In this document: positions 1 through 64,000 of the stretch, in pieces
How positions within the stretch are numbered: the first letter of the stretch is position 1
How the letters are laid out: every line of letters begins with the position of its first letter
Translations under genes and position numbers: made by a program
Notes under the pieces: generated by a model
The model's database searches: none
Told to the model about the DNA's origin: nothing
The model's input: only the letters and a program-made list of their open reading frames with translations
IMG/VR virus record: IMGVR_UViG_3300026551_000002
Strand: one strand, 5' to 3'
Length of the DNA stretch: 64,000 nucleotides
Source of the DNA: an uncultured virus (IMG/VR IMGVR_UViG_3300026551_000002)
Lineage: Duplodnaviria; Heunggongvirae; Uroviricota; Caudoviricetes

Positions 1-442
1 CAATATATCTCTTGATACAAAAGATGCATATGTACGTGTTCTTGGTAAGGGTAATAAATGGGGTGAAGTTGGGCTTGGAGAGCAATCAAGACGCTATGTG
101 CAAAAGTACGTGAGAGTGTTTAGGATACCAACAATAGGCACCCAAATACTACTACAGGATGCATTAGTGTTTGTTAATCGCTATGGAGAGCAGTTAACAA
201 AATCAGGACTCTGGAGAATAATTGATCGTCTTGGAGAGTGGGCAAAGATAGAAGGTGTACGATGCTCTCCTCATACGTTTCGTCACACTTACGCGTGTAT
301 GTTTATGCAAAACGGTGGAGACATTTATAAGCTGTCAAAGTTACTTAGACATTCATCTGTATCTGTTACAGAACAATACTTGAAATCTCTTCAGCAATCA
401 GAAGCACGTAAGGGTGCAAAGTCTGTATTGGATAGTTTGTAG
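1..442 (+). CDS. Tyrosine recombinase/integrase, C-terminal part (5' end outside window)
   Basis: Frame open from window start; VLGKGNK, HTFRHTYA (HxxR), LLRHSS and terminal Tyr (TEQYL) catalytic motifs. Confidence 0.92.
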   Translation, partial: NISLDTKDAYVRVLGKGNKWGEVGLGEQSRRYVQKYVRVFRIPTIGTQILLQDALVFVNRYGEQLTKSGLWRIIDRLGEWAKIEGVRCSPHTFRHTYACMFMQNGGDIYKLSKLLRHSSVSVTEQYLKSLQQSEARKGAKSVLDSL

Positions 443-507
443 CAATTTGCAAAGTGATGGCACTTGTGATATACTGGAAGCAGATTTTTGAGAGAGGATC
501 TGCTTGA

Positions 508-678
508 ATGTCAGAGAATCCAGCGAATAAGAAAGTGACCATTCGTGTTCCAATCTCTTTGTATACAAAAGTGCGGGGATTGTGCAAGAAAGAGCGTATG
601 TCTTTTAGCAAAAAAGTGAAATTGCTTTTAGAGCGTGAGATGATGCAAAAGGAACATGAAAAGGGGTGGTTATTGTAA
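508..678 (+). CDS. Ribbon-helix-helix DNA-binding protein (56 aa, not in ORF track)
   Basis: MSENPANKKVTIRVPISLYTKVRGLCKKERMSFSKKVKLLLE: alternating beta strand plus two helices; GAGAGG RBS upstream. Confidence 0.7.
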   Translation: MSENPANKKVTIRVPISLYTKVRGLCKKERMSFSKKVKLLLEREMMQKEHEKGWLL

Positions 679-794
679 GTAAGTCCCCCTGCTCTCCCTT
701 TGCAAGGGGACAAAACCAGACACATGATTGGAGCATGTGCTAGGTTAGCCTTTATATTAGCATACAAGCCTATTTAAAGCCTATCCTGAGCACA

Positions 795-1811
795 ATGAAA
801 AGTGAAAGGAATAGGTTTTTTGTTATGCATCGTAGAAAAATGCGAGTTGGCAGTTTTATTGGTATCTTAGTGCTTGGTTTGATGGTTCTAGCGCTACTGA
901 TTTATACAGCAACGAGAACGCTTCATTTTCTTCAGATGACTTTTCCGCCTGATATGCAGTATGTTGCGTATCTTGCTCTTGTGGCTTTTGACGTGGGCAT
1001 TTTAGGTTGGACACTTTTTGCAACTACAGCTGCGGAGGGCGCTCCCCAACGAGCTATTGCGTATTCAATGATCTTTGTTTGTGTTGTGGGCGTGGTCGTT
1101 GCCACGATTGCTGATACAGCATTGGTAAGTCAACAGAATGGCATAACGAAAGCTCCCCCCAATATTGCAACCATTGGAATGTGGGGTTCAATTATTGTCA
1201 TTGTACTGAATGTTGTGGCTGGGATATGCACTCATCTTTTCTCTCCTTCTCACATGCGTAAGTTTGAATTGGAGAGTGTGCATGATGAGATCCATCAACT
1301 TACCATTGATCATATCAAATCACGCGCTCGTGACATTATGCCACAACTTGCTGCTGAGAATGCCGAGCATTGGGTACGCCAAACCATGTCTGAAGTTGTG
1401 GGTACTTTGCCACATAATGCTAATCAGCAACTCCTTCCTGCTCGTGTAGTTGAGTCTGATGCTTCTAAGCCAGTAGCACAAGCCGCATCGCGCACTCATA
1501 CGGTTGATCCTCACAAAGTCAAGCCTCAAGTTGATGATGAAGCTAAACCACTGGAGAAGCCAAAGTCATTTGGTCAGATGCTCGGAAACGTTCATGCTGG
1601 CATCCATAATGCCATTGATAAGCGACTTGATGGCAGTAAATCTGTTCCAATTGAACGTACTGAGGATGAGTACTCCCCTGAGTTTGAGCAAGCACTTGAT
1701 AATGAGATTGAAAAACCTGCTCAAGGCAAGAAGACTACGGTTTTTGTCAAGCATGATGATACTTCTAGATTGGAAGCTCATGAAGATTTAGGAGGTGATC
1801 GAAACCCTTAG
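795..1811 (+). CDS. Membrane protein, about 4 TM helices and a low-complexity tail
   Basis: Four hydrophobic segments in the N-terminal half; no family recognised. Confidence 0.7.
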   Translation: MKSERNRFFVMHRRKMRVGSFIGILVLGLMVLALLIYTATRTLHFLQMTFPPDMQYVAYLALVAFDVGILGWTLFATTAAEGAPQRAIAYSMIFVCVVGVVVATIADTALVSQQNGITKAPPNIATIGMWGSIIVIVLNVVAGICTHLFSPSHMRKFELESVHDEIHQLTIDHIKSRARDIMPQLAAENAEHWVRQTMSEVVGTLPHNANQQLLPARVVESDASKPVAQAASRTHTVDPHKVKPQVDDEAKPLEKPKSFGQMLGNVHAGIHNAIDKRLDGSKSVPIERTEDEYSPEFEQALDNEIEKPAQGKKTTVFVKHDDTSRLEAHEDLGGDRNP

Positions 1812-2140
1812 CAAGCTCTATTGAAATAGGCCAATCAGTAGAGCAGAAAGTTAGTTCTCCGATAGTTTCCCCTTCTTCTGAAAAAAAGAAACTTTCAGGA
1901 GAAGGGAGCAAGGGTAGGTTAAAAGCCTTTTTTGAAACGATTGATCTTTTGCAATCAGTTCGAGAGGCTAAAGGAGAATGGCCCAATGGAATGTCAGTTC
2001 GTATGCAGTATTATTACAAACACAACTACCAGGAGTACTTTCACAATGGAAAACGAGCGGAGCAAACAAGGTTTGAAAGAGAACGAAAAGCCGAAAGAAT
2101 TAGGGCAGAAGACAAACCAAGAACAAAGAAGGTTCGATAG
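1799..2140 (+). other. Open -1 frame overlapping the stop of 795..1811; possible frameshift extension
   Basis: Frame opens after TGA at 1796-1798; A AAC CCT at 1802-1808; no nearby ATG. Confidence 0.45.
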
Positions 2141-2399
2141 GATACGTGATCTTTTGTATCTTGAGTTTAGTTTTGATGGTATTGAGTACATAAGCATTTA
2201 TCGTGCAATTCCACCTCAAATAGACAGATTGGCTAATATGTACTTTGATGTTTCGGGCATTGATGTAAATGTCTGGCCTGTATGGGATCGGCTTGATTTG
2301 GTGAATGCATTGTGGGATTTTTGTCAGGAATTAGGACGTGAATTTCCGCTTCGAATCAAAGAGCAGCCAAATCGTTCTGTAGTGCCGTCTGATCAGTAG
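2046..2399 (+). CDS. Hypothetical protein
   Basis: ORF; ATG at 2046 preferred over the track start. Confidence 0.55.
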   Translation: MENERSKQGLKENEKPKELGQKTNQEQRRFDRIRDLLYLEFSFDGIEYISIYRAIPPQIDRLANMYFDVSGIDVNVWPVWDRLDLVNALWDFCQELGREFPLRIKEQPNRSVVPSDQ

Positions 2400-2458
2400 A
2401 GAAAATTTACAATTAAATTTACACTCGTGTAAATTTTTTTCAGAAGAGGGAGAAAGAA

Positions 2459-3115
2459 ATGGGCATTCAAAATATTGTTCGTGTGGAGACACAAAACAAC
2501 AAAGTCATTGATTTTTTGCAGGTTGGTACAGAGTATCGTATTGATAGTCGTATTGTAGCGAAAGGATTGGATTTAGAGCATTTACCTTTTAGGCGTTTGT
2601 TGGAAAAGTATCAGTTTCAATTGGAGCACTTTGGAAAGGTTGACTTTCAAAATCAGGCTAATGGAATAACTGATGTTGAAAGTCAGTTATTCGAAAATCA
2701 ACAAAGAGGTAGAGGTAGACCAGAAATGTATGTCTTACTTAATCGTGACCAAGTACTCTTTGCCATCACGCTTTCTAGAAATACTGAAGAAGTGATTGAA
2801 TGGAAAATGGCTTTAATTGATGCTCTTAGTCAATTAGAAAAGCAAGTGAGGACTTTAAGGACTTTTGGAAAACAAAAACAAATAGAGTCATCTGATATGT
2901 TTGAAGATAAAGTCTTACGTGTTGTTGTTAGGCGGACTGGTGATACGAGAGAGTGGATAACTCCTGCTGTTGTTCGAGCTTTTCTAAATGATAAATATAG
3001 TGTTGGTAGTATAGATGAGGTACTTAAATCACAAGTAGGTGTGCATTTGGAGTACCGTCCTTCGCATAGAGTAAATTCAAAAGGTTGGTATCGACTTTCT
3101 GATAGAGAGGTCTAA
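2459..3115 (+). CDS. Rha-family phage regulatory protein
   Basis: IDSRIVAKGL..H, LEHFGKVDFQ, GRPEMYVLLNRDQ, RNTEEVIEWK resemble Rha. Confidence 0.75.
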   Translation: MGIQNIVRVETQNNKVIDFLQVGTEYRIDSRIVAKGLDLEHLPFRRLLEKYQFQLEHFGKVDFQNQANGITDVESQLFENQQRGRGRPEMYVLLNRDQVLFAITLSRNTEEVIEWKMALIDALSQLEKQVRTLRTFGKQKQIESSDMFEDKVLRVVVRRTGDTREWITPAVVRAFLNDKYSVGSIDEVLKSQVGVHLEYRPSHRVNSKGWYRLSDREV

Positions 3116-3116
3116 A

Positions 3117-4111
3117 ATGCTACTTTTCATTTGCAGTCAATGTGGTTGTTGGATAGTCATTTTTTCAATGGCCGATGTGTTGCGAGAGTCAGGCAGAATT
3201 GGAATTGTTCAATGTAGTCAAGGTTGTGGTGAAATGACGTATGTGAGGTTAACAGATCGACTCCAAATTGTTCCTGTTCCGGTAGAGGAGAAGAGTGATG
3301 CCATTAGCTGATGAGATTGCTCGTAGTACAATTAGTTTGCTTGTTGGAGACATGATCATTGTTGCATTGCTCTTTTCAATAGTTTCGAGATTGGGCAAAA
3401 TTATCAAGATGCTTGAAGAGAGAGGGAAATGATAACCATTCTCATAATCTTGCTTGCAATTATTGGTATTATTGTGTTGCTGTTGGCATTCCGCTATTGG
3501 ATATTCAAGAACACGCCTTGGTGAAAAGGAGAGACTGTTATGAGATGGGATAATCGATGGCGTAAGAAATGGTATGACGTGTGGGAAATATGGGTTATAA
3601 TGATTGGTATGTTGATTGTTGCATCTATTGTGTGTTGCTCATTATTAAGGGGTTGAATAATGAGATGTCAACACATTGAAGACTCCACTGGGGAGCAGTG
3701 CTCCGAGCAAGCTACCAGGGACATCAGGATTAGAACTGCAAGGCAAGGCTGGCGCTTGTTTCTTTGCAGTGAGCACTATGAGGAAGAGGTAGAGACGATT
3801 AGGTCATACATTGATCGAATGGCAGTTGAGCAAGTACAGGAGAGTGAGCGATGAATGAAATAGAAGTGCGAAAAATGTTTGTAGAAATCAGTTGTCATGA
3901 CAATATTGGTTTGGATGATTTGTTGGAGCATTCAGCAGGATGGGCTTCTGAAATTTGTGGTATGCAAGGTGAGGCAATTTATGCTTTTATTCTTGGTGAG
4001 GCTATTATTCATCTTCAGAAGTCTGGATGCAATGATACTGTTGCGTGTGGACTTGCTCTTGATTTAGTTGGTAAATTTCGCGTAGCGAATAAAGACTTGT
4101 TTGCATGTTAG
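3117..4111 (+). other. Six tightly coupled small ORFs: 3117-3311, 3298-3432, 3429-3524, 3540-3656, 3660-3854, 3851-4111
   Basis: Overlapping or adjacent stop/start codons; three single-TM peptides and two Cys-motif proteins. Confidence 0.55.
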
Positions 4112-4139
4112 CCTAACCCCCTTGCACGGGGAATAGATC

Positions 4140-4165
4140 GAGAGGTATAAAAGCCTCTCTTTTTT
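4140..4165 (+). terminator. Intrinsic terminator before the packaging operon
   Basis: GAGAGG/CCTCTC stem plus T6. Confidence 0.65.
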
Positions 4166-4280
4166 GTGTTCAAAATCTGGTGAATAGTTATGGGCACTTT
4201 CAAAACTGTTGATAAATGGTGTATACTCTGTCTATGGATGTATGTGGTAAGCCAACAAATCCCAACATTGTTATGCGTGT

Positions 4281-4850
4281 ATGAGAAATCATAGAATGAA
4301 TGATGAAGAAAGAGCACAGGTAAAAAATAATTTCCTAGAGGCATATGCTGCAACTGGGAATATTTTGCTGTCATGTAAATCTGCTGGTATTAATCGAAGT
4401 ACGTTTTATGACTGGCAGGAGAAGGATGAGGAATTTAGTCTTAGATGGCATCAGGCGGAGCGGGATTTTGCTGATGTTATCCTGGCTGAATTTGTGCAAC
4501 GCGCTGTACATGGATACGAGAAGCCTGTGATTTCAATGGGCAGAGTGGTGTATGAGGATGTGCCGGTGCTTGATCAGCATGGCAATCAGGTTGTCAATGA
4601 TCTTGGTCGGCCACTCTTTGATAAGAAGCCGCTTATGGAGCGTGTGGTTTCTGACTCTTTGCTTGCACTTGCCATTAAAAAACATCATCCTGAATATCGT
4701 GAAAAACAGCAAATAGATACAACAGTTACAAATGTTAATGCAACTATGCAACAATTGCACGAAGCAATAGAAAAATCTTTAGCTCCATTTCCAGAAGCTC
4801 GTATAGCATTAGCAGAAGCGATATTAGGGGTAAATAATGGAAAAAGATGA
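4281..4850 (+). CDS. terS: Terminase small subunit
   Basis: N-terminal HTH (FLEAYAATGNI..SCKSAGINRSTFYDW), SDSLL and HPEYRE motifs; lies upstream of TerL. Confidence 0.8.
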   Translation: MRNHRMNDEERAQVKNNFLEAYAATGNILLSCKSAGINRSTFYDWQEKDEEFSLRWHQAERDFADVILAEFVQRAVHGYEKPVISMGRVVYEDVPVLDQHGNQVVNDLGRPLFDKKPLMERVVSDSLLALAIKKHHPEYREKQQIDTTVTNVNATMQQLHEAIEKSLAPFPEARIALAEAILGVNNGKR

Positions 4851-5091
4851 AATAATGCGGTATTTTCCTGTTGGCAGGAGAGTCTATTGTGATTATATGG
4901 AAGGAGAGCCATCCTATCGTTTTCGTAAAGTATTTGGGCAAGTGGAAGAGATTAGAGATTCTATTTTATGTGTGAGATCGGAAGAAGTTCCAAATACTAT
5001 GCTTGATTATGACTTTCTTTTAATTCATTTGAGTATTCATTCTCCTGTTATGCCTACTGAAATGGCTGTTGAATATGAACAGTCTAAATAG
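4837..5091 (+). CDS. Hypothetical protein between terS and terL
   Basis: ORF overlapping both neighbours. Confidence 0.55.
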   Translation: MEKDEIMRYFPVGRRVYCDYMEGEPSYRFRKVFGQVEEIRDSILCVRSEEVPNTMLDYDFLLIHLSIHSPVMPTEMAVEYEQSK

Positions 5092-5821
5092 TCTCGCGTA
5101 TCGGCTTGATCCGGTACAGATGGCACGTCAAGTAGGCCTAGAACTTGATCCTTGGCAGGCGAAGCTTGCTCGTAGTCAAGCGCCTCGTATTTTACTTAAT
5201 TGCTCCAGGCAATCAGGTAAGAGCACAACGGTAGCAGTTATTGCAGATTGGACAGCGTTTTATCAGGATGAGTCACCAATCTTGTTGCTCTCTCCATCGC
5301 TTAGACAGTCTAGTGAGCTTTTTCGTAAATGTTTGGATGTGTACCGAGCACTTGATAGACCAGTAGCACCGGATGCTGAGAATAAGTTGTCGCTAGAACT
5401 TGAGAATGGATCTCGAATTGTTAGTCTTCCAGGGAAGGAAGGAACAACACGTGGCTTTTCTGGAGTCAAGTTGCTCATCATTGATGAAGCTTCACAAGTA
5501 CCAGATGAACTGTACATGTCAGTACGTCCAATGCTAGCAGTTTCAGGTGGACGTTTGATAGTGCTTAGCAGTCCTTTTGGAGCAAGAGGATTTTTTTACG
5601 AAGCATATAAGAATAGGCAAGATTGGGAATATTATGAAGTACCAGCTACAGAGTGTCCTAGAATATCACCTCAGTTTTTATCAGAGGAAAAGAAGAATAT
5701 AGGTGAATTCTGGTACGAGCAAGAATATATGTGTAAGTTCTTGGATAGTCAAACAGCAGCATTCAGAAGTGAAGATATTCAACAAATAGTAAAACATGAT
5801 CTTTCGGTGTGGGATATATGA
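5069..5821 (+). CDS. terL: Terminase large subunit, ATPase domain (split gene, part 1)
   Basis: LDPWQ, Walker A SRQSGKST, Walker B LLIIDEA, SSP coupling motif, QEYMCKF. Confidence 0.9.
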   Translation: MNMNSLNSLAYRLDPVQMARQVGLELDPWQAKLARSQAPRILLNCSRQSGKSTTVAVIADWTAFYQDESPILLLSPSLRQSSELFRKCLDVYRALDRPVAPDAENKLSLELENGSRIVSLPGKEGTTRGFSGVKLLIIDEASQVPDELYMSVRPMLAVSGGRLIVLSSPFGARGFFYEAYKNRQDWEYYEVPATECPRISPQFLSEEKKNIGEFWYEQEYMCKFLDSQTAAFRSEDIQQIVKHDLSVWDI

Positions 5822-6594
5822 TAGTTGCACAAGAGATAAAAATTGAAGAGTTATTGCCAGTTAATATTGGAATAGATATTGGACAAATTCATGATCCTAC
5901 AGCAATATGTGTAACTGAGGTTGATCAAGTTCCTACGGGTGAGGTTCGATATGGAAGGGAGCAAACGATAGGCTATCATGATGATCACGGCAATTGGATA
6001 CCTCCAAAGGGTATTGAGAATATTATGGTATCTGAATATATGGTACGGTTTATTAAAAGATTGCCACTTAATACAAGTTATCATGATGTAGCTGAATATA
6101 TTTCAAATATGCTAAAGAATGATTTATTTCAAAATAGAAAAGTACGTGTTTTAATTGATGTTACTGGAGTTGGTCGTCCAGTATATGATAATTTAAAACG
6201 CAAGATATTTATACGATTAAATAATGCTGAAGTAACTCACATGAGCGTTGGTATTCAGTTCAAGATGTCAAGCAATCATATGCTTCAGCTTAAGCCTATT
6301 AGCTTTGTACATGGAGAGATTTATAATCGGGGCAAGGGTACACTAGGGAAAGCGTTTTTGGTGTCTCATTTGCAGTCAATACTCCAGGAGAAACGTTTTC
6401 ACGCGCCTGATATTCCAGAAGTGAAAGCAATGTGTGATGAATTGCTGGTGTATGAGATTAAAATCACTGACAATGGGAAAGATACGTATGGAGCAAAAAT
6501 AGGTAAGCATGATGATTTAGCAACGGCTGCTGCTCTTGCTTGTTTGGAAGATCCATACAGTGATAAAGTACGATATAGTGAAAAGGTGTATTAG
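5818..6594 (+). CDS. terL: Terminase large subunit, RNase H-like nuclease domain (split gene, part 2)
   Basis: IGIDIGQIHDPTA, DVTGVGRPV, GKHDDLATA; ATGA overlap with part 1. Confidence 0.88.
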   Translation: MIVAQEIKIEELLPVNIGIDIGQIHDPTAICVTEVDQVPTGEVRYGREQTIGYHDDHGNWIPPKGIENIMVSEYMVRFIKRLPLNTSYHDVAEYISNMLKNDLFQNRKVRVLIDVTGVGRPVYDNLKRKIFIRLNNAEVTHMSVGIQFKMSSNHMLQLKPISFVHGEIYNRGKGTLGKAFLVSHLQSILQEKRFHAPDIPEVKAMCDELLVYEIKITDNGKDTYGAKIGKHDDLATAAALACLEDPYSDKVRYSEKVY

Positions 6595-7367
6595 ATGGAA
6601 GAACATATAGATGTTGATGAATTTATGGCATATGTTCGTGAGCAAGGGTTTGAGATACAAGACAATTTATTTACACGTGGCATTAGGACGTTTGTTATTT
6701 CAGGTGGAGGACTTCCTAAAGATGGTGATGTGCATTTTGATATAACGAGAGAAGAATGGAATAAACTTACATTAGAAGATTTGATACAGCAGGTAAATTC
6801 TTTGAGATATATGGTAGATGAAAGGAATGATAAGGCAAGATGGACATAGAGCTTTCAGATGTAAAAATGCTCCCATCAGGAGATTTTGAAAAGCTTGATA
6901 AGCGTGAGAAGGAAGCATTTCATGCATTGCAAGAGGAAATGATTGCATTGCTCGTAAACAAAAGCAATCATTTTAAGCTTCAGTATCCAGGATTGAGGAT
7001 TGAGTGGCGTTTCCAGGCAGAAGTGTATCAAAGTATTGTAAATGGTCCTAGTAGCGTTCGTTATTCAGATAGGGTGTATTAGATGCCAAAGAAGAGAATA
7101 GTATTTGAAGGGTACATGACAGTAGAGGGTTTTCATATAGGACTTCAAGATGTTGATTTTGAAGGTCACAATTCTAAGAAAGTAGCTCTTACTCTTCCTC
7201 CTGGATTTATGGATCAACTTTTTGAGAAGTGGCAAAAATTTAAGAGTGGAACAAGTGAAGAGTATCTTTTGATAGCGAGGAATTATTTTGATGATCATCC
7301 CGATATGGATTGGGTAAAATATTTAGCAATGGAAGATAATCGTTTACACGGGAATAAAGGAGAGTAA
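6595..7367 (+). other. Three small hypothetical ORFs: 6595-6849, 6840-7082, 7083-7367
   Basis: Coupled ORFs without recognisable motifs. Confidence 0.55.
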
Positions 7368-7370
7368 ATA

Positions 7371-7675
7371 ATGTACATCAATGGTATTCAGTGTGATACA
7401 TGCTGCAAGATAGAAATATGACACCTAGAGAATTGAAGCGCATAGAGGGAAATGGTGCTTTTCCAGATGATTGGATTGTGGCTAAGCAAGGAGGAGAGAG
7501 TGAGATGCATTTTTGCTCTTTTCATTGTCTCCATGAGTGGGTAGAGAAGCAAATGGAGGTTAAGCCTATGAGTGAAATGTTTCCTGATGCTTTTAAAAGT
7601 ATTGATCCTAATATGGCAATTGAACCTATTGAAGTAGATCGTGAGGCAGTTAATGAGTACTGGAGGGATTTATGA
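7371..7675 (+). pseudogene. Frameshifted CxxC...FCSxxC zinc-binding protein
   Basis: MYINGIQCDTC (7371) and ...HFCSFHCL are in different frames; paralog of the next gene. Confidence 0.55.
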
Positions 7676-7935
7676 GAATAGATGGATTTAAATGTGATCA
7701 ATGCAATAATATATGCAATAAAAGTAAGATAAAAGGATGGATTATTGTATATAGTTATAAATCAAATAATGAGCGTGATGAGATGAGTTTTTGTTCTTTG
7801 GAATGCCTCATCAATTGGACATCTCAGCAGTCGGTTGATATGAGGAAAATTGATGTGGAAGGGCCTATTGAAGGCGTTGTTATGAGTGTAGAAAAGCATC
7901 AGGGGCGTCTTCTTGCCAAGGGGAAAAATAGCTAA
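7672..7935 (+). CDS. Small CxxC...FCSxxC zinc-binding protein
   Basis: MRIDGFKCDQC...FCSLECL. Confidence 0.65.
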   Translation: MRIDGFKCDQCNNICNKSKIKGWIIVYSYKSNNERDEMSFCSLECLINWTSQQSVDMRKIDVEGPIEGVVMSVEKHQGRLLAKGKNS

Positions 7936-8096
7936 TGAACACACTCCAAGCGCCACCTAGCACACAACTGAAAGTAGGTAAACTGGCTTTTGGAGCGGGT
8001 TTATGGTATAATGAGGTCACAAAATTGTTGAGTCTCAGGAGTATTAGAGCACTCCTGAGACATGCATCTAGTTCGTGCTTAAGGAGACTAGACACA

Positions 8097-8981
8097 ATGG
8101 ATACTATATCATCATATCCTCAAAATGACAATCCCTCAAAGCAGTGTACAGGCCCATGTGGGCGTTTTCTTTCTGCCACTTCTGAGTATTTTCATCGTGA
8201 TAAGAAAGCTAAATATGGATTAAGATCTAATTGCAAGCAGTGTTGTAGTACTTCTAAGCGCTCTGTATCCCCTAATGGGCAAAAAATATGTACAGGTCCT
8301 TGTGGGCGTATGCTCCCTGCTACTTCCGAATTTTTTTATGCACGTAATCAATCTAAAGATGGATTTCAACATAAATGCAAAGAATGTGTTTCAGAGTATT
8401 ATGTTCAAAATAGAGATCAAATATTGGCTAATAATAAGGCTCATAATGATAAGCCTGAAAACAAAAAGCGTAGATCAGAATATGAGAAAAAGCGTCGATA
8501 CAATCCAGAAACGAGAGATGATTTTTTAGCAATGAAAAGATCCCATTGGCATAAACCTGCTCATAAACAACGCTTAAAAGAGTATTATAGTCGGCCGGAA
8601 GTGAAAGAAAGTAAACGGTTAAATGATAGAAAGCGTTATCATGATCCAGTGATAGGTGATTATGTACGTAAACAAAAGCGTGTGCGTACTCTTAGTTATA
8701 TTGCGCGTAAAAAATCTGTTAAAGGTACTCATACCCCACAACAAATTCAAGATCAACTAAAACGACAAAAACATACATGTTATTATTGTCAGAAAAAATT
8801 CAATAAAATTAAAGGTCAATCACAATATCATATTGATCACACTTTTCCTCTGAGTCGTGTAAAAGGTACTGATATTCCTGCCAATAGTATTGATTATATC
8901 GTGTTAGCTTGTCCTACATGCAATATGAGTAAACATGATAAATTTCCATGGGAATGGCCGGAAGGAGGAAGATTACTTTGA
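8097..8981 (+). CDS. HNH endonuclease 1 (two CTGPCG zinc ribbons, helical repeat array, HNH)
   Basis: CYYC...HIDH...N...CPTCN; AAGGAG RBS before ATG 8097; own TGGTATAAT -10 near 8004. Confidence 0.9.
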   Translation: MDTISSYPQNDNPSKQCTGPCGRFLSATSEYFHRDKKAKYGLRSNCKQCCSTSKRSVSPNGQKICTGPCGRMLPATSEFFYARNQSKDGFQHKCKECVSEYYVQNRDQILANNKAHNDKPENKKRRSEYEKKRRYNPETRDDFLAMKRSHWHKPAHKQRLKEYYSRPEVKESKRLNDRKRYHDPVIGDYVRKQKRVRTLSYIARKKSVKGTHTPQQIQDQLKRQKHTCYYCQKKFNKIKGQSQYHIDHTFPLSRVKGTDIPANSIDYIVLACPTCNMSKHDKFPWEWPEGGRLL

Positions 8982-10204
8982 ATACTTTAGCTCCTGTAGG
9001 AGTCCAGCCAATTTATGAAATTACTGATGAGGATAGGAAGAGACAGAAGAGAGTTGAAAACGCTTGGAAGGCTTACGAAGGTGACTTTAAGAAACCATTT
9101 GATAAAATGCCGGATGAACCCGATATGAATATTATATCTAATCGTGTAGTTGAATTTGTTAATGCCAGCAATGATTTTTTATTTGCAAAAGAGCTTCAAA
9201 TCACATGTGACGAAGGTTCTCCTGCTAATGCTCAACAATTTATTGATGACACGTGGGGACGTAAGGAAACTAGAATTCCATTCTTGCTTAGATTAGGACT
9301 GAATGGAGCAATGGCGGGCTCTGCATTCTTGCGTATTGTTCCAGGTCGTAAGAAAGGCAAGTTTCGGCTTGTTGAGATAGACCCTTGTATTATCAATGTC
9401 AAAACAGCGCCTCAAGATTGCTTGACTGTTTTGCTCTACTGCATAGAATATGGCATCGATGGGAAGGATGCCAATGGCAAACCAAATAGAACGTATTATC
9501 GTGAAGAGATTTCTCGCATAGATCCAACAGAAGAGGATCCTTTTGGCTATGAGGATATGGATGCAGACGGCTTGGATAGCGATGTCACTTGGAGCATTCA
9601 GCATTGGACACAACAAATATCATCGGGCATGGCTCCGAAAAGTGGAGATTGGATACCAGCAGGAGAGCCATATATTTGGCCCTATCCTTTTTCGCCTATT
9701 TTCAGTTGTCAAAATCTTCCACGTCCAAATAGTTTCTGGGGATATCCTGATGTGATGCCATCTGTTATCGAACTTAACGACTCATTAAATCTTGTGCAAT
9801 CAAGTATTAATATTGAACGGAAGATCAGGCGATTGCTTGTTGGGCGTGGTATGGGTGAAGGAACGATTCGTGCTGAACCTGGAAAGATTTTACAGACGCC
9901 ACTTCCTGAGCAAATGATTGAAGCAGTTCAGGTTGCCTCAACTACAGCAGATGATATTGCCTTTGCAGCAAATTTACGATCTGATATTGATGAAGAAGTT
10001 TCTATTCCAGGTGTTGCAACCGGAAGGATTGATCTCTTGCCTCGCGGTATCACTGGTATTGCAATCGAACTTTTGTATGGACCAGCACTCAAGAAGACAG
10101 ACAAGAAGAGATGTACATACGGTGAAATGATCATAGATGTATCCAAAGCGCTGTTGGTTCTTAATAATATGCAAGCATCAGTAAGCGAAGGCGATGCAGT
10201 ATGA
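8978..10204 (+). CDS. Portal protein, SPP1 gp6-like, N-terminal part
   Basis: AWKAYEG, NRVVEFVN..FLF, NLPRPNSFWGYPD, TGIAIELLYGP; TTG start overlaps the HNH stop, with GGAGG RBS. Confidence 0.85.
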   Translation: MNTLAPVGVQPIYEITDEDRKRQKRVENAWKAYEGDFKKPFDKMPDEPDMNIISNRVVEFVNASNDFLFAKELQITCDEGSPANAQQFIDDTWGRKETRIPFLLRLGLNGAMAGSAFLRIVPGRKKGKFRLVEIDPCIINVKTAPQDCLTVLLYCIEYGIDGKDANGKPNRTYYREEISRIDPTEEDPFGYEDMDADGLDSDVTWSIQHWTQQISSGMAPKSGDWIPAGEPYIWPYPFSPIFSCQNLPRPNSFWGYPDVMPSVIELNDSLNLVQSSINIERKIRRLLVGRGMGEGTIRAEPGKILQTPLPEQMIEAVQVASTTADDIAFAANLRSDIDEEVSIPGVATGRIDLLPRGITGIAIELLYGPALKKTDKKRCTYGEMIIDVSKALLVLNNMQASVSEGDAV

Positions 10205-10663
10205 GAAAAATGCATTGTGAGCATTGTAATTTAACCATGCTTCAATGGGCATGGGGACAATTGAGCCCGATATGGTTTTTTACAAGAAGTAGAGATTTCT
10301 GTCAAGGATGGTCTACTTGGAAGTTTTATACTTATCTTCCAAGAGCTACGTTTATCTTCTATCGCAATATTATACCGTATGTATTGAGAGAGTTGATAGT
10401 GCAGCATGAGCAATAGAGATACACAATTTCAGAATTTTGCAAATGCGCTATATATGGAGTGTGTAGGTATTTATCAAGATGCATCGATTCGTGGGCGTGT
10501 TGACACTGAGCAACTTGTTATACGACATATAACGCGTAGGGCATATGATTTTGCCGTTCATGTTCTTGAGAATACTGACATAGTTGATCTTGATAGATTG
10601 CCCTCTGATGAGCATGTAGAGCGTATTCCAGACATGACTGAATTGGAGTCCAATCATGAGTGA
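10201..10663 (+). other. Two small ORFs (10201-10416, 10406-10663) lying inside the split portal gene
   Basis: Coupled ORFs between the two portal halves. Confidence 0.65.
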
Positions 10664-10973
10664 TGGAATAGAAGTAACGCTTAGTTGGGAGTCACCACTT
10701 CCCGTCGATGATTTACCAACAGTACAAGCATACGTGTTGCTTAAAAGCCTTGGTATATCGAATGACTCTATCATGCGCAAGCTTGGCTATGATCCTGAAG
10801 AGGAAATGAAGAAGTCAGCAGAGGAGGATGCTCAGGCAATGGCAAATAATCCTTTAGCTCAGCAGTTGCCACCTACAGAACCGGGAGTTGCAGGACTCCC
10901 AGGACAACCACCTGGAACGCAATCAACCCCCTTGCAAGGGGGAAATCAACAACAGAATGGAGGGCAACAATAG
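10656..10973 (+). CDS. Portal protein, C-terminal part
   Basis: IEVTLSWESPLPVD...GISNDSIMRKLGYDPEEE is the typical SPP1-like portal C-terminus. Confidence 0.8.
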   Translation: MSDGIEVTLSWESPLPVDDLPTVQAYVLLKSLGISNDSIMRKLGYDPEEEMKKSAEEDAQAMANNPLAQQLPPTEPGVAGLPGQPPGTQSTPLQGGNQQQNGGQQ

Positions 10974-10974
10974 C

Positions 10975-11265
10975 ATGGCAACAATTCCTAATCTCGCACA
11001 GCAACCTGGAGATCAGCAAGGTTTTCAACCTTCACTGAATGCAACTGTGCAAACAGCACAAGGTTGTGTGCATTTCAGTATGCAGACTGATCCTCTGACA
11101 ATCAAGACAACTATTGTTCCTGATCAACTGATGATTCAGGTGATTGCAATTTGGTTGAAAGAGCATCCAAATGAAGCTGCTCAAATTATTCGAGCTGTGA
11201 AAGATAATCATCGTCAAGAGATGGATATCATCAGGACAGTTGAATCTAGTAAGAATAGAGGGTGA
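10975..11265 (+). CDS. Hypothetical protein
   Basis: ATG directly after the portal stop. Confidence 0.55.
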   Translation: MATIPNLAQQPGDQQGFQPSLNATVQTAQGCVHFSMQTDPLTIKTTIVPDQLMIQVIAIWLKEHPNEAAQIIRAVKDNHRQEMDIIRTVESSKNRG

Positions 11266-11269
11266 CATT

Positions 11270-11527
11270 ATGCCTAGAGGAGGAGTTCGAGGACATCATA
11301 ATTATCCGAAAGGACGAGCTAGCAAAGGTAAAGCTGTAGTTGCTCCTTTGGCTCCTGCTATGAATCCAATGGTTGCTCCTGCTCCCAAGCCAACGAAGTC
11401 AAAAGGAGTTGGCAGGGGTCATGGCGCTCATCATCATGGAGCAGTGCCAAAGGCTCATCATTCTCATCCTGGTGCGCATCATCCTCGTCCTGGTGCTCAC
11501 CATCCACACAAGAAGAAGGTGAAATAA
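11270..11527 (+). CDS. Basic His/Gly/Pro-rich small protein
   Basis: GAHH repeats, Lys-rich end, no acidic residues. Confidence 0.65.
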   Translation: MPRGGVRGHHNYPKGRASKGKAVVAPLAPAMNPMVAPAPKPTKSKGVGRGHGAHHHGAVPKAHHSHPGAHHPRPGAHHPHKKKVK

Positions 11528-11703
11528 TGTCTAAAGCTCATCCCGGGTTTTCCAAGGTTGCATCTGGAATTGCGAGAAAGCAAGGCATCTCGAAAGGCGC
11601 TGCTTCTGCTATCTTGGCTTCTAGTACACGTAAAGCTTCTCCAGCAGCCAAGCGGAAAAATCCTAGGCTAAATCGTGTAGCAAAAGCAAAGAAAGGCAAA
11701 TAG
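11527..11703 (+). CDS. Small basic Lys/Ala-rich protein (58 aa, not in ORF track)
   Basis: MSKAHPGFSKVASGIARKQGISKGAASAILASSTRKASPAAKRKNPRLNRV; TAATG coupling. Confidence 0.7.
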   Translation: MSKAHPGFSKVASGIARKQGISKGAASAILASSTRKASPAAKRKNPRLNRVAKAKKGK

Positions 11704-11706
11704 AAC

Positions 11707-12605
11707 ATGGCAAAAAATGATGATACTGTACAAGTACCTGCAATAAGGCCTGTGAAAGTTGAGCCACAACCGGAGCCAACTTTTGTAGAGAAGCTTGAAG
11801 CTTTGATGAACCATGCAGTGCAGCAATCTATCCCTGCCAAAGGAGAGCAAGCTACAGAGCATCACCATCATTATGCACAAGTGGCGAATGCTCTTGGTGA
11901 TTTATGGCGCGAGGTGAAATCTCATGTCAGATGAATTGGTAGACTTCAAAGTTGAGCGGCCTGATTGTCATCATATGCAGACAATCTTTGCACGACCTCA
12001 GCAATCTATTGCAGACTACAATGCACGTCTTGTACCTGAACTTCGAGAGGCTATTCAAAAGCCTTGCGAACAGTGTGCAGAGGAGAAAGCAAAGCTAGCA
12101 AAGCAAAAACTTGATCAGGATTTGAGGGCAAAGAAATGAATGTAAAGTATACAGAAAGCCTTGAAACAAGAGTAGAAAAGCTTGAAAAGGCTTTAAAGGG
12201 TAAGGTTTCATCTGGCAAGACAATCACGGTAGAAAGAGATTTCTTTGAGCATTTATTGAATTGTATGGCAAATCAAAAGTACTTGCCTACGTTGGGCGCT
12301 TCTAATCATATGTCAGAAAGAGAAAAGGAACATCAAAAGGTAATTGATACTGCATATCACAAGGCTAGGGAGTTGCTATCCCCCATGCAAGGGGAGGAGC
12401 CAAAATGACACCTGAAGATCTTGCCAAGCTTTTATTTGAGATTGGTCATCAAGTGGCATCGAATGTGGATGGTGTTGAGTTTTTGATTATTTGGGAGCAA
12501 ATGCCTGAAGAGGCGAAAGCTTTCAAAATTGCAGTAGCAACAGAGTTTCTAAATCGATATGTGTTTGTTCCTGTAGATAAATTTGATGTATCAATGTTAC
12601 GTTGA
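11707..12605 (+). other. Four small hypothetical ORFs
   Basis: Coupled ORFs 11707-11934, 11924-12139, 12136-12408, 12405-12605. Confidence 0.55.
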
Positions 12606-12637
12606 CTTGACAAGAGATAGAAAGACAGGTTATAGTA

Positions 12638-13330
12638 ATGCCAGATGACCCCACAACTCCACCAGGAAGCGCGATGCCTCCGAATGGAACACCACCCGCG
12701 ACGGGTACAGGCTCAGGTAGTGCGACACCACCTACGAAGCCATCAGTTGAAGAATTGCAAGCTCGTATTGTAGATTTAGAGCGGCATGCGACCAACAAGA
12801 CTGAAGAAGCTGCTCGACATGGCAAATCTCTCACGGCTGCTGAGAAAGAATTAGCAGCATACAAAGAAAAAGAGAGAGTAGCTAGTGAGGCAACGCTTTC
12901 AGAGATTGAAAAATCAAAGAAAGATGTTGAACGAGCGACAGCAGAGAAAGCAGCAGTTGAGGCACAAGTTCAGCAGTTGAGACAGCAACTTGTGATGGCA
13001 GAGGTAAAGTTAGCAGCAAAATCGATGGATTTTATCAATCCTGAGATTGTTGCAAAGGTGATTGAGCTTGAGTATGACGAAAATGGACTCCCGACGAATC
13101 TACTGAAAGCGTTGGAGGATTTAGCTAAGTCCAATCCATTTTTGCTGAAACCCAAGGAAGAATTGCCACCCGAGCAAACAACACCTGCTCAAACTGCTAA
13201 TAATCAGAGACCGCCTAGCACGCCTGCCATGAATCCAGGTCGCTCAAGTATCTCAGCACCGAACACACTTCAGTCAGGTAGAAAAATAACGTTTAACGAG
13301 GCGTACGGGCCTCGACCAAGATCCACATAG
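12638..13330 (+). CDS. Capsid scaffolding protein
   Basis: Pro/Thr-rich N-terminus, coiled coil, LAKSNPFLL; directly upstream of MCP. Confidence 0.8.
   Translation: MPDDPTTPPGSAMPPNGTPPATGTGSGSATPPTKPSVEELQARIVDLERHATNKTEEAARHGKSLTAAEKELAAYKEKERVASEATLSEIEKSKKDVERATAEKAAVEAQVQQLRQQLVMAEVKLAAKSMDFINPEIVAKVIELEYDENGLPTNLLKALEDLAKSNPFLLKPKEELPPEQTTPAQTANNQRPPSTPAMNPGRSSISAPNTLQSGRKITFNEAYGPRPRST
12665..12733 (+). repeat. Three hairpins with GCGAY pentaloops
   Basis: Loops at 12671, 12698 and 12722, each with a complementary stem. Confidence 0.7.
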
Positions 13331-13341
13331 TTTCTTCATAA

Positions 13342-13410
13342 ATACCTGCGACGGGTATGAATGAAAGCCTGCGATAGGCACTCATTAACTTCAGGTAGCG
13401 CGATGCTCCC
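13342..13410 (+). repeat. Three hairpins with GCGAY pentaloops
   Basis: Loops at 13348, 13371 and 13400, each with a complementary stem. Confidence 0.75.
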
Positions 13411-13450
13411 AGAAGCATTTTTACTTGAAAGTAAATGGGAGCCTTTTTCT

Positions 13451-14476
13451 ATGGCAATTGATTCCAATGCGTATAGTCTAGCGGACTACGCTCTTAATTC
13501 CAACTCTCCGATGGTACGTGCAATTACGTACTCCCTCATAGAATCGGGTAACGTCCTTCAAGATATGCCTATTTTGACACAGGCAACCATGATAGCCAAT
13601 GGTGTCAGGTTCGAAGGCAATCTTCCAAGCGTCAATTGGTCTGCACTCAACTCTGAAGGCGTGACCACACGTGGTACGCCGACCCCGTATGCAGAGCAAG
13701 TGTATGTCATCAGAAACTATATCGATGTAGATAAGCTCTACGTTGAAGATGTCAACAGTATTCAAGATCCGCGTGCAACACAAACAGAAGCGTACATGAA
13801 GGCATATACCTATGATATGAACGATAAGTTTTTTAACAACGATCATATTGCAGGAAATGCCAACGCTCCAGTAGGTATTAAGTTTAGGATAAACAATGGC
13901 GGGATCTTTGGTGTACGTCCTGAGAACAGTATCAAGGCCGGTACTTCAGGCTTAGACATTTCGCAAGCAGCTCTTACCACTGCTGCTACTATCTCCAATG
14001 GCAACATCCTCATTGAATTCCTTGACCAGCTTTTGTGGTCAGTAGACTCTCCAACGGGTACAGGTGTTGTTCTTTACATGAATGAAGTAGCAAGGCGTCG
14101 TGTTAATTTTGCGATTAGAGCATTGGGTACTAGTGGTGGTTTTGATGTATCGAAAGATATGTTTGATCGCAGTATTGAAATGTACAAAAATGCCACTATT
14201 CGTGATCCTGGCTATAAAGCAGATCAGGTTACCAGAATAATTCCTAAGAATGAGGATGTGAACGGAAATACTGGAGGTACTACCTACACCAGTATTTATG
14301 CTGTAAACACAAGCGCAGACCACATGCATGCATGGCAGTTTAGCGAAATAAATGCTCGTGATCTTGGATTATTGAATAACGATGTAATCTATAGAACCAG
14401 CATTTCATGGGCTGTAGGTATGATGAATAATAGTACACGTAGTTTAGCAAGATTGTATGGTTTGAACTTAGGGTAG
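13451..14476 (+). CDS. Major capsid protein
   Basis: About 341 aa after the scaffold; LPSVNWSALN, IDVDK, TSIYAV, SLARLYGL resemble HK97-fold MCPs. Confidence 0.85.
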   Translation: MAIDSNAYSLADYALNSNSPMVRAITYSLIESGNVLQDMPILTQATMIANGVRFEGNLPSVNWSALNSEGVTTRGTPTPYAEQVYVIRNYIDVDKLYVEDVNSIQDPRATQTEAYMKAYTYDMNDKFFNNDHIAGNANAPVGIKFRINNGGIFGVRPENSIKAGTSGLDISQAALTTAATISNGNILIEFLDQLLWSVDSPTGTGVVLYMNEVARRRVNFAIRALGTSGGFDVSKDMFDRSIEMYKNATIRDPGYKADQVTRIIPKNEDVNGNTGGTTYTSIYAVNTSADHMHAWQFSEINARDLGLLNNDVIYRTSISWAVGMMNNSTRSLARLYGLNLG

Positions 14477-14480
14477 GCAT

Positions 14481-14873
14481 ATGAAATCAGATACACGTAC
14501 AGTTTTGAATACATCCCTGTCGGTTGTATCATCTTATTCATCTAGTTCTCTTGATGTTGGAGATTTGTATGAGTTAGCGATAGATATGTCTGTTACTCAA
14601 GTAGTTTTTGTAGCTGTTAATGATAGTGTTAGTTTTAATCTTAGTAGAATTGGTGCTGATGGCAATCTCTATTTCCTCAAGGGAATATTAGAATTGGATG
14701 AGACTACTCTTGGAATAGGGACTCATAACTTTTCACCAGCAGATACTTTTTCAATAAATGTGGGAGCGGGGCTTCCTACAAATGTTTCATTTGGAGATCA
14801 GATCCAAGTTGATTTAGTGGTTTCTTCTGGGTGTAGTTTAACGACTACCCTCTCAATTAAGGGCAAAGGGTAG
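14481..14873 (+). CDS. Putative virion beta-sandwich protein
   Basis: Beta-rich composition, position after MCP. Confidence 0.5.
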   Translation: MKSDTRTVLNTSLSVVSSYSSSSLDVGDLYELAIDMSVTQVVFVAVNDSVSFNLSRIGADGNLYFLKGILELDETTLGIGTHNFSPADTFSINVGAGLPTNVSFGDQIQVDLVVSSGCSLTTTLSIKGKG

Positions 14874-14891
14874 CCCAGAAAGGAAACGATT

Positions 14892-15287
14892 ATGCCACAA
14901 GATTCCAACCTAATTTTACAAGCAAGTGTGACTAAAACGGCTACATTTAATGGTGCAGCGATTATTCTTCCTGGTGGTACACCACGTAGGGGACTTGTAG
15001 CACGTGTGATTTATTCAGCAACACAACAGGCATCAGGAAGTGGAGTATGGACCTTCAGCATAGACGTATGCTATGATGGAGTCCCTACTACATGGAATGT
15101 CGATTTTGTTGCTCCTCCCATCACGCTCACTGCTTCTGCTCAAAGTGGTGAAATCTTTATTCCATTTAGTATTTCACCTACTAGTGTTGTTAATGGAACT
15201 CAAATCCGTTTGTCAGCAACTCTTTCTGGATCACCAACTACTCCTACCACTACATATAGTGGTGCATTGGTAGTTGGTCGTCCCTAG
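14892..15287 (+). CDS. Putative capsid decoration/cement protein
   Basis: Thr/Ser/Gly beta-rich, position after MCP. Confidence 0.55.
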   Translation: MPQDSNLILQASVTKTATFNGAAIILPGGTPRRGLVARVIYSATQQASGSGVWTFSIDVCYDGVPTTWNVDFVAPPITLTASAQSGEIFIPFSISPTSVVNGTQIRLSATLSGSPTTPTTTYSGALVVGRP

Positions 15288-15307
15288 TGAACGTAAAGTG
15301 AGTAAGT

Positions 15308-15922
15308 ATGGCACGTGCATCTATGGCTGCTCTCATTTCAAGAATACGGGATTTGACCAACGACAACTTGCCTGCTGGCAGTGGGCAAGTGTGGTCTGAT
15401 AATCAAATCCAGGATGTATTAGACGAGGGGCGTATAGATGTATACAACGGTCATTTAACTGAGAAGCCAACGTTTTCAGGAAGTACAATTCAGTACTTGG
15501 ACTACTTCAGTGAATATGGAGGATGGGAAACGGACTATGTTTTGAAGCAATACTTGACAGTAGCTATCACACCATCATTTGTAGAGCCGATAGCAGGACA
15601 TTTTCAGTTTGCTGTAAATGAGTTTCCTCCAGTTTTTATCACTGGAAAGATATATGATGTCTATCGTAGTGCAGCAGATATTCTAGAGCGCCAAGCTGCA
15701 CAATGGGCATTGCGTGTGAGCATGACGGTGGATGGTCAGACCATCCAACGGGGGCAAGCTGTAATGGCGTTGTTAAATCTTGCAAAAACTTACAGAAGAA
15801 AGCAGAGGCCTCGTACCATCACAATGAAACGTGGTGATTTTGTTGCAAGCGAGGCTAATCAAGCCTTGAATCTTGAGCCTCGAAATATTGACTACTACAG
15901 CTCGGGATCGAAACAGGGATAA
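15308..15922 (+). CDS. Head-tail adaptor
   Basis: LISRIRDLTND...WSDNQIQDVLD, DVYRSAADIL; synteny. Confidence 0.7.
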   Translation: MARASMAALISRIRDLTNDNLPAGSGQVWSDNQIQDVLDEGRIDVYNGHLTEKPTFSGSTIQYLDYFSEYGGWETDYVLKQYLTVAITPSFVEPIAGHFQFAVNEFPPVFITGKIYDVYRSAADILERQAAQWALRVSMTVDGQTIQRGQAVMALLNLAKTYRRKQRPRTITMKRGDFVASEANQALNLEPRNIDYYSSGSKQG

Positions 15923-15928
15923 ATATAC

Positions 15929-16303
15929 ATGAATACTTTAATGACTCTTGAACTTGCTCAAATGAGGACAGATGCCTATGCAGTTGTATTTGACAAGAAA
16001 TGCACCATCAAGCGTGATAGCCAAACATTTGATAGTAAGGGTGGAAGTCCTGATAACTATATCGATATTGCAGACAATATTCCATGCGCAATGGTTGGAT
16101 TGTCAATGCCAGTGCAGTCAATGTTGGCTGGTCAAAATGTTGGCATAGATGCAAGAACGCTGCACACGCCATTTGGAACGGATATCATGGTAAATGATGA
16201 GGTAACAATTAATAATGTGATTTATCGTGTACTTGCTCCCTATGGGGAAAAGACGATCCAGATATTTACGAGCGTTATCATACAGAAGAGGACAATGGCA
16301 TGA
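15929..16303 (+). CDS. Head closure protein
   Basis: CTIKR..DSKGG, PFGTDI...DEVTINNVIYRV. Confidence 0.75.
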   Translation: MNTLMTLELAQMRTDAYAVVFDKKCTIKRDSQTFDSKGGSPDNYIDIADNIPCAMVGLSMPVQSMLAGQNVGIDARTLHTPFGTDIMVNDEVTINNVIYRVLAPYGEKTIQIFTSVIIQKRTMA

Positions 16304-16551
16304 TGGTGAACAACCAAGAAACAAACGAGGGTGATAAGGCATTCTATGTTGATCAGGATGGCGCAATATATGAAGCAGTTATCAAGAGTGTCAATGAAAA
16401 TGGAGAGGCAAGTCTTGATATAATTATTGATAGCTACCCAATTGAAGTGGTAGACGTACCACATAATACCAGTCCTGAGAAGCATTCCTGGAACCATCCA
16501 AGAAGTGCTGAAGAGGTTGCTACTCATTATGAACCGGATTTTTATGGGTAG
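16300..16551 (+). CDS. Hypothetical protein
   Basis: ATGA-coupled ORF. Confidence 0.55.
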   Translation: MMVNNQETNEGDKAFYVDQDGAIYEAVIKSVNENGEASLDIIIDSYPIEVVDVPHNTSPEKHSWNHPRSAEEVATHYEPDFYG

Positions 16552-16581
16552 TACTCTAACCACCTTGCAAGGGGAATTGAT

Positions 16582-16923
16582 ATGAATATGATTGCTAAGA
16601 TTACAGGACCGGACTTGGCGGCTTTGGCAGTTGCAGCAAATGCTGAAATTATAAGGGCCTCTGAGGATGATTTAGATGAGATTGCAGATCTTATTCAGTC
16701 CGATGCCAAGAATAATTGTCCCGTTGCAACCGGAGCACTCCAAGATGACATCAAAGTCTATGCCAGTCCTGGCAAGCGTCAAATAGGCAATATGAATGTG
16801 CCGTATAGCATTTTTGTCCATAACGGGACGTGGAAAATGAAGGCTCGTCCATACTTATTTAATGCATCTGAAGCAAATAAAAATAAATGGGTATCAATGA
16901 TATTAGCACATTCAGGTGTATAA
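16582..16923 (+). CDS. HK97 gp10-like tail completion protein
   Basis: AKNNCPVATGALQDDI, YSIFVHNGTWKMKARPYL. Confidence 0.85.
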   Translation: MNMIAKITGPDLAALAVAANAEIIRASEDDLDEIADLIQSDAKNNCPVATGALQDDIKVYASPGKRQIGNMNVPYSIFVHNGTWKMKARPYLFNASEANKNKWVSMILAHSGV

Positions 16924-17382
16924 ATGCCAACAATAACATCTGAAGGATTGGTATGGGATGCAATATATCTTGCACTTAGGAATGACGCGGGTTGCATTGC
17001 AGTGTTTCCATACTCAGATGGCAAAGCAGCAGTATTTGATGAAAATAATGTACCAGTAGGTCTTAATCCACCTTATATTGTACTTGGTGAGTCAGTGTCA
17101 ACTCCTGCTAATGTATTTGGAAAGAAAGGTCAAGATGTTGTTGCAACAATACATGGATGGAGTGAATACCAAGGAAAAACTGAGATATTAAAAATGCACG
17201 ATGCGATATTTAATGTACTTGATGACGGTCAATCAGGACCTCCGACTTTAACGCTTTTAGGAGGTGTATTTCGATCTATTGCTTGTTTGTATGATAATGG
17301 TCAAATACTACCAGATAACACGTCAAATATCAATAAATGGCATATGACTGATCGTTATCGAGTTTTAACGGAGGCAATTTAA
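16924..17382 (+). CDS. Tail terminator (DUF3168-like)
   Basis: PYIVLGE, IHGWSEYQGKTE; synteny. Confidence 0.75.
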   Translation: MPTITSEGLVWDAIYLALRNDAGCIAVFPYSDGKAAVFDENNVPVGLNPPYIVLGESVSTPANVFGKKGQDVVATIHGWSEYQGKTEILKMHDAIFNVLDDGQSGPPTLTLLGGVFRSIACLYDNGQILPDNTSNINKWHMTDRYRVLTEAI

Positions 17383-17775
17383 ATGGCCGCGTTACACGGA
17401 AAAGGTGGAAATGTATTAGTTGTTGCTGCCACGGTAGCAGAAATTGATGAGTGGCAATTGGACATAGATCGAACCTCTCATGACATCACCAAGTTTGCCT
17501 TGGGCTCTCTCCCATGGAAAGCGTTTATGGTTGGTCTCGTTGGCGCAAAAGTCAAGTTTCAAGGACGGCTTGACATGACAGATACCAATGGTCAAGTTGT
17601 TCTTTTTAATTCACTGACAACCGATGCTGCAATTGCAATGGTGCTCAACTTGAGTGCAACGCATAACTTTGGTTTTAATGCATTTGTTGAGAAATTTGCA
17701 GCAAAAGCACCATTGAAAGATCCTGAAACAGTGTCATGGGATATGGTGGTAACAGGTGCAGTAACCTACACGTAG
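17383..17775 (+). CDS. Tail tube protein 1
   Basis: EIDEWQLDIDRTSHDITKF...WKAFMVGL, VTGAVT end. Confidence 0.75.
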   Translation: MAALHGKGGNVLVVAATVAEIDEWQLDIDRTSHDITKFALGSLPWKAFMVGLVGAKVKFQGRLDMTDTNGQVVLFNSLTTDAAIAMVLNLSATHNFGFNAFVEKFAAKAPLKDPETVSWDMVVTGAVTYT

Positions 17776-17784
17776 GAGTTTGAC

Positions 17785-18750
17785 ATGACTGCTGTTCATG
17801 GGAATCGAGCGCAACTTTTGCTTACATCAACTCCTAATGTTGCACTTACAACACAGGCATTGACTGATCCTGGTGATCATCAGAACTTCAATAGTTCTGC
17901 CATTCCAACCAAGCGGTATTGGGATCGCACGGCGTCTTGGACTGTTCAAGCTGAGTATGACGAGGTTCAAACTATCCAAGTAACAGGCAGTCCTACTGGT
18001 GGAACTTATACGCTTACCTTTGGTGGTCAAACCACTGCTACGATCAATTGGAATGATCCAGCGTCAACGGTTCAAACAAGACTTCAAGCTCTCTCAAGTA
18101 TTACAGCAGGAAAATGTCTGGTAACAGGAGGTCCTGGTCCTGCTACTCCCTACACAGTGGAATTTGTGTCTACGCTTGGCTTTGCATCGCAAGCTCTTAT
18201 CACACTAACAACTAATAGCTTGACAGGTGGTTCGTCTCCTTCAGTTTCCATCACGCGAGCACAAGGTGGAGCAACTTGGACAACTCAAGTAGGTAACAAC
18301 GTTATTCAGTATGTTGGTGGAGTTGTTCGATTTACAAATGCATTCCTTGGTACGCAGGCTGGATGTAGAGTAACAGGTGCGTATCTTCCCTATACAGCAG
18401 TGGGGGACATTTTAGAATGGGCTCCAGATGTCTCACGAACATGTCATGAGACTACTAGTATGACAGTTACAAGCTCTCCTGTTCACTGGAAAACATATCT
18501 CCCTGGACTTGCAGGAGGAAGCATCAAAATAAACAAGTTCTTGGCAGATAACACCTATGCCAATCTCTTCACAATCAGCACTGATGATACGCTTATCCTC
18601 TCCATGGTACAAGATGCAACAACGGGACTCCCAAGATTAGAGGCATATGGAAAACTTACGAAGGATGGTATGAAAATTCCATTAAAAGAGATTGAAATGG
18701 AGGATCTTGATTTTATTATTGATGGTCAGTTAGTGCTTACAACGAGCTAA
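17785..18750 (+). CDS. Tail tube protein paralog with inserted domain
   Basis: C-terminal part aligns by eye with tube 1; insert contains EVQTIQVTGSPTGGTYTLTFGGQTT. Confidence 0.7.
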   Translation: MTAVHGNRAQLLLTSTPNVALTTQALTDPGDHQNFNSSAIPTKRYWDRTASWTVQAEYDEVQTIQVTGSPTGGTYTLTFGGQTTATINWNDPASTVQTRLQALSSITAGKCLVTGGPGPATPYTVEFVSTLGFASQALITLTTNSLTGGSSPSVSITRAQGGATWTTQVGNNVIQYVGGVVRFTNAFLGTQAGCRVTGAYLPYTAVGDILEWAPDVSRTCHETTSMTVTSSPVHWKTYLPGLAGGSIKINKFLADNTYANLFTISTDDTLILSMVQDATTGLPRLEAYGKLTKDGMKIPLKEIEMEDLDFIIDGQLVLTTS

Positions 18751-18821
18751 TTATGTTGAATGTGCTATTAGCATTTATTTTTACTGTTATTGTTACTTTA
18801 GTTGTTAGAAAGCTTATAGAG

Positions 18822-19316
18822 ATGACAGAAGAACAATTTGATGATTATCGACAAATAGCATTTGAGACGCCACTAGAGCAACGGCCATTCTGGGTCGAGC
18901 GATGGAACCGTTGGGTAACAGTTCGTGAATTGACGGGCTCACAACGATCAAAACTGCTTCAGCAGTGTACAGAGATTGATGGGAAGAAAGCAACGGTCAA
19001 TCTTGAGAAGTTGTATCCAATGTTGGTTGTTTTGTCAGTTCGTTATCCTGATCCTGCTAATCTACCTGAATTAGATCACCCCCATTTTCATGAATTCCCA
19101 GGAGCTAATGGAAAACCTAAGCATCCTCGTGCAGGTAAGCCTATATTCAATAACATTGCAGATATGGGACCTTTGAATGCAGGACCAGGTAACATTCTTG
19201 AGCTTTTAAATAAGCCAGCAGCAGAGCTATCAGGACTGAGACCAGAAGATGTTGAGGAAAAAAAACCTTCTTTAGAAGCAAGAACAGTGGAGAGCGACGC
19301 CTTCATTATCGAATAA
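18822..19316 (+). CDS. Tail assembly chaperone G
   Basis: WNRWVTVRELTGSQR; position; A8 slippery run at 19258-19265. Confidence 0.8.
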   Translation: MTEEQFDDYRQIAFETPLEQRPFWVERWNRWVTVRELTGSQRSKLLQQCTEIDGKKATVNLEKLYPMLVVLSVRYPDPANLPELDHPHFHEFPGANGKPKHPRAGKPIFNNIADMGPLNAGPGNILELLNKPAAELSGLRPEDVEEKKPSLEARTVESDAFIIE

Positions 19317-19519
19317 CACGTGAAATAGGAGGTATGACGGTAGAAGAGATGCTAACGCGTATTGGCAGCCAAGAGATCACCGATTGGGCTGCCATTTTTT
19401 CTATAGAAGATGAGGAAGCGGAGAAAGCAAATAAAGGACAATCAAACAGTAGTAGTGATGACGAGGATATCACAGATGAGTTGATTGCAGCAATTGAAGC
19501 AGATCAAGCGGGAGAATGA
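19258..19519 (+). CDS. Tail assembly chaperone GT extension via programmed -1 frameshift
   Basis: GAA AAA AAA C; the -1 frame reads TFFRSKNSGERRLHYRITREIGGMTVEEML into ORF 19334..19519. Confidence 0.82.
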
Positions 19520-19523
19520 TTAA

Positions 19524-21692
19524 TTGCCAGTACTAGCGACCATGGTAGTTGAATATGTAGCAGAAACATCAGGATTAGGCAATGCTGTAACAGCACTTGC
19601 TGCTCTTGGCGTTGCTGCTGCTGGTGTTGCTGCTGTATCTGTCAAGATGGCTGGTGATTTTGAGCAAGGAGTAACGAGATTAAAAACAGGCGCGGGTGAT
19701 GTCACTGACAACATGGCAACAATGGGCAAGGGTATTCTCGCAACATCTGTTGCTACGGGAGTACTTACCAATGGAGCTGAGGGTCTTAATTCTGCTATGT
19801 ATCTCATTATTTCATCTGGTCAACGTGGGGGACAAGCTCTTGATACGTTAAAAGTTGCATCCGAAGGTGCTCAAATTGAACAAGCAAATGTAGTGGAGGT
19901 GGCAAATACACTCAGTGGAGTAATGACTAACTATGGGACAAAAACATTTAATGCTACGCAATATATGAATGGACTTATTACTGCTGTACAGCAAGGTAAA
20001 ATTACGCTGGAGGACCTGGCAGTTTCTATGGGGCCTGTTGATCCAATTGCTCAATCTCTAGGAATTTCCTTTAATGATATGGCAGCAGCTATGACGACAC
20101 AAACGAATGCTATGATACCTGCTGCTCGTGCTGCAACTGGATTGCGTTTTATGATGATGGCACTTGAAAATCCTACAGGCAAGGCCAAAGATGAGATGAA
20201 GTTATTAGGGTTGAATAGTGTTGCCGTTGCCGATGAAATGAAAGTGAGTCTTCCAGGCGCATTGCAGATGATAGCTGATGCAGCAAAGAAAGTGGGACCG
20301 GAGGGAAGTGTGCCATTTAACAGAGCTGTTGCAGATATGGTAGGAGGTTTGCGGTCACTTTCGACATTTTCAGCGTTGACGGGCGATCATATGAAAGATT
20401 TTACAAAGAATTCGGCTCTTATTCTTGATGCTATGCAGAAAAATAAGAATGCTGTACTTGGATGGGAGACGGCGCAATCAAACTTCAATATTAAAATGGA
20501 TCAAGCAAAAGCTGCTGTAGCATCTGTAGCTATTCAGCTAGGAACATTGTTACTTCCTGCACTTGGCAATCTACTCACTGCAATAACACCTCTTATTGTT
20601 GCCTTTGGCAGTTGGGTTACATCAGGAAAAGCTGCCCACGACATCATGGATAAGCTGAAGCCAATTATTGATTATCTTAAGCCAAAATTTGAAGCATTAG
20701 GGACTGCACTCCAGCATCTAGGACAAGTTCTCTTGCCACTCATTTCTAATACAACATTTTGGCATATCGCTTTAACTATTCTTACTGTTGCTATTGGGCT
20801 TGTTACCGATGCTCTTACTCTTGTGATTAATATTGTTACAAGTGTTGTTCAATGGTTTGAAAAGAATAAATTAGCTGCCGATGCTCTAAAAGCTGTCCTT
20901 TTAGCTGCTGCCTTTGTTATTGGGGTTCCTCTTGTTATTGCGTTTGGCGCTTGGGCGGTTGCTGCTCTTGCTGCTGGTGCTGCAACTCTTTTTGCTATGT
21001 GGCCTGTTTTGTTAGCAATCGGAATTATTGCACTTATCATCCTGGCTATTATGCACTGGGGGGATATTATGAACTGGATAGGGTGGTTGATAGGAACGGT
21101 TTGTCATGCGATAGGAGATTTCTTTACATGGCTATTCCATTTTTTGATAGGGGGATCAGTTATTCCAGATATTGTAAATGGTGCAATATCGTGGTTTACA
21201 AATCTTTTAAATAGTATTGGTAACATATTTAACAATATAGTAAGTACAATTAAAAATGTATGGAATACTATTGTAAGTGATGCATTAAGTGCAGGTGCCA
21301 ATATTTGTAAAGCTATTGGAACGGGAATAACAAATGCTATTCATTTTGTCACTGATGCTGTCACAAACGTGACTTCTTGGATATCTGCACATCTCCCCCA
21401 CTCTCCTGCTAAAGTTGGACCTCTTGTGGGTCTTCAACAACAAGGTACTGAGATTAGTAACCAGATTGCCCAGGGAATGCTTGCAGGTACACCACTGCTT
21501 ACAGGTGCTATGAATAACCTCACGAAGCCCATTTCACTAGGATTGAAAGGTACAGCAACCACAGGCACCCCCCTGCAAGGGGGGAATCATGGTGATACGT
21601 ACATCACCATCACTCTTGATGGAAAAGACATCACCAATAGCACAATGAAGCGTGTTCAGAAAGAGTTGAGAGGACATGGTTTGAAAAAATGA
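19524..21692 (+). CDS. Tape measure protein (TP901-like core)
   Basis: Ala-rich helical; AATGLRFMM..LENPT; W/F-periodic repeats; PHSPAKVGPL. Confidence 0.9.
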   Translation: MPVLATMVVEYVAETSGLGNAVTALAALGVAAAGVAAVSVKMAGDFEQGVTRLKTGAGDVTDNMATMGKGILATSVATGVLTNGAEGLNSAMYLIISSGQRGGQALDTLKVASEGAQIEQANVVEVANTLSGVMTNYGTKTFNATQYMNGLITAVQQGKITLEDLAVSMGPVDPIAQSLGISFNDMAAAMTTQTNAMIPAARAATGLRFMMMALENPTGKAKDEMKLLGLNSVAVADEMKVSLPGALQMIADAAKKVGPEGSVPFNRAVADMVGGLRSLSTFSALTGDHMKDFTKNSALILDAMQKNKNAVLGWETAQSNFNIKMDQAKAAVASVAIQLGTLLLPALGNLLTAITPLIVAFGSWVTSGKAAHDIMDKLKPIIDYLKPKFEALGTALQHLGQVLLPLISNTTFWHIALTILTVAIGLVTDALTLVINIVTSVVQWFEKNKLAADALKAVLLAAAFVIGVPLVIAFGAWAVAALAAGAATLFAMWPVLLAIGIIALIILAIMHWGDIMNWIGWLIGTVCHAIGDFFTWLFHFLIGGSVIPDIVNGAISWFTNLLNSIGNIFNNIVSTIKNVWNTIVSDALSAGANICKAIGTGITNAIHFVTDAVTNVTSWISAHLPHSPAKVGPLVGLQQQGTEISNQIAQGMLAGTPLLTGAMNNLTKPISLGLKGTATTGTPLQGGNHGDTYITITLDGKDITNSTMKRVQKELRGHGLKK

Positions 21693-24600
21693 GTGTCCTC
21701 ACTTTTACAATTCAAATAGTTGGTGTAACGTATGATATTAAAGAAGGATCATTTGATTTTAATCCGCAAGTAGAACAACGTTCAAAACTTACATTTACTG
21801 TTCTTGATCCTACCAATGTCTTTAGTTTTCAAAAAGGTCAACAAGTCACACTCACAGACTCAGCATCAACTATTAAATTTACAGGAACAGTCAGTACTGC
21901 TTTACGGTATAGGATAGGAACTGGAACTATGATGCATCACGATATTGTTTGTGATGATATGCATCAAGCAGCAGATGAGAGAACAACCAATAAAATATAT
22001 ATAAATCAAAATGCAGGTGTGATCGTTGCAGGAATGGTAAATGATACAATATCATCAGAAGGGGTAACAGCAAATTATGCTATAAGAGAAGATAATACAC
22101 AAGTAGAATTTAGCCAGGGTACACTAAATGGATTAGTTGCAACAATCAATCTTGGAGGTGATCTTGAACTTGCTTCTGCTGGTAGTCAGGTGACAATTTT
22201 TGAAAATACAGGCTCTATCTTTGGGCAAGGAACACTTGTTAATTGTCAAGTTTCAGGAAATACTCTTATTCCTATTCCCACTCCTACTATCAAATTTGTT
22301 GGTACTGAGAGTCTTACGCAAGATGGAAATGCTTATGCTTATATTGAAATACTTTCATCAGGAAGTATAGGCATTATTTCAGGCAGATACCTTGAATATG
22401 ATATCTGGATTGATCCGAAATCGCCTGAAATAAAGTCTGGTGTTGATATTATTTGTACTGATGGTACGACGCTTAGAGACTCCGTAGGCGGGAATCCATA
22501 TCCTTACGGGGACGATCAGAATATACCACCTCATCCGAAGTATGACCAGCAAGGATATGCAGATGGAAAGTGGAGACATCGGAAGTTCTTGCTTGATAAT
22601 TTAAGTGGGAAAACTATTTCGCATGTGGATGTAGTGTTTGAAGGAGATAAGGGCGGTACGTATACAACGTATATTAAAAACATCTATGAAACTGATGGAA
22701 CATCAGTTGTTAATACATTCTTTAATGGGACATTTAACGTTAATCCTCCACGACAATTGCAAAATTCAGGTTATTCTAATGTTTCAATTTCTATTGTGAA
22801 TACCTATGATTGTTATTCACTTTCTCAGCGTGTAAGTCCCTCATACAGTATAGATGCTGCAAAGATCATCCGAAATTCTTTTCTGAATTGGATAGCAACA
22901 AATCCAGCAGGAACAAACACATTAATGGAATATAGCATTGATGGTGGTAACTCATACATTACGTGCACCAATAATGCTGCATTGCCTTCATTGCTTGCTG
23001 GCTTGTCTGTTGCTGGTTTTTCCATTCAGTTCAGGCAAACATTTCAGCAAACATCAGGCGCGTCTCCTGAGACTCCACCAGTTCTCAGCTTTATGGAAGC
23101 AGTTATTAATCCATCGTATACAGCAACAAAATCAGATGTGAAATTATCAGCTTCAACAACTGGAGAGTGGAATGCAGGAACCCTCACCAATACACAGGTA
23201 AATAATGGTGTCCTGTCATTGCTTGGAGCAGTACGCAATTGGAGTGGTGCTGATCTCAGTGGAATGACCATTTTTGGCAATAAAGGTACAGGTCCAGGTA
23301 CAAATCTTAATCAACACGTGAACTATAAATCTTTCTGGATTGGGATGGGGATTAGTATTGAAGGTCGTTCTCGGCTTGATTTTCTTGGTTCGTGGCAAGA
23401 CTTTTTGCTTGAAGTTGATCTCTATTTAGATGTTAGCTTTGGGATAAACGGCATTGTATACCGCACTACTGGCTGGTCGAATTGGGATTCTGATTATGCT
23501 TATGCAGTGCAAGCTATACAAGGCAATCCAGGTAGCGTTTCACTTCAAAAAGGATCAAATACATCAGCTTCATCAGATGGGACACGAACACAAATTGTCA
23601 TTGCCAGTGTTCCAATTGCCACTGGTGGATGGCATAGATTAAAAGTATTAGTTGTTGGATCTAATCATAAAATATATATTGATGACGTTCTTTATATTAA
23701 TCAAAATGACTCAACATATACGGCAGCGGGAAATATAGGACTACGAACATCAAATGTAAGTTCAAGCGCAGGCTATCAGGGGCAATTTAATAATCTTGGT
23801 GTAACTGTAACAGGATTATCAGGGACGTGGGTATCTGCAAGCACAAGCTTGACGAGCGTGGGGACATATGGCAATTCTGTTGTCACGTGGAAAGATGTCT
23901 CAATTAATCCTCAATCCACCACTATTCTTGTTGAGAGTACTGTTAATGGAGGAAGTACATGGCAAACGTGTACAAACGGTGGTCCTATTCCAAATTTAAC
24001 TGCTGGTCAATCCCTTAGTGGTGTTAATCTACAGCTTAGAGTGACACTCTCAACACAATCGGCTGCTATTATGCCTCAAATTCAATATTTAGTGTGTCGT
24101 GTTCTAGGACAGTTCAATAGTACAGGGACAAGAATAGCCCCTGTACTATCCTTGGCACCTGCTCTTATTTGTGGGAGTGCAACGGCCTCCTGGAATGTGG
24201 TTACTCCACCAAACACATCATTTGCACTTGCCACTTCACTAGATAACATCACCTACTCAGGTATCTTTGGTTTACTTGGTGTTGTTATCTCTGGCCTTGT
24301 AACACAACCTTTACCAATTCTTGATACGTTTGCAACCAATGACTCTCCTGCTTATGCACATCTTGCCAGGACTGGAGGATCAGCATCCACTTGGACATGG
24401 GATACTGCCAATTCAAGAGTTACTGCTTCAGGTGGTAGCAACGATATGCAGTTGTATACTGGTGTCTGGTTTAATACTGGTTATCAAGTGAAGAAACAGA
24501 TAATTATCGATCATACTAAAGTCGTTGGAGGTGCAGATCTTTCAAATTATCCTCTATTGGTTTCTTTCATTGATCCCAATCTCGTTATTCCCAGTGGTTT

Positions 24601-26944
24601 TGTTCAGAATGTGAATGGATTTGATATTATCTTTGTAAGTGCAGATGAAACAACACAATTAAATCATGAAATAGAAAATTATAATGCATCTACTGGTGAA
24701 ATAGAAATGTATGTGTTAATACCAACACTATCCCATACCGTAGATACCATAATTTGGATATATTTCTGTAATCCTGGTATATCAACAACTCAAGAGCATG
24801 TAACTGCTGTATGGGATAGCAATTATAAAGCTGTCTGGCATATGGATGAGGCTACTGGAGCAAACCAAAGTGACTCAACTTCTAATGCTGTAACAGCTAC
24901 ACAGCACAACTCCCCCTTGCAAGGGGCTGGTCAAATTGATGGAAGTCTTACGTTTGATGGATTAACACAATATCTTAGTGTAGCGCATGGGGCTGTAACA
25001 GATATTATAGGTGATAAGACGGTTGAGGTATGGGTAAACACAGATTCTTTTGCGCTTGATGCTAATGGTTCTGATCCAAGGATATTAATCAATAATATTG
25101 ATGGTACCAATGTCTATCAATTTGTGTTGGATGCTGCTGGAGGAGGGACAATTGCTTTTGCTGTGAATGACTCAACAGGACAGCATATTATAAGCAATCA
25201 AACATGGCCTACTGGTAATTGGCTTATGTTGCAAGGTACATATACGGCATCCACTCATGCGGTAACACTTGATGTTAATGGAGTGACAGTTCCCAATAAT
25301 GGAAGTCTTTCTCTATCAATAGGTACATCTTCTCTTTTTAATATTGGAAGACGTACTGATGGATTTGGATATTATCTTGGTTTGGAAGATGAAATACGAA
25401 TATCAAATAGCGTGCGAACTGCTGGTTGGAGAACAACATCTTTTAACAATCAAAGTTCTCCCTCTACATTTCTCTCCCTTGGAGCACTTACATTTCAACC
25501 AACAACTTCTACCAAAGATGGTGATTGGATTTTTGACACTGATCAAGTCGATTGCGGAGGGATTGTCTGGAGACAGACAGACGCTAGCAATTTCTACGAG
25601 CTTGATATCTTTGATGCATCCTCCAGTGCAGGATCAACCAATGCTTTGAAATTATATAAGGTTGTGGCAAATGTCAAGACTCAGATCGGCGCTACAATTG
25701 CTATCACGTTTGTACGAGGTGTAGCATACCGCGCTCGGGTGACAATGGTAGGCACTGCCATCACTATCTGGTTTGATGGATCTATTGTTTTGACTGCAAC
25801 TGATAGTGCTCTAGCTGGTCCTGGCAAGTCTGGCATGATCAATGTTTCTGGCAATGCCCATTTTTATAACTTCAGAATGCAGCCTCTTGGGCAATCTCTC
25901 GCAGGCGTCAACCTTTATAGCAAAGTCACATTAACTTCAACAGATCCAACAGTCACGCCTCAATTAACAGATTTAACGCTTGTAGCACTTCATCCCAATA
26001 TTGCACTTGGTCCAATTATTCCAACGGTCAACTATAAAAGAACCTACCTCTCAGCAAATATGGATGATATAGCCAAGAAAGCCAATTGGACATGGCAAAT
26101 CGATCCTAATCTTAATATGTTGGCTGGTCCTAGAATTGCCATTCCTGCTCCTTGGATACTTACATCAAAGGATGTGCTCTATCCAGACGATGGGAGCGCG
26201 TCGCTTTCAGTTGAGAATTCAGGAGATCTCTATAGAAATAGGGAGATCTTAACAGGTGTATTAGCAACAATGGCAATGAGTGAGAAACATCCAGGTGATG
26301 GAAAATCAACTTCCTGGACACTCAAGTTTCCTGTAGTTGGACAAACCCCGACAATTTTTCTCAATGGAGAAGTAAAAACCATCGGTCAAAAAGGTATCGA
26401 TATAGGGAAAGATTTCTATTATGCCCTTGGTAGCACGTCGCTTGCTCAAGATTCATCAGGGACAATTCTCCAGTCTAATATTGATAGTTTCACCATTAGC
26501 TACACAGGCCAATTCACAACGGAGGTTGTGCGTAACAACACCGGTCAATTTCCAGGTACGACTTCACAGACACAGTACGCGGCTCTCACAGGCGGCTCAG
26601 GCATTGTTGAGAATGTTGAAGACATAACAGCCATGCAGCTTGATGTACCCTCTGCAAATGCCTATGGAGATGGGTTGCTTCAAAAGAATGGGGTGATTGG
26701 TCGCACACTTATCTTTAAAACCAATCGCACGGGACTCTCAGTAGGTCAATATATTGCCGTGTTCATTCCTGAGCATAAATTAAACGACGCGGCTATGCTC
26801 ATCACAAATATGGATCTTCATCCAGAAATAACCCTTGTAGGCAATCAAGCATCGATGCTCTACTACTGGCAAATAACGTGTGTAGAGGGACCATCACTTG
26901 GTTCTTGGCAAAAGACATTAGTGCAAGCTTTAAATGGGAGTTGA
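21689..26944 (+). CDS. Large baseplate/tail-tip protein with inserted lectin-like (concanavalin/LamG, DUF2341-like) domains
   Basis: 1751 aa after TMP; WHRLKVLVVG..G.IGL, DIIFVSADETTQLNHEIE, AVWHMDE, DEIRISN. Confidence 0.82.
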   Translation: MSVLTFTIQIVGVTYDIKEGSFDFNPQVEQRSKLTFTVLDPTNVFSFQKGQQVTLTDSASTIKFTGTVSTALRYRIGTGTMMHHDIVCDDMHQAADERTTNKIYINQNAGVIVAGMVNDTISSEGVTANYAIREDNTQVEFSQGTLNGLVATINLGGDLELASAGSQVTIFENTGSIFGQGTLVNCQVSGNTLIPIPTPTIKFVGTESLTQDGNAYAYIEILSSGSIGIISGRYLEYDIWIDPKSPEIKSGVDIICTDGTTLRDSVGGNPYPYGDDQNIPPHPKYDQQGYADGKWRHRKFLLDNLSGKTISHVDVVFEGDKGGTYTTYIKNIYETDGTSVVNTFFNGTFNVNPPRQLQNSGYSNVSISIVNTYDCYSLSQRVSPSYSIDAAKIIRNSFLNWIATNPAGTNTLMEYSIDGGNSYITCTNNAALPSLLAGLSVAGFSIQFRQTFQQTSGASPETPPVLSFMEAVINPSYTATKSDVKLSASTTGEWNAGTLTNTQVNNGVLSLLGAVRNWSGADLSGMTIFGNKGTGPGTNLNQHVNYKSFWIGMGISIEGRSRLDFLGSWQDFLLEVDLYLDVSFGINGIVYRTTGWSNWDSDYAYAVQAIQGNPGSVSLQKGSNTSASSDGTRTQIVIASVPIATGGWHRLKVLVVGSNHKIYIDDVLYINQNDSTYTAAGNIGLRTSNVSSSAGYQGQFNNLGVTVTGLSGTWVSASTSLTSVGTYGNSVVTWKDVSINPQSTTILVESTVNGGSTWQTCTNGGPIPNLTAGQSLSGVNLQLRVTLSTQSAAIMPQIQYLVCRVLGQFNSTGTRIAPVLSLAPALICGSATASWNVVTPPNTSFALATSLDNITYSGIFGLLGVVISGLVTQPLPILDTFATNDSPAYAHLARTGGSASTWTWDTANSRVTASGGSNDMQLYTGVWFNTGYQVKKQIIIDHTKVVGGADLSNYPLLVSFIDPNLVIPSGFVQNVNGFDIIFVSADETTQLNHEIENYNASTGEIEMYVLIPTLSHTVDTIIWIYFCNPGISTTQEHVTAVWDSNYKAVWHMDEATGANQSDSTSNAVTATQHNSPLQGAGQIDGSLTFDGLTQYLSVAHGAVTDIIGDKTVEVWVNTDSFALDANGSDPRILINNIDGTNVYQFVLDAAGGGTIAFAVNDSTGQHIISNQTWPTGNWLMLQGTYTASTHAVTLDVNGVTVPNNGSLSLSIGTSSLFNIGRRTDGFGYYLGLEDEIRISNSVRTAGWRTTSFNNQSSPSTFLSLGALTFQPTTSTKDGDWIFDTDQVDCGGIVWRQTDASNFYELDIFDASSSAGSTNALKLYKVVANVKTQIGATIAITFVRGVAYRARVTMVGTAITIWFDGSIVLTATDSALAGPGKSGMINVSGNAHFYNFRMQPLGQSLAGVNLYSKVTLTSTDPTVTPQLTDLTLVALHPNIALGPIIPTVNYKRTYLSANMDDIAKKANWTWQIDPNLNMLAGPRIAIPAPWILTSKDVLYPDDGSASLSVENSGDLYRNREILTGVLATMAMSEKHPGDGKSTSWTLKFPVVGQTPTIFLNGEVKTIGQKGIDIGKDFYYALGSTSLAQDSSGTILQSNIDSFTISYTGQFTTEVVRNNTGQFPGTTSQTQYAALTGGSGIVENVEDITAMQLDVPSANAYGDGLLQKNGVIGRTLIFKTNRTGLSVGQYIAVFIPEHKLNDAAMLITNMDLHPEITLVGNQASMLYYWQITCVEGPSLGSWQKTLVQALNGS

Positions 26945-27506
26945 TACTATGACACTCCAATCAGATCAACAAGATATAGCAGATGCTGAGGCAGCTTTAG
27001 TTGCTCTAGGACCGCTCTCATCAAGCAATTTTGATCAAGCACTTGTGCAGCTTCGTAAACGAAAGCAAGCTCAGGATGATATTGCCAAGATTCAAGGAAA
27101 TCAGTTTTCAACTGATGGCTTTAACTTGATTTCTCAGGTTCAAACAGCAGGAGCCCAGACTGATAAGGTTGTGGTGATATCAAAGTTCTTGCGAACATTT
27201 GCAGAATACATTGCAACTGAAACACAAGCGTTAGAAGGGACTCATCCTACTGTAAAGTCAATTGTAGATGCAATTCCTCCAATGGGGAATACACCATAAT
27301 CCCTTGCAAGGGGAGAAAGAGGCGATATGAGAAGATATGTACCAAGAGTAATTGGGGGACCTGTGTTTTTGTCAAATATGACTGGTAAGAGATATGTCCC
27401 AAGGGTTGTTGGAGGAATTATCCCATTGCCTTCTCCACTCATTCCAATTGATATAAATGTTACTTTTTATACACGTAGTGGTGATATAATATTATACGAG
27501 AGGTGA
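26934..27506 (+). other. Two small tail-region ORFs (26934-27299; 27327-27506 with two RYVPRVxGG repeats)
   Basis: Both are ORFs in the late direction; the second is not in the track. Confidence 0.5.
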
Positions 27507-27509
27507 TGT

Positions 27510-27866
27510 ATGACGACTGTGATACCTGTAGATGATTATAGTCCTATTTTTGTGGGCGATACTTCAAACCCATTTTCTATCTATGTTGCACATAAAAATG
27601 GGTTTATGAGTATATTAGGTACTACTATTACAATGAAGTTGTTTAATACTGCAACAAATACCATTAAAACATGTACAGGACCCTGGACAATTGACTCTAG
27701 AGATAATGGAAAAGCTTCTTATGTATATCAATCTGTTGATGTTGATACTGTTGGCAGTAGTCAAATATGGATTAAAATCATGTTAGGAGGAAAACCTGTA
27801 CATGTAGATGACGGAACTGGTAATCCTAAGGTACTTGTAGTAAATGCACTTCCCGTAGGAGTGTAA
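27510..27866 (+). CDS. BppU-like baseplate adaptor protein
   Basis: IFVGDT...GKASYVYQSVDVDTVG pattern. Confidence 0.6.
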   Translation: MTTVIPVDDYSPIFVGDTSNPFSIYVAHKNGFMSILGTTITMKLFNTATNTIKTCTGPWTIDSRDNGKASYVYQSVDVDTVGSSQIWIKIMLGGKPVHVDDGTGNPKVLVVNALPVGV

Positions 27867-27892
27867 CCCATGCAAGGGGGAAGGAGAGTATT

Positions 27893-28450
27893 ATGGGAGT
27901 TGGAAACACTCCACTAGGCACTGATACGATGCCTTTACCAACATCTATTGTTCCTGGTACTTTTGATCCTGTATTGGCACAAGGATCAACAAATACCACT
28001 ACTGATGGCAATAACAATAAAACTACCCCTGTCAATTTCAATCTGAAGCAGATTGGAGATGTACTTTTCACGCTTGGACAGGCATTAAAAGTAGCTTCTA
28101 TTCCTGTAGTGCTTCCCTCTGATCAGATAGTGTCAGTTGCTGCTGGCCCTGCCCTCACACCGTACGGGAGCAATCCTGTTCAAACTGCTAGTAATGGTGC
28201 CGATACACAGTACAAATTTGGCGCAAGTGGTACTACCTCATTTAATCATGTAAGCGGGCAAAATAACACACCGAGCAATGTTTACCTTGCATTCGATCAA
28301 AGCACAACCGTAAGCGGCAATCAGGTCTATGTCATTGCACCAGGACAGGCATTCGCCTTTGATCGAGCGGGAATCGTGCTGCATTTTTCCAGTCCTGCAC
28401 AGCAGTCGTTTGGGGGACAGAGCGGTATCACTGTGGAGGCGTTTGCATGA
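27893..28450 (+). CDS. Tail-associated protein
   Basis: LGQALKVASIPVVLPSDQ; beta-rich. Confidence 0.55.
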   Translation: MGVGNTPLGTDTMPLPTSIVPGTFDPVLAQGSTNTTTDGNNNKTTPVNFNLKQIGDVLFTLGQALKVASIPVVLPSDQIVSVAAGPALTPYGSNPVQTASNGADTQYKFGASGTTSFNHVSGQNNTPSNVYLAFDQSTTVSGNQVYVIAPGQAFAFDRAGIVLHFSSPAQQSFGGQSGITVEAFA

Positions 28451-30030
28451 GCATAGTACAACCAGCAGATGGGCACGGCACGTATGAGGATATCAATCCC
28501 GATCAAGGTCAATCAGTTTGGGGACCTCGCATTGATCAGATGGCTGCGGGTGGATTTAAAGTCCTGATAAATTATGGCATCTGCTATGGGCATACAAGCA
28601 ATATGATTGCCTATATCAATTATGCTGCCTCAAAAGGGATGAAAGTAGCAGTAGCACTCCATACCGTCTGGACAGCTACGAATCTTGCTACGTTGTTTCC
28701 GACGATGTACGTTGAAGCAGGAAGTCCCGGCGCAACGGCTTACAATGCGTTTGCGACATACGTAGTCAATCAGGTCAAAAATTTGCCCGGTACGTGGGGC
28801 TACTACCTTGCAGACGAGCCGTACAACACGTCGCATACTGTCATTAAATCGATGCATGATGCAATTGTTGCAGCGGATAACATAAAGCCTATTTTGATTA
28901 TTTGCACGTCGGACACATCATCAGGACAAGGCACATTCTGGAATAGCAGTACTAACATGTATGACGCATGTTCTGTCGGAGGGGATGATACATACCCAAT
29001 TGGACTAGCGGCGGGAAGTGTGACCGGATTTACGATTGGCCTGATGAGTGCGGATATTCAAGCATTTACCACTTCAAAAAGCATCAAATCGGCTATTGTT
29101 CTACAAGGCTTCAATTTCTCTGGCATTGATCCAACACTTGCTGATATGCAGGCCATGTTGCATCAAGCACTTGGACACATGACGCCTCAACTTATCCTCT
29201 GGTTTAGCTACTATTATGTCTGGGGAGGTCCAGGAGGTGCTTATGCGCCACAAGCAGCAGATCCAAATGCCGCTGTACTTTGGCCGCTTGTTTGCCAGGC
29301 CATTGCTACCACGCCCTCGCGCTATATTAGAGAGGCGATGGTTGATAGCCCATCTCATCTCTACAAGTTGGATGATCCTGCGCCATTTGCTTATGGCGAT
29401 GATTTGATGAGCACGCACATAACGACAATTGGCGGTACTGTGATTCGCGGTCAATCTGATCTCTTGGTCGGTTCCTGGGGAACATCGGAGTCCTACAACG
29501 GCACCAATTCTGCCATCACGCTCAACACAACCGGACTTCCATCGGGAGGCGCATCTTTCAGTATCCTCCAGTGGGTAAAAATGCCATCGTCTTTGCCTGG
29601 GGCAGGAAGCTACCCGATGGCGCTCGGGATAGGCACCGACGCCACGCGTCAGGGTATTGGTCTTGGTCTTGATGGGGATGCGCAGCGATTGGTGTTCCTC
29701 ACTCGTGGCGTGGGCGAAATCCAAGCGTTAGCGGCACCTGTTGCAAGTACCATCTATCTGCTTGGATGCTCGTATGACGGCACAACGGCAAAGTTCTATG
29801 TCAACGGTGTCTTTCAAAATCAGGGTACGCCTGCACTAAATCTGGTGTATGGCGCGGCATATATCGGCAGAGGCGTCGAGGGAGCCAATTGGTCTGGGCT
29901 AATTGGTCCGACAGTCTTTGTGAATGCGGCACTGACATCTGCCCGATTCCTTGCACATTACAATGCAGGTAAGGCGATTGGCCCATCTGTACATCCGTTA
30001 GGTAACGGGAGATTTGCAATGATAGCATGA
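28447..30030 (+). CDS. Putative receptor-binding protein: glycoside-hydrolase-like barrel plus LamG domain
   Basis: WGYYLADEP, DDTYP; C-terminal YDGTTAKFYVNG; visibly higher GC. Confidence 0.65.
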   Translation: MSIVQPADGHGTYEDINPDQGQSVWGPRIDQMAAGGFKVLINYGICYGHTSNMIAYINYAASKGMKVAVALHTVWTATNLATLFPTMYVEAGSPGATAYNAFATYVVNQVKNLPGTWGYYLADEPYNTSHTVIKSMHDAIVAADNIKPILIICTSDTSSGQGTFWNSSTNMYDACSVGGDDTYPIGLAAGSVTGFTIGLMSADIQAFTTSKSIKSAIVLQGFNFSGIDPTLADMQAMLHQALGHMTPQLILWFSYYYVWGGPGGAYAPQAADPNAAVLWPLVCQAIATTPSRYIREAMVDSPSHLYKLDDPAPFAYGDDLMSTHITTIGGTVIRGQSDLLVGSWGTSESYNGTNSAITLNTTGLPSGGASFSILQWVKMPSSLPGAGSYPMALGIGTDATRQGIGLGLDGDAQRLVFLTRGVGEIQALAAPVASTIYLLGCSYDGTTAKFYVNGVFQNQGTPALNLVYGAAYIGRGVEGANWSGLIGPTVFVNAALTSARFLAHYNAGKAIGPSVHPLGNGRFAMIA

Positions 30031-30037
30031 TGTACTG

Positions 30038-30196
30038 GGAAAAGCATCATATACTTACCAAACTGCTGATGTGGCTACTCCTGATAGTTAGAACATGTGG
30101 ATTAAAATTGTGTTAAATGGCAAGCCGGTACATGTGGATGATGGGACTGGAAATCCCAAAGTGCTCGTGATAAATACTTTGCCTGCTGGAGTGTGA
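30038..30196 (+). pseudogene. Degenerate copy of the 3' half of 27510..27866
   Basis: GKASYTYQTADVATPDS*NMWIKIVLNGKPVHVDDGTGNPKVLVINTLPAGV*; no start, internal TAG at 30089. Confidence 0.88.
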
Positions 30197-30494
30197 ATTA
30201 TGTATATACATGGTTGTACAGATGACTAGATTAAAGATGTATGTATCACTAGTCTCAAATCAGACAGAAAAGGAAGAAGTACCCTTATCATGTTGTCCTT
30301 ATCAATTTAAAAAGAGGTAAAAGGTTCATTTATTGGCATGGGAAGTATTCTAATTGCAACTAATATTAATTTATAGAAGTTAGTACCTTGTGGAGCTAGG
30401 AGAGAAGCAGTTTCAAAATTTGTAGGTGGATAGTACAAGGCAATATCCAAATTGTTGCCAATTAGGGTATACTGATGACAAAAGAGAGAGAACT

Positions 30495-30887
30495 TTGGAT
30501 ATTTTTGAAAAGGCATTTGTTTGGCATTTATTTGCAGATTGGATTTTTCAATCCGATTGGATGGCACGAAACAAGGCAAATTATGTGCCCTATCCACCTA
30601 AGCAAAAGAAAGAGGGAGATGGGCCTTTATTTCTCATCCCTCATCCAGCAGCATGGGTACACTCTGGTATCCATCTGCTAGGGCTATTTTTTATTTTTCC
30701 CTGGTGGATGGCAATTCCTATTGCTATCACCCATCTGCTAATTGATTTAAGATTTCCTCTTGTCTGGTGGAGAGGATTTTTCAAACAGACAACCAGTGGA
30801 GATGTAGCGTTACATGTAGCAATCTGGGGTGATCAAGTGTGTCACATAACAATACTGGCAATTGCTACTTTAATAGTTGCGAGGTAA
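30495..30887 (+). CDS. DUF3307-family membrane protein
   Basis: HLFADWIFQSDWMA, HSGIH, HLLID, DQVCH. Confidence 0.8.
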   Translation: MDIFEKAFVWHLFADWIFQSDWMARNKANYVPYPPKQKKEGDGPLFLIPHPAAWVHSGIHLLGLFFIFPWWMAIPIAITHLLIDLRFPLVWWRGFFKQTTSGDVALHVAIWGDQVCHITILAIATLIVAR

Positions 30888-31103
30888 ATGTATGACTACT
30901 GACAATAGAGAGTTAGTTATTGAAATTTATAATTGCATTCAAGGAGGCTATATAGATGCTTTAATAGAGGCACTTGATAAATATGTAGATAATCGTGTAG
31001 AACAAAAATTAAATAAAATAGCAACGGAAGTGTCTAGCGCATATGGATCAAAGAAAAATCCATATGTGACACCTGATCTTGAAGGAAGTGAGGATGCTGT
31101 TTA

Positions 31104-32306
31104 ATGTCATGTCAAGACGTTGCCAAGGTCACAGGAGAGCACCTTTTGTTCCTCGGTACAAGCACAGCAGGATGGTCAATCCAACAATTCCAACAGGCTG
31201 CCCAATTCGCAAAAGCTCATGGAGTGGATTCACTCTTAGTCAAAGTGGCGGACGGGACAAACTTATGGTATGGAGGTATGATTGGCTACCGACCAGTGAG
31301 GGACATCATCAAGTCAGTGGGTGTTGGTTGCATCCCCTACACATATTCCTACGGGAACACCTACAATAGCTTGGATGCTGAGATTGGTATTCTCCAAAGC
31401 TTCATGGCAGAAGACGGTATTGTGTGTGCTGATATGGAAACAGAGTGGAATGGGCAAGTTTCATGGGCAAGCTATCTCGCAAGCAAAATCCATCCTACAC
31501 CAGGAGTGTTCCTAGTGAGTACTTGGGCTGATCCAAATCTTCAGAACTGGCAATCGGTTCTAGGCGCTCTCAGTCCCTGTGTTGATGCCTACATGCCTCA
31601 ACAATATGACGACTTTCTAGTTAGTTGTTGGGGACAATTCAATGGAGCATGCCTCCAGCCAACGCTAGAAATGACGCAAGATGTAGGACCAAACAACGTT
31701 GTTGTCAATGCCAAAGTTGCTCATGATAGAGGAAGCAGTGCAATCTCAATTTGGCACTATGGAACTGCTATTCAAAATCCAGGACTACTTGATCAAATAC
31801 TTGCCCAATTTCCAAAGTCTATTCAACCACCGGAGGAACAACCCGTGACTATTGACCTTACTAATGGAGCCGTTGCAAACTTCTTCAAAGGAGACACGAA
31901 AACTTGGACGTGCATCCAAACAGGCTTCACCTTACATGGTGAGATCCTTGCTTTCTACCAGGGATTTGGAGGAAACGATTTGTGTGGACTGACTCATTTG
32001 GGGCTTCCGCTCTCTAACGAGATACCCGTAAATGGCCATCCTGGAGTTGTCACTCAACGATTTGAACGCGGGGTACTTATCTTTGATCCTGATCATGTGA
32101 TCAGCTATCCACCAGGTGCAGATCGTGTGTATACGCTTCAAATCAGTAGTGGGCTAGGACAAGATCCCCAGATAGCCACCTTGCAAGGGGAGATAGCCAA
32201 ACTTCAATCGTTACCCATTGTTGCCAATATGCAGCAAATTCAAACGGTTGGACAAAGCATTAAGAATGATGTTGATACCATCATGAAGCTTGCCCAAGTT
32301 CAGTAG
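31104..32306 (+). CDS. Endolysin (glycoside-hydrolase barrel plus cell-wall-binding domain)
   Basis: KVADGT, ADMETEW, MPQQY; GLPLSNE..QRFERGVL module; adjacent to holins. Confidence 0.75.
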   Translation: MSCQDVAKVTGEHLLFLGTSTAGWSIQQFQQAAQFAKAHGVDSLLVKVADGTNLWYGGMIGYRPVRDIIKSVGVGCIPYTYSYGNTYNSLDAEIGILQSFMAEDGIVCADMETEWNGQVSWASYLASKIHPTPGVFLVSTWADPNLQNWQSVLGALSPCVDAYMPQQYDDFLVSCWGQFNGACLQPTLEMTQDVGPNNVVVNAKVAHDRGSSAISIWHYGTAIQNPGLLDQILAQFPKSIQPPEEQPVTIDLTNGAVANFFKGDTKTWTCIQTGFTLHGEILAFYQGFGGNDLCGLTHLGLPLSNEIPVNGHPGVVTQRFERGVLIFDPDHVISYPPGADRVYTLQISSGLGQDPQIATLQGEIAKLQSLPIVANMQQIQTVGQSIKNDVDTIMKLAQVQ

Positions 32307-32492
32307 GAGAGATTATGATGCATTTTCTCGTGAATTGCTTACAGCCTGATGCTGCTACAAACAACATTAAAACAGCATCAGGCTTATTCGGGTATGCACT
32401 ACCAAGAAGTCAGGAAAGTTGGTTATGGATATTGTGGGTTTTTGTTGCAATATTAGCAATTGTGGCATGGGTCATTTTGGTAGGAGGTTGAT

Positions 32493-32813
32493 ATGAGTTG
32501 GGCACAAACAATTAATACGCTTATCTTTGTATTTGGTACAACATTTGGTGTTTTTGAAGCTATTCATTTAGCCAATATTCAAAAGCAAAAAATGCCTGAA
32601 CATATTGCTGTGCGATTAGAGCAATTTGCCCATATGGCAGTATGGCAAGTAGAACAGCAAAACAAGGAACTTGGAGGAGAAGCAAAAAAACAACTTGCAA
32701 GAGTAAATACATTAGATTTGTTTGAAATGTATAAATTGCCTGCTCCACCTCCTAAAGCAATAAGTATAGCAATAGAGGCTGCTGTCTTCTTGCTTCCGAA
32801 GACAAATGCATGA
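32493..32813 (+). CDS. Holin, LL-H-like (copy 1)
   Basis: TM helix plus AVWQVEQ...EAKKQLA...IEAAV. Confidence 0.7.
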   Translation: MSWAQTINTLIFVFGTTFGVFEAIHLANIQKQKMPEHIAVRLEQFAHMAVWQVEQQNKELGGEAKKQLARVNTLDLFEMYKLPAPPPKAISIAIEAAVFLLPKTNA

Positions 32814-33154
32814 ATGTTATTATTTCTGGTCTGAATGCTTATGTAGGCTTAGTAAGTATGATTGTTGCACTTGGGGTTGCCTATGCTGCCTCTCGCTCAC
32901 TGGTGAGAAGCAAAGTGGGGGACGCAACCAACCAATCACAAAATGATGCAATTGCAGCAATGCAGCAAGAAATAGAGTCAATCCGTCGCAAGCTGATCGA
33001 TATTGGAAATGATAATAGTCGGTTAAAACAAACAATACAAACAATAAAAGTTGCATTAAAAAATAGAGGCCTGGTTATCACCATATCGGATGATATTATA
33101 GATATCACAGATAATGGGAAAAGTACAATTATACGCATGGAGGATAAAGAATGA
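32810..33154 (+). CDS. Membrane-anchored coiled-coil lysis-region protein
   Basis: N-terminal TM plus coiled coil. Confidence 0.55.
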   Translation: MNVIISGLNAYVGLVSMIVALGVAYAASRSLVRSKVGDATNQSQNDAIAAMQQEIESIRRKLIDIGNDNSRLKQTIQTIKVALKNRGLVITISDDIIDITDNGKSTIIRMEDKE

Positions 33155-33603
33155 AATTATTCGAGCATAAACCCCATATATATAAAATTAAAAACATCAA
33201 TAAAGTTCATGACGATCAGTTAAGTGTTGGGGCAAAAGTATCAGATAAAGTTGCATCAATCATGGGAAGTTGGAGATTTATTATCACTCAAAGCATCATT
33301 TTAATCATTTGGATAATTATAAATACTATTGCGTTAATTGTGCATTTTGATGGATATCCTTATATACTATTAAATCTCGCTTTATCATTTCAAGCTGCAT
33401 TTGCTACTCCTGTTATTTTGATGAGTCAGAACAGGCAAGCGTCAAAGGATCGCTTGGCATCCGAACACGACTACCAAATAAATCTGAAAGGAGAGGAGGA
33501 AACGCGACAACTTATTCAGCATCTCTATGAGCAAGATGCTGAATTACTCAAGCAAACAAACATGTTACTTCATCTTGTTCAACAGAAAGGATTAAATTCA
33601 TGA
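33151..33603 (+). CDS. DUF1003-family membrane protein
   Basis: GSWRFI, FDGYPYILLNLALSFQAAFATPVILMSQNRQ. Confidence 0.88.
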   Translation: MKLFEHKPHIYKIKNINKVHDDQLSVGAKVSDKVASIMGSWRFIITQSIILIIWIIINTIALIVHFDGYPYILLNLALSFQAAFATPVILMSQNRQASKDRLASEHDYQINLKGEEETRQLIQHLYEQDAELLKQTNMLLHLVQQKGLNS

Positions 33604-33935
33604 ATGTACTTATTGCATCTTTAGCGCAGTACGCCGTACCGTTAGTTGTTCTTATCATTGGTTACATTTGCCATATTGTTGTTGTTCATATTCCTGCGCA
33701 ACAACGAGCGTATATTACGCAATGGGCAGATGTTGCAGTTTTGAAAGCTGAGCAATTTGGAGCAGGTAAAACAAGTGCTGAGAAAAAACAGCTTGCTATG
33801 GATACGCTTTCAGGCTTTTTCAAGGCTTTCAACTTGCCTTTGCCCTCAAGCGATATTCTCAGCTCGTTTATAGAAGCTGCTGTAAACCAATTGCCGACTA
33901 CAAGTACACCTGTAGTCGGAACAACGGGATCATAA
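33600..33935 (+). CDS. Holin, LL-H-like (copy 2)
   Basis: TM helix plus AVLKAEQ...AEKKQLA...IEAAV. Confidence 0.72.
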   Translation: MNVLIASLAQYAVPLVVLIIGYICHIVVVHIPAQQRAYITQWADVAVLKAEQFGAGKTSAEKKQLAMDTLSGFFKAFNLPLPSSDILSSFIEAAVNQLPTTSTPVVGTTGS

Positions 33936-34328
33936 TGGAGCTTATTCTTCTTGTCATTCTTCTCTTTATTGTCTTTGGACATTAAAAATCCCTACCAGCA
34001 ACTCATGCAGATGATCAGGATGGAATCCTTCATCCTGATCCGGTATGCAATCACCCATAGGAGGAGGTACAGCTTGGAAGACAAAACCAATCCCATCGAC
34101 AAGATAACTACCATACCCAATATGCCTGTGATGAGAAGGATCAGACTACCAGAGGAAAAACCACCTCCACTAGTGTACGCGCCGATCAACATAAACATTA
34201 GCAAGCCTGCTGGCATATGGCTTGGTATTGGAGTATTTCTTTTGTTGTCAGTATGCACAATCACCAATTTTTGCATACTGCTGTTCAAACAGATAATTAC
34301 CGTTATTGTACGGTAGAAAGGTTAGACA

Positions 34329-34538
34329 ATGAAAAATACAAGCAATGAAGGATTAGTAAGAGATAATGAAGCATTGATACAGCAGATCAATGTAGCCATT
34401 GAAGCATCTAGAAAGCTCTCTAACGATCTGAACAGAGGACCCGGAGGGCGTGAGAATAGTTTGGTGACGACTCAGCTTCAGCAGGCGTTTCATTGGGCAC
34501 TAGAAACCCGGTGGCAACTCACTGGAATGGAGAAGTAA
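34329..34538 (+). CDS. Small conserved-looking phage protein
   Basis: GRENSLVTTQLQQAFHWA. Confidence 0.5.
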   Translation: MKNTSNEGLVRDNEALIQQINVAIEASRKLSNDLNRGPGGRENSLVTTQLQQAFHWALETRWQLTGMEK

Positions 34539-34539
34539 T

Positions 34540-35292
34540 ATGACACATCATTATGGTTACATTCCTGATTTGCCAGACCATAGAGATAAGAAATTTGCCA
34601 TCGCCGAAAGACTTACACTGCCAACATCTGTTGACTTACGAGATTTGTGTCCTCCGGTAGAGGACCAAGGACAACTTGGAAGCTGTACATCCTTTGCAGG
34701 TGGAGCAGCTATTCGTGTAGCTAGAAAAATCCAAGGGCTAGCTGACTTCACAACCTCTCATCTTTTCCTCTACTACAACAGCAGATCGAAGAACACAAAG
34801 TCGGTGGATGCAGGTGCAACAATTCGAGATACCATCAAATCGGCTGCCAAGATTGGGGATTGTCCTGAGCTAGAATGGCCCTACGATCTCAACCAATTCA
34901 CCACAAAACCACCCCAATCCTGCTACAATGACGCACTAAAGGATAGGGCGATTGTCTACCAGCGCGTTATGCAGAACATTATGCAGATGAAAACAGTATT
35001 AGCCCTTGGCTATCCATTCGTGATTGGATTCAGTGTTTACACCAGCTTTGAATCTGCTCAGGTAGCACAAGATGGTATAGTCCCGATGCCAGGACCAGAT
35101 GAAGCAGTGCTCGGCGGCCATGCGGTTTTGTGTGTAGGATATGACGATAGTCAGCAAAGGTTTCTATTCAGAAATAGTTGGGGAACTGGATGGGGTATTG
35201 ATGGCACGGGATACTTTAGTATGTCTTATGCCTATCTACAAGACAGTAACTTGGCTAGTGATTTCTGGATGGTTAAGACTGTAAGTGTGTAG
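34540..35292 (+). CDS. Papain-like cysteine peptidase (C1A)
   Basis: DQGQLGSCTSF, GGHAV, RNSWG catalytic motifs. Confidence 0.92.
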   Translation: MTHHYGYIPDLPDHRDKKFAIAERLTLPTSVDLRDLCPPVEDQGQLGSCTSFAGGAAIRVARKIQGLADFTTSHLFLYYNSRSKNTKSVDAGATIRDTIKSAAKIGDCPELEWPYDLNQFTTKPPQSCYNDALKDRAIVYQRVMQNIMQMKTVLALGYPFVIGFSVYTSFESAQVAQDGIVPMPGPDEAVLGGHAVLCVGYDDSQQRFLFRNSWGTGWGIDGTGYFSMSYAYLQDSNLASDFWMVKTVSV

Positions 35293-35390
35293 ATTGCAAA
35301 CTGCCCTATACTTTCCGCCTATCCCTGTCTTCACCAGATGGCAGAGAAACCACCTTGCAAGGGGAGAGTGGTATTCTGCAATCTCTCCAT

Positions 35391-35416
35391 AAAAAAGAGC
35401 CCTATTTGGGCTCTTT
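35391..35416. terminator. Bidirectional terminator between convergent operons
   Basis: AAAGAGCCC/GGGCTCTTT stem with A/T flanks. Confidence 0.7.
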
Positions 35417-35495
35417 GGCTCTGAGAAGACCGTAGAAGAGAGTGAGCTTGGGGCAAAAAAAGAAAGGGCAGTATCAAAACTGCCCTAGATGCCTA

Positions 35496-35834
35496 TTATC
35501 TCTTTTGTTTTCTCCTTTCTTCAATAAATTTCTTCCACTCTTCTGTAAGAGAGGCATAATACCTCTCACCTTCCTCTGTTAAACCATATCTATCATCATG
35601 CGGTTTGATATTAAATCCATGCTCGTAAGCGATCTCGCACAATTCTCTTTCATCTTGAGCTAGAAGGAAAAGTCTCTTAAGTGTTATCCAGTAGTCTTGG
35701 ACATCTTCACTCCAGCCAAGAATGCAACACGATCCGCTTTTCATATTGAGTAATCCAAGTTTCTGTCTTGACTCCCACTCCGGTATTTTTTCATCCAGGA
35801 GTGCAGCGCCTTTTTCAATCTGTTGTCTGAACAT
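35496..35834 (-). CDS. Hypothetical phage protein
   Basis: IEKGAALLDEKIPEW...CCILG. Confidence 0.6.
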   Translation of the reverse strand: MFRQQIEKGAALLDEKIPEWESRQKLGLLNMKSGSCCILGWSEDVQDYWITLKRLFLLAQDERELCEIAYEHGFNIKPHDDRYGLTEEGERYYASLTEEWKKFIEERRKQKR

Positions 35835-35994
35835 TTGAAACCTCCTCTTTTACTAATTCTTCACGAATTATAGCAACATCATTAGGAGCATCAATACCAA
35901 TTTTTACTTTTGCTCCTTCAATACCAAGAACAACTATCCTAATATCTTCTCCAATGAAAATAACCTCTCCTACTCTTCTTTTAAGTACTAGCAT
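35815..35994 (-). CDS. csrA: Carbon storage regulator CsrA/RsmA (59 aa, not in ORF track)
   Basis: MLVLKRRVGEVIFIGEDIRIVVLGIEGAKVKIGIDAPNDVAIIREEL. Confidence 0.93.
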   Translation of the reverse strand: MLVLKRRVGEVIFIGEDIRIVVLGIEGAKVKIGIDAPNDVAIIREELVKEEVSNVQTTD

Positions 35995-35996
35995 CC

Positions 35997-36911
35997 TTAC
36001 CTCCTAAGCAAAACATCATAATCTATCGGAAATACAAAAGACTTAGAAAATGGGATTAACGTCCATTCGTTAGGGCTGTACTGGATATGCGGATTCAATA
36101 TAGCTCTACTTGGACACAAAATAATTTCGTGGGGGTAGTCCCCAAGCGCTTGATAGAAACGGTCTACAGTTTCCTCTACCAATTGATTAGCAGAGGACAC
36201 AAGATCAGTAACTTTAAAGCATCGTCTGCCATCCTCATCGATATAGAATCGCTTAGGGATTGCTGGTAGTGACCTTGAGGTTGTAGCCATTGAAACTGTT
36301 GGAGTATCAGCAATAGCTGGCAGTTTGCCAGTATTGCGCTCGTGCAAGTCTAGCAGGAAAGTGGTGATGTCTCCTCCTGCTTGCACAAATCTAAATAGGT
36401 CATGTGGGCTCATGGTGTCTCCTCTCCTAAAAGCTTGGATGTTTTTTCTTGAAGATCTTCCAATGTAGAATTCGAAACAACTTCAAAAAGACTACTCCAA
36501 TCTTTTATCAATTCTTCAAGATTTGCAATGTGATCAATATATTGATCACATTGACGCCTGTAGTAGTCTGCTTCCTTTTTTACTTTATCAAACAAGCTAT
36601 TAATAGCTTCAATGCGTTTGACAGGATCTTTAGTTACAGCAGCCATAGCAATTTGCTCACTCTCCCCCTTGCAAGGGGGAGAGTGGCTCTAGTAGTCCCG
36701 TCTCGGTAAAGCTTTGGAGATAGGGCAGTAGAGCTTTGATATCCTTCTGTGTGAACTTGAAATAGTCATTATCAGTATCAAAGAACAGAAGTTTTGTACT
36801 TTTTCCTTGCTTTGAACGCTCTTCTACCCACATGCTTAAATCACTTGCTGATTGATCAACAAATTCAATCATTTGATTGCCTGAAGTTGTTTTACTCTGT
36901 TCAATCTCCAT
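35997..36911 (-). other. Three hypothetical ORFs: 35997-36413, 36410-36646, 36657-36911
   Basis: Coupled leftward ORFs. Confidence 0.55.
36658..36685. repeat. Perfect 28-bp palindrome; longest member of the CCCCTTGCAAGGGG family
   Basis: CACTCTCCCCCTTGCAAGGGGGAGAGTG. Confidence 0.95.
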
Positions 36912-36915
36912 TTGT

Positions 36916-37674
36916 TTATCCTTTCATCTTAAAACACACTTGACAACACAAGCACTTTTCTGCATTTCTATCTCTGGAAGAACTGCATATTCGCTTAGGC
37001 AGTCCTCTATCATTCTCAGCTCTAAGCAAAGCGCCTTTAAACTGATAGATCCTATCCAAGTATGGTTGTACAAGCTCTTTATCATACTCAACACACCAGA
37101 CTTTCGGCTCCTGGGTATTCTTGTTCTCAACCAAGATCAGGCCATGTTTCAATTCCAATAAATGGAGGTAAAGATTTACTTGTTTGTGAGCATCAATTGG
37201 AGGATCACCAGACTCATCCATCTTATCAAACGTCTCGGCTTTATACCCTTTGATTTCAATGACCATGCGTTCTCCTTCAACCTCTAGAATGGCATCTGGA
37301 GAGAACCATAGCAACCGCGTATCATCAAAATGAGAATAGTCCAGCTCAGGAGTCGTCAAATTATCATTGAAATACACGACTTTCCCATATTTCAGAAACA
37401 ACTCCTGATACTTCTCGTGCAGTTTCCATCCACTTTTGAAACGAGCATTTGTAAGTGTGTCCCACGGCTTTGTGGGAGGTCTTTCACACTCATTTGGATA
37501 GTGAGCTGCTAGAACAAGTTGACGCATACAGAAGGAGTGATCAGGAGCAAGAATGTTGCTAGCGTGAGGAAAACCTGTTCTAAGTGGTTTGTCTTCATTC
37601 CACCTGTTGAACATTTCAAGTACATCTTGCTTCCATAAAGCAGCTACAGTTCTGAGGTTCATGATTTTCTCCAT
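36916..37674 (-). CDS. Cas4-like PD-(D/E)XK exonuclease
   Basis: HAS..CMRQ, PDAI..IEIK, QVNLY, C-terminal Cys cluster. Confidence 0.82.
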   Translation of the reverse strand: MEKIMNLRTVAALWKQDVLEMFNRWNEDKPLRTGFPHASNILAPDHSFCMRQLVLAAHYPNECERPPTKPWDTLTNARFKSGWKLHEKYQELFLKYGKVVYFNDNLTTPELDYSHFDDTRLLWFSPDAILEVEGERMVIEIKGYKAETFDKMDESGDPPIDAHKQVNLYLHLLELKHGLILVENKNTQEPKVWCVEYDKELVQPYLDRIYQFKGALLRAENDRGLPKRICSSSRDRNAEKCLCCQVCFKMKG

Positions 37675-38206
37675 TCCTCAAGAAATCTATATCCATAATC
37701 AATATAAGCAAGTTGACCATTCTCAAATCGAACATACCATCCGGCTCCTCCTGTTCTTCCACTTCCAGGTTTTTCACAGACTCCAATCCATTTATAGAAA
37801 TGAGAATGTTCATTGATGACTTCTACCTTTTTGCCCTTCTGAAGATTTGTTTCTTCTATCCACTTTTGTGTTTTCTTGCTCATTATTTGCTCTCTCTTTC
37901 CTTTTTCAAGGCTTGAAGAAGTGTCTCTTCATGTTCTTTTATAATTTTCTCCTGTTCTTCTTGCGAGACAATTTGATCAAGTATTTCCTTTGCAATTTCC
38001 CTGATTATCATATATTTAAGTAAGCTTTCCATAGATGATTGTTCTAGCAGTTTATCTAAACTGGCATTAACAATTTCCAGTAAAACAGTAGCGCTTATAA
38101 AATTAAGTTCTAGCTTGATTTTTGCATCTTTATTCAGTTCCATCTTGTTTTGTCTCCTTGCAAAAGGAAAGGGCATAAGTGTGTACTTATGCCCGAATTA
38201 TCTAAA

Positions 38207-39124
38207 TTACCAATCAGTGATGGTGTCGTCAAGAGGCTCTTCTGCTACAGGAGCAGATTTAAGATGCTTTCCAAAGTCTACTCCTTTGCCATTATTCTTA
38301 GTCAACTCAAAATCACTATCTGACATGTTCTCCTCAAAAGGATTATCATCTGAAGCTTTCCCCTTGCGGGGGGCATCCTCAAAAGGATTGCTATTATCCT
38401 CTGAAACCTTGGGCGGACAAAATGCGATGATCCGCTCATACATTGACTGTTCCGTCACCTGGGCTGATATAGCCTTGATCCTGTCATGCATAGGCTTTGC
38501 GTTCTTGTGAATAGGCTGGAAGTTCTTTTCACTTCCTTCACCAATCTGCTCAATCGTAAAATCGCACTCATTAAGCAAACAATTATCAGGATCATTTGGA
38601 AACTTCCTGAAGTAATGGAAGAGAGGTCCAACTCTACCAAACGGAGTCAATTCTAGAAGTCGGACAACTCCTTTTACTTCTTTCTCTACCTTAGAACCAT
38701 CTTCTTGCTTCTCTTCATACGTGACAATATTATTTTTCGAATCTGTCACCTGATATACATAGACAGGCAAAAAGAACCACTCACCAGCAGTCAACTTCTT
38801 GTTCTCCTTTGCCATCTCGCAATAGAGACAAGGCTTTGCTGGCTCTAATTCACAGGCACAAATTGATGAGATGTTCAAATCTCTGTCCTTATTCCACTGA
38901 TTGTGCTTCATCAACTTGACGCCGCCTGACAATCGAGGGCATAGAGGACGGATTAAAGCTTTATGCCCTGGTTTCAACCATAAGAATAAAGGCTTTTTTC
39001 CACCAGCCTTAGCTGCTTTCGCTGCTTCAGCAGCCTTTTCTGCTCTTTCGGTTGCTCTGTCAAAAGCCTCTTCTGCTGGCATGTGTCGTAAACTTTGCAT
39101 TTTCTTTCTTTCTTGCCTAGACAT
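38207..39124 (-). CDS. Putative ssDNA-binding protein (gp32-like)
   Basis: LKPGHKALIRPL, CxC...CLYC, acidic tail; adjacent to the exonuclease. Confidence 0.6.
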   Translation of the reverse strand: MSRQERKKMQSLRHMPAEEAFDRATERAEKAAEAAKAAKAGGKKPLFLWLKPGHKALIRPLCPRLSGGVKLMKHNQWNKDRDLNISSICACELEPAKPCLYCEMAKENKKLTAGEWFFLPVYVYQVTDSKNNIVTYEEKQEDGSKVEKEVKGVVRLLELTPFGRVGPLFHYFRKFPNDPDNCLLNECDFTIEQIGEGSEKNFQPIHKNAKPMHDRIKAISAQVTEQSMYERIIAFCPPKVSEDNSNPFEDAPRKGKASDDNPFEENMSDSDFELTKNNGKGVDFGKHLKSAPVAEEPLDDTITDW

Positions 39125-39224
39125 GGCTAGGACTTCTAATTTAATCGTTGGTTACATGGCACGATTAGGCTCAAAACAAGACTCGGTCTACAACTTTTTG
39201 TGCCATGTAACCTTAACTACCATC

Positions 39225-39261
39225 AGTATAGACTAGTATCGAATAATTGTCAAGAGTATTG
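39225..39261 (-). promoter_or_regulatory. Consensus promoter, family copy 1
   Basis: TTGACA-17-TATACT. Confidence 0.8.
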
Positions 39262-39314
39262 AATGATTATGATTAGTATGGTATAATCTTGATTAGTTCA
39301 TAGAAAGGAGCAAA

Positions 39315-39506
39315 GTGATGAATACTATTGATCGATCAAACTATCTCTCTTGCCAAGAGGCAGCTAGTGAGTTTGGCATGAATGCTCAGTTCATTCGAGA
39401 TGAGATTAAACGAGGTAACTTAATTGCTTTAAAAGTAAGCAAAGTCAAATATCTCATTAATAAACAAGAATGGGAAGCTTACAAGAAAAACAAAGAAACA
39501 GCATAA
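39315..39506 (+). CDS. Excisionase-like HTH protein
   Basis: YLSCQEAASEFG..IRDEIKRGNLIA. Confidence 0.75.
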   Translation: MMNTIDRSNYLSCQEAASEFGMNAQFIRDEIKRGNLIALKVSKVKYLINKQEWEAYKKNKETA

Positions 39507-39518
39507 CAGGGAGGTTAT

Positions 39519-41204
39519 ATGTCTATAGAATTACGTCCTTATCAAGAGGAATGTGTTAAACGTGTTCTTGATGCATACAAGAAAGATAAGAATGGATACG
39601 AAATAATAGTTATTCCCACAGGTGGCGGGAAGACGATCTGCTTTGGAAAAGCAGCACACGACATACAAAAAGAGCACAAAGGAAATGTGCTTATAATAGC
39701 ACATAGAGACGAATTACTTGGGCAAGCCGCTGACAAGTACCGAATGATCCAACCTACTGCCATTATAGGAAAAGTTGGCTCAGGTGTTCATGAGTATGGA
39801 TGTGAAATAACAGTAGCATCCATCCAAACTATCAGTCGACCGGAACACCTAGAAAAGCTACAAAGAATGGGATTCATTCTCATCATAGTTGATGAAGCAC
39901 ATCACATTGCAAGCAAGTCATATCAAAAAGTACTTGAAATCTTGCCAGATGCTTTTGTGCTAGGTGTAACTGCCACTCCTGAAAGACTTGACAAAAAAGA
40001 TATCTTAAAAGGCAAACAACCACTATTCAGCAAAAATATCATTGATATGGTTGTAGAAGGTTATCTTTGCAATTTCAAGGCTATTGCCATCCAAACACAC
40101 ATTAGCCTTGATAATGTAACAACTTCAATGGGAGACTACAATGAAGGAGAATTAAACAATGCAGTTAATACACCTGCAAGGAATAACCTCATTGTTCAGA
40201 AATATCAAGAACATACAAACGGAAAAAGAGCGGCATGCTTTTGTGTTACTGTCATCCATGCAGAGGACCTTTGCTCTGCTTTTAACAAGCAAGGTGTACC
40301 TGCTGCTGTCATCAAAGGTACGACTCCCATCGAAGAACGCAAGCGTATCTACCATGACTTCCATCTAGGAATAATTAAAGTGCTCTGTACCGTGATGGTG
40401 TTGACTGAAGGATGGGATGAGTGCCTCGTAGAAGTTATTATTGGAGCACGCCCAACGCAAAGCGCAGGACTTTTCAAACAAATGTTTGGAAGAGGACTTC
40501 GATTAGCTCCTGGAAAGAAAGAATGTGTTCTACTAGACATAACTGATAATTGTCTTAATCATCGATTATCACCTCAAAACCTTAAAAAGGTACTTGTCAA
40601 ACACCTTAATGATAACGAGACATTACTAGAAGCTTTAGAACGTGAGAAGTGTGAAAATGAGGATAGGCAAATCCAAGTTCGCAAGCTTAAAGAGAAACGC
40701 TTGCAGGATGTTCATATTGACTTATTCGAGAAGCTTGAATGGAAAGAGTTGCCAAATGGAGCATTCTTACTGGAGGTTGGAGCAGAGAAACACAAAATAG
40801 CTCTCACACCTTCCAGAAATAATCCTGAGCAATACTATGTGCTTTTCAAACGAGCGCCTTACAACACTGCAAGCGACAATGCAACATACCTCTCTGAAAA
40901 CCCACTTCCTATCGATTGGGCTCAGGTTGAAGCTGAAAAAGAAGCTCGCAAGATCCTGGCAGAGCCCAAATCAGTTCACTGGCTAGATAAAGTTCATCCA
41001 AGTCCTAGAAGAGCCGATCTGATCACTGAAGCCCAGAAGAACATGATGAATTGGAAAAAAATACCCTACACCGATGAGATGACCAAGGGAGAAGCTTCAG
41101 ATTTAATCGATGCATACATGAAGAGGAAAGAGAAAGAAAAGAAAGCCAAGGAAGCTCGCAAAGCTGCCAGGGAAGCAACTAAGCAAGAATCGCTAGGGAT
41201 TTGA
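39519..41204 (+). CDS. SF2 DEAH-box helicase
   Basis: LRPYQ, PTGGGKT, DEAHH, TATP, QMFGRGLR. Confidence 0.95.
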   Translation: MSIELRPYQEECVKRVLDAYKKDKNGYEIIVIPTGGGKTICFGKAAHDIQKEHKGNVLIIAHRDELLGQAADKYRMIQPTAIIGKVGSGVHEYGCEITVASIQTISRPEHLEKLQRMGFILIIVDEAHHIASKSYQKVLEILPDAFVLGVTATPERLDKKDILKGKQPLFSKNIIDMVVEGYLCNFKAIAIQTHISLDNVTTSMGDYNEGELNNAVNTPARNNLIVQKYQEHTNGKRAACFCVTVIHAEDLCSAFNKQGVPAAVIKGTTPIEERKRIYHDFHLGIIKVLCTVMVLTEGWDECLVEVIIGARPTQSAGLFKQMFGRGLRLAPGKKECVLLDITDNCLNHRLSPQNLKKVLVKHLNDNETLLEALEREKCENEDRQIQVRKLKEKRLQDVHIDLFEKLEWKELPNGAFLLEVGAEKHKIALTPSRNNPEQYYVLFKRAPYNTASDNATYLSENPLPIDWAQVEAEKEARKILAEPKSVHWLDKVHPSPRRADLITEAQKNMMNWKKIPYTDEMTKGEASDLIDAYMKRKEKEKKAKEARKAAREATKQESLGI

Positions 41205-41339
41205 TACTAGGGAGTTCCCCTATTTTAGCCCTACCATATTGACATAACTGCACATTATTAATATAATATGCTTTCGACATAGTGAAAGTATCTATAGCCT
41301 TGTATAACATCATATTCCCAAGTCAGAAAGGTTAGGACC

Positions 41340-41910
41340 ATGGGGAACAGCGAAAATGTGACATATGTTGAGAATGACACAGAACAATCGTACACGTACA
41401 ACGAAAATGGAATTCGTACTGACTTATCTATTCTTTCCTCAGCAGGTGATGATCCGGCCTGTATCAGTCATGCATCCTACCAGGATGGTGAGCAAGTATT
41501 AGATGAAAAACTTCATATCTCACCTCAAGGGAAAGGACTCTTGTCCGATCTTCTCAAACGCTCAAAGTTCCTCTAATCAAAAAGGGCTCCCAATTTGGGA
41601 GCCCTTACTGCTACCTTTCAGCATAGATCTGGTCAATGATCTTTTTCAGTTCTTCCATCCATTTATCTTCCTCCCCAACATAAATGCCTTTCCTAAATTG
41701 ATCTAAAATCCGCTTATCAACAAGCTTCTGCTGTCCCCCTCTTGTTATCATCGGAATGGTAATACCATTTTCCGCTTCAATTTTTTGTATTTTTCTACGA
41801 AATCCCGTATCCGTCATTTGCACATATTTTGCACTATTTGTTCGATTGTAATATTCTCTACCTTTGTCAGTATACGAAGGCCTAATCTCTTCTTGATCGA
41901 ATGGCATCAT
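41340..41910. other. Convergent gene pair (41340-41576 +, 41611-41910 - HTH-like) sharing a terminator
   Basis: 12-bp stem AAGGGCTCCCAA/TTGGGAGCCCTT at 41582-41606. Confidence 0.6.
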
Positions 41911-42108
41911 ATTTTCCTTTCATTTGCAAAACTGCACGCAATCTAGCAGAACAACTACTACTATTACAGACAGTATACAGTATTATTGCACTCGCTGTAA
42001 AGTCGGAGAAAGGGACAAAATGAGCAAACAGTATTGAGCAATTTGACAACTATCCAATACTGACATATACTGTTCAGGTAGGTTCAACTAATTTAAAGGA
42101 GGTTCAAT

Positions 42109-42399
42109 GTGAACAAAAAACAGAAATCCTACCGTGTATCCATCAGTTTCCCGTCCGAAATGGCAAAAATCATTTGGGCATATGCAGAGGAAGATGAGAG
42201 ACCCTTCACATGGGAAGTTATCCGTATGCTAAAAGATCTTTTTGAAGAAAGGAAAAAAGATTCTTTCTCGACTTACACATCTAGCTCTAGCCGAGATGCT
42301 AGATACAAGCACCAAAGAATTGTAAAACAGGTACAAGAAAGCAAAATGGAGTCAGCAGTAACTGACTCCATTGAAAGGAAAACAAATGGCAAACCATAA
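42109..42399 (+). CDS. Arc-like ribbon-helix-helix protein
   Basis: YRVSISFPSEM...AEEDERPFTWEVIRML. Confidence 0.7.
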   Translation: MNKKQKSYRVSISFPSEMAKIIWAYAEEDERPFTWEVIRMLKDLFEERKKDSFSTYTSSSSRDARYKHQRIVKQVQESKMESAVTDSIERKTNGKP

Positions 42400-43045
42400 C
42401 CAAGAACAGTCTAACACAGGATTGCAACTTTTCAACTTCAAAGGACAAGATATTCGCGTCGTCTTAATAGACGATAAGACTCAGTGGATAGCTGCTGATG
42501 CCTGTAAAGTGTTGGATATTGAAAACGTTAGCCAAGCAATTGGAAACCTTGACGAGGACGAAAAGGGTATATGTAATGTATATACCCTTGGCGGAAACCA
42601 GAACATGCTCTGTGTTACTGAGTCAGGTCTCTATCATCTCATTTTCAACAGTCGAAAGGAAGAAGCAAAAGTTTTCCGTCGTTGGATTACCGGTGAAGTT
42701 ATTCCTACTATCCTCAAAACTGGAAGCTATTCAATAGATGGAATAAACTTCCAAGACTATGAGCAGATAGCACATCTAGACTTACAAAATGATCCTGATC
42801 TTTTGCGTCAAGCAATACAATTTTATGAGGATTTAATGCTTGCCAGTAGCGATAAACGCAAATTGCTCAAAGAAATCGAGAAAGAAAATTATCCTGAGAA
42901 TTCTTTCACCAGAGGTAAACGCAAGCCAATGAACATTAAGTTCTACAAAAAGCATGTAGGCGATAAAGTTCAATTTGGCATTGCAATTCTTGGAAAAGAA
43001 AGAGTTATACAAAAAGCGATCTGGGGTTCAGATCGCGCTATATAA
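42371..43045 (+). CDS. BRO-N family antirepressor
   Basis: FNFKGQDIRVV..WIAADAC, ESGLYHLIFNSRKEEAKVFRRWITGEVIPTI. Confidence 0.9.
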   Translation: MKGKQMANHNQEQSNTGLQLFNFKGQDIRVVLIDDKTQWIAADACKVLDIENVSQAIGNLDEDEKGICNVYTLGGNQNMLCVTESGLYHLIFNSRKEEAKVFRRWITGEVIPTILKTGSYSIDGINFQDYEQIAHLDLQNDPDLLRQAIQFYEDLMLASSDKRKLLKEIEKENYPENSFTRGKRKPMNIKFYKKHVGDKVQFGIAILGKERVIQKAIWGSDRAI

Positions 43046-43110
43046 TCAATCGTAGTTTATGAGAGCCTGGAACATATCCAGGCTCTTTTCTTTATGTCCC
43101 ACATGGACAA

Positions 43111-44493
43111 TTATTTTTTCTTGCTGAGTGCTTGTTTCGTCACCCATTCCCCCCATACCTCTTCGCAGGGACAATTCTTGTTAAGGCAAATACCAGGAGC
43201 AAGATGAGATTCAATATGCCCTTGTATTGTCAAAGCTTTCATGTCTGCTTCGGGCCCATACCATTTTGTATGAGCAAATGCCCCATCAAGCATCTGTAAA
43301 TCCCTTTTTGTCCAAGGTTTCAAGCGATTGCGAGCTTGAAGCAAAGACACTTCTCCCCCTGCAAGGGGGTTGACAGGTTCACCGGCTTGCAGGGGTAGGG
43401 CAAAAGGGAGTGTGTATTCTCTCTGAGTAGCTATACCAGCTTCTACCCATTCCCTCAAACTACATTCCCATCGATCAGATAAGAACTTCTTCAGCAGGAT
43501 ATCGTTTGGATCTTTGGCAACATACGGGCTCCAACGCTGGCATTTCTCTTTCAGAGTTTGCATCCAGTACTCTGATCCTATGTCACCCGAGTCGTCCTCA
43601 TCGAAGGATTGGAGCACACAAGAGGCTAATTGTAACTCTGCTAGCCATCTGGAGAGACGACCGCGTGTTGTCGATCCTGTGGCTACACAGGACACCAGGT
43701 CTCCTGCCTCTTGCTCCACTGACATTGCGCATATTTCAGACTCAACCATCATGACTGGAAAGTCACACTGGATTTCTCCAACGTTGAAAAGCCCTTCACC
43801 GCTCCCAATTACCTGACCATAGTCTTTTCCCTTTGGCTGATCAGGACGTTTGAGAGCTAATCTCCAAAGCGTACTACCTTCAAACCAGGGGATAAGGATA
43901 CCATTTGGAACACGCACTTTATCCTTGGCTACCTGCTCAGGATCTAGTCCCCAGTCTTCCAATTCTGACTCATAATATTTGCCATCTTTCTGGAGAGGGA
44001 CATAGCCAAGCTTCTTTTTCTTGATGATTTCATCACCGAGGCCTCGACTATGCAGATAGTCAAGAGCATCCTTGCCAGTAGGAGACCATAAGCACCTTGC
44101 AGCACGCTCCACAAGCAGCTTGCCTGTCTCCTGCCACTGTTTATTAGGTGGATCTTCTTTGCTATCCTGTTGAGATATAGAGGGGCTGGGGGGAACAAAA
44201 TCACCATTAATTTCAAGTCCTAGCACTTCTAATGCCTCCTGATGACTCATATTGCAGTACTCCTTTAAAAAATCATATGCATCTCCATGGCGTCCGCAAC
44301 CACTTGACCTGATAGCATGTGAATAATCACCTAGTTCTGGACGCATTATGAAACTATCCTTACTTCCAGGGCAAAATGGACAATTAGAGTGGTATTCGAG
44401 CACTCCATGTACAGTAGCCTTACCAACAATATCAATACTGGCATAATGTTGAATTAAACTTAAAATATCCCATCGCTGTGATACTGTAGGCAT
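43111..44493 (-). CDS. DNA primase (zinc finger plus TOPRIM-like)
   Basis: CPFC...GCGRHGD, ALDYLHSRGL, VESEIC, FDEDDSG, KDPND. Confidence 0.82.
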   Translation of the reverse strand: MPTVSQRWDILSLIQHYASIDIVGKATVHGVLEYHSNCPFCPGSKDSFIMRPELGDYSHAIRSSGCGRHGDAYDFLKEYCNMSHQEALEVLGLEINGDFVPPSPSISQQDSKEDPPNKQWQETGKLLVERAARCLWSPTGKDALDYLHSRGLGDEIIKKKKLGYVPLQKDGKYYESELEDWGLDPEQVAKDKVRVPNGILIPWFEGSTLWRLALKRPDQPKGKDYGQVIGSGEGLFNVGEIQCDFPVMMVESEICAMSVEQEAGDLVSCVATGSTTRGRLSRWLAELQLASCVLQSFDEDDSGDIGSEYWMQTLKEKCQRWSPYVAKDPNDILLKKFLSDRWECSLREWVEAGIATQREYTLPFALPLQAGEPVNPLAGGEVSLLQARNRLKPWTKRDLQMLDGAFAHTKWYGPEADMKALTIQGHIESHLAPGICLNKNCPCEEVWGEWVTKQALSKKK

Positions 44494-44494
44494 C

Positions 44495-45148
44495 TTATTC
44501 TTCCTTTCTTGCAAATTTATCTTCATCTAAGCGACCTATGCCATAAATTGACAAGATATCAACAATCCACAACCAATCAAATTTTCGCTGATTAAGTTCT
44601 TCAGGATGAGCAAAAATGAAATCTCGAATAGCTCTATCTGTAAAAATCCATGCAACATTATTAAATTCTGTTGTGATCTTTTTTCCCTTCAACCATCCTT
44701 TATCTATCCATCTCATAATTCTCTCTTCAGTTTTCATTCCAAAGCCTAGCATCAAATCATTCATACTATACCCATCAAGTTTCTTTTCCTTGTACAATCC
44801 CAATAAAGTTGCCTTACGCCTAATAGTATTTCTGTCTTTTTTCAACTGTTTTGACAATGCTGCCAAGCTCATCTTGCGAATATTTTTTCGCAAGAATTCT
44901 GCTTCTTCCAGTGTCCAGCTATCCTTAATTGGAGAAACTAATCCTAGTTGCATTGCCCATTTTGATATCATGCGACGTGGGATATGTGGCATTTTTGCCC
45001 GTATCTGATTTGTCCGCCCAGGAGATCCATCATACAAATCAATAATAAGTTGACGCTCGGAAGGTCGTAAGAAATATTTTTGAGGTTGCCCGCCTGGAAT
45101 GCTACGGCGGGCTCCAACTTTCTCAAGTGGCATAATGGGATTTGGCAT
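44495..45148 (-). CDS. Multi-HTH DNA-binding protein
   Basis: WTLEEAEFLRKN..IRRKA..LGL repeats. Confidence 0.6.
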   Translation of the reverse strand: MPNPIMPLEKVGARRSIPGGQPQKYFLRPSERQLIIDLYDGSPGRTNQIRAKMPHIPRRMISKWAMQLGLVSPIKDSWTLEEAEFLRKNIRKMSLAALSKQLKKDRNTIRRKATLLGLYKEKKLDGYSMNDLMLGFGMKTEERIMRWIDKGWLKGKKITTEFNNVAWIFTDRAIRDFIFAHPEELNQRKFDWLWIVDILSIYGIGRLDEDKFARKEE

Positions 45149-47382
45149 TAGCTCACCTCTGCCATATCCCACAAAGTACCCTGTGTACGTTGCTTCAAAA
45201 CACGATTAAGATTTTTAACTGAAGTTTTAAAGTATGATGGCTTGAGTTCGATTCCAACGAACTTTCTGTTCAGTCCTAGAGCTACATATCCAGTACTCCC
45301 AATACCAGCAAATGGATCAAGAACCATCTCACCTGGATTAGAGTACAATCTGAGAAGCCTCTCAATTAAATCTAGCTGCAAAGGGCATATATGCATTTCA
45401 TCTTTTGCTTCTCTAGCCTCTTTAACATTAAGAGTGTCAGTTTGCCTAATCCCATACCAGACTGCACTTGCCCATTTTATCCACTCGTCCTTGGTAAGTT
45501 GCTGCTTTACAGGCACTACATTCTTTCCAGGTTTCTTAAAGACAAGAACATAGTCTGCAAACGTTGAACGCATTTCAGATGTATCCTTCTCAAGTTGCTG
45601 AAATGCCAATCCTTTGGCATGAGAACGGCTAGCAGCTACTTGTGGATTCTTATCTACAGTGATATCACTATGATAGATAAATCCATGCTTTATGAATGCT
45701 CTGATCACATCACCTCTGAAATCTCGAATGCCAATCACACCATCAGAGATAAGCGTGAGAGGTATTTGAGACACATGAACACACATATTGCGACCTGGCT
45801 TCATCACTCTCATCAATTCATCAATAATATAATCAAGATGAGTGAAAAATTCCTCTGAAGTCCTACTATTGCCAAGATCACGTTCCGTAGGAGTGTATGT
45901 GTACAGATGCTCAAAAGGAATAGAAGACACCAATAAATCAATTGAATTGCTTGCCATCTCTTTTAGTCGCTCGCAAGAGTCACCAAGCATAAGAGTATAA
46001 TCATCATTTTTGATGATATCCTCTCCATATTCAAACTTCTTCTCTTGCTTGTGCTCTATTTCATCCTTTTCAAACTGCTGTACATTTTTAATAAGTTCAT
46101 CACTCATCTTTTTTGCTTCCTCTTCTTTTCTGAGAACATTCTGAAAGATCTCTTCTTCAATATCTGATAATACAATGTACACCCATACAGGATACTCTTG
46201 ACCAAAGCGCAAGGAACGTCTAACTCCCTGGTAGTAAATCTCGAATGAGTCAGTTAGACCTAACCAGATTTGATTGTGGCAATTCTGGAGGTTGATTCCC
46301 ATACCTGCAATTTTGGCCTTTGTCACGAGGACACGAATTTTTCCGTCTTGGAAGTCCTGAATAGTTTGGATTTTCTTATCTGGTGAGTCGCTTCCTGTTA
46401 GCTCTACAGCACCAGAAATAGCCCTAGAAACGATTGACGACTCATCGTTAAGACCAGTCCAGATAATCCATTGCTCATTGTTTTCATCATTATCAATAAG
46501 CTTGACAGCCTCTTTTACACGGTCCTCCAAAGTACCTTTGCGAACCTTGGCACGATCACTTACACCTTTGAGTCCTGAGAAGAATAACTGACCTTCTGGC
46601 ACATAATCACAAGTCACTATGGCCCGTTCCACATGCAATGGAGGAAGATTGTAACCCTCGTCACTAAATGTTGAGCTGAGATCCGATGGCTTTTTCACAC
46701 TCATACTCCAGCTTGCTAACCACTGATAGAAAACATCAGTAGCGTGCCCTTTGAGTCTCCATCCCCCATGTGCAGACGACTTAGCATCATGCACAAAAAA
46801 TTGTGACTTCATCTCTTGACCTGTCATGATCTCTAAGAATTCGGCATGATTGCCCAATTCCACAAAATCGTTAGGGGCTGGAGTTGCAGTGCAACCAAGC
46901 TTATATGGAATGCCTTTCGACTTCTCAATGAGCTTTTGACACGTCGCACCTGTTAAATTCTTGAGGATCGACGACTCATCCAAGATGATGCACCCAAAGT
47001 CATCAAAATTAAAATGGTCAATCATCTCATAATTAGTAATGCTTATTGCGCTGTCTACTTCTTTCCCATCACGCACATACACAACATGCACCCCAATTTT
47101 TGCAGCTTCAGAAACCGTCTGACTAGCTACCGACAATGGAGCAATAATCAAAACACGCTTATTTGTAAGAATAGATATCAAGTGCGCATATTCCGTTTGA
47201 ATTCTTGTCTTGCCTAGTCCAGTGTCGGCAAAAATTGCTGCTCTACCCTTACGTAATGCCCACTGTACCAACACTTTCTGGAATGGAAAAAGCCCATCAT
47301 GGATATCTTCCAAGCTCACTTCAATCCCTGATGTCTGGGCAATTGTCCGTTTACTGGCAAGAAAATCTTGATAGTCTAACAC
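45148..47382 (-). CDS. SNF2-like helicase fused to an N4-C/N6-A DNA methyltransferase
   Basis: DTGLGKT, LDESS, TATPAPND; SSIPF, HICPLQ, VLDPFAGIGSTG. Confidence 0.9.
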   Translation of the reverse strand: MLDYQDFLASKRTIAQTSGIEVSLEDIHDGLFPFQKVLVQWALRKGRAAIFADTGLGKTRIQTEYAHLISILTNKRVLIIAPLSVASQTVSEAAKIGVHVVYVRDGKEVDSAISITNYEMIDHFNFDDFGCIILDESSILKNLTGATCQKLIEKSKGIPYKLGCTATPAPNDFVELGNHAEFLEIMTGQEMKSQFFVHDAKSSAHGGWRLKGHATDVFYQWLASWSMSVKKPSDLSSTFSDEGYNLPPLHVERAIVTCDYVPEGQLFFSGLKGVSDRAKVRKGTLEDRVKEAVKLIDNDENNEQWIIWTGLNDESSIVSRAISGAVELTGSDSPDKKIQTIQDFQDGKIRVLVTKAKIAGMGINLQNCHNQIWLGLTDSFEIYYQGVRRSLRFGQEYPVWVYIVLSDIEEEIFQNVLRKEEEAKKMSDELIKNVQQFEKDEIEHKQEKKFEYGEDIIKNDDYTLMLGDSCERLKEMASNSIDLLVSSIPFEHLYTYTPTERDLGNSRTSEEFFTHLDYIIDELMRVMKPGRNMCVHVSQIPLTLISDGVIGIRDFRGDVIRAFIKHGFIYHSDITVDKNPQVAASRSHAKGLAFQQLEKDTSEMRSTFADYVLVFKKPGKNVVPVKQQLTKDEWIKWASAVWYGIRQTDTLNVKEAREAKDEMHICPLQLDLIERLLRLYSNPGEMVLDPFAGIGSTGYVALGLNRKFVGIELKPSYFKTSVKNLNRVLKQRTQGTLWDMAEVS

Positions 47383-47426
47383 TAATTAAATCCTTTCTAA
47401 AAATCTATGTCCAACAAAATCCACTA

Positions 47427-48149
47427 TCACACACATCGAACAAGCCCCCCCCCCTCTGTACTTTTTGCTGTAAATTGCACTTCAGGTAATGGCTTGCCAC
47501 TTTTGTGCAATCTCACTTGATGACTAGCATAAATTTGCTCATCAATTTTGATGGCCTCTTTCCATTCATCGGGCTCATTTTGAACTTCAATCCATTCATT
47601 GTCCGACTGATGAGGACACATCTTGCATCGAGACTTAATTGGTTCAGGCAGTCCATAATCTTTTACTAATTGAGCACACTCCCCACGAGTCATCTTCACA
47701 TCAAAGCAAAGAGGCCAATAGTTCTCTATCCACTGAACACTTGAGTGCTTAAGACGCTGAATTTCATCTATGGACATACCCATCCACATAACACATTCCC
47801 TGACTCCAACTGACCGAAGATACCGACGAACCACCAACATTTTCCACTCTGAAGAGCAAAAAGTTGGAAGCTTTGCATTCTGAGTAAATGCAGGAATGAG
47901 CACTTCTCCCTTGTGAGAGTACAAATCTACTTTTGACAAAGAATGAGGCGCTACCTCAATCTCCAATCCAATTTCAGCTAACATGGGCGAAACATACTGC
48001 TCTGTATATTCCCATGTCCGCTTGAATTCCCATCCAGTATCAGCAGTAACAATTCTGTCTGGTTTAGGCAATCGCCCTTGACGAACAAGAACAGCTATAG
48101 CAGTTGATTGCACTCCAAGTCCATTAGACCAGACAATCGGCTTGCTCAT
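47427..48149 (-). CDS. PAPS-reductase-like (PP-loop) phage protein
   Basis: SNGLGVQST, ADTGWE, CSSEWK, KSRCKMCP. Confidence 0.75.
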   Translation of the reverse strand: MSKPIVWSNGLGVQSTAIAVLVRQGRLPKPDRIVTADTGWEFKRTWEYTEQYVSPMLAEIGLEIEVAPHSLSKVDLYSHKGEVLIPAFTQNAKLPTFCSSEWKMLVVRRYLRSVGVRECVMWMGMSIDEIQRLKHSSVQWIENYWPLCFDVKMTRGECAQLVKDYGLPEPIKSRCKMCPHQSDNEWIEVQNEPDEWKEAIKIDEQIYASHQVRLHKSGKPLPEVQFTAKSTEGGGLVRCV

Positions 48150-48613
48150 TCCCCAATCCTTTCTGTACACACTCTCACGCTAATTTCACAGCGCGGATTA
48201 TCTCTATCTGCCCATTTCTCAATAGGCAACCGTACAACTAAATTGTCATTCAAATCTAAATACTTAAATACCACATCTTGCACTGCTTTTATACCTCCAT
48301 CAATATCTCTCTTCCATAATGTCTTAAAGTAAAAATCAATACTAAAATCCAATGGAATATGCTGTTTACTTATTCTAATAGCATCAACAACATTCCAATT
48401 CTTCACTACTGCTTTATCAGTAGAATATGCTAAAACCATTAATGCATCTTGTTTGAATTGCTTCAATTCCACTGAGGAAAAGAATTGTGCTCCATGATTT
48501 GTGTTATAAGAACCATTAATCCCTGGAGGAAGTGGCAACGTTGCCACTAGGAACGGCTCTATAGGCCAATTCACCCCTTGCAAGGGGGATTTGGGTTTAG
48601 CTCGTGTGGGCAT
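48146..48613 (-). CDS. rusA: RusA-family Holliday junction resolvase
   Basis: LPPGIN, RDIDGGIKAVQD, NDNLV. Confidence 0.82.
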   Translation of the reverse strand: MPTRAKPKSPLQGVNWPIEPFLVATLPLPPGINGSYNTNHGAQFFSSVELKQFKQDALMVLAYSTDKAVVKNWNVVDAIRISKQHIPLDFSIDFYFKTLWKRDIDGGIKAVQDVVFKYLDLNDNLVVRLPIEKWADRDNPRCEISVRVCTERIGE

Positions 48614-49174
48614 GGGTTACTCCCTCTGTTACATCTGCAAATAGATCAGTAAAACGTTTCAACAATTCAACTGATGTTGGTCCTGCAGGTTGTTCTTTAT
48701 CTGGAATCCACGTCACAATAGGAAAAGAGCTATATCCTACTTCAATATGCTTTGTAGTAAAATGACCTATTGGCATAGGATTATATGCTCTATATATTTC
48801 AAGCATACAATTGTACAGAATACAAAAATCATTAGACCACTCCATCAAATGTCTTGTAAAAAGATCATGCGCATTGTACATATTATCATGCACAATAGAG
48901 TCATCTTTGTCTAAATTGGTTATAGCGTTACGCATATAACCAATAATTTTGTTTTCGAGCTGTTTCATTATTTTGACTCCTCTATTAACTCGGTGGTCAA
49001 TAGACTAAAGGGAACATCAAATTCCACAACTGCTTCATAAATTGCACGAACAGTACTAAATGTTTCATATGTGCTTAACCACCTGGGATTAGCAAGTTTC
49101 CGCCCTTCATGCATGTCATCTAAATTCCTATAAATCTGTAAAACTTTGTATTTTCTCTTTTTAGTCATGGCCAT
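48597..49174 (-). other. Two hypothetical ORFs: 48597-48968, 48968-49174
   Basis: First genes after promoter copy 2. Confidence 0.55.
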
Positions 49175-49256
49175 GCTCCTTCTTCAAATGGCGGTTGTGT
49201 GACTCTGGAAAACATCAAGGAGTTGAAAAAACCTAATCACACAACCTGTTACAAAC

Positions 49257-49293
49257 AGTATAGACTAGTTTGGTATAATTGTCAATAGTATTG
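49257..49293 (-). promoter_or_regulatory. Consensus promoter, family copy 2
   Basis: TTGACA-17-TATACT. Confidence 0.8.
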
Positions 49294-49389
49294 TGTTGTA
49301 TAGGTTGGTTATCAATAGTATTGACTAGTATTTAGCGGTATGATATAATTCAAGGCAGTTTAGAAAGTATATGCAAAGGAGATTTTACT

Positions 49390-49782
49390 GTGAAGTGGAA
49401 ACTAAGGCGGATAGTAGATAAAGCTGCTCTCATCCTCGTAAGTGTTAAGCCTATTCGATGGTTCTTTGATCAACTCATCAAGTTTGGAAATTGGGCAAGT
49501 AAAAACCCATTCCTGTCTACAATCTGGAAATGGTATATCAAGATAGAAAGACCAGCTTGGATTAGTTACCTTACGTATTCTCTAGTTGCTGATGCTTGGT
49601 ATCACAACATATGGTGCATACTCATTGATATTGCTTGTCTTCTTGTCATGATTTTCTTACCTAATATCGACAATCATGACAATGATGAAGACAATGAGCC
49701 AGATGAACCTGATCCAACACCTAACGGAGATGCAGTTGATTTATGGATTCGAGAACAACAAAAATTGACTTTACCCAAATGA
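49390..49782 (+). CDS. Membrane protein (moron-like)
   Basis: Own TTGACT/TATAAT promoter, hydrophobic segments, acidic tail. Confidence 0.55.
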   Translation: MKWKLRRIVDKAALILVSVKPIRWFFDQLIKFGNWASKNPFLSTIWKWYIKIERPAWISYLTYSLVADAWYHNIWCILIDIACLLVMIFLPNIDNHDNDEDNEPDEPDPTPNGDAVDLWIREQQKLTLPK

Positions 49783-49830
49783 CAAGGTAGACTTGAAACT
49801 ACTACCTCAAATGTCATTGGGAAACTGCAC

Positions 49831-49868
49831 AAAAAAACACCTTGGTGCTCACATCACCAAGGTGTTTT
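49831..49868. terminator. Bidirectional terminator
   Basis: AAAACACCTTGGTG/CACCAAGGTGTTTT. Confidence 0.75.
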
Positions 49869-49883
49869 GATATTTTAACATCT

Positions 49884-50117
49884 CTACAATACTGCTTTCT
49901 CCATTGCACCAACCACTAGTTGAGCAGTCTCCTCCTCACCCACAAGCTCTTTAAGAGCACTTCCAATCTGTCCCATACGTTCCATACGAGCCGTGATGAA
50001 TTGATGCTGAGTAGTTCCCTGAGCCAAGCCTGTGAGTGCCCACTGAGCGGCCTGTGTCTCGGCGTCAAACTGAGCCATGAGAAAAGCAACTTCAGATTGA
50101 TTGGACTGATTCGACAT
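49884..50117 (-). CDS. Hypothetical protein
   Basis: ORF with AGGAGG RBS. Confidence 0.6.
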   Translation of the reverse strand: MSNQSNQSEVAFLMAQFDAETQAAQWALTGLAQGTTQHQFITARMERMGQIGSALKELVGEEETAQLVVGAMEKAVL

Positions 50118-50344
50118 TATGCCCTCCTGCCTACAACTCTTCGGATAGAAAAGATATAGGTTTTAGTGCGTCGCTAATAATCTGCTTCCGTTGCTCTGTA
50201 AATGGCAATAATGTATAAAAGAAAAATGCATTGCCATCAAATGACACATCATCATCTTTTATGCCATCAACATTATCACGTATCCAGCGTTTAGCCCTAG
50301 AACATTTACCTGGACCAGAAAAGAACAATGAATGCTTGAACATA

Positions 50345-50836
50345 TCATTCTCCCATAATGATAGCGATATACGCCCGTGTTTCACTTGGAATATGGCCTT
50401 TCCAATTAACACCATATTCATCTATCACACTATTTGTACGTTCATAACCATAATTATACGCACTAAGAGCCTTGGCATAGTCTCCATACTTTTGATAATA
50501 CCGAGACATCAATTGGGATGCACCTGCCAAAGATTGTACTGGATTCCAGGGATCGATGCCAAGTCCCGAAGCCGTATCGGGCATTATTTGCGCAATACCA
50601 ATAGCTCCTGCATGTGACTCTGCATTTGGATTAAATCCTGACTCCTCATTAATCTGAGCTACAAAGTAGTCAGGAGGGATGCCAGCATTCACAGCATCTT
50701 GCCTTGCCATACTACGGTAGTCAGTATCACTTTGTTGAGCAGAGGCAAATGGATTGCCACCCTGAGCTTCGATATACGCACAAGCAAGTGCAAGACCGAT
50801 GAGGCACATAACGAAAAAAGTTGCTGCTTCCTTCAT
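50345..50836 (-). CDS. Soluble lytic transglycosylase with N-terminal TM/signal
   Basis: EESGFNPNA, GAIGIAQIMPDTA, AYNYG, ETRAY. Confidence 0.92.
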   Translation of the reverse strand: MKEAATFFVMCLIGLALACAYIEAQGGNPFASAQQSDTDYRSMARQDAVNAGIPPDYFVAQINEESGFNPNAESHAGAIGIAQIMPDTASGLGIDPWNPVQSLAGASQLMSRYYQKYGDYAKALSAYNYGYERTNSVIDEYGVNWKGHIPSETRAYIAIIMGE

Positions 50837-51004
50837 GGCTTCACCACCGCTACATGAGCACCTGCCCACATAAACCACAGCACGACGCCGACGATGATAA
50901 ACACAACGAGGTGGAGCAGATCTTTTCGCACTGAGCCAGGGCCACGACTGCTACCCCACTGGGTGCCGAAATAGCCAAAGGCCACGATAATAATGATGAG
51001 GATT

Positions 51005-51608
51005 ATTGTCCCTGTAGACATAGGTATCTCCTTAGTGCAAAGGAGTCCTAGTCAACTCTGATAAAATGGAGACAGCTAGGACTCCGGTTTTAGTGATGGG
51101 CTAGTGGCAGAAGTTTTGGTCGGCCTATGCCACTAGCGAGCACGATGATATGGCGTATCCTTTCTACGCAAGAAAGCGAATAGCTACTATGCAGAGCACA
51201 ATTGCAAGAGCTACGAATAGAAATCCTTCAAGCATGTGCTATCTCCTTTCTAGCGACTACGACTTATCAAATACTGTTACAATTGTTGCCAGCACACCTA
51301 TAGTAAGTGTTACTATCGCGCAAATGCCTATAGTAGGTCCTACCAGATGATAGTAGGCCAATACTATGAAAAACATTGATAGTATCATGCCTATTATGCC
51401 TATTTTCACACTATCTCCTTTTTAACTCTTGAATATGAGTAGTACCACACTAAGCAGGAATACTACAATAGCAACTGCATGGTATACCTACAAACATGTA
51501 TTTTTCCTTTCAGCGAACAAGTAAATTGTATGGCACAAACAAGAATAGCGCTGTATATAATGATAAGAAAGATTGTCCCTATAGACATAGGTATCTCCTT
51601 AGTGCAAA
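51005..51608 (-). repeat. 37-bp direct repeat (51005-51041, 51572-51608) flanking tiny membrane-peptide ORFs
   Basis: ATTGTCCCT(G/A)TAGACATAGGTATCTCCTTAGTGCAAA, 1 mismatch. Confidence 0.9.
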
Positions 51609-51663
51609 AAATGCCTACAGATGTAAAAACCTGTAGGCACACTAATCTAAATACGATACTACA

Positions 51664-51852
51664 TCACACTAACACAGCAGTAGATACTAAAAGCGCATCC
51701 AGTGTCTCATGCCGAATCCGATAAGCTTGACGCTTTCCTACATGAGGAAGAGCCATCGCTTCTAATACTCCATTCTTGATCCATCTGCGCACAGTCGTAT
51801 CATCAACTCGAAGCTGTTTGGCAACCTCACGAACAGTCAAAAGCTCACTCAT
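51664..51852 (-). CDS. Excisionase-family HTH protein
   Basis: LLTVREVAKQLRVDDTTVRRWIKNGVLEA. Confidence 0.88.
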   Translation of the reverse strand: MSELLTVREVAKQLRVDDTTVRRWIKNGVLEAMALPHVGKRQAYRIRHETLDALLVSTAVLV

Positions 51853-51947
51853 AGAAACTACTCCTTTCAAACTATCTGAAACTACAATAACATTTACGAA
51901 TACTACCACAAATGCATGCAACTGCACAATACTACATTGACAAAGTA

Positions 51948-53320
51948 CTAAAAGCCATTCCATCTACGACGCTTTGTGCTTCCCTTTTGAGCACGTGTCT
52001 CTCTCATTTGTTCGTTAATTCTTTCATGATACGCACTGTTAGGGATATTCAATTCAGGTGGTGAATCTTTACTTAAACAACTGGCACAAGCAATATAATC
52101 ACCACCTTTTGCTAGCCCAACACCTACAGGCTTACCACATACTCTACATCTAATCATAATGCAGCTCCAAAGTACTACTGAGTACAAGAATGTCTCTGAA
52201 AGTCAGAAACCATTCTCTCACAATCAGGACACTTGACATCAGTAATGTCACAAATCCCCAAGATAGCCATTGTCTGTGGATCATTCAGATGTTCTCGCAA
52301 CTGCCTAGCCTCATCTGGAGAAAGTGTGATCTCCTTGTGAGCACCAAAGCCAGTATTTAAAGCAATGGTCAATTCTCCATGCCTAAAAGCACACACATCA
52401 ATTGTGTTTGTATCTTGGCTAATTGAAGCTGAGTACTCAAAATCGTTGGATGTGATCTGCATGATATTACTCCTTATTAAATCTAGAAGGGACACGAATT
52501 TGTGTAGCAGGTTTGATGTTTGTCATCTTTCCTGCACACTTTACACAAAAGTACAATTTTTGATATGTTGAGAGCAGAATGTATTGACGTGTGTCATGTC
52601 TGGTTTGTTTGCATCCAGAACAATAATAACGTTGTGCTGACATCTATTATCCTTTCATACACTCAGGACAACTACAAAAACGAGAATTAGGATTGTGCTC
52701 TATTGGCTTAGAAGGATTCCAAACATCATTCCATCCTTTGATGAAAAGCTTTTGTACTTGGATAGAACGCGTCTCACTTTGAGCTTTTATTCTTCCTTGA
52801 CGTTCATACTCCTCTCTTGGAAGGAAATACAAACCTTTCATAAGATCATGCAAACCCCTTTGCATGCGCTGATACGCTTGCCCTTCAGCACGGCCTTTAG
52901 CCTCTGCATTCTTCTGATTCACTCACTCACCTCCTGAGCCATTAAACAAATCTCAGACACATCTGTTTGATAGGATACAATTCGAATAGCTGAAAGTGCA
53001 TCTTTCGCTTGAATGATGCCATGAACTATCTTGTTCTCAAGTTTCTTGTTCAAATGCACATCTCTCACCGTTGCATACATCTGTGTAACTTTGTACTTTT
53101 TCATGATAAATACTTCTTTATCTTCTTGCAATCTGAGATTGCATGTACTCTACTGACAACTCTTTACCTGTTTCACTATCAATGATTTTTGATCCTGCCT
53201 GAGACTCTTTAATTAAATCATCCCAGAAAAGCATTCCATAACCTAACCCGTAATTATCCACATCATAGATATCCCCACTATTCCACCAACCAACACGAAT
53301 AACCTTTTTCTTGTATTCAT
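51948..53320 (-). other. Run of small early-region ORFs, several with CxxC pairs
   Basis: Coupled leftward ORFs with RBSs. Confidence 0.5.
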
Positions 53321-53347
53321 GATAAATACTCCTTTCAGAGTCGCTGA

Positions 53348-53815
53348 CTAGGCGACTCTTCTACTTGGCAAGTTACTAAGAAAGCTTGCCGTGTACGCAC
53401 TACGATAGTCTAATTTTATAATCTTAGGAGCAACAATTTGAGGAGCAGATGTTTTACTTTCAAAGTGTCTGACGCTTTCAGTAGTACTAATCTGCTCCGC
53501 AATTGCAACCTCTCCGGTAGAGAGCACTTCTTCAGCTTCAAGAATAGCTTGCTTGACTTGCTTTTCCTGAGCTTTAACGATGTTGGTTTTATAAATACGA
53601 GCATAAAATGCATTTACAATTTCCGTATGAGCACATGTCCCTTTGTGCTGATGGTGAGAACAGCGACAATGTGTCGCAACAGGAACTATACCTGACTCAT
53701 CGACACGAACACGAAACCAATCGCTTGCATATCCAGGAACATCCACATACAAACCTTTGCTATCTTCTGAAATTTCAAGAAAGTTCATTGCGTACATTGC
53801 ATAAGTTACTGCCAT
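53348..53815 (-). CDS. SWIM zinc-finger protein
   Basis: CRC...CAH. Confidence 0.65.
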   Translation of the reverse strand: MAVTYAMYAMNFLEISEDSKGLYVDVPGYASDWFRVRVDESGIVPVATHCRCSHHQHKGTCAHTEIVNAFYARIYKTNIVKAQEKQVKQAILEAEEVLSTGEVAIAEQISTTESVRHFESKTSAPQIVAPKIIKLDYRSAYTASFLSNLPSRRVA

Positions 53816-54161
53816 GGTATTTTCTCCTTTTGTGTTTTTGAACTACTTTAAATATGTTTTTTTGCAACTTCCTTTGCCCTAAGCATCTCCGCGTCTCGTA
53901 CGTTTTTCATCGGGACATGTCTACCGAAGTAACCAGTGTGTCGAAATCTAGAGTGAAAGTTCGCTATTCTCGATGCCCCTCGTCTCTGTATCCTCAACCT
54001 CACATACACATTATGCCATACATCATGCACTTTGTCAAGGGGTTTGCCAAGCAGTTTATCACGAATATAACATAGAAATAAAAACTGATAAAAACCTTGA
54101 CTTCTAGCCTGATAGGAAGTACACTTAGAATTAAGTTTCTAAGAAAGGAGAAACAAGGCTC

Positions 54162-54425
54162 ATGCCCACACTGAGAAGTCTACGAGAAGAAAATTACATC
54201 AGCAGAAAAAAACTAGCTTTACTGTCTGGTGTATCTGACTCTACTATCGTCCGAATAGAAGAGGGCAAAACCCATACCAATGAGGAAACTGCAATAAAAG
54301 TAGTAGAAGCCCTTGGTAAGGCAATAGGGCAAAATCTCACCATAGAAAATATTGAAGGATTGAAGCTCTATAACGCTATGAGGGATCGTAAACAAAAACC
54401 CAAAGAAGATAATCCGGCAGCATAG
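54162..54425 (+). CDS. XRE-family HTH regulator (repressor candidate)
   Basis: LRSLREENYISRKKLALLSGVSDSTIVRIEEG; divergent from the early leftward operon. Confidence 0.85.
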   Translation: MPTLRSLREENYISRKKLALLSGVSDSTIVRIEEGKTHTNEETAIKVVEALGKAIGQNLTIENIEGLKLYNAMRDRKQKPKEDNPAA

Positions 54426-54672
54426 CCCTGGCTGGCGATGCCAACAAGAAAAACTGCATACACATCGCCAGCCATAGCCTTGCCCAATATTCTACCAGAA
54501 TACATGCTCCAAAACTAGTCCCTAATCTTTCCCCATGCAAGGGGTTATGGAGGGGCATTTTGTTTGGGCAAAGTTGGTGGATAGTTGTGGGCAATCACCA
54601 AATTGTGTTAATAGTACTGGTTAGTTTGCAACTTGACTCATACTGTGTTATAATAATGTCAGGAGGTTAAAA

Positions 54673-54867
54673 ATGGATCAAAGCAAAATCCTTCGCCGAT
54701 CCTCTATTAATTTTCCAAGTGACATAGAGGAAGTTCTCAAAGAGAGAGCTGAAGTTAATAGACGCTCTCTCACAAAAGAAGTTGTATGGATTGTTGAACA
54801 GTTCCTTAAACAGGAACAACAAAAAGAAGCTGTTGCAACAGCTTCTTTGAAAGGTGAAAATGTCTAA
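54673..54867 (+). CDS. Arc-like ribbon-helix-helix protein
   Basis: SSINFPSDIEEVLKERAEVNRRSLTKEVV. Confidence 0.82.
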   Translation: MDQSKILRRSSINFPSDIEEVLKERAEVNRRSLTKEVVWIVEQFLKQEQQKEAVATASLKGENV

Positions 54868-55657
54868 CAACTACAGTCAGCATCAGTCTACCACAGCCCT
54901 AGCAGTTTTCCAAGCATTGCCCTTTGATGCTATCCGTCTCTTTGATGAGCAAGGCAATGAATACTGGTCAGCTCGTGACCTTCAGGAATTGCTTGGATAC
55001 CTAACATGGGAAAGATTTGAAGACGCTCTCGAACGAGCATCAATAGCCTGTAACAATAGCGGAGAAGAGCCTTCAGGTCATTTCGTCAACGCCGCGAAGC
55101 CAATAATTTCAGGAAAAGGAAGAGAGCAAGATATTAAAGACTACCATCTTACTCGTTATGCCTGTTACCTTACAGCACTAAACGGCGATCCTCGTAAACC
55201 AGAAATATCGGCTGCTCAAACTTACTTTGTAATGAGAACAAGAGAGGCAGAGCAGAAACAACTCACACTGCAAAGGAGTACATTCATCCGTGCTTTGTGT
55301 GATCCGCAAGAATTGCGTCAAGCAATCGTATCTCATGAAGGAAAGATACAAGGACTAAAAGGCGACGTTCAAATCTTGGAGAAAGAGGCAACCTTGCTCC
55401 AAATGAATGAAGAATTTCTCTATCCTGAGCAAGCTACACCAAGAAAAATGAGTAGTGATCCAATTGAGCAAGCAATTTATGAGTACCTTTCAACTAAGAA
55501 AGTACAACTTATGGCTAGCCAACTACGATCATGTTACACCATTAAGGACATGCCTACTGTGTACATAGCCCGAATTTGTATGCATATGGTAAAGAATGGA
55601 CTCTTGCAAAAGATAGATCCTATCCATCCACAAACCGCTTGTAGATTTTTCGTGTAG
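54854..55657 (+). CDS. DinD/BRO-N-like antirepressor
   Basis: EYWSARDLQELLGY, DYHLTRYACYL..NGDPRKPEISAAQTYF. Confidence 0.85.
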   Translation: MKMSNNYSQHQSTTALAVFQALPFDAIRLFDEQGNEYWSARDLQELLGYLTWERFEDALERASIACNNSGEEPSGHFVNAAKPIISGKGREQDIKDYHLTRYACYLTALNGDPRKPEISAAQTYFVMRTREAEQKQLTLQRSTFIRALCDPQELRQAIVSHEGKIQGLKGDVQILEKEATLLQMNEEFLYPEQATPRKMSSDPIEQAIYEYLSTKKVQLMASQLRSCYTIKDMPTVYIARICMHMVKNGLLQKIDPIHPQTACRFFV

Positions 55658-55850
55658 TTTACCGGAGCCAATAAAACATCAGTCAAGGGACCTGGAAGGA
55701 GACGGGTCCCTTTTTGTTGCCATCAAAGTTACACAAGGTATTCCCCTCGCAAGGTGGTATGCAAACTATCCTATACCGTTGACAACTGAACAATAATATT
55801 CTAAAATGTTCGATACTATTTACAGCTTCCAACGAACAAGGGATAGAGCC

Positions 55851-56717
55851 ATGACTGAAGACATTCCAATGAAGAAATGCACAGGACCATGTGGGCAAGA
55901 GTATCCTGCTACTTCTGAGTACTTCAACTCTGATAAAAACGGAAAATATAAACTAAAAGCTAGATGTAGAGAATGTTTAAGTACTTACAGCAAAGAACGT
56001 AACAAACGTCCAGAAATAAAACTAAGAGCACAAGAACGTGAAAAAATACGCACAAGACAATATAAAAGCAATTTAGAGCGCAGATCAAAACAAGCTGCAC
56101 GTAAAAAAGAACGTTACCATAACGATACAGAATATCGAACACGAAAACTTGCCATAGATAAAGCTTATCATAATCGTCCTGAAGTGAAAGAACGAAAACA
56201 TGCTTATAATCAAGAATATGGCAAAGAATACCGCAAACGCCCAGAAGCACGAGAAAAACGTCGAACTAGAGACAATGCAAGAAACCATCGTCCAGATATA
56301 CGCGCAAAAAGATTAATCAAATTTCAAGAATACCGTAACCGTCCAGAAATACAAGAACGCAGACGTGCCTACAAAAAATATTACAACAAACGCCCAGAAG
56401 TACAATTAATGAGCCGTACTTATAATCATACCAAACGTGCCCTTAACAGATCAGTCAAAGGTACCCATACCCATGAACAAATCCAAGAAAAGCTTAAAAA
56501 GCAAAAGCACAAGTGCTACTACTGCAAAGCTCGACTTAGAAAAATCAAAGGTAGATACATTTACCACATTGAACACACCTTCCCACTCAGCCGCGTAGTA
56601 GGGACCGATATACCAGCCAATAGCATTGACTACCTCGTGCTCTCATGCCCTACTTGCAACCTCAGTAAAGGCGATAAGTTCCCTTGGGAATGGGCAGAAG
56701 GTGGAAGACTCTTATAA
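55851..56717 (+). CDS. HNH endonuclease 2 (CTGPCG ribbon, repeat array, HNH)
   Basis: CYYC, HIEH, CPTCN, ends FPWEWAEGGRLL. Confidence 0.9.
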   Translation: MTEDIPMKKCTGPCGQEYPATSEYFNSDKNGKYKLKARCRECLSTYSKERNKRPEIKLRAQEREKIRTRQYKSNLERRSKQAARKKERYHNDTEYRTRKLAIDKAYHNRPEVKERKHAYNQEYGKEYRKRPEAREKRRTRDNARNHRPDIRAKRLIKFQEYRNRPEIQERRRAYKKYYNKRPEVQLMSRTYNHTKRALNRSVKGTHTHEQIQEKLKKQKHKCYYCKARLRKIKGRYIYHIEHTFPLSRVVGTDIPANSIDYLVLSCPTCNLSKGDKFPWEWAEGGRLL

Positions 56718-56841
56718 ATATTAAGCCAAGTTACACAAGACATCATTGCCCAATGGTTGTGCTTTTCCCTATTGACGTGCGAGTTACAATAAATGCATTA
56801 AAACGTGTAGTTTTTATACAAGATTTGAAAGGATTTCAAGC

Positions 56842-57372
56842 ATGAAACAACAATTTATGCTCCTCTTTGGATTGATCATTCTTACAGGAACAATTCTGGC
56901 TTGCGGAGAGAGTAACACAGGCACAACTGCTAACAATACTGGTAGCAGCACTACAACAAACGCTAGTAACAAACCAACTCAGCACTTCAAGATAGGTGAT
57001 ACTGTCAACGTCGGCTCTATCTGGCAAATTGTCGTAAGCAACGTCCGAACAGTACCACCGGGCCAATTTGACACACTCAAGTCTGGAGATGCCTACACAG
57101 GCATTGATGTCACCTTTAAGAACATCTCCAACAAAGAAGAGAGCCTTTATGGAGATGCTGATTGGACTCTGAAGGATACATCAGGACAAAAATACAATAA
57201 TGCCTATGTCTCTGATTTCCCCAATGCTCCAGAGGGCAAAGTAGAACCTGGTGATCCTGCCAAGGGATCACTCATTTTTGAAGTACCGAGCACTACTAAA
57301 CAATTTACGCTGGCATTTGAAAATAACTCTTTCACTTCAGGCCAAACCATATGGGATTTATCTACATCTTGA
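56842..57372 (+). CDS. DUF4352-like lipoprotein (superinfection-exclusion candidate)
   Basis: Lipobox ILAC, HFKIGDTV, LKDTSGQKY, GSLIFEVP. Confidence 0.8.
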   Translation: MKQQFMLLFGLIILTGTILACGESNTGTTANNTGSSTTTNASNKPTQHFKIGDTVNVGSIWQIVVSNVRTVPPGQFDTLKSGDAYTGIDVTFKNISNKEESLYGDADWTLKDTSGQKYNNAYVSDFPNAPEGKVEPGDPAKGSLIFEVPSTTKQFTLAFENNSFTSGQTIWDLSTS

Positions 57373-57422
57373 CATCTCTGCTATACTGGAAACCGCATGA
57401 TGGTACCGACTCAAGAGGAAAC

Positions 57423-57585
57423 AAAAAAGAGCCCTTACTGGCAAGAACGGGGGCTCTTTTTTGTGGGAACTTTCATTCAATTCATGGGAATATTTGCCCA
57501 ATTTGTGAGAAATGAAAGCTCTATTTGGGAACATGCCCAATGAAAAAAGAGCAACTGGACTCTGGCAAACAGTTGCTCTTTTTTT
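57423..57585. terminator. Two bidirectional terminators (57423-57462, 57543-57585)
   Basis: AAAAAAGAGCCC/GGGCTCTTTTTT and AAAAAAGAGCAACTG/CAGTTGCTCTTTTTT. Confidence 0.75.
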
Positions 57586-57631
57586 GCTTCTCAAGAAAGG
57601 AGACAATAGCCATGAGCAGTATAGCACACTT

Positions 57632-57700
57632 TCAAAACTAATCTTGATACTTCTTTGCCTGTTGACTCCACAAATAAGGCCAATACTTCTTTGATGCCTT
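57632..57700 (-). pseudogene. Remnant 3' end of the HTH gene 58877..59176
   Basis: KASKKYWPYLWSQQAKKYQD* versus EASKRYWPYLWSQQVKRYRDSQF*. Confidence 0.88.
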
Positions 57701-57701
57701 G

Positions 57702-57872
57702 CTACTCTTTTGCTGACAATGCCTTTACGCGATCTTCTTCAGTGTAATATCTACGATTAGAAGCTTTCCGCTTAGCTTTAAGTATGCCCAACCTATCCCA
57801 ACGCTGCAAAGTCTTTACTGAAACCCCCACAAGCTTAGCAAACTCAGTTGCATTGTATATTTTTTCTTCCAT
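57702..57872 (-). CDS. MerR-type HTH resembling the IS607 TnpA N-terminus (56 aa, not in ORF track)
   Basis: EFAKLVGVSVKTLQRWDRLGILKAKRKASNRRYYTEED. Confidence 0.82.
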   Translation of the reverse strand: MEEKIYNATEFAKLVGVSVKTLQRWDRLGILKAKRKASNRRYYTEEDRVKALSAKE

Positions 57873-57962
57873 ACACACATACTAACACCCTTGCACACTT
57901 CTGTCTAGATGTGCTATAATCACTTATGAACACTTATACACACAAATAAAAGGACAAAAATC

Positions 57963-58856
57963 ATGAGTGATATTCCAATAAAGAAATGCACCGGCGCGTG
58001 TGGACAAGAGTATCCTGCTACTATTGAATACTGGCATCGCAAAAATGGAGGTAAATATGGATTTTGTGCCAAGTGTAAAGCATGCGTAAACGAAGAAAAA
58101 GCAAATCAATATAGCGATCCAGAAAAACGCAATAAAGTACTAAAAATCAATAAAAATAGCTACCATAAACCTGATGTACATGAACGTATTCTTGCTCAAA
58201 AGAAAGAATACAGTAGTCAACCAGAAGTGAAAACACATAGAGAAACTTATAACAAAGAATACTACACAAACAACAAAGAATATATTCAAAATCAACATAA
58301 AGGATATTATAATCTTCCTGAAATAAAAGAACACAGAAAAAACCAAAGTAAAAAATATCTAAATAGACCAGATATACGTGAGCATAAACAAAATTACCGC
58401 AAAACATATATGAATCGACCAGGAATGAAAGCACATAGAAAAGCTTACATTGAAAAATACTATAATCGGCCAGGAATGAAAGAACGCAAGAAAGCTTATA
58501 TGCAAAAATATCTTAAAGAATACATGCTTAGACCTGGAATACGTGAACGTATGTATGCTATTGGACACGCCTACCGTGCTCGTAAAAAATCTATTAAAGG
58601 CACGCATACCCCACAACAAATTCAAGATCAACTAAAACGACAAAAGCATAAATGCTACTATTGTCAGAAAAAATTCAATAAAATTAAAGGTCAATCACAA
58701 TATCATATTGAACATACATTCCCTATTTCTCGTGTTGCTGGTACTGACATCCCTGCCAATAGTATTGAATATCTAGTATTAGCATGCCCTACATGCAACA
58801 CAAGTAAAGGAAACAAATTTCCTTGGGAATGGCCTCAAGGCGGAAGATTATTGTAA
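57963..58856 (+). CDS. HNH endonuclease 3 (CTGACG ribbon, repeat array, HNH)
   Basis: CYYC, HIEH, CPTCN, ends FPWEWPQGGRLL. Confidence 0.9.
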   Translation: MSDIPIKKCTGACGQEYPATIEYWHRKNGGKYGFCAKCKACVNEEKANQYSDPEKRNKVLKINKNSYHKPDVHERILAQKKEYSSQPEVKTHRETYNKEYYTNNKEYIQNQHKGYYNLPEIKEHRKNQSKKYLNRPDIREHKQNYRKTYMNRPGMKAHRKAYIEKYYNRPGMKERKKAYMQKYLKEYMLRPGIRERMYAIGHAYRARKKSIKGTHTPQQIQDQLKRQKHKCYYCQKKFNKIKGQSQYHIEHTFPISRVAGTDIPANSIEYLVLACPTCNTSKGNKFPWEWPQGGRLL

Positions 58857-58876
58857 TCAACCTTAAAACATGACTT

Positions 58877-59176
58877 CTAAAACTGAGAGTCCCTATATCT
58901 TTTTACTTGTTGTGACCACAGATAAGGCCAATATCGCTTACTGGCTTCCGTGAGATACACAGAATTAACCTCCATATCTTCGATACTCTGTGGAAATACC
59001 CTCCAGTGTGATTTCTTGGCACCTTTGGTTACAGGTTCTGGCATATGAGCTTGTACCCAACCATTTTTAATCCAATGCCTCACAGTCTTCATGCTCACAT
59101 GATAAATCTCACTTACCTGACGTACCGTGTAATAATCCTTTTGTACACGGATGTTATTTAACGTGATGTGTTGCAT
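58877..59176 (-). CDS. Excisionase-like HTH protein
   Basis: YYTVRQVSEIYHVSMKTVRHWIKNGWVQA. Confidence 0.8.
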   Translation of the reverse strand: MQHITLNNIRVQKDYYTVRQVSEIYHVSMKTVRHWIKNGWVQAHMPEPVTKGAKKSHWRVFPQSIEDMEVNSVYLTEASKRYWPYLWSQQVKRYRDSQF

Positions 59177-59458
59177 ACATATGAATGTCCTTTCTGTAAA
59201 ATATGATGGCTCCCTGGTGGTAGTGAGAGTGTCAAATTAACCAGGAAGCCAAACTAAGGAGACTAATCCTTTGCAAAGGTATGAATAGTATAGCATGGGT
59301 TGCAAACTACTCTATATCGCAATGAGAAGGTCAACAGATAGCTTTGCCCTATCATAACACCCCAAAGAAAAGCACATCTCCCAGGCCAATAAAAGAGATG
59401 TGCTTTACCATCCGTACCCTACTTGCAAAGATTATAGCATCCCCATGCAAACCTAACA

Positions 59459-59923
59459 CTACTCTACATAATCCGCAAGTGCTCTGATAAGATCAGGATT
59501 TTCTTTCATATTCCCCAATGCAGTGTTACAAGTTTTGCACAAAAGACCTCTTACCATTCCTGTACTATGGCAATGGTCAACTGCCAATGCTCGTATTTTA
59601 CCTTTTTGTTTTGCGGTTTCTGGTTGTTTGCATACTGCGCATAATCCATTTTGTTTCGCAAACATACAATCATATTGCTCAATAGTAATTCCATACTTTT
59701 TACGCAACTTTTGTTTACGTCTTTGTTTTGAATTATCTTTTTTACTATAATTTTCTCTACGAAAATCATTTACGCACTTCTTGCATTTATAATATAAACC
59801 ATCTTTAGTAATACCACTATGGTAAAAATAATCAAAAGTAGCATCAAGCATACGCCCACAAGGACCTGTACATTTCTTCAAAATGGGATTGCTGTCTTGA
59901 GAGGAAAATGATAAAGTATTCAC
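59459..59923 (-). CDS. Endonuclease VII-family nuclease with CTGPCG ribbon
   Basis: KKYGITIEQY..QNGLCAVC, LAVDHCHSTGMVRGLLCKTCNTALG; GTG start after AGGAG. Confidence 0.92.
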   Translation of the reverse strand: MNTLSFSSQDSNPILKKCTGPCGRMLDATFDYFYHSGITKDGLYYKCKKCVNDFRRENYSKKDNSKQRRKQKLRKKYGITIEQYDCMFAKQNGLCAVCKQPETAKQKGKIRALAVDHCHSTGMVRGLLCKTCNTALGNMKENPDLIRALADYVE

Positions 59924-60055
59924 GATACATCTCCTAAGCTGATGTGTCCACGCCTCCGGTTGTTTCAGCAACGCGGGGGCAAAACCATATTTATGAGATT
60001 ATTATACCACACTATAGAGCAGTTTGCAACAATATCATTCATACTAAAACCTTCT

Positions 60056-60092
60056 CAATACTATTGACAACTGACCATAACTAATCTATACT
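60056..60092 (+). promoter_or_regulatory. Consensus promoter, family copy 3
   Basis: TTGACA-17-TATACT. Confidence 0.8.
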
Positions 60093-60131
60093 ACAAATAA
60101 CAGTTATAACAGTTCATAGAAAGGATGGCCA

Positions 60132-60302
60132 ATGAACACTCAAATCTCAAAACCGGAACCTCCAGTTGTGCAGTCAATCCGGTTCCCTCGTGACCTTTGG
60201 AATGAACTTCAAAAAAAAGCAGGTGAAGGATCATTCAATAAAATTGTTATTCGTGTACTCCAAGCCCAAATTGAACAAGAGAAAAAGGAAAAAGCATCAT
60301 GA
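60132..60302 (+). CDS. Ribbon-helix-helix protein (not in ORF track)
   Basis: VVQSIRFPRDLWNELQKKAGEGSFNKIVIRVL. Confidence 0.65.
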   Translation: MNTQISKPEPPVVQSIRFPRDLWNELQKKAGEGSFNKIVIRVLQAQIEQEKKEKAS

Positions 60303-60616
60303 CGAAACAGTGGGGAGATCTCACTCTTCTAGAGCAAAGAAAGCGTGAACTTTTAGCCAGTGAAGGAATTGTTTGTGGACAATGCGGTAAATCTGTCTCT
60401 TCGATAGTCTACTGGTGTGATGATTGCCAGAAACAACACGAGCAAGAATGTGAAACTGATATCCATGAAAATCGTTCTTATGACGAAAATGGAGAAGAAC
60501 ACATTCAACTCATCAAAAATGATACAGGTGAACTTCTAGACGAATTCACAACCGTATCACTCCACGATGATCCTACATCAGAACAATTACAAGCAATGCT
60601 TGATTGGGCAAATTAA
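60299..60616 (+). CDS. Small zinc-finger protein
   Basis: CGQC...CDDC. Confidence 0.55.
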   Translation: MTKQWGDLTLLEQRKRELLASEGIVCGQCGKSVSSIVYWCDDCQKQHEQECETDIHENRSYDENGEEHIQLIKNDTGELLDEFTTVSLHDDPTSEQLQAMLDWAN

Positions 60617-60636
60617 ACAAAAGAAAGAGGTAGATA

Positions 60637-62247
60637 ATGCTCAAAACAGTTTTTCAACCATCCACATATCAAAGGGCAATCTTCCAAGCTGTAAAAGATG
60701 GAGAAAAATCCCTAGTAATCACCGCTTGCCCTGGCAGTGGCAAAACAACTACCATTCAACAGATCATACGTTACATTCCTGCCAATGCAACTGTACTCAT
60801 GGTAGCATTTAATGTCGAAGCATCTAGGCAACTTCAATCAAAAGTTGATGATATCTCAAGAGCAATGCATGATGAAAACATGGCTACACCTCTGGTGAAT
60901 TGCTCAACTATCCACAGCCTTGGCAACCAAACAATTAGCTCTGCTGGCATTCGCGGACAAGCCAAAGGTTATAAGTATTCAAAAATTGCTAAAGAATACC
61001 TTCAATCGCAAGGTGTCTTTGACAAGAATACTCCCCAAGATCTTACAGATTTATGCGACAAAGTACGCTTGACACTTTCCTCATTTCAAAAGCCAGATGG
61101 AGAAATCGATGAAGCTGTTCTGCAAAACCTTTGTGATCGATTTGAAATTGAGTTTGACGAGAAATACAAACAAATTTGCTTCAATGCGGTTCCAAAGATC
61201 TTGAAAGTCGGTATTGATCAAGCCCGCATAGGAAACATCGACTTCACAGATATGATTTGGCTTCCTGCAATTTTAGAATTGCAACCACGCCGATATGACC
61301 ATGTTCTAGTAGACGAGGCACAAGATCTAAATCCTGCACAACTTGCACTGGTATTAAAAGCCAGAAAACCAAATGGAAGATTTATAGCAGTGGGAGATGT
61401 CAATCAAGCCATATATGGCTTTGCAGGAGCATCTCTTGAAAGCATTCAAGAAATTATTGAAGCAACAGATGCCAATACACTGCCTCTCTCAATCTGCTAT
61501 CGTTGCCCAACATCGGCTATCCAGAAGGCAGCATCAATCTATTCAGGGATTGAAGCCGCGCCCAATATGCCCAAAGGGGAAATCAGAACAATTTTAGACA
61601 AAGACATAACAGATTTAGCACGGCCAGGTGACTTGATCCTTAGTCGCTGCACAGCACCACTAGTAAGCCTTTGTCTTGAACTTCTTCGAGATGGCAAACG
61701 TGCCACGATACGTGGGCGTGATTTGGGCAAGTCTCTCGGCAAAGCAATTGATCAAATCAAAAAATATTGGCAACAAGTCCAATACGGTCAACTTAGTATT
61801 GATGATTTGCCAATAGCAACAGGGATGTTTCTTAGTGCCCAACTAGACTCCCTGCAAGGGGATGGTCATGAAATGAAGCGTGCAAACTTGCAAGATAAGA
61901 TTGACACGCTCTTATGTCTTCTAAGTCACTACACAGCTAACCATACCCACAAAAGCCTTGAAGGGTTCCAAGAATACATCATCAATTTTTTTGAAGAGGA
62001 TAAAAATGCCCAGATCATCCTTGCAACTGGACATAGAGCCAAAGGGCTAGAATATCCTCGCGTATTCATTGTTAGCTCTAACAAGCAACCTCATCCTCTT
62101 GCAAAAACATCTGAAGCAATCACACAAGAGTATAACCTAATGTACGTCATGTACACCAGGGTACTCTATCAAGCACACACCAATGGAAGCGGCACACTAT
62201 TCCTAGGAATTGACGAAAACTTCCAAAGAATAGAAGAATCATACTAA
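60637..62247 (+). CDS. UvrD/Rep-like SF1 helicase
   Basis: ACPGSGKTT, VDEAQD, VGDVNQAIYGFAGA, YRCP, HRAKGLEY, YVMYTR. Confidence 0.95.
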   Translation: MLKTVFQPSTYQRAIFQAVKDGEKSLVITACPGSGKTTTIQQIIRYIPANATVLMVAFNVEASRQLQSKVDDISRAMHDENMATPLVNCSTIHSLGNQTISSAGIRGQAKGYKYSKIAKEYLQSQGVFDKNTPQDLTDLCDKVRLTLSSFQKPDGEIDEAVLQNLCDRFEIEFDEKYKQICFNAVPKILKVGIDQARIGNIDFTDMIWLPAILELQPRRYDHVLVDEAQDLNPAQLALVLKARKPNGRFIAVGDVNQAIYGFAGASLESIQEIIEATDANTLPLSICYRCPTSAIQKAASIYSGIEAAPNMPKGEIRTILDKDITDLARPGDLILSRCTAPLVSLCLELLRDGKRATIRGRDLGKSLGKAIDQIKKYWQQVQYGQLSIDDLPIATGMFLSAQLDSLQGDGHEMKRANLQDKIDTLLCLLSHYTANHTHKSLEGFQEYIINFFEEDKNAQIILATGHRAKGLEYPRVFIVSSNKQPHPLAKTSEAITQEYNLMYVMYTRVLYQAHTNGSGTLFLGIDENFQRIEESY

Positions 62248-62360
62248 AAATAGAGGCTAGCGTTAATCCTAGTAAAATTGTTGCTAGCCTCTTTTGTCAC
62301 CACAACTTACACGTAGTATATCACATTAGTGCTAAAACTATCAACACATAGGAAATGTAG

Positions 62361-64000
62361 ATGAAACCCATGGCAGAAGAAGATAATTTGGTAGATTACA
62401 GCATATTAGCACATGATTATATTTACGAATACCTCTTCAAAGCAAAAGTTATGGAGAATGGGCATCGACCTCCAACATTTGGAGAGTACGAATCTGCCAT
62501 TAAACAATACGAAGGACACATAACAGAAAAACATGCTCCCGCTAAAAGAATGATTGAAAACATTAAAGCTGACATACGATTGGCTGACCTCATAGACGAT
62601 GAAGATGAAAAGCCTGAAACATGTCCTGAACTGCCAGAACATATTCGCATACCACAACACATTAAAGATGCATTTGCTCAAAGTGATACCTATCGCCTTA
62701 TGCTATCCTATATCGATTTTAGTCGTAAAAGTTCACCACGCGGCTATAAAGATTATCATCCATTTTGCTTTCTCTGGTTACTCTCAACAATTGCAGCACG
62801 CCGTATCTATTTTCAGTTTGGACGCAAGAAAGTTTACACCAACTTACGTATAGCACTCTGCGGAGGATCAACCGGAGTCAAAAAATCGTTTACTGCTGAA
62901 GTTGCTATCTCACTCCTGCGAGAAGAACTAGGACTCTCCTATTTACTTATTGAAACAGAAGACATGACCCCTGAAGCTCTTATTATGAAAATGGTTGGTA
63001 AACGTGCAATTCCAGATGATTATAAAGGATCATCAGATGAGCGAACAGATAAAATAAAAGAGCGTCTTGCATGGTCTGCTCAAAAATCCATGTATTGGGA
63101 CGAGTTTGGTATGTTCTTACGTAAAATATCAAAGGAAACAGGTTCATACACAGGATGGATAGATATCCTGCTCAAAGTAGAGGAATGTAAACCGATTACT
63201 AAAAGTACTGCTGGAAGGGGTGATGAAATTGTTGAGAAACCTTACTTACCATTCCTGGGAAATATAGTAGCTGCTTCAGTTGCCAAGATCACAAAGAAAG
63301 AAAGTGACTTACAAGTCAATGGACTCATGCCAAGACAAATAACTATCTGCACGCCAGATGGTGAAAAGAGCGATGATCGAACAAAAGTAGCATACTTTCC
63401 AGGGCCTCCAGAACTTGTTGCATCACTTCTCCAGTGGCATGATACATTAGGTCAACCAATAGCTGATATCATTGACGAAAATGAAAACACTCAATCACCT
63501 GACTCAAAAAAACCATACATATCTAATTGGACTGGAGTACTTATAGAAGAGTTACCAGAACATCAATGTAAATGGACTGAGCAAGCCGAGACAAGGTGGT
63601 ATGAATACGGCTATGCTCTGGAAGAACTAGCAAGCATCAAAGGCTTCCCAGAGGACCTAGCAACACAGTACAGTGGACGACTAACCACCATCACACTCCG
63701 AATAGCTATGCTCTTTGCCAGCATCGATAATCGATATGGGAGACCAGAAGACACGATTATCACTGACCTCCATATGGCAATAGCACAAGAGCTTACTGAG
63801 ATAGCACGTCAAGGCTCTCACCGCTTCTATGAACAAGTTAATGGATTTAAGACACTCCAGTCAAAAATGGAAAGTGAAATAGTCGCACTTCTCAAAACAG
63901 TTGCATCAAAAGCAAAAACAGAAGCAAAGGCATGGATAACCGTTGCTCAAATACGTAGTCGCTTAAACGAAAAGTACGGAACAGATGAAATCAAGAAAGC
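62361..64000 (+). CDS. DUF3987-like replication protein, 3' end outside window (not in ORF track)
   Basis: Long open frame; YTNLRIALCGGSTGVKKS and WDEFG P-loop-like motifs. Confidence 0.7.
   Translation, partial: MKPMAEEDNLVDYSILAHDYIYEYLFKAKVMENGHRPPTFGEYESAIKQYEGHITEKHAPAKRMIENIKADIRLADLIDDEDEKPETCPELPEHIRIPQHIKDAFAQSDTYRLMLSYIDFSRKSSPRGYKDYHPFCFLWLLSTIAARRIYFQFGRKKVYTNLRIALCGGSTGVKKSFTAEVAISLLREELGLSYLLIETEDMTPEALIMKMVGKRAIPDDYKGSSDERTDKIKERLAWSAQKSMYWDEFGMFLRKISKETGSYTGWIDILLKVEECKPITKSTAGRGDEIVEKPYLPFLGNIVAASVAKITKKESDLQVNGLMPRQITICTPDGEKSDDRTKVAYFPGPPELVASLLQWHDTLGQPIADIIDENENTQSPDSKKPYISNWTGVLIEELPEHQCKWTEQAETRWYEYGYALEELASIKGFPEDLATQYSGRLTTITLRIAMLFASIDNRYGRPEDTIITDLHMAIAQELTEIARQGSHRFYEQVNGFKTLQSKMESEIVALLKTVASKAKTEAKAWITVAQIRSRLNEKYGTDEIKK

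Follow-up and report, generated by a model that had tools for sequence, protein, structure and literature searches.

A palindrome dispersed through a temperate siphophage from soil recurs at attP and the integrase gene of related phages and may be an operator

Introduction

What keeps the palindrome CCCCTTGCAAGGGG in place at 18 positions along one phage genome, inside genes as well as between them? The window, by which we mean the whole 64,000-nucleotide stretch analysed here, is almost the whole of a temperate siphophage of approximately 65 kb from soil. A first-pass annotation had proposed that the repeat is a selected protein-binding site, naming as examples a stoperator-like repressor site, a signal belonging to the host, a recombination hot spot and a methylation site like HIP1.

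Results

All 18 coordinates and sequences of the motif in the first-pass annotation were reproduced. Exact copies of CCCCTTGCAAGGGG started at 10928, 24913, 36665 and 48574 (n = 4), and 0 of 100 dinucleotide shuffles of the window contained any. Allowing up to two mismatches gave 18 sites compared to a shuffle mean of 0.17 (largest 2). On the + strand of the window the right half, GCAAGGGG, occurred 15 times and the left half, CCCCTTGC, six times, as had been reported; every occurrence of GCAAGGGG fell within the 18 sites and no half-site was found alone. Ten sites were in CDSs and eight were intergenic, in agreement with the earlier split, with site 10928 assigned to ORF 10656-10973; the gene calls behind this and the other CDS/intergenic splits were crude ORF picks. 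Eight of the ten CDS copies used the frame x-P/T/S-L/M-Q-G. The codon-preserving shuffle that the annotation had put forward as a check was applied to the called CDSs of the window and gave a mean of 1.83 (largest 5, 100 shuffles) against 12 observed. As the CDS copies were far above this null, the excess was not explained by the proteins. The same shuffle of the relatives' CDSs gave 19 observed vs 1.2 for G001, 18 vs 1.1 for G004 and 14 vs 1.8 for G005. Approximately 1.5 kb of the circular map is absent from the window; this section, on contig C120 of G000, contained two further copies and a weak one with three mismatches.

The polarity described earlier was real in the window, where 11 asymmetric copies were intact on the right and 2 on the left, but did not hold generally over 12 motif-rich contigs. 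In these, the better-kept half was distributed 71:55 on the + strand, a difference short of significance, and 75:51 when scored against the sense strand (75/126 asymmetric copies, p 0.04). Polarity on the + strand is not a property of the element.

The left end of the window encoded the C-terminal part of a tyrosine integrase (2..442, + strand; Pfam Phage_integrase, 2e-17). The first site, CCCTTTGCAAGGGG with one mismatch (696..709), was intergenic, with the integrase stop 254 nt before it and ORF 795-1811 beginning 85 nt after. The second, CCCCTTGCACGGGG (4118..4131), was also intergenic, between ORF 3851-4111, which ended 7 nt before it, and the small terminase gene 150 nt after; the identical variant was present at 3676 in G005, upstream of the small terminase gene. 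The exact copy at 10928..10941 was in the C-terminal piece of the portal encoded by ORF 10656-10973, in the frame P-L-Q-G, and copies at the C-end of the portal were also found in G005 (7948) and G003 (9001). At the end of ORF 12136-12408, CCCCATGCAAGGGG (12381..12394) was read as P-M-Q-G and preceded an ATG at 12405 by 10 nt, while CACCTTGCAAGGGG (16561..16574) was intergenic with the ATG of the tail completion gene (16582) 7 nt after. The tape measure gene contained CCCCCTGCAAGGGG (21569..21582) at codon 682 of 722 and the gene of a 1751-aa tail protein contained an exact copy (24913..24926), both in the frame P-L-Q-G. A site at the tape measure end was found at the aligned place in G050, G002, G045 and G004; in L163, L182 and G002 the place aligned with 24913 lacked the site. 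Two junction sites followed, TCCCTTGCAAGGGG (27300..27313), which abutted the stop of ORF 26934-27299, and ACCCATGCAAGGGG (27866..27879), which overlapped the stop of ORF 27510-27866. Both were followed by an ATG 13 nt after (27327 and 27893 respectively), and G002 had a site (24802) at the gene junction matching 27866.

The endolysin gene encoded CACCTTGCAAGGGG (32177..32190) in the frame T-L-Q-G. This site was kept at the aligned place, with at most two mismatches, in five motif-rich relatives (G050, L164/G090, G005 and G045), and with three mismatches in G002; it had diverged in the motif-poor L169, L173, L167 and L176 and also in the motif-rich G004. A further CACCTTGCAAGGGG (35351..35364) followed the peptidase gene (34540-35292), in a gap between convergent genes, and its counterpart in G005 and G120 preceded a second integrase-like gene by 82 nt. 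The exact copy at 36665..36678, at the end of ORF 36657-36911 (- strand; frame P-L-Q-G), was the centre of a perfect 28-bp palindrome and was kept in G005. Within the replication genes, CCCCTTGCGGGGGG (38360..38373, two mismatches) was found in the gp32-like single-strand-binding protein gene (- strand) and CCCCCTGCAAGGGG (43355..43368) in the DnaG-type primase gene (- strand; frame P-L-A-G-G), within the part that encodes the C-terminal linker. The primase linker contained a site in five lineages in two reading frames: frame 0 in G005 and G050, and frame 2, approximately 10 codons off, in G001 and G004. Matching places in different frames, together with the codon-preserving excess, indicate selection on the DNA. 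The remaining sites were the exact copy at codon 9 of the RusA-like gene (48574..48587, - strand; frame P-L-Q-G), the intergenic CCCCATGCAAGGGG (54531..54544), flanked by the XRE gene (54162-54425) and the Arc-like gene (54673-54867), the weak CCCCTCGCAAGGTG (55743..55756, two mismatches), 49 nt after which the HNH gene starts at 55806, and CTCCCTGCAAGGGG (61848..61861, two mismatches), which was read as S-L-Q-G in the UvrD-like helicase gene.

The full integrase gene was located on C120 of G000 (5576-6607), and two motif copies preceded its start, their centres 37 and 642 nt from it. The attP core, a 3′ fragment of tRNA-Arg(CCG), was at 5450-5491 of the same contig, and the sites around it started at 5532, 5244 (three mismatches) and 4927. 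The window lineage therefore had sites on both sides of the core, at approximately +41, -206 (weak) and -523, and the tRNA-derived core adjoined the far side of the site before the integrase start. A three-site layout upstream of the integrase gene was also present in G001, G004, G120 and G115. Across the group, 9.26 kb of DNA upstream of integrase genes contained 24 sites, or 2.6/kb vs 0.41/kb genome-wide (Poisson P 3e-12). The site centre was 1-82 nt before the start codon in eight of the nine complete integrase genes with upstream DNA, the nine being seven full-length genes plus the 298-aa paralog in G005 and G120. In G003 the site nearest to the integrase start was at -241. The clustering of the sites round the attP core is a new observation.

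In the sites the central 10 bp, CCTTGCAAGG, were invariant and the outer positions varied without compensation. At the three flanking pair positions the observed/expected Watson-Crick pairs were 74/76.5, 86/72.2 and 36/43.6, with no covariation. An invariant centre with uncompensated outer positions is the shape of a protein site and not of a fold. Of the occurrences of CTTGCAAG, 123/140 were inside CCTTGCAAGG; TGCA and TTGCAA were at expectation. The excess began only at CTTGCAAG/CCTTGCAAGG, which makes a methylation target of 4-6 bp unlikely. Outside called CDSs there were 73 of the 221 sites (33%) compared to 9.1% of the sequence (3.6-fold, p 5e-23), and the other 148 were inside CDSs; 45% of sites vs 24% of random points were within 60 nt of a gene boundary. 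Site density was approximately one per 2-4 kb. Sites were spaced more evenly than at random in the window (P 0.004) and in G005, G050 and G002, and no such evenness was seen in G001, G004 and G045.

The 221 sites came from 12 motif-rich viral contigs (that of the window and 11 more) totalling 597 kb, with 8-30 copies each, a GC content of 41-51% and shared proteins that were 30-80% identical (30-50% for the most distant). The motif is thus conserved in distant relatives, as the enrichment check suggested by the annotation had asked. In comparison, 36 related motif-poor sources contained 10 sites in 731 kb. In the bin, 18 copies were found in two phage contigs vs one in the remaining 1.51 Mb, which makes the motif phage-specific. 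The non-phage contigs of the bin contained GCAAGGGG 33 times on both strands, where a rough estimate of chance is approximately 24. Searched as a 12-mer, the motif had 0-1 copies in 30 relatives of the bin and 0-2 copies in 400/401 genomes of Chloroflexota, the likely host phylum, which was about the level of a reversed control word. The genome G323, in which a tRNA-Arg matched the attP core exactly, contained no copy of the 12-mer.

Discussion

The motif is a real, phage-specific and symmetric site, it is under selection at the DNA level and it is found at attP and the integrase gene. We tentatively favour the reading that it is the operator of a candidate dimeric DNA-binding protein, which the phage would encode and through which the site would have its effect. 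The protein-binding site proposed in the first-pass annotation is upheld as far as selection is concerned, given the counts above both nulls and the conservation; a site bound in the manner of stoperators fits best, which we infer. A recombination hot spot, also named in the annotation, is a possible alternative. The invariant core CCTTGCAAGG and the full form CCCCTTGCAAGGGG would be a double-stranded site for a sequence-specific dimeric protein of the phage lineage. In every lineage examined a copy separates the attP core from the start codon of the integrase gene, and one or two more are found across the core at a distance of 200-600 bp. With copies so placed, the protein would most likely control integrase expression and perhaps also the recombination complex. 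At the other 15-30 copies, which are fairly even and junction-enriched, the same protein may act genome-wide, for example by forming roadblocks to transcription or by silencing it in the prophage, in the way of stoperators. Against an operator, two thirds of the sites are inside genes, which is unusual for operators. It is also unusual for a repressor site to be unchanged across such diverged phages, because immunity specificities usually drift.

Six candidate readers were compared with the motif by co-occurrence and none was supported. The three-HTH protein (44495-45172), the HTH_17 protein (51664-51963), the primase, the gp32-like protein and ORF 35997-36413 were rejected because each has relatives in contigs without the motif, and of the 11 other motif-rich contigs only 6 had ORF 35496-35834. 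XRE and Arc-like proteins were not common to all motif-rich contigs, and the XRE protein encoded at 54162-54425 had no homologue in five relatives searched.

Several dispersed repeats are known with which the motif can be compared. HIP1 (GCGATCGC) of cyanobacteria is 8 bp, fills the host chromosome at approximately 1/kb and is also present in the host's mobile elements. Like HIP1, the motif is a palindrome found above expectation in coding and non-coding DNA with codon tuning; unlike HIP1, it spans 10-14 bp, has one copy per 2-4 kb and is restricted to the phage, without abundance on a host chromosome. The over-representation and strand polarity on the host chromosome that mark Chi, KOPS and parS were not found either. 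The temperate Streptomyces phage phiC31 has a 17-bp inverted repeat at more than 12 places in its genome, intergenic and in the early region, that is bound by the phage repressor. The motif resembles it as an inverted repeat at many places in a temperate phage genome. Stoperators, in Cluster A mycobacteriophages (L5, Bxb1) and relatives of Streptomyces phage R4, comprise more than 20 copies of a 13-14 bp site that favour gene junctions and through which a single repressor is believed to silence the entire prophage; they are asymmetric, bound by a monomer, placed in short intergenic gaps and oriented one way with respect to transcription (PMC9283540, PMC10276819). At least 20 dispersed copies in a temperate phage with an integrase were likewise found here (18 plus 2 outside the window; 8-30 in relatives). 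The motif differs in being a palindrome without the consistent orientation of a site that follows transcription. By the ORF picks used, two thirds of its copies are inside genes and one third are outside called CDSs, where they are enriched. The Cluster O mycobacteriophages (Corndog and relatives) have dispersed 17-bp dyad-symmetric repeats, approximately 30 per genome (PMC4351075, PMC6439249). About one third are between genes, one third near gene starts and one third inside genes, mostly not at promoters and with no meaningful orientation, and a dimeric DNA-binding protein has been predicted for them. A dyad word in tens of copies, genome-wide and both in and between genes, is common to the two systems. 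The word itself differs from TGTTCGGNNNCCGAACA; TGTTCGG-NNN-CCGAACA has a 3-bp spacer and CCCCTTGCAAGGGG has none. The hosts also differ (Mycobacterium for Cluster O, probably Chloroflexota here), and the Cluster O phages are five near-identical genomes without an integrase, whereas the present phages are temperate, with sites that bracket attP and the integrase gene and a word that persists across lineages with only 30-50% protein identity. The Cluster O repeats are analogous to the motif and are not the same element.

The position of the sites at attP could also mean that they are accessory sites on its arms, whose binding by a directionality factor or the integrase would shape the complex for integration or excision, with the dispersed copies secondary, for example as sinks or in prophage compaction. 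We consider this unlikely, although copies were on both arms near the tRNA-derived crossover core and the three-site layout recurs in G001, G004, G120 and G115. Few proteins of the group are as well conserved as the integrase (52-58% identity for the lineages furthest apart), which also gave the one match at nucleotide level between the window and G001, and G152:C145, which encodes integrase fragments, has 10 sites in 8.3 kb. However, the sites were not confined to attP: most copies were kilobases off in structural, lysis and replication genes, and these distant copies, approximately 85-90% of the total, are themselves conserved. A separate arm-binding domain would not fit into the integrase, as its SAM-like core-binding domain begins near residue 24, and the G119 integrase is of the same family (E 7e-57) yet that source has only 2 sites in 26 kb. 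Equally doubtful is that the motif is a 'self' tag for the DNA-handling machinery of the phage, that is, a Chi-like attenuator of the phage's own helicase-nuclease, an initiation site for replication or recombination, or a protection from a nuclease of the phage; as a palindrome it would act in either orientation. Motif-poor phages match the window in structural and lysis genes at the same identity as motif-rich ones do, and the closer versions of the replication and recombination genes, namely those for a Cas4-like exonuclease, an SNF2 helicase and primase (at least 52% identity), RusA and several small ORFs, were only in motif-rich loci. The fairly even spacing of one site per 2-4 kb and the absence of the site from the bacterial DNA searched (one copy in 1.51 Mb of the bin; 0-2 in 400/401 Chloroflexota) also agree with such a tag. 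Nevertheless, the whole module is present at 35-46% identity in G098 and G100, which have only 1-2 sites, two Dictyobacter genomes with the primase and DUF3987 genes at 53-57% identity have no copies of the 12-mer, a signal read on a single strand such as Chi would need one half only, whereas half-sites were never seen alone, and the fixed copy before the integrase gene would be left unexplained.

An improbable account is that a mutational or repair bias, of the kind proposed for HIP1, spreads functionless copies; repair linked to a methyltransferase might turn near-matches into matches. The sites are in coding DNA with codon tuning, and a helicase-methyltransferase fusion is found in most motif-rich contigs, the window encoding a helicase-N6/N4 methylase fusion; that a related phage has a different iterated palindrome would also suit it. 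Blind bias would not be expected to place sites at the attP core and at the start of the integrase gene in all lineages, or to enrich them 3.6-fold outside CDSs. The enriched unit of 10-14 bp is also longer than usual methylase sites, and homologues of the methylase fusion were present in nine motif-poor sources. A hairpin in RNA or single-stranded DNA, whether a terminator, a processing or stabilising element, a structure hiding the ribosome-binding site or a target for the CsrA homologue of the phage, is very improbable. The site is GC-rich and dyad-symmetric in AT-rich DNA and is enriched at junctions, four window copies are 7-13 nt before start codons, AAGGGG resembles a putative Shine-Dalgarno sequence, a CsrA gene is present at 35815-35994 and the 36665 site centres a longer palindrome of 28 bp. 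The outer pairs, however, lack compensatory changes, and the invariant 10-mer alone forms only approximately 3 pairs round a 4-base loop that is its most conserved part. Sites are only weakly associated with start codons (37% vs 27% of random points), a terminator scan of 48-64 kb flagged one of the four sites there (48574), and CsrA was found in two of nine relatives compared (G001 and G005). Least credible is a host signal copied by the phage, either a chromosome-wide repeat, an uptake, segregation or Chi signal, or a box recognised by a transcription factor of the host. A word imposed by the host could be common to the phages of one host group, and the attP core suggests that they share a host phylum, but the near absence of the motif from the remainder of the bin and from Chloroflexota, including G323, and the existence of related phages from similar samples without it speak against this. 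For the genomes searched a host signal is largely refuted, and the parS, KOPS, nucleoid and host HIP1-like options of the first-pass annotation are not supported (one copy in the other 1.51 Mb of the bin, 0-2 copies of the 12-mer in 400/401 Chloroflexota genomes).

The phage G105 has terminase, tail and lysis genes in common with the window and contained no sites of the CCCCTTGCAAGGGG type. It had another iterated palindrome, TGTCATGACA, in 20 exact and 10 near copies, which fits lineage-specific readers.

Frequency of the palindrome in the window and in its own assembly

The exact 14-mer palindrome, CCCCTTGCAAGGGG, was present in four copies in the window and in none of 100 dinucleotide-preserving shuffles. 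When up to two mismatches were allowed (such copies are referred to here as sites), 18 were found, at the same coordinates as those read by eye in the first-pass annotation, against a shuffle mean of 0.17 and a maximum of 2. Ten of the sites were within CDSs and eight between genes, and the + strand counts of the right half, GCAAGGGG (15 copies), and the left half, CCCCTTGC (6 copies), also agreed with that annotation. All of the GCAAGGGG copies fell inside the 18 sites, showing that the half-sites never occur alone. The exact copy at 36665 sits in the middle of a longer, perfect palindrome of 28 bp (window 36658–36685; CACTCTC, the motif and GAGAGTG) at the 3′-end of ORF 36657–36911, and is the sole copy in the window with such extended symmetry. 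The region from 55.8 kb to 61.8 kb was among the three longest motif-free stretches of the window.

The palindrome is specific to the phage. In G000, the assembly to which the window belongs, the two phage contigs (C10 and C120) held 18 sites at ≤2 mismatches and the remaining 1,512,859 bases held one. The 12-mer CCCTTGCAAGGG was present in zero or one copy in each of 30 relatives of the bin (genomes of 0.5–1.1 Mb) and in zero to two copies in 400 of 401 Chloroflexota genomes, similar to the reversed control. An abundant host repeat was rejected by this near-absence from the bin, its relatives and the Chloroflexota genomes. A 12-mer match was found in 48 of the Chloroflexota genomes, a tally that includes the unpublished genome G295. 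The 7.2-Mb Chloroflexota genome G152 had nine 12-mer copies, concentrated on two small contigs. A contig of 8.3 kb in this genome (G152:C145, locus L240) contained 10 sites at ≤2 mismatches along with fragments of an integrase and genes for a Uma2 nuclease-like and a Bro-N protein. This density of 1.2 sites per kb is far above that of any phage contig.

Occurrence of the palindrome in distant relatives

IMG/VR was scanned for exact copies of the 14-mer and at least 121 stretches were found, 80 of which were listed, with some contigs carrying multiple copies. Among the matches listed were five phage contigs, G001 to G005, with 25, 11, 8, 30 and 20 sites respectively (≤2 mismatches), and none of the reversed control word. 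Another 47 records among the matches listed had at least one exact copy; four of them carried 8–18 12-mers (≤1 mismatch) and 43 carried one to three. One of the four, G042, is the window's own phage (99–100% protein identity). Three more motif-rich contigs (G090, G115 and G120) were found by protein search, giving a motif-rich set of at least 12 distinct contigs; those 12 comprised 596,834 bases with a GC content of 41–51% and 221 sites. Their proteins in common with the window shared 30–80% identity, and the word was the top or near-top over-represented 10-mer in all six of the genomes first examined. Several breakpoints of mosaic blocks between the relatives were seen 0–120 nt from sites in the block table.

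A related phage contig, G105 (loci L228–L230, 46.7 kb), encoded relatives of the window's large terminase, tail, 1751-aa protein, endolysin and holin and had none of the window's sites. Instead, TGTCATGACA was present contig-wide in 20 exact and 10 one-mismatch copies, compared to none of the control. These copies were partly paired 20–70 bp apart (26096/26119, 37001/37024, 44170/44190 and 46490/46560). The motif-poor G036 had seven copies of GGATATCC in 25.6 kb, which is a weaker case. Repeats of loci L217 and L178 were rejected as dispersed words because they form local arrays; that of L217 (5760–6120), in a phage sharing ORF 35997–36413 of the window, was a tandem array of 11-bp units (CTGAACAAGNN). 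G002 contained a 10-mer family with the word ACACGTACTATCAC in seven copies. The L217 and G002 repeats may be replication origin iterons.

Anatomy and placement of the sites

A symmetrised profile of the sites revealed an invariant CCTTG half-core followed by a nearly fixed C; the outermost C, a strong position within the subgroup of the window, was weaker in G001 and G004. In nine genomes TGCA and TTGCAA occurred at expectation and the excess started at CTTGCAAG, of which 123 of 140 copies lay inside CCTTGCAAGG. Pairing of the flanking positions at the 123 exact-core sites (74, 86 and 36 observed) was close to that expected from independent columns (76.5, 72.2 and 43.6 respectively). Conservation is concentrated in the middle of the site, and the invariant 10-mer would be able to form only a very short stem. 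The lack of covariation in the flanks, the conserved centre and the shortness of the possible stem together favour recognition of the duplex by a dimer and argue against a hairpin. Across the 12 contigs the better-kept half was not oriented consistently (+ strand, 71:55; sense strand, 75:51), so the polarity noted in the window is not a general property of the element.

Within CDSs the frames were used unevenly (x-P-L-Q-G 88, P-L-A-R-G 39 and P-C-K-G 21; chi-square p 3e-11), which we read as the cheapest encoding of the word. Called CDSs covered 90.9% of the DNA, and 73 of the 221 sites were outside them (p 5e-23; the contigs are kin, and tests across them overstate significance). With genes called as simple longest-ORF picks, 45% of sites were ≤60 nt from a gene boundary compared to 24% of random points. 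Sites were spaced more evenly than expected at random in the window (CV 0.52, P 0.004), G005, G050 and G002, and no such evenness was found in G001, G003, G004 and G045. A tight linkage to start codons, of the type of the Cluster K start-associated sequences, was rejected as the association was weak (61 of 165 sites, with 27% for random points), and a promoter was rejected as no site was at a predicted strong promoter within 48–64 kb.

Selection on the word at the DNA level

The codon-preserving check proposed in the first-pass annotation was carried out by shuffling synonymous codons within each called CDS, keeping proteins and codon usage (100 shuffles each). The CDSs of the window had 12 sites against a mean of 1.83, and those of G005, G001, G004, G002 and G003 had 14, 19, 18, 7 and 4 sites against means of 1.81, 1.16, 1.06, 0.99 and 0.79 respectively. 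The word is under selection as DNA. At the aligned place in the endolysin gene a site with ≤2 mismatches was present in five motif-rich relatives (G050, L164/G090, G005, G045 and G042, the last being the window's own phage), with three mismatches in G002 and four in the motif-poor L178. The site had diverged in the motif-poor loci L169, L173, L167 and L176, whose endolysins are equally similar, and also in the motif-rich G004. A site at the C-end of the tape measure was common to the window, G050, G002, G045 and G004. In the C-terminal linker of the primase, the window, G005 and G050 had a site that encodes P-L-A-(R/G)-G, and G001 and G004 had one that encodes P-L-Q-G about 10 codons off in the alignment, such that the word is retained and the reading frame changed. 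As many other sites were unshared among the relatives, there is turnover too.

Genome map of the phage

Scans with PHROGs and Pfam identify the window as a temperate siphophage. These scans assigned genes for the small and large terminase, portal, scaffold, major head protein, tail, tape measure, a 1751-aa tail protein, endolysin and holins. A leftward replication and recombination module encodes a Cas4-like exonuclease, an SNF2-type helicase, a DnaG-type primase, a helicase-methylase fusion, RusA and ORF 38207–39124, and the regulators comprise XRE, Arc-like, HTH_17, Rha and Bro-N proteins. BLAST analysis against G000 revealed window 12818–59327 to be contig C10. Both ends of the window were found on C120, which bridges end to start, giving a circular map of ~65.5 kb of which ~1.5 kb is missing from the window. 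C120 had 99.8–100% identity to the window in the aligned flanking stretches and only 85% over window 1–834 (the aligned int segment); window 835–1502 had no match in C120, and 11613–12817 was absent from G000. The differences between the window and its own assembly at 1–1502 and 11613–12817 show that two strains or mosaic variants of the phage exist. Four soil metagenome runs from three studies contained the window stretch, as contigs, and no RNA datasets were listed as containing it.

Sites around the integrase gene and the likely attP core

The window cuts the tyrosine integrase gene, of which the C-terminal part is at 2–442, and the missing part of int and attP was taken from the sister-strain contig C120, where the full gene occupies 5576–6607. 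Two one-mismatch sites on C120 were centred at −37 and −642 from the int start, with a three-mismatch copy near −325. This arrangement of sites was repeated upstream of int in G001 (−14, −358 and −621), G004 (−12, −361 and −620), G120 (−36, −400 and −591), G115 (−9, −338 and −719), G045 (−1, −814 and −975), G003 (−241, −723 and −872) and G005 (−33, on a contig beginning at −120). A second integrase-like gene (298 aa), encoded by G120 and G005, had a site at −82. In total there were 24 sites in 9,260 bp upstream of these integrase genes, or 2.6 per kb, compared to 0.41 per kb over the same contigs (Poisson P 3e-12, which overstates independence as the lineages are related).

Alignment of the int-upstream regions revealed a 42-base block, 40–90 nt upstream of the int-proximal site, that was conserved between the window's lineage, G120, G004 and G045. 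In the window's lineage this block is G000:C120:5450–5491, outside the window and ~85 nt upstream of the int start. G001 and G115 had different tRNA-like blocks at the same place, and ARAGORN found no whole tRNA in the int-upstream regions. In two bacterial genomes the same block makes up the 3′ portion of a tRNA-Arg(CCG) gene, spanning the anticodon loop through to the acceptor end, and because of this match it is likely to be the attP core. Palindromes are on both arms of this candidate attP, one between the core and the int start and the others 200–520 bp on the far side. The integrases of the most distant lineages had 52–58% identity, and the sole nucleotide match between the window and G001 came from the integrase gene. 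G119 encodes an integrase of the same family, yet has only two sites; a TGTCATGA-like near-palindrome at its int start was rejected as a second word as G119 has no excess of it.

Search for a protein recognising the palindrome

All window proteins were searched with jackhmmer (three rounds) against two sets, one of 11 motif-rich contigs and the other of 36 motif-poor sources, the latter with 10 sites in 731 kb. No window protein family was present in most of the 11 motif-rich contigs and in none of the 36 motif-poor sources, with the qualification that several contigs are fragments (32–85% complete by the records' estimates) and gene absences are weak evidence. The nearest candidate, ORF 35496–35834, was rejected with 6 of 11 motif-rich and 0 of 36 motif-poor. 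The protein with three HTH domains at 44495–45172 (A1), found in the window, G001, G004, G005 and G045, was rejected since its closest relative is present as two tandem copies in G036, a contig with no sites. Also rejected were the very well conserved HTH_17 protein at 51664–51963 (A4), found at 42 viral loci of which eight were motif-rich and 34 had zero or one site, and the primase (A3), which had loci of 53–57% identity in Dictyobacter alpinus and D. vulcani, both genomes without the 12-mer. ORF 35997–36413, whose Atlas structure neighbours were uninformative, was carried by 9 of the 11 motif-rich contigs and by eight motif-poor sources as well. ORF 38207–39124 was set aside as a sequence reader because it resembles a T4 gp32-like single-strand binder; unnamed by Pfam and PHROGs, it is read as such from its Atlas structure neighbours and a His/Cys3 pattern.

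The terminase, head, tail and lysis genes of motif-poor phages matched the window at the same identities as those of motif-rich phages. For replication and recombination, all of the closer gene versions seen were from motif-rich loci; however, G098, which has this module at 35–46% identity, had only two sites. G004 encodes a sigma-70 family protein (G004 3376–4326, locus L129, − strand) with regions 1.2, 2, 3 and 4 and two copies of the motif inside its gene.

Host of the phage

The 42-base core was present with 0–3 mismatches in 6 of 401 sampled Chloroflexota genomes, being exact in G323 and having two mismatches in D. alpinus and D. vulcani. It was absent from all 40 of the bin's relatives examined, and within the bin it was found only on the phage contig itself. 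Of the 25 contigs of ≥20 kb, C10 was the furthest from the bin mean in tetranucleotide distance; the rest of the bin had nothing matching the phage and no att-like match to the phage contigs, which are without a tRNA gene. The absence of the core from the bin and its relatives, the outlying composition of C10 and the lack of a phage match suggest that the phage contigs were probably mis-binned, into a small-genome bin. Comparison of two groups, the Chloroflexota genomes and the relatives of the bin, makes a Chloroflexota bacterium the more likely host, with the proviso that tRNA genes are conserved. In G323 and G314 the tRNA-Arg genes or fragment that match the core had no motif copies next to them, and thus no integrated prophage was found.

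Possible role of the palindrome

The analysis shows that the palindrome is present, phage-specific, symmetric, selected as DNA and placed beside attP and int; we infer binding by a protein, the phage origin of that protein and an effect of its binding. The reading we tentatively favour, a little short of an even chance, is that the palindrome is bound as a duplex by a dimer with sequence specificity that belongs to the phage lineage, and which would control int and act genome-wide. At the sites flanking attP the putative dimer would control int, and perhaps the recombination complex, while at the dispersed copies it would act on the remaining genome, most plausibly as a prophage roadblock or silencer. 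A broader reading, that the word marks the DNA of an entire clade of temperate soil phages as 'self' in a lineage-specific way, with one putative phage reader, and is exchangeable between lineages, we consider unlikely. Such a reader would help to build or gate the integrase complex at attP and would bridge or coat DNA elsewhere, as the phage's own equivalent of ParB/Noc-type or silencer proteins; word and reader would both have been exchanged in sister lineages, as with TGTCATGACA in G105. If this were true, iterated palindromes would be a general, exchangeable identity system of phage genomes.

The sites on both attP arms speak for, and the dispersed copies against, a primary role as attP accessory sites, which we regard as unlikely. 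It is similarly improbable that the word is a self-tag for the phage's DNA-handling enzymes, a reading favoured by the distribution of the closer replication and recombination genes and opposed by the module of G098. Spread by repair without function appears quite unlikely, and a hairpin very unlikely, with flank pairing no higher than for independent columns. A host signal is hardly credible for a word so nearly confined to the phage contigs.

A few cultured actinobacteriophages have been described in which one short palindrome is repeated throughout the genome. The nearest described case is a 17-bp dyad repeat of Cluster O mycobacteriophages (PMC4351075) that differs from the window's palindrome in sequence. 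It is present in 34 copies without orientation in Corndog, with about one third of repeats each between genes, near gene starts and inside genes, and that paper predicts a dimeric binder and gives the function of the repeat as unknown. The stoperators of Cluster A are described in PMC9283540 as asymmetric, orientation-dependent and bound by a monomer. The window's palindrome is like them in copy number and genome-wide logic but is without their defining asymmetry, and by sequence it belongs to neither the stoperators nor the Cluster O repeats. Full-text searches of a limited literature collection, using motif strings and phage palindrome repeats, returned no description of this palindrome. What is new is the occurrence of the phenomenon in soil phages that are uncultured and probably infect another phylum, the keeping of the word across deep divergence and changes of reading frame, the use of a different word by a related phage, and the tie of copies to a concrete landmark, the likely attP core and integrase start. 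The core also points to a corrected host assignment for contigs that were probably mis-binned.

Other features of the window

The large terminase was encoded as two overlapping ORFs (5069–5821 and 5809–6594) and the portal as two pieces (8948–10204 and 10656–10973), with an HNH endonuclease gene between terminase and portal; a frameshift, an intervening element or a sequencing error could explain these splits. Three paralogous HNH endonuclease genes and one endonuclease VII gene were located at 7935–8981, 55806–56717, 57963–58856 and 59459–59971, most of them in the 55.8–61.8 kb region, and a 274-bp repeat with 85% identity was shared by 8702–8975 and 58577–58850. The fusion of a helicase and an N6/N4 DNA methyltransferase (45148–47382) adjoins a PAPS-reductase-like gene (47427–48170), both on the − strand, and the pair may form a module for DNA modification. 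A CsrA homologue (Pfam CsrA, 2.7e-21) was encoded at 35815–35994 on the − strand and was also present in G001 and G005.

What the first reader, a model, noticed from the sequence alone, without database searches (positions are those of the whole stretch)
10150..10973. Portal gene split in two with two unrelated ORFs in the gap
Seen: portal similarity ends at ...KALLVLNNM (ATG 10169), followed by a 10-aa tail. The missing C-terminus resumes at ATG 10656 (MSDGIEVTLSWESPLP...) with its own GGAG RBS. Joining the two ATGs gives a seamless LVLNNM-SDGIEV. The 487-nt gap holds two coupled ORFs, with no intron, intein or transposase hallmarks that I can see. Established: portals are normally single polypeptides. 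Inference: a two-piece portal with a separately translated C-terminal domain, or an unrecognised excision, splicing or bypass event.
Basis: partly seen in the sequence, partly recalled or inferred. Interest (0 to 1): 0.78.

Follow-up and report, generated by a model that had tools for sequence, protein, structure and literature searches.

The report
Phage portal made from two genes
In a group of soil phages the portal, the ring through which DNA enters and leaves the head and normally a single protein chain, is encoded as two separate conserved genes that most likely snap together as proteins, while the gap between them has become a slot for small swappable genes.

Summary
Confirmed and conserved. 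The SPP1-like portal is encoded as an N gene (8978-10204) and a C gene (10656-10973). Eight other distinct arrangements with both pieces on DNA break at the same Met, with 16-665 nt spacers holding 0-2 different ORFs; close relatives (66-76%) are whole. Each C gene has its own GGAG ribosome site (9 of 9), both pieces are under purifying selection, and spacer ORFs also occur at other gene boundaries, so the gap is an ordinary cargo slot. No intron, bypass or excision signature was found. The break falls in a loop; the C chain carries the last wing beta-strand plus the crown, and a complex model docks that strand back into the wing (0.66 vs control 0.00; may pass by likeness to solved portals). 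Best reading: a two-chain portal made by separate translation (0.82); not shown by protein or RNA data. Precedents exist for other phage proteins (phiRIO-1 tail tube B, Aeh1 NrdA). Six literature searches found no two-chain portal. This scan noted two-gene portals before, in other (podophage/SU10-type) portal families on other DNA; this one is in a different family.

The parts
8978..10204 (+). Portal N gene (408 aa from TTG 8978; longest ORF starts 8948): wing, stem, clip, tunnel loop and long wing helix, then a 10-residue tail that carries the ribosome site for the next ORF
   Evidence: PF05133 4-164, E 1.9e-6; phrog_64; 15 N-only proteins among the best 120 hits; start at 8978 fits relatives' N-termini and has GGAGG upstream
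10169..10171 (+). Break point: Met398, in the loop between the long wing helix and the last wing beta-strand
   Evidence: Model of whole relative P0011: helix 368-395, strand 404-408, Met at 398; same Met in all split relatives
10201..10416 (+). Spacer ORF A (71 aa), no relative found; flanked by an 11-nt near-repeat at 10195-10205 and 10400-10410; may be a recent or decayed cargo gene
   Evidence: No Pfam/PHROG match, no tblastn match in loci, no Atlas hit; repeat read
10406..10663 (+). Spacer ORF B (85 aa), member of a small accessory gene family of this phage group; its last codons carry the GGAG for the C gene
   Evidence: Family alignment; 19 loci: 4 in split spacers, 6 downstream of whole portals, 9 with no portal match in the locus
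10656..10973 (+). Portal C gene (105 aa): last wing beta-strand, three crown helices, Pro/Gln-rich tail
   Evidence: PF05133 357-413, phrog_104 415-505; 21 of 23 stand-alone homologues start 3-6 residues before the strand; pN/pS 0.11-0.31; complex model
10645..10648 (+). Shine-Dalgarno GGAG of the C gene
   Evidence: Sequence; duplex energy -5.9 kcal/mol here, -5.9 to -10.6 in 9 of 9 arrangements

Best explanation
The portal gene underwent fission in an ancestor of this soil siphophage group. The N and C genes are translated as separate polypeptides from one late transcript, each from its own ribosome site and chained by start/stop overlaps. The ~105-aa C chain rebuilds a normal portal subunit non-covalently: its first strand (residues 5-16) slots in as the missing strand of the wing beta-sheet and packs on the long wing helix of the N chain, leaving the three crown helices in their usual place. 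Once split, the seam became an ordinary gene boundary at which small accessory ORFs are gained, lost and swapped, probably by recombination at short repeats around start codons. Shown: the two-gene layout, its conservation, ribosome sites, selection, ORF turnover. Inferred: separate translation, strand complementation, 12+12 assembly, the insertion mechanism.
For: Same break in 9 distinct arrangements with ATG-to-start distances 16, 224, 373, 405, 407, 413, 487, 506, 665 nt, in all three frames. Shine-Dalgarno pairing -5.9 to -10.6 kcal/mol before 9 of 9 C starts, against +0.8 to -5.4 before the N-part Met of the same loci and +1.3 to -5.2 before the internal Met of 17 whole portals. pN/pS 0.10-0.30 (N) and 0.11-0.31 (C core) at pS 0.26-0.84 over 12 of the 36 possible pairs. 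C-piece N-termini drift in length (3 of 21 match whole portals) although whole portals keep this loop at one length in 97 of 102. L004 has only a 16-nt insert made of GGAG plus ATG overlapping the stop. Spacer ORFs occur at other boundaries: an L016 spacer ORF is 79% identical to window 4837-5091 between the terminase genes; an L001/L009 spacer ORF lies behind the portal in L002, L015 and whole-portal L005; ORF B family lies behind whole portals in 6 of 19 loci. Break in a surface loop; complex score 0.66, best control 0.00, mark reached by 116 of 157 solved and 2 of 215 mismatched pairs, runs agree in at least 77% of contacts, partner pLDDT at least 69 (halves of a split gene tend to pass by likeness to solved portals). 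Only one portal match in G000 in an otherwise complete head-tail gene set. Precedent: phiRIO-1 tail tube B runs as two polypeptides on SDS-PAGE (PMC4819975, section read).
Against: No protein or RNA evidence; all phages are uncultured. Whole portals are nested among split ones in the best tree, so rejoined or recombined forms exist (a single split clade is not rejected, p-AU 0.099). A GGAG before the C start would also come along passively with any cargo ORF's 3' end. In L012 the contig ends before any C gene is seen. The N-chain tail is partly conserved, which could mean a role I did not find.
Confidence: 0.82

Rival explanations
1. The N chain alone works as a crownless portal (as phi29-type portals lack a crown) and the C chain is an accessory or sub-stoichiometric add-on, or has moved to another job.
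For: phi29 and Andhra portals lack the crown (PMC10541612, PMC4493910, passages). Separate genes allow unequal amounts.
Against: The C gene is kept in 8 of 8 other arrangements where the DNA reaches far enough, with pN/pS as low as the N gene and its wing strand motif nearly invariant; the N chain alone lacks a wing sheet strand. Split and whole C parts are intermingled in a short tree, up to 94% identical over 62 residues.
Confidence: 0.08
2. The pieces are rejoined at the RNA or ribosome level (unrecognised self-splicing intron, ribosomal bypass between matched ATG codons, or a frameshift in the short version), giving a normal single chain.
For: In the window and 3 of 8 other arrangements an ATG-to-ATG join gives the whole-portal spacing; matched take-off and landing codons are a bypass feature (10.1101/2022.08.31.505936, abstract and outline); Jug phage genes including portals are fragmented by group I introns (PMC12880540, passages).
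Against: No Rfam intron: 2 sub-threshold hits, E 0.18 and 1.8. Spacer fold z -1.44. Junction-to-junction pairing z -1.35 to +1.24 in 8 of 9 arrangements (L004 too short). Spacers share no sequence end to end, vary 16-665 nt in all frames, and the same join would add or remove residues in 5 of 9. No cut within the 3-nt ATG repeat gives both an exon ending in U and an intron ending in G (sequence; group I rule recalled). No stop follows the take-off codon directly.
Confidence: 0.06
3. The spacer is a DNA element that is excised (programmed or occasional) to restore a whole portal gene; nested whole portals are the excised state.
For: Whole portals P0011, P0014, P0015, P0018 fall among split ones in the best tree (UFBoot 64-86) and have the ancestral junction.
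Against: No joint in contigs of 4 of 4 runs (contigs drop rare variants, so this shows no more than the main form). No recombinase or conserved terminal repeat in any of 9 spacers; only a 3-nt ATG repeat. Recombination with whole relatives explains the nesting as well, and one split clade is not rejected.
Confidence: 0.02
4. Defective phage or assembly artefact.
For: Metagenome assembly; no cultured member.
Against: Same break in 9 distinct arrangements with synonymous sites near saturation and both pieces conserved; 15 N-only and 21 C-only protein clusters; single-contig cover at depth 42-45.
Confidence: 0.02

Closest known systems
Single-chain SPP1 gp6-like portals (Pfam PF05133; SPP1 gp6 7z4w/2jes, S. 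aureus 80alpha/SaPI1 portal 8vd8/8v8b)
   Same: Fold and domain order: model of whole relative P0011 matches 8vd8 at Z 26.8, rmsd 3.5, 334 aligned and 7z4w at Z 26.3, rmsd 5.0, 387 aligned; gene position between terminase and scaffold/capsid genes.
   Different: Encoded as two genes; break about 14 residues before the crown start (model 415 aligns to 80alpha 435; crown starts at 432 in PMC10541612, passages).
Pseudoalteromonas phage phiRIO-1 tubular tail protein B split into gp44 and gp40 (PMC4819975, section 7 read)
   Same: Essential virion ring protein split into two genes, other genes in the gap, no intron, two polypeptides.
   Different: Tail protein of a podophage, shown by SDS-PAGE in one phage; here a portal, conserved over a clade with a variable gap, not yet shown at protein level.
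Aeromonas phage Aeh1 NrdA split by mobE (PMC3045599, abstract and outline)
   Same: Gene fission rescued by non-covalent assembly; new short tails at the break.
   Different: Enzyme; homing endonuclease in the gap; tails essential. Here no endonuclease in any of 9 spacers, the N tail is 5-10 residues, variable and outside the predicted interface.
Intron- or endonuclease-fragmented portal and terminase genes of Jug jumbo phages (PMC12880540, passages)
   Same: Portal coding region in pieces.
   Different: There group I introns and splicing are reported for many breaks; none detected here. Their supplementary table on portals was not read.
Split large terminases (separate ATPase and nuclease genes; phrog_7579 and phrog_27743 lengths fit such halves)
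   Same: The same phage family has this split too, and its seam also takes cargo.
   Different: A cut between two self-folding domains; the portal cut lies inside the wing domain.

Membership tests
SPP1-like portal (PF05133) | Sequence match to the family | tested here: met
   N ORF 27.5 bits over cut-off 25.5; C ORF 18.2 bits, under the cut-off, at positions 357-413
SPP1-like portal (PF05133) | Wing-stem-clip-crown fold | tested here: met
   On whole relative P0011 (pLDDT 83): Foldseek E 1e-15 to 1e-13, VIA Z 26 to 80alpha and SPP1 portals
SPP1-like portal (PF05133) | One polypeptide chain | tested here: not met
   At gene level two ORFs in different frames, 487 nt apart; protein level not testable
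SPP1-like portal (PF05133) | Dodecameric ring at the head vertex | not testable with these tools
   Only a 1:1 pair was modelled
Genes in pieces assembled as separate polypeptides (Aeh1 NrdA, phiRIO-1 tube B) | Each piece has its own start and ribosome site and is conserved | tested here: met
   9 of 9 GGAG sites; pN/pS 0.10-0.31
Genes in pieces assembled as separate polypeptides (Aeh1 NrdA, phiRIO-1 tube B) | Two polypeptides seen and shown to assemble | not testable with these tools
   Prediction only
Genes in pieces assembled as separate polypeptides (Aeh1 NrdA, phiRIO-1 tube B) | Aeh1 type: homing endonuclease in the gap and essential tails | tested here: not met
   Window spacer ORFs match no Pfam/PHROG family; all 9 spacers hold ORFs of at most 128 aa or none; tail shrinks to 5-6 residues in L011 and L004
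Group I / group II intron | Catalytic RNA core and conserved splice boundaries | tested here: not met
   Rfam none over threshold; fold z -1.44; 16-nt spacer in L004
T4 gene 60-type translational bypass | Matched codons, stop or rare codon right after take-off, short conserved structured gap | tested here: not met
   Matched ATG only; 5-10 sense codons follow it; gap 16-665 nt and unrelated between phages
Split intein (protein trans-splicing) | Intein N and C halves on the two pieces (Cys/Ser start, His-Asn end) | tested here: not met
   Added sequence is 5-10 residues on the N chain and 0-2 on the C chain; no intein Pfam match

The most novel reading that the evidence does not exclude
The crown has become a detachable, separately supplied subunit: the N chain is an incomplete fold until the C chain donates its wing strand, so portal maturation, crown occupancy (fewer than 12 of 12) or its timing can be tuned through the cargo ORFs that set translational coupling. 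Because this family has split both terminase and portal, the two monomers that Avs sensors recognise (PMC12642450, passages), fission may also shorten the life of the recognisable monomer and so blunt Avs4-type detection.
Probability: 0.12. Interest if true: 0.85.

Novelty: new variant of a known kind. Interest (0 to 1): 0.62.

Why it matters
The portal is a hallmark, essential, normally single-chain protein of all tailed phages. A natural, long-lived cut inside its wing domain shows that the crown can be supplied in trans by strand complementation. That gives a ready tool to test what the crown does (headful sensing, DNA retention, ring size), since it can be left out, titrated or swapped without touching the channel, and it marks a tolerated site for tags. 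It also warns that short portal calls in metagenomes are not always broken genes, and shows how essential genes turn into cargo slots without introns or inteins.

Tried and rejected
Intron: Rfam, folding, junction pairing: nothing. Joined DNA form: none in contigs of 4 runs; no RNA holder listed, so expression was not tested. ORF B as a dedicated partner of the split: rejected, absent from 4 of 9 spacers and present behind whole portals. Function of ORFs A and B: no family. Promoter or terminator in the gap: 10 promoter-like sites in 7800-11400 against 9.7 by chance, no + strand terminator. Second independent split in this family: a profile search gave 132 proteins, some short; 13 of 13 loci related to P0150 were whole, none found for P0170; the cluster look-up for these could not be made, so they stay unresolved (likely contig-edge calls). 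Named host: none with the N protein; two whole portals at 52-53% in a Ktedonobacterales MAG, a lead only. Cultured phages: 1 of 50,697 records, 28% identity. One origin of the split: neither shown nor rejected (5000 replicates, constrained tree by fast search). Literature: searches found no two-chain portal; search 57 no paper on split terminases; 90 nothing on these phages; passages of PMC3322345, PMC11878797, PMC10028833, PMC3118219, PMC5567305 held no such case. Supplements were not read (portal table of PMC12880540, split-gene table of PMC11878797 may bear on novelty), and most subscription journals are not in the library.

Full report
Observation. The portal reading frame runs to a stop at 10204, ten residues after the Met at 10169. 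Two ORFs follow, 10201-10416 and 10406-10663, and then 10656-10973, each start overlapping the previous stop. The first ORF matches the start of portal profiles (PF05133 4-164, E 1.9e-6) and the last matches their end (PF05133 357-413 of 416, E 0.0013; phrog_104 415-505 of 550, E 1.1e-6); the two middle ORFs match nothing in Pfam or PHROGs. The likely start of the N gene is TTG 8978, which fits relatives and follows GGAGG. The window is most of a siphophage-like genome with terminase, scaffold, capsid, connector, tail, tape-measure, lysis and replication genes, and G000 holds one portal match only. One contig piece spans 8900-11300 without a difference in 2 of 4 runs, three pieces cover it in the other two, and no joint was listed; these runs may be the source of the window and are not independent.

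The split is a clade feature. Of the best 120 of 310 homologues of the N protein, 15 (the window's included) stop 1-10 residues after the same Met, 102 are whole (470 aa or more) and 3 are other fragments. Six whole ones lie at 66-76% identity and pass straight from that Met into the sequence that starts the C gene. A search with the C protein gave 23 short proteins; 21 begin with a Met 3-6 residues before the conserved Ile and 2 look like fragments. On DNA, 6 of 8 loci were split and 2 whole; of 49 loci found with the C-piece alignment 7 were split and 42 whole. After dropping repeats of the same contig or spacer (L003, L006, L010, L013, L014, L019-L022), loci that do not reach the junction (L017, L018, L023) and L012, whose contig ends 631 nt after the break, 9 distinct arrangements remain, the window included.

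What the 9 arrangements show. The distance from the break Met to the C start is 16, 224, 373, 405, 407, 413, 487, 506 or 665 nt, in all three frames, with 0, 1 or 2 ORFs between. In L004 the insert is 16 nt: a GGAG and an ATG that overlaps the N stop. All 9 C starts have a GGAG site pairing at -5.9 to -10.6 kcal/mol, against +0.8 to -5.4 before the break Met in the same loci and +1.3 to -5.2 before the internal Met of 17 whole portals (17 of the 42 whole loci, those with a Met there that fit my pattern; the anti-SD motif was recalled). Both pieces are conserved: pN/pS 0.10-0.30 for N and 0.11-0.31 for the first 56 codons of C at pS 0.26-0.84, over 12 of 36 pairs, uncorrected. That is what a free N-terminus does, not a splice junction.

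The gap is an ordinary cargo slot. An ORF in the L016 spacer is 79% identical to window 4837-5091, which sits between the terminase genes; the second spacer ORF of L001 and L009 lies behind the portal in L002, L003, L015 and whole-portal L005. The window's ORF B is in the spacer of 5 of 9 arrangements and of L012, and of 19 loci of its family 4 are split spacers, 6 lie behind whole portals and 9 have no portal match nearby. ORF A has no relative in any search and is flanked by an 11-nt near-repeat (10195-10205, 10400-10410); in L012 the ORF after ORF B begins with the same six residues as a C gene and then turns into something else. These hint, by inference, at insertion through short repeats at start codons. 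The large terminase is split into ATPase and nuclease genes in 15 of 15 distinct loci that hold both halves, whole-portal relatives included, and its seam holds an HNH gene in L018 and an ORF in L080.

No sign of rejoining. Rfam gives two sub-threshold hits, the spacer folds no better than shuffles (z -1.44), and the two junctions do not pair (z -1.35 to +1.24 in 8 arrangements). The only repeat at the ends is ATG, and no cut in it meets the group I rule (recalled) of an exon ending in U and an intron ending in G. Added sequence is far too short for a split intein. No RNA run was listed, so this rests on sequence.

Where the cut lies. A model of whole relative P0011 (pLDDT 83, pTM 0.78) has a long helix 368-395, a loop holding Met398, a strand 404-408 and helices 417-428, 433-439, 444-461. 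It matches 80alpha/SaPI1 and SPP1 portals best (Foldseek E 1.2e-15 and 1.2e-13; VIA Z 26.8, rmsd 3.5, 334 aligned, and Z 26.3, rmsd 5.0, 387 aligned). Model residue 415 aligns with 80alpha 435, and that crown starts at 432 (PMC10541612, passages). So the C chain is the last wing strand plus the crown. Folded together, C residues 5-16 lie against N residues 66-81 and 363-393: score 0.66, best control 0.00; the mark was reached by 116 of 157 solved and 2 of 215 mismatched pairs; runs agree in at least 77% of contacts; partner pLDDT at least 69. Halves of a split gene tend to pass by likeness to solved portals, so this shows compatibility, not binding. The N tail is not in the interface, shrinks to 5-6 residues in two arrangements and carries the next ribosome site, so it is probably not an assembly domain of the Aeh1 kind.

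History. In trees of the N part, whole portals P0011, P0014, P0015 and P0018 fall among split ones (UFBoot 64-86), but forcing the 15 split proteins into one clade is not rejected (29 rows, delta lnL 39, p-AU 0.099). C parts of split and whole forms are also intermingled in a 62-residue tree of low power. One fission followed by exchange with whole alleles, or re-fusion, both fit; this result is neutral to mildly awkward for a simple single-origin story.

Comparison. It works like the known genes in pieces: phiRIO-1 tail tube B, two polypeptides with other genes between and no intron (PMC4819975, section 7 read), and Aeh1 NrdA (PMC3045599, abstract and outline). Fragmented portals are mentioned for Jug phages in a setting of group I introns (PMC12880540, passages). 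Six searches found no report of a two-chain portal; supplements were not read and the library lacks most subscription journals. This scan has noted two-gene portals with cargo slots before in podophage/SU10-type families on other DNA (e1-6246045, e1-7981738, e1-3430023; unchecked notes); look-ups by this sequence found no look-alike. If those hold, portal fission has happened more than once.

Verdict. Real, conserved, most likely a two-chain portal built by strand complementation (0.82). A new variant of a known kind; surprising for a hallmark structural protein and directly useful for testing crown function, but unproven at protein level and from uncultured phages with an unknown host. Interest 0.62.

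Noticed in passing
window 7935-8981: An HNH endonuclease ORF begins with the same first ten or so residues as relatives' portals (P0002, P0004), and the portal restarts at 8978 with a similar N-terminus: the HNH cassette seems to sit in the portal's 5' end and supply a new start. A homologous HNH lies between the terminase halves in L018, and related copies occur at window 55806-56714 and 57963-58853.
   Followed up: partly
window 5069-5821 and 5809-6594: Large terminase is encoded as separate ATPase and nuclease genes, as in 15 of 15 distinct related loci with both halves; the seam takes cargo in L018 and L080.
   Followed up: partly
L012 2947-3226: The ORF after the ORF B homologue starts with the same six residues as C genes of relatives and then diverges, as if another gene had been inserted into the start of the C gene; the contig ends before a C gene is seen.
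   Followed up: no
window 6595-7935 and 10975-12605: Long chains of small coupled ORFs lie between terminase and portal and between portal and scaffold, several with Cys pairs, and one His/Lys/Pro-rich basic ORF (11270-11527); no capsid morphogenesis (SPP1 gp7-like) gene was recognised there.
   Followed up: no
G000 contigs C10 and C120: The window's two ends both map to contig C120 and its middle to C10, which suggests a circular phage genome a little over 64 kb binned inside a 1.58-Mb genome; whether it is a prophage of that organism or mis-binned was not tested.
   Followed up: no
P0150, P0170: Short proteins from more distant portal lineages that start just before the same wing strand; could be contig-edge calls or further independent splits. 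All 13 loci related to P0150 were whole.
   Followed up: partly
window 21689-26941: A 1751-aa ORF right after the tape-measure gene has only one weak match to a family of unknown function.
   Followed up: no
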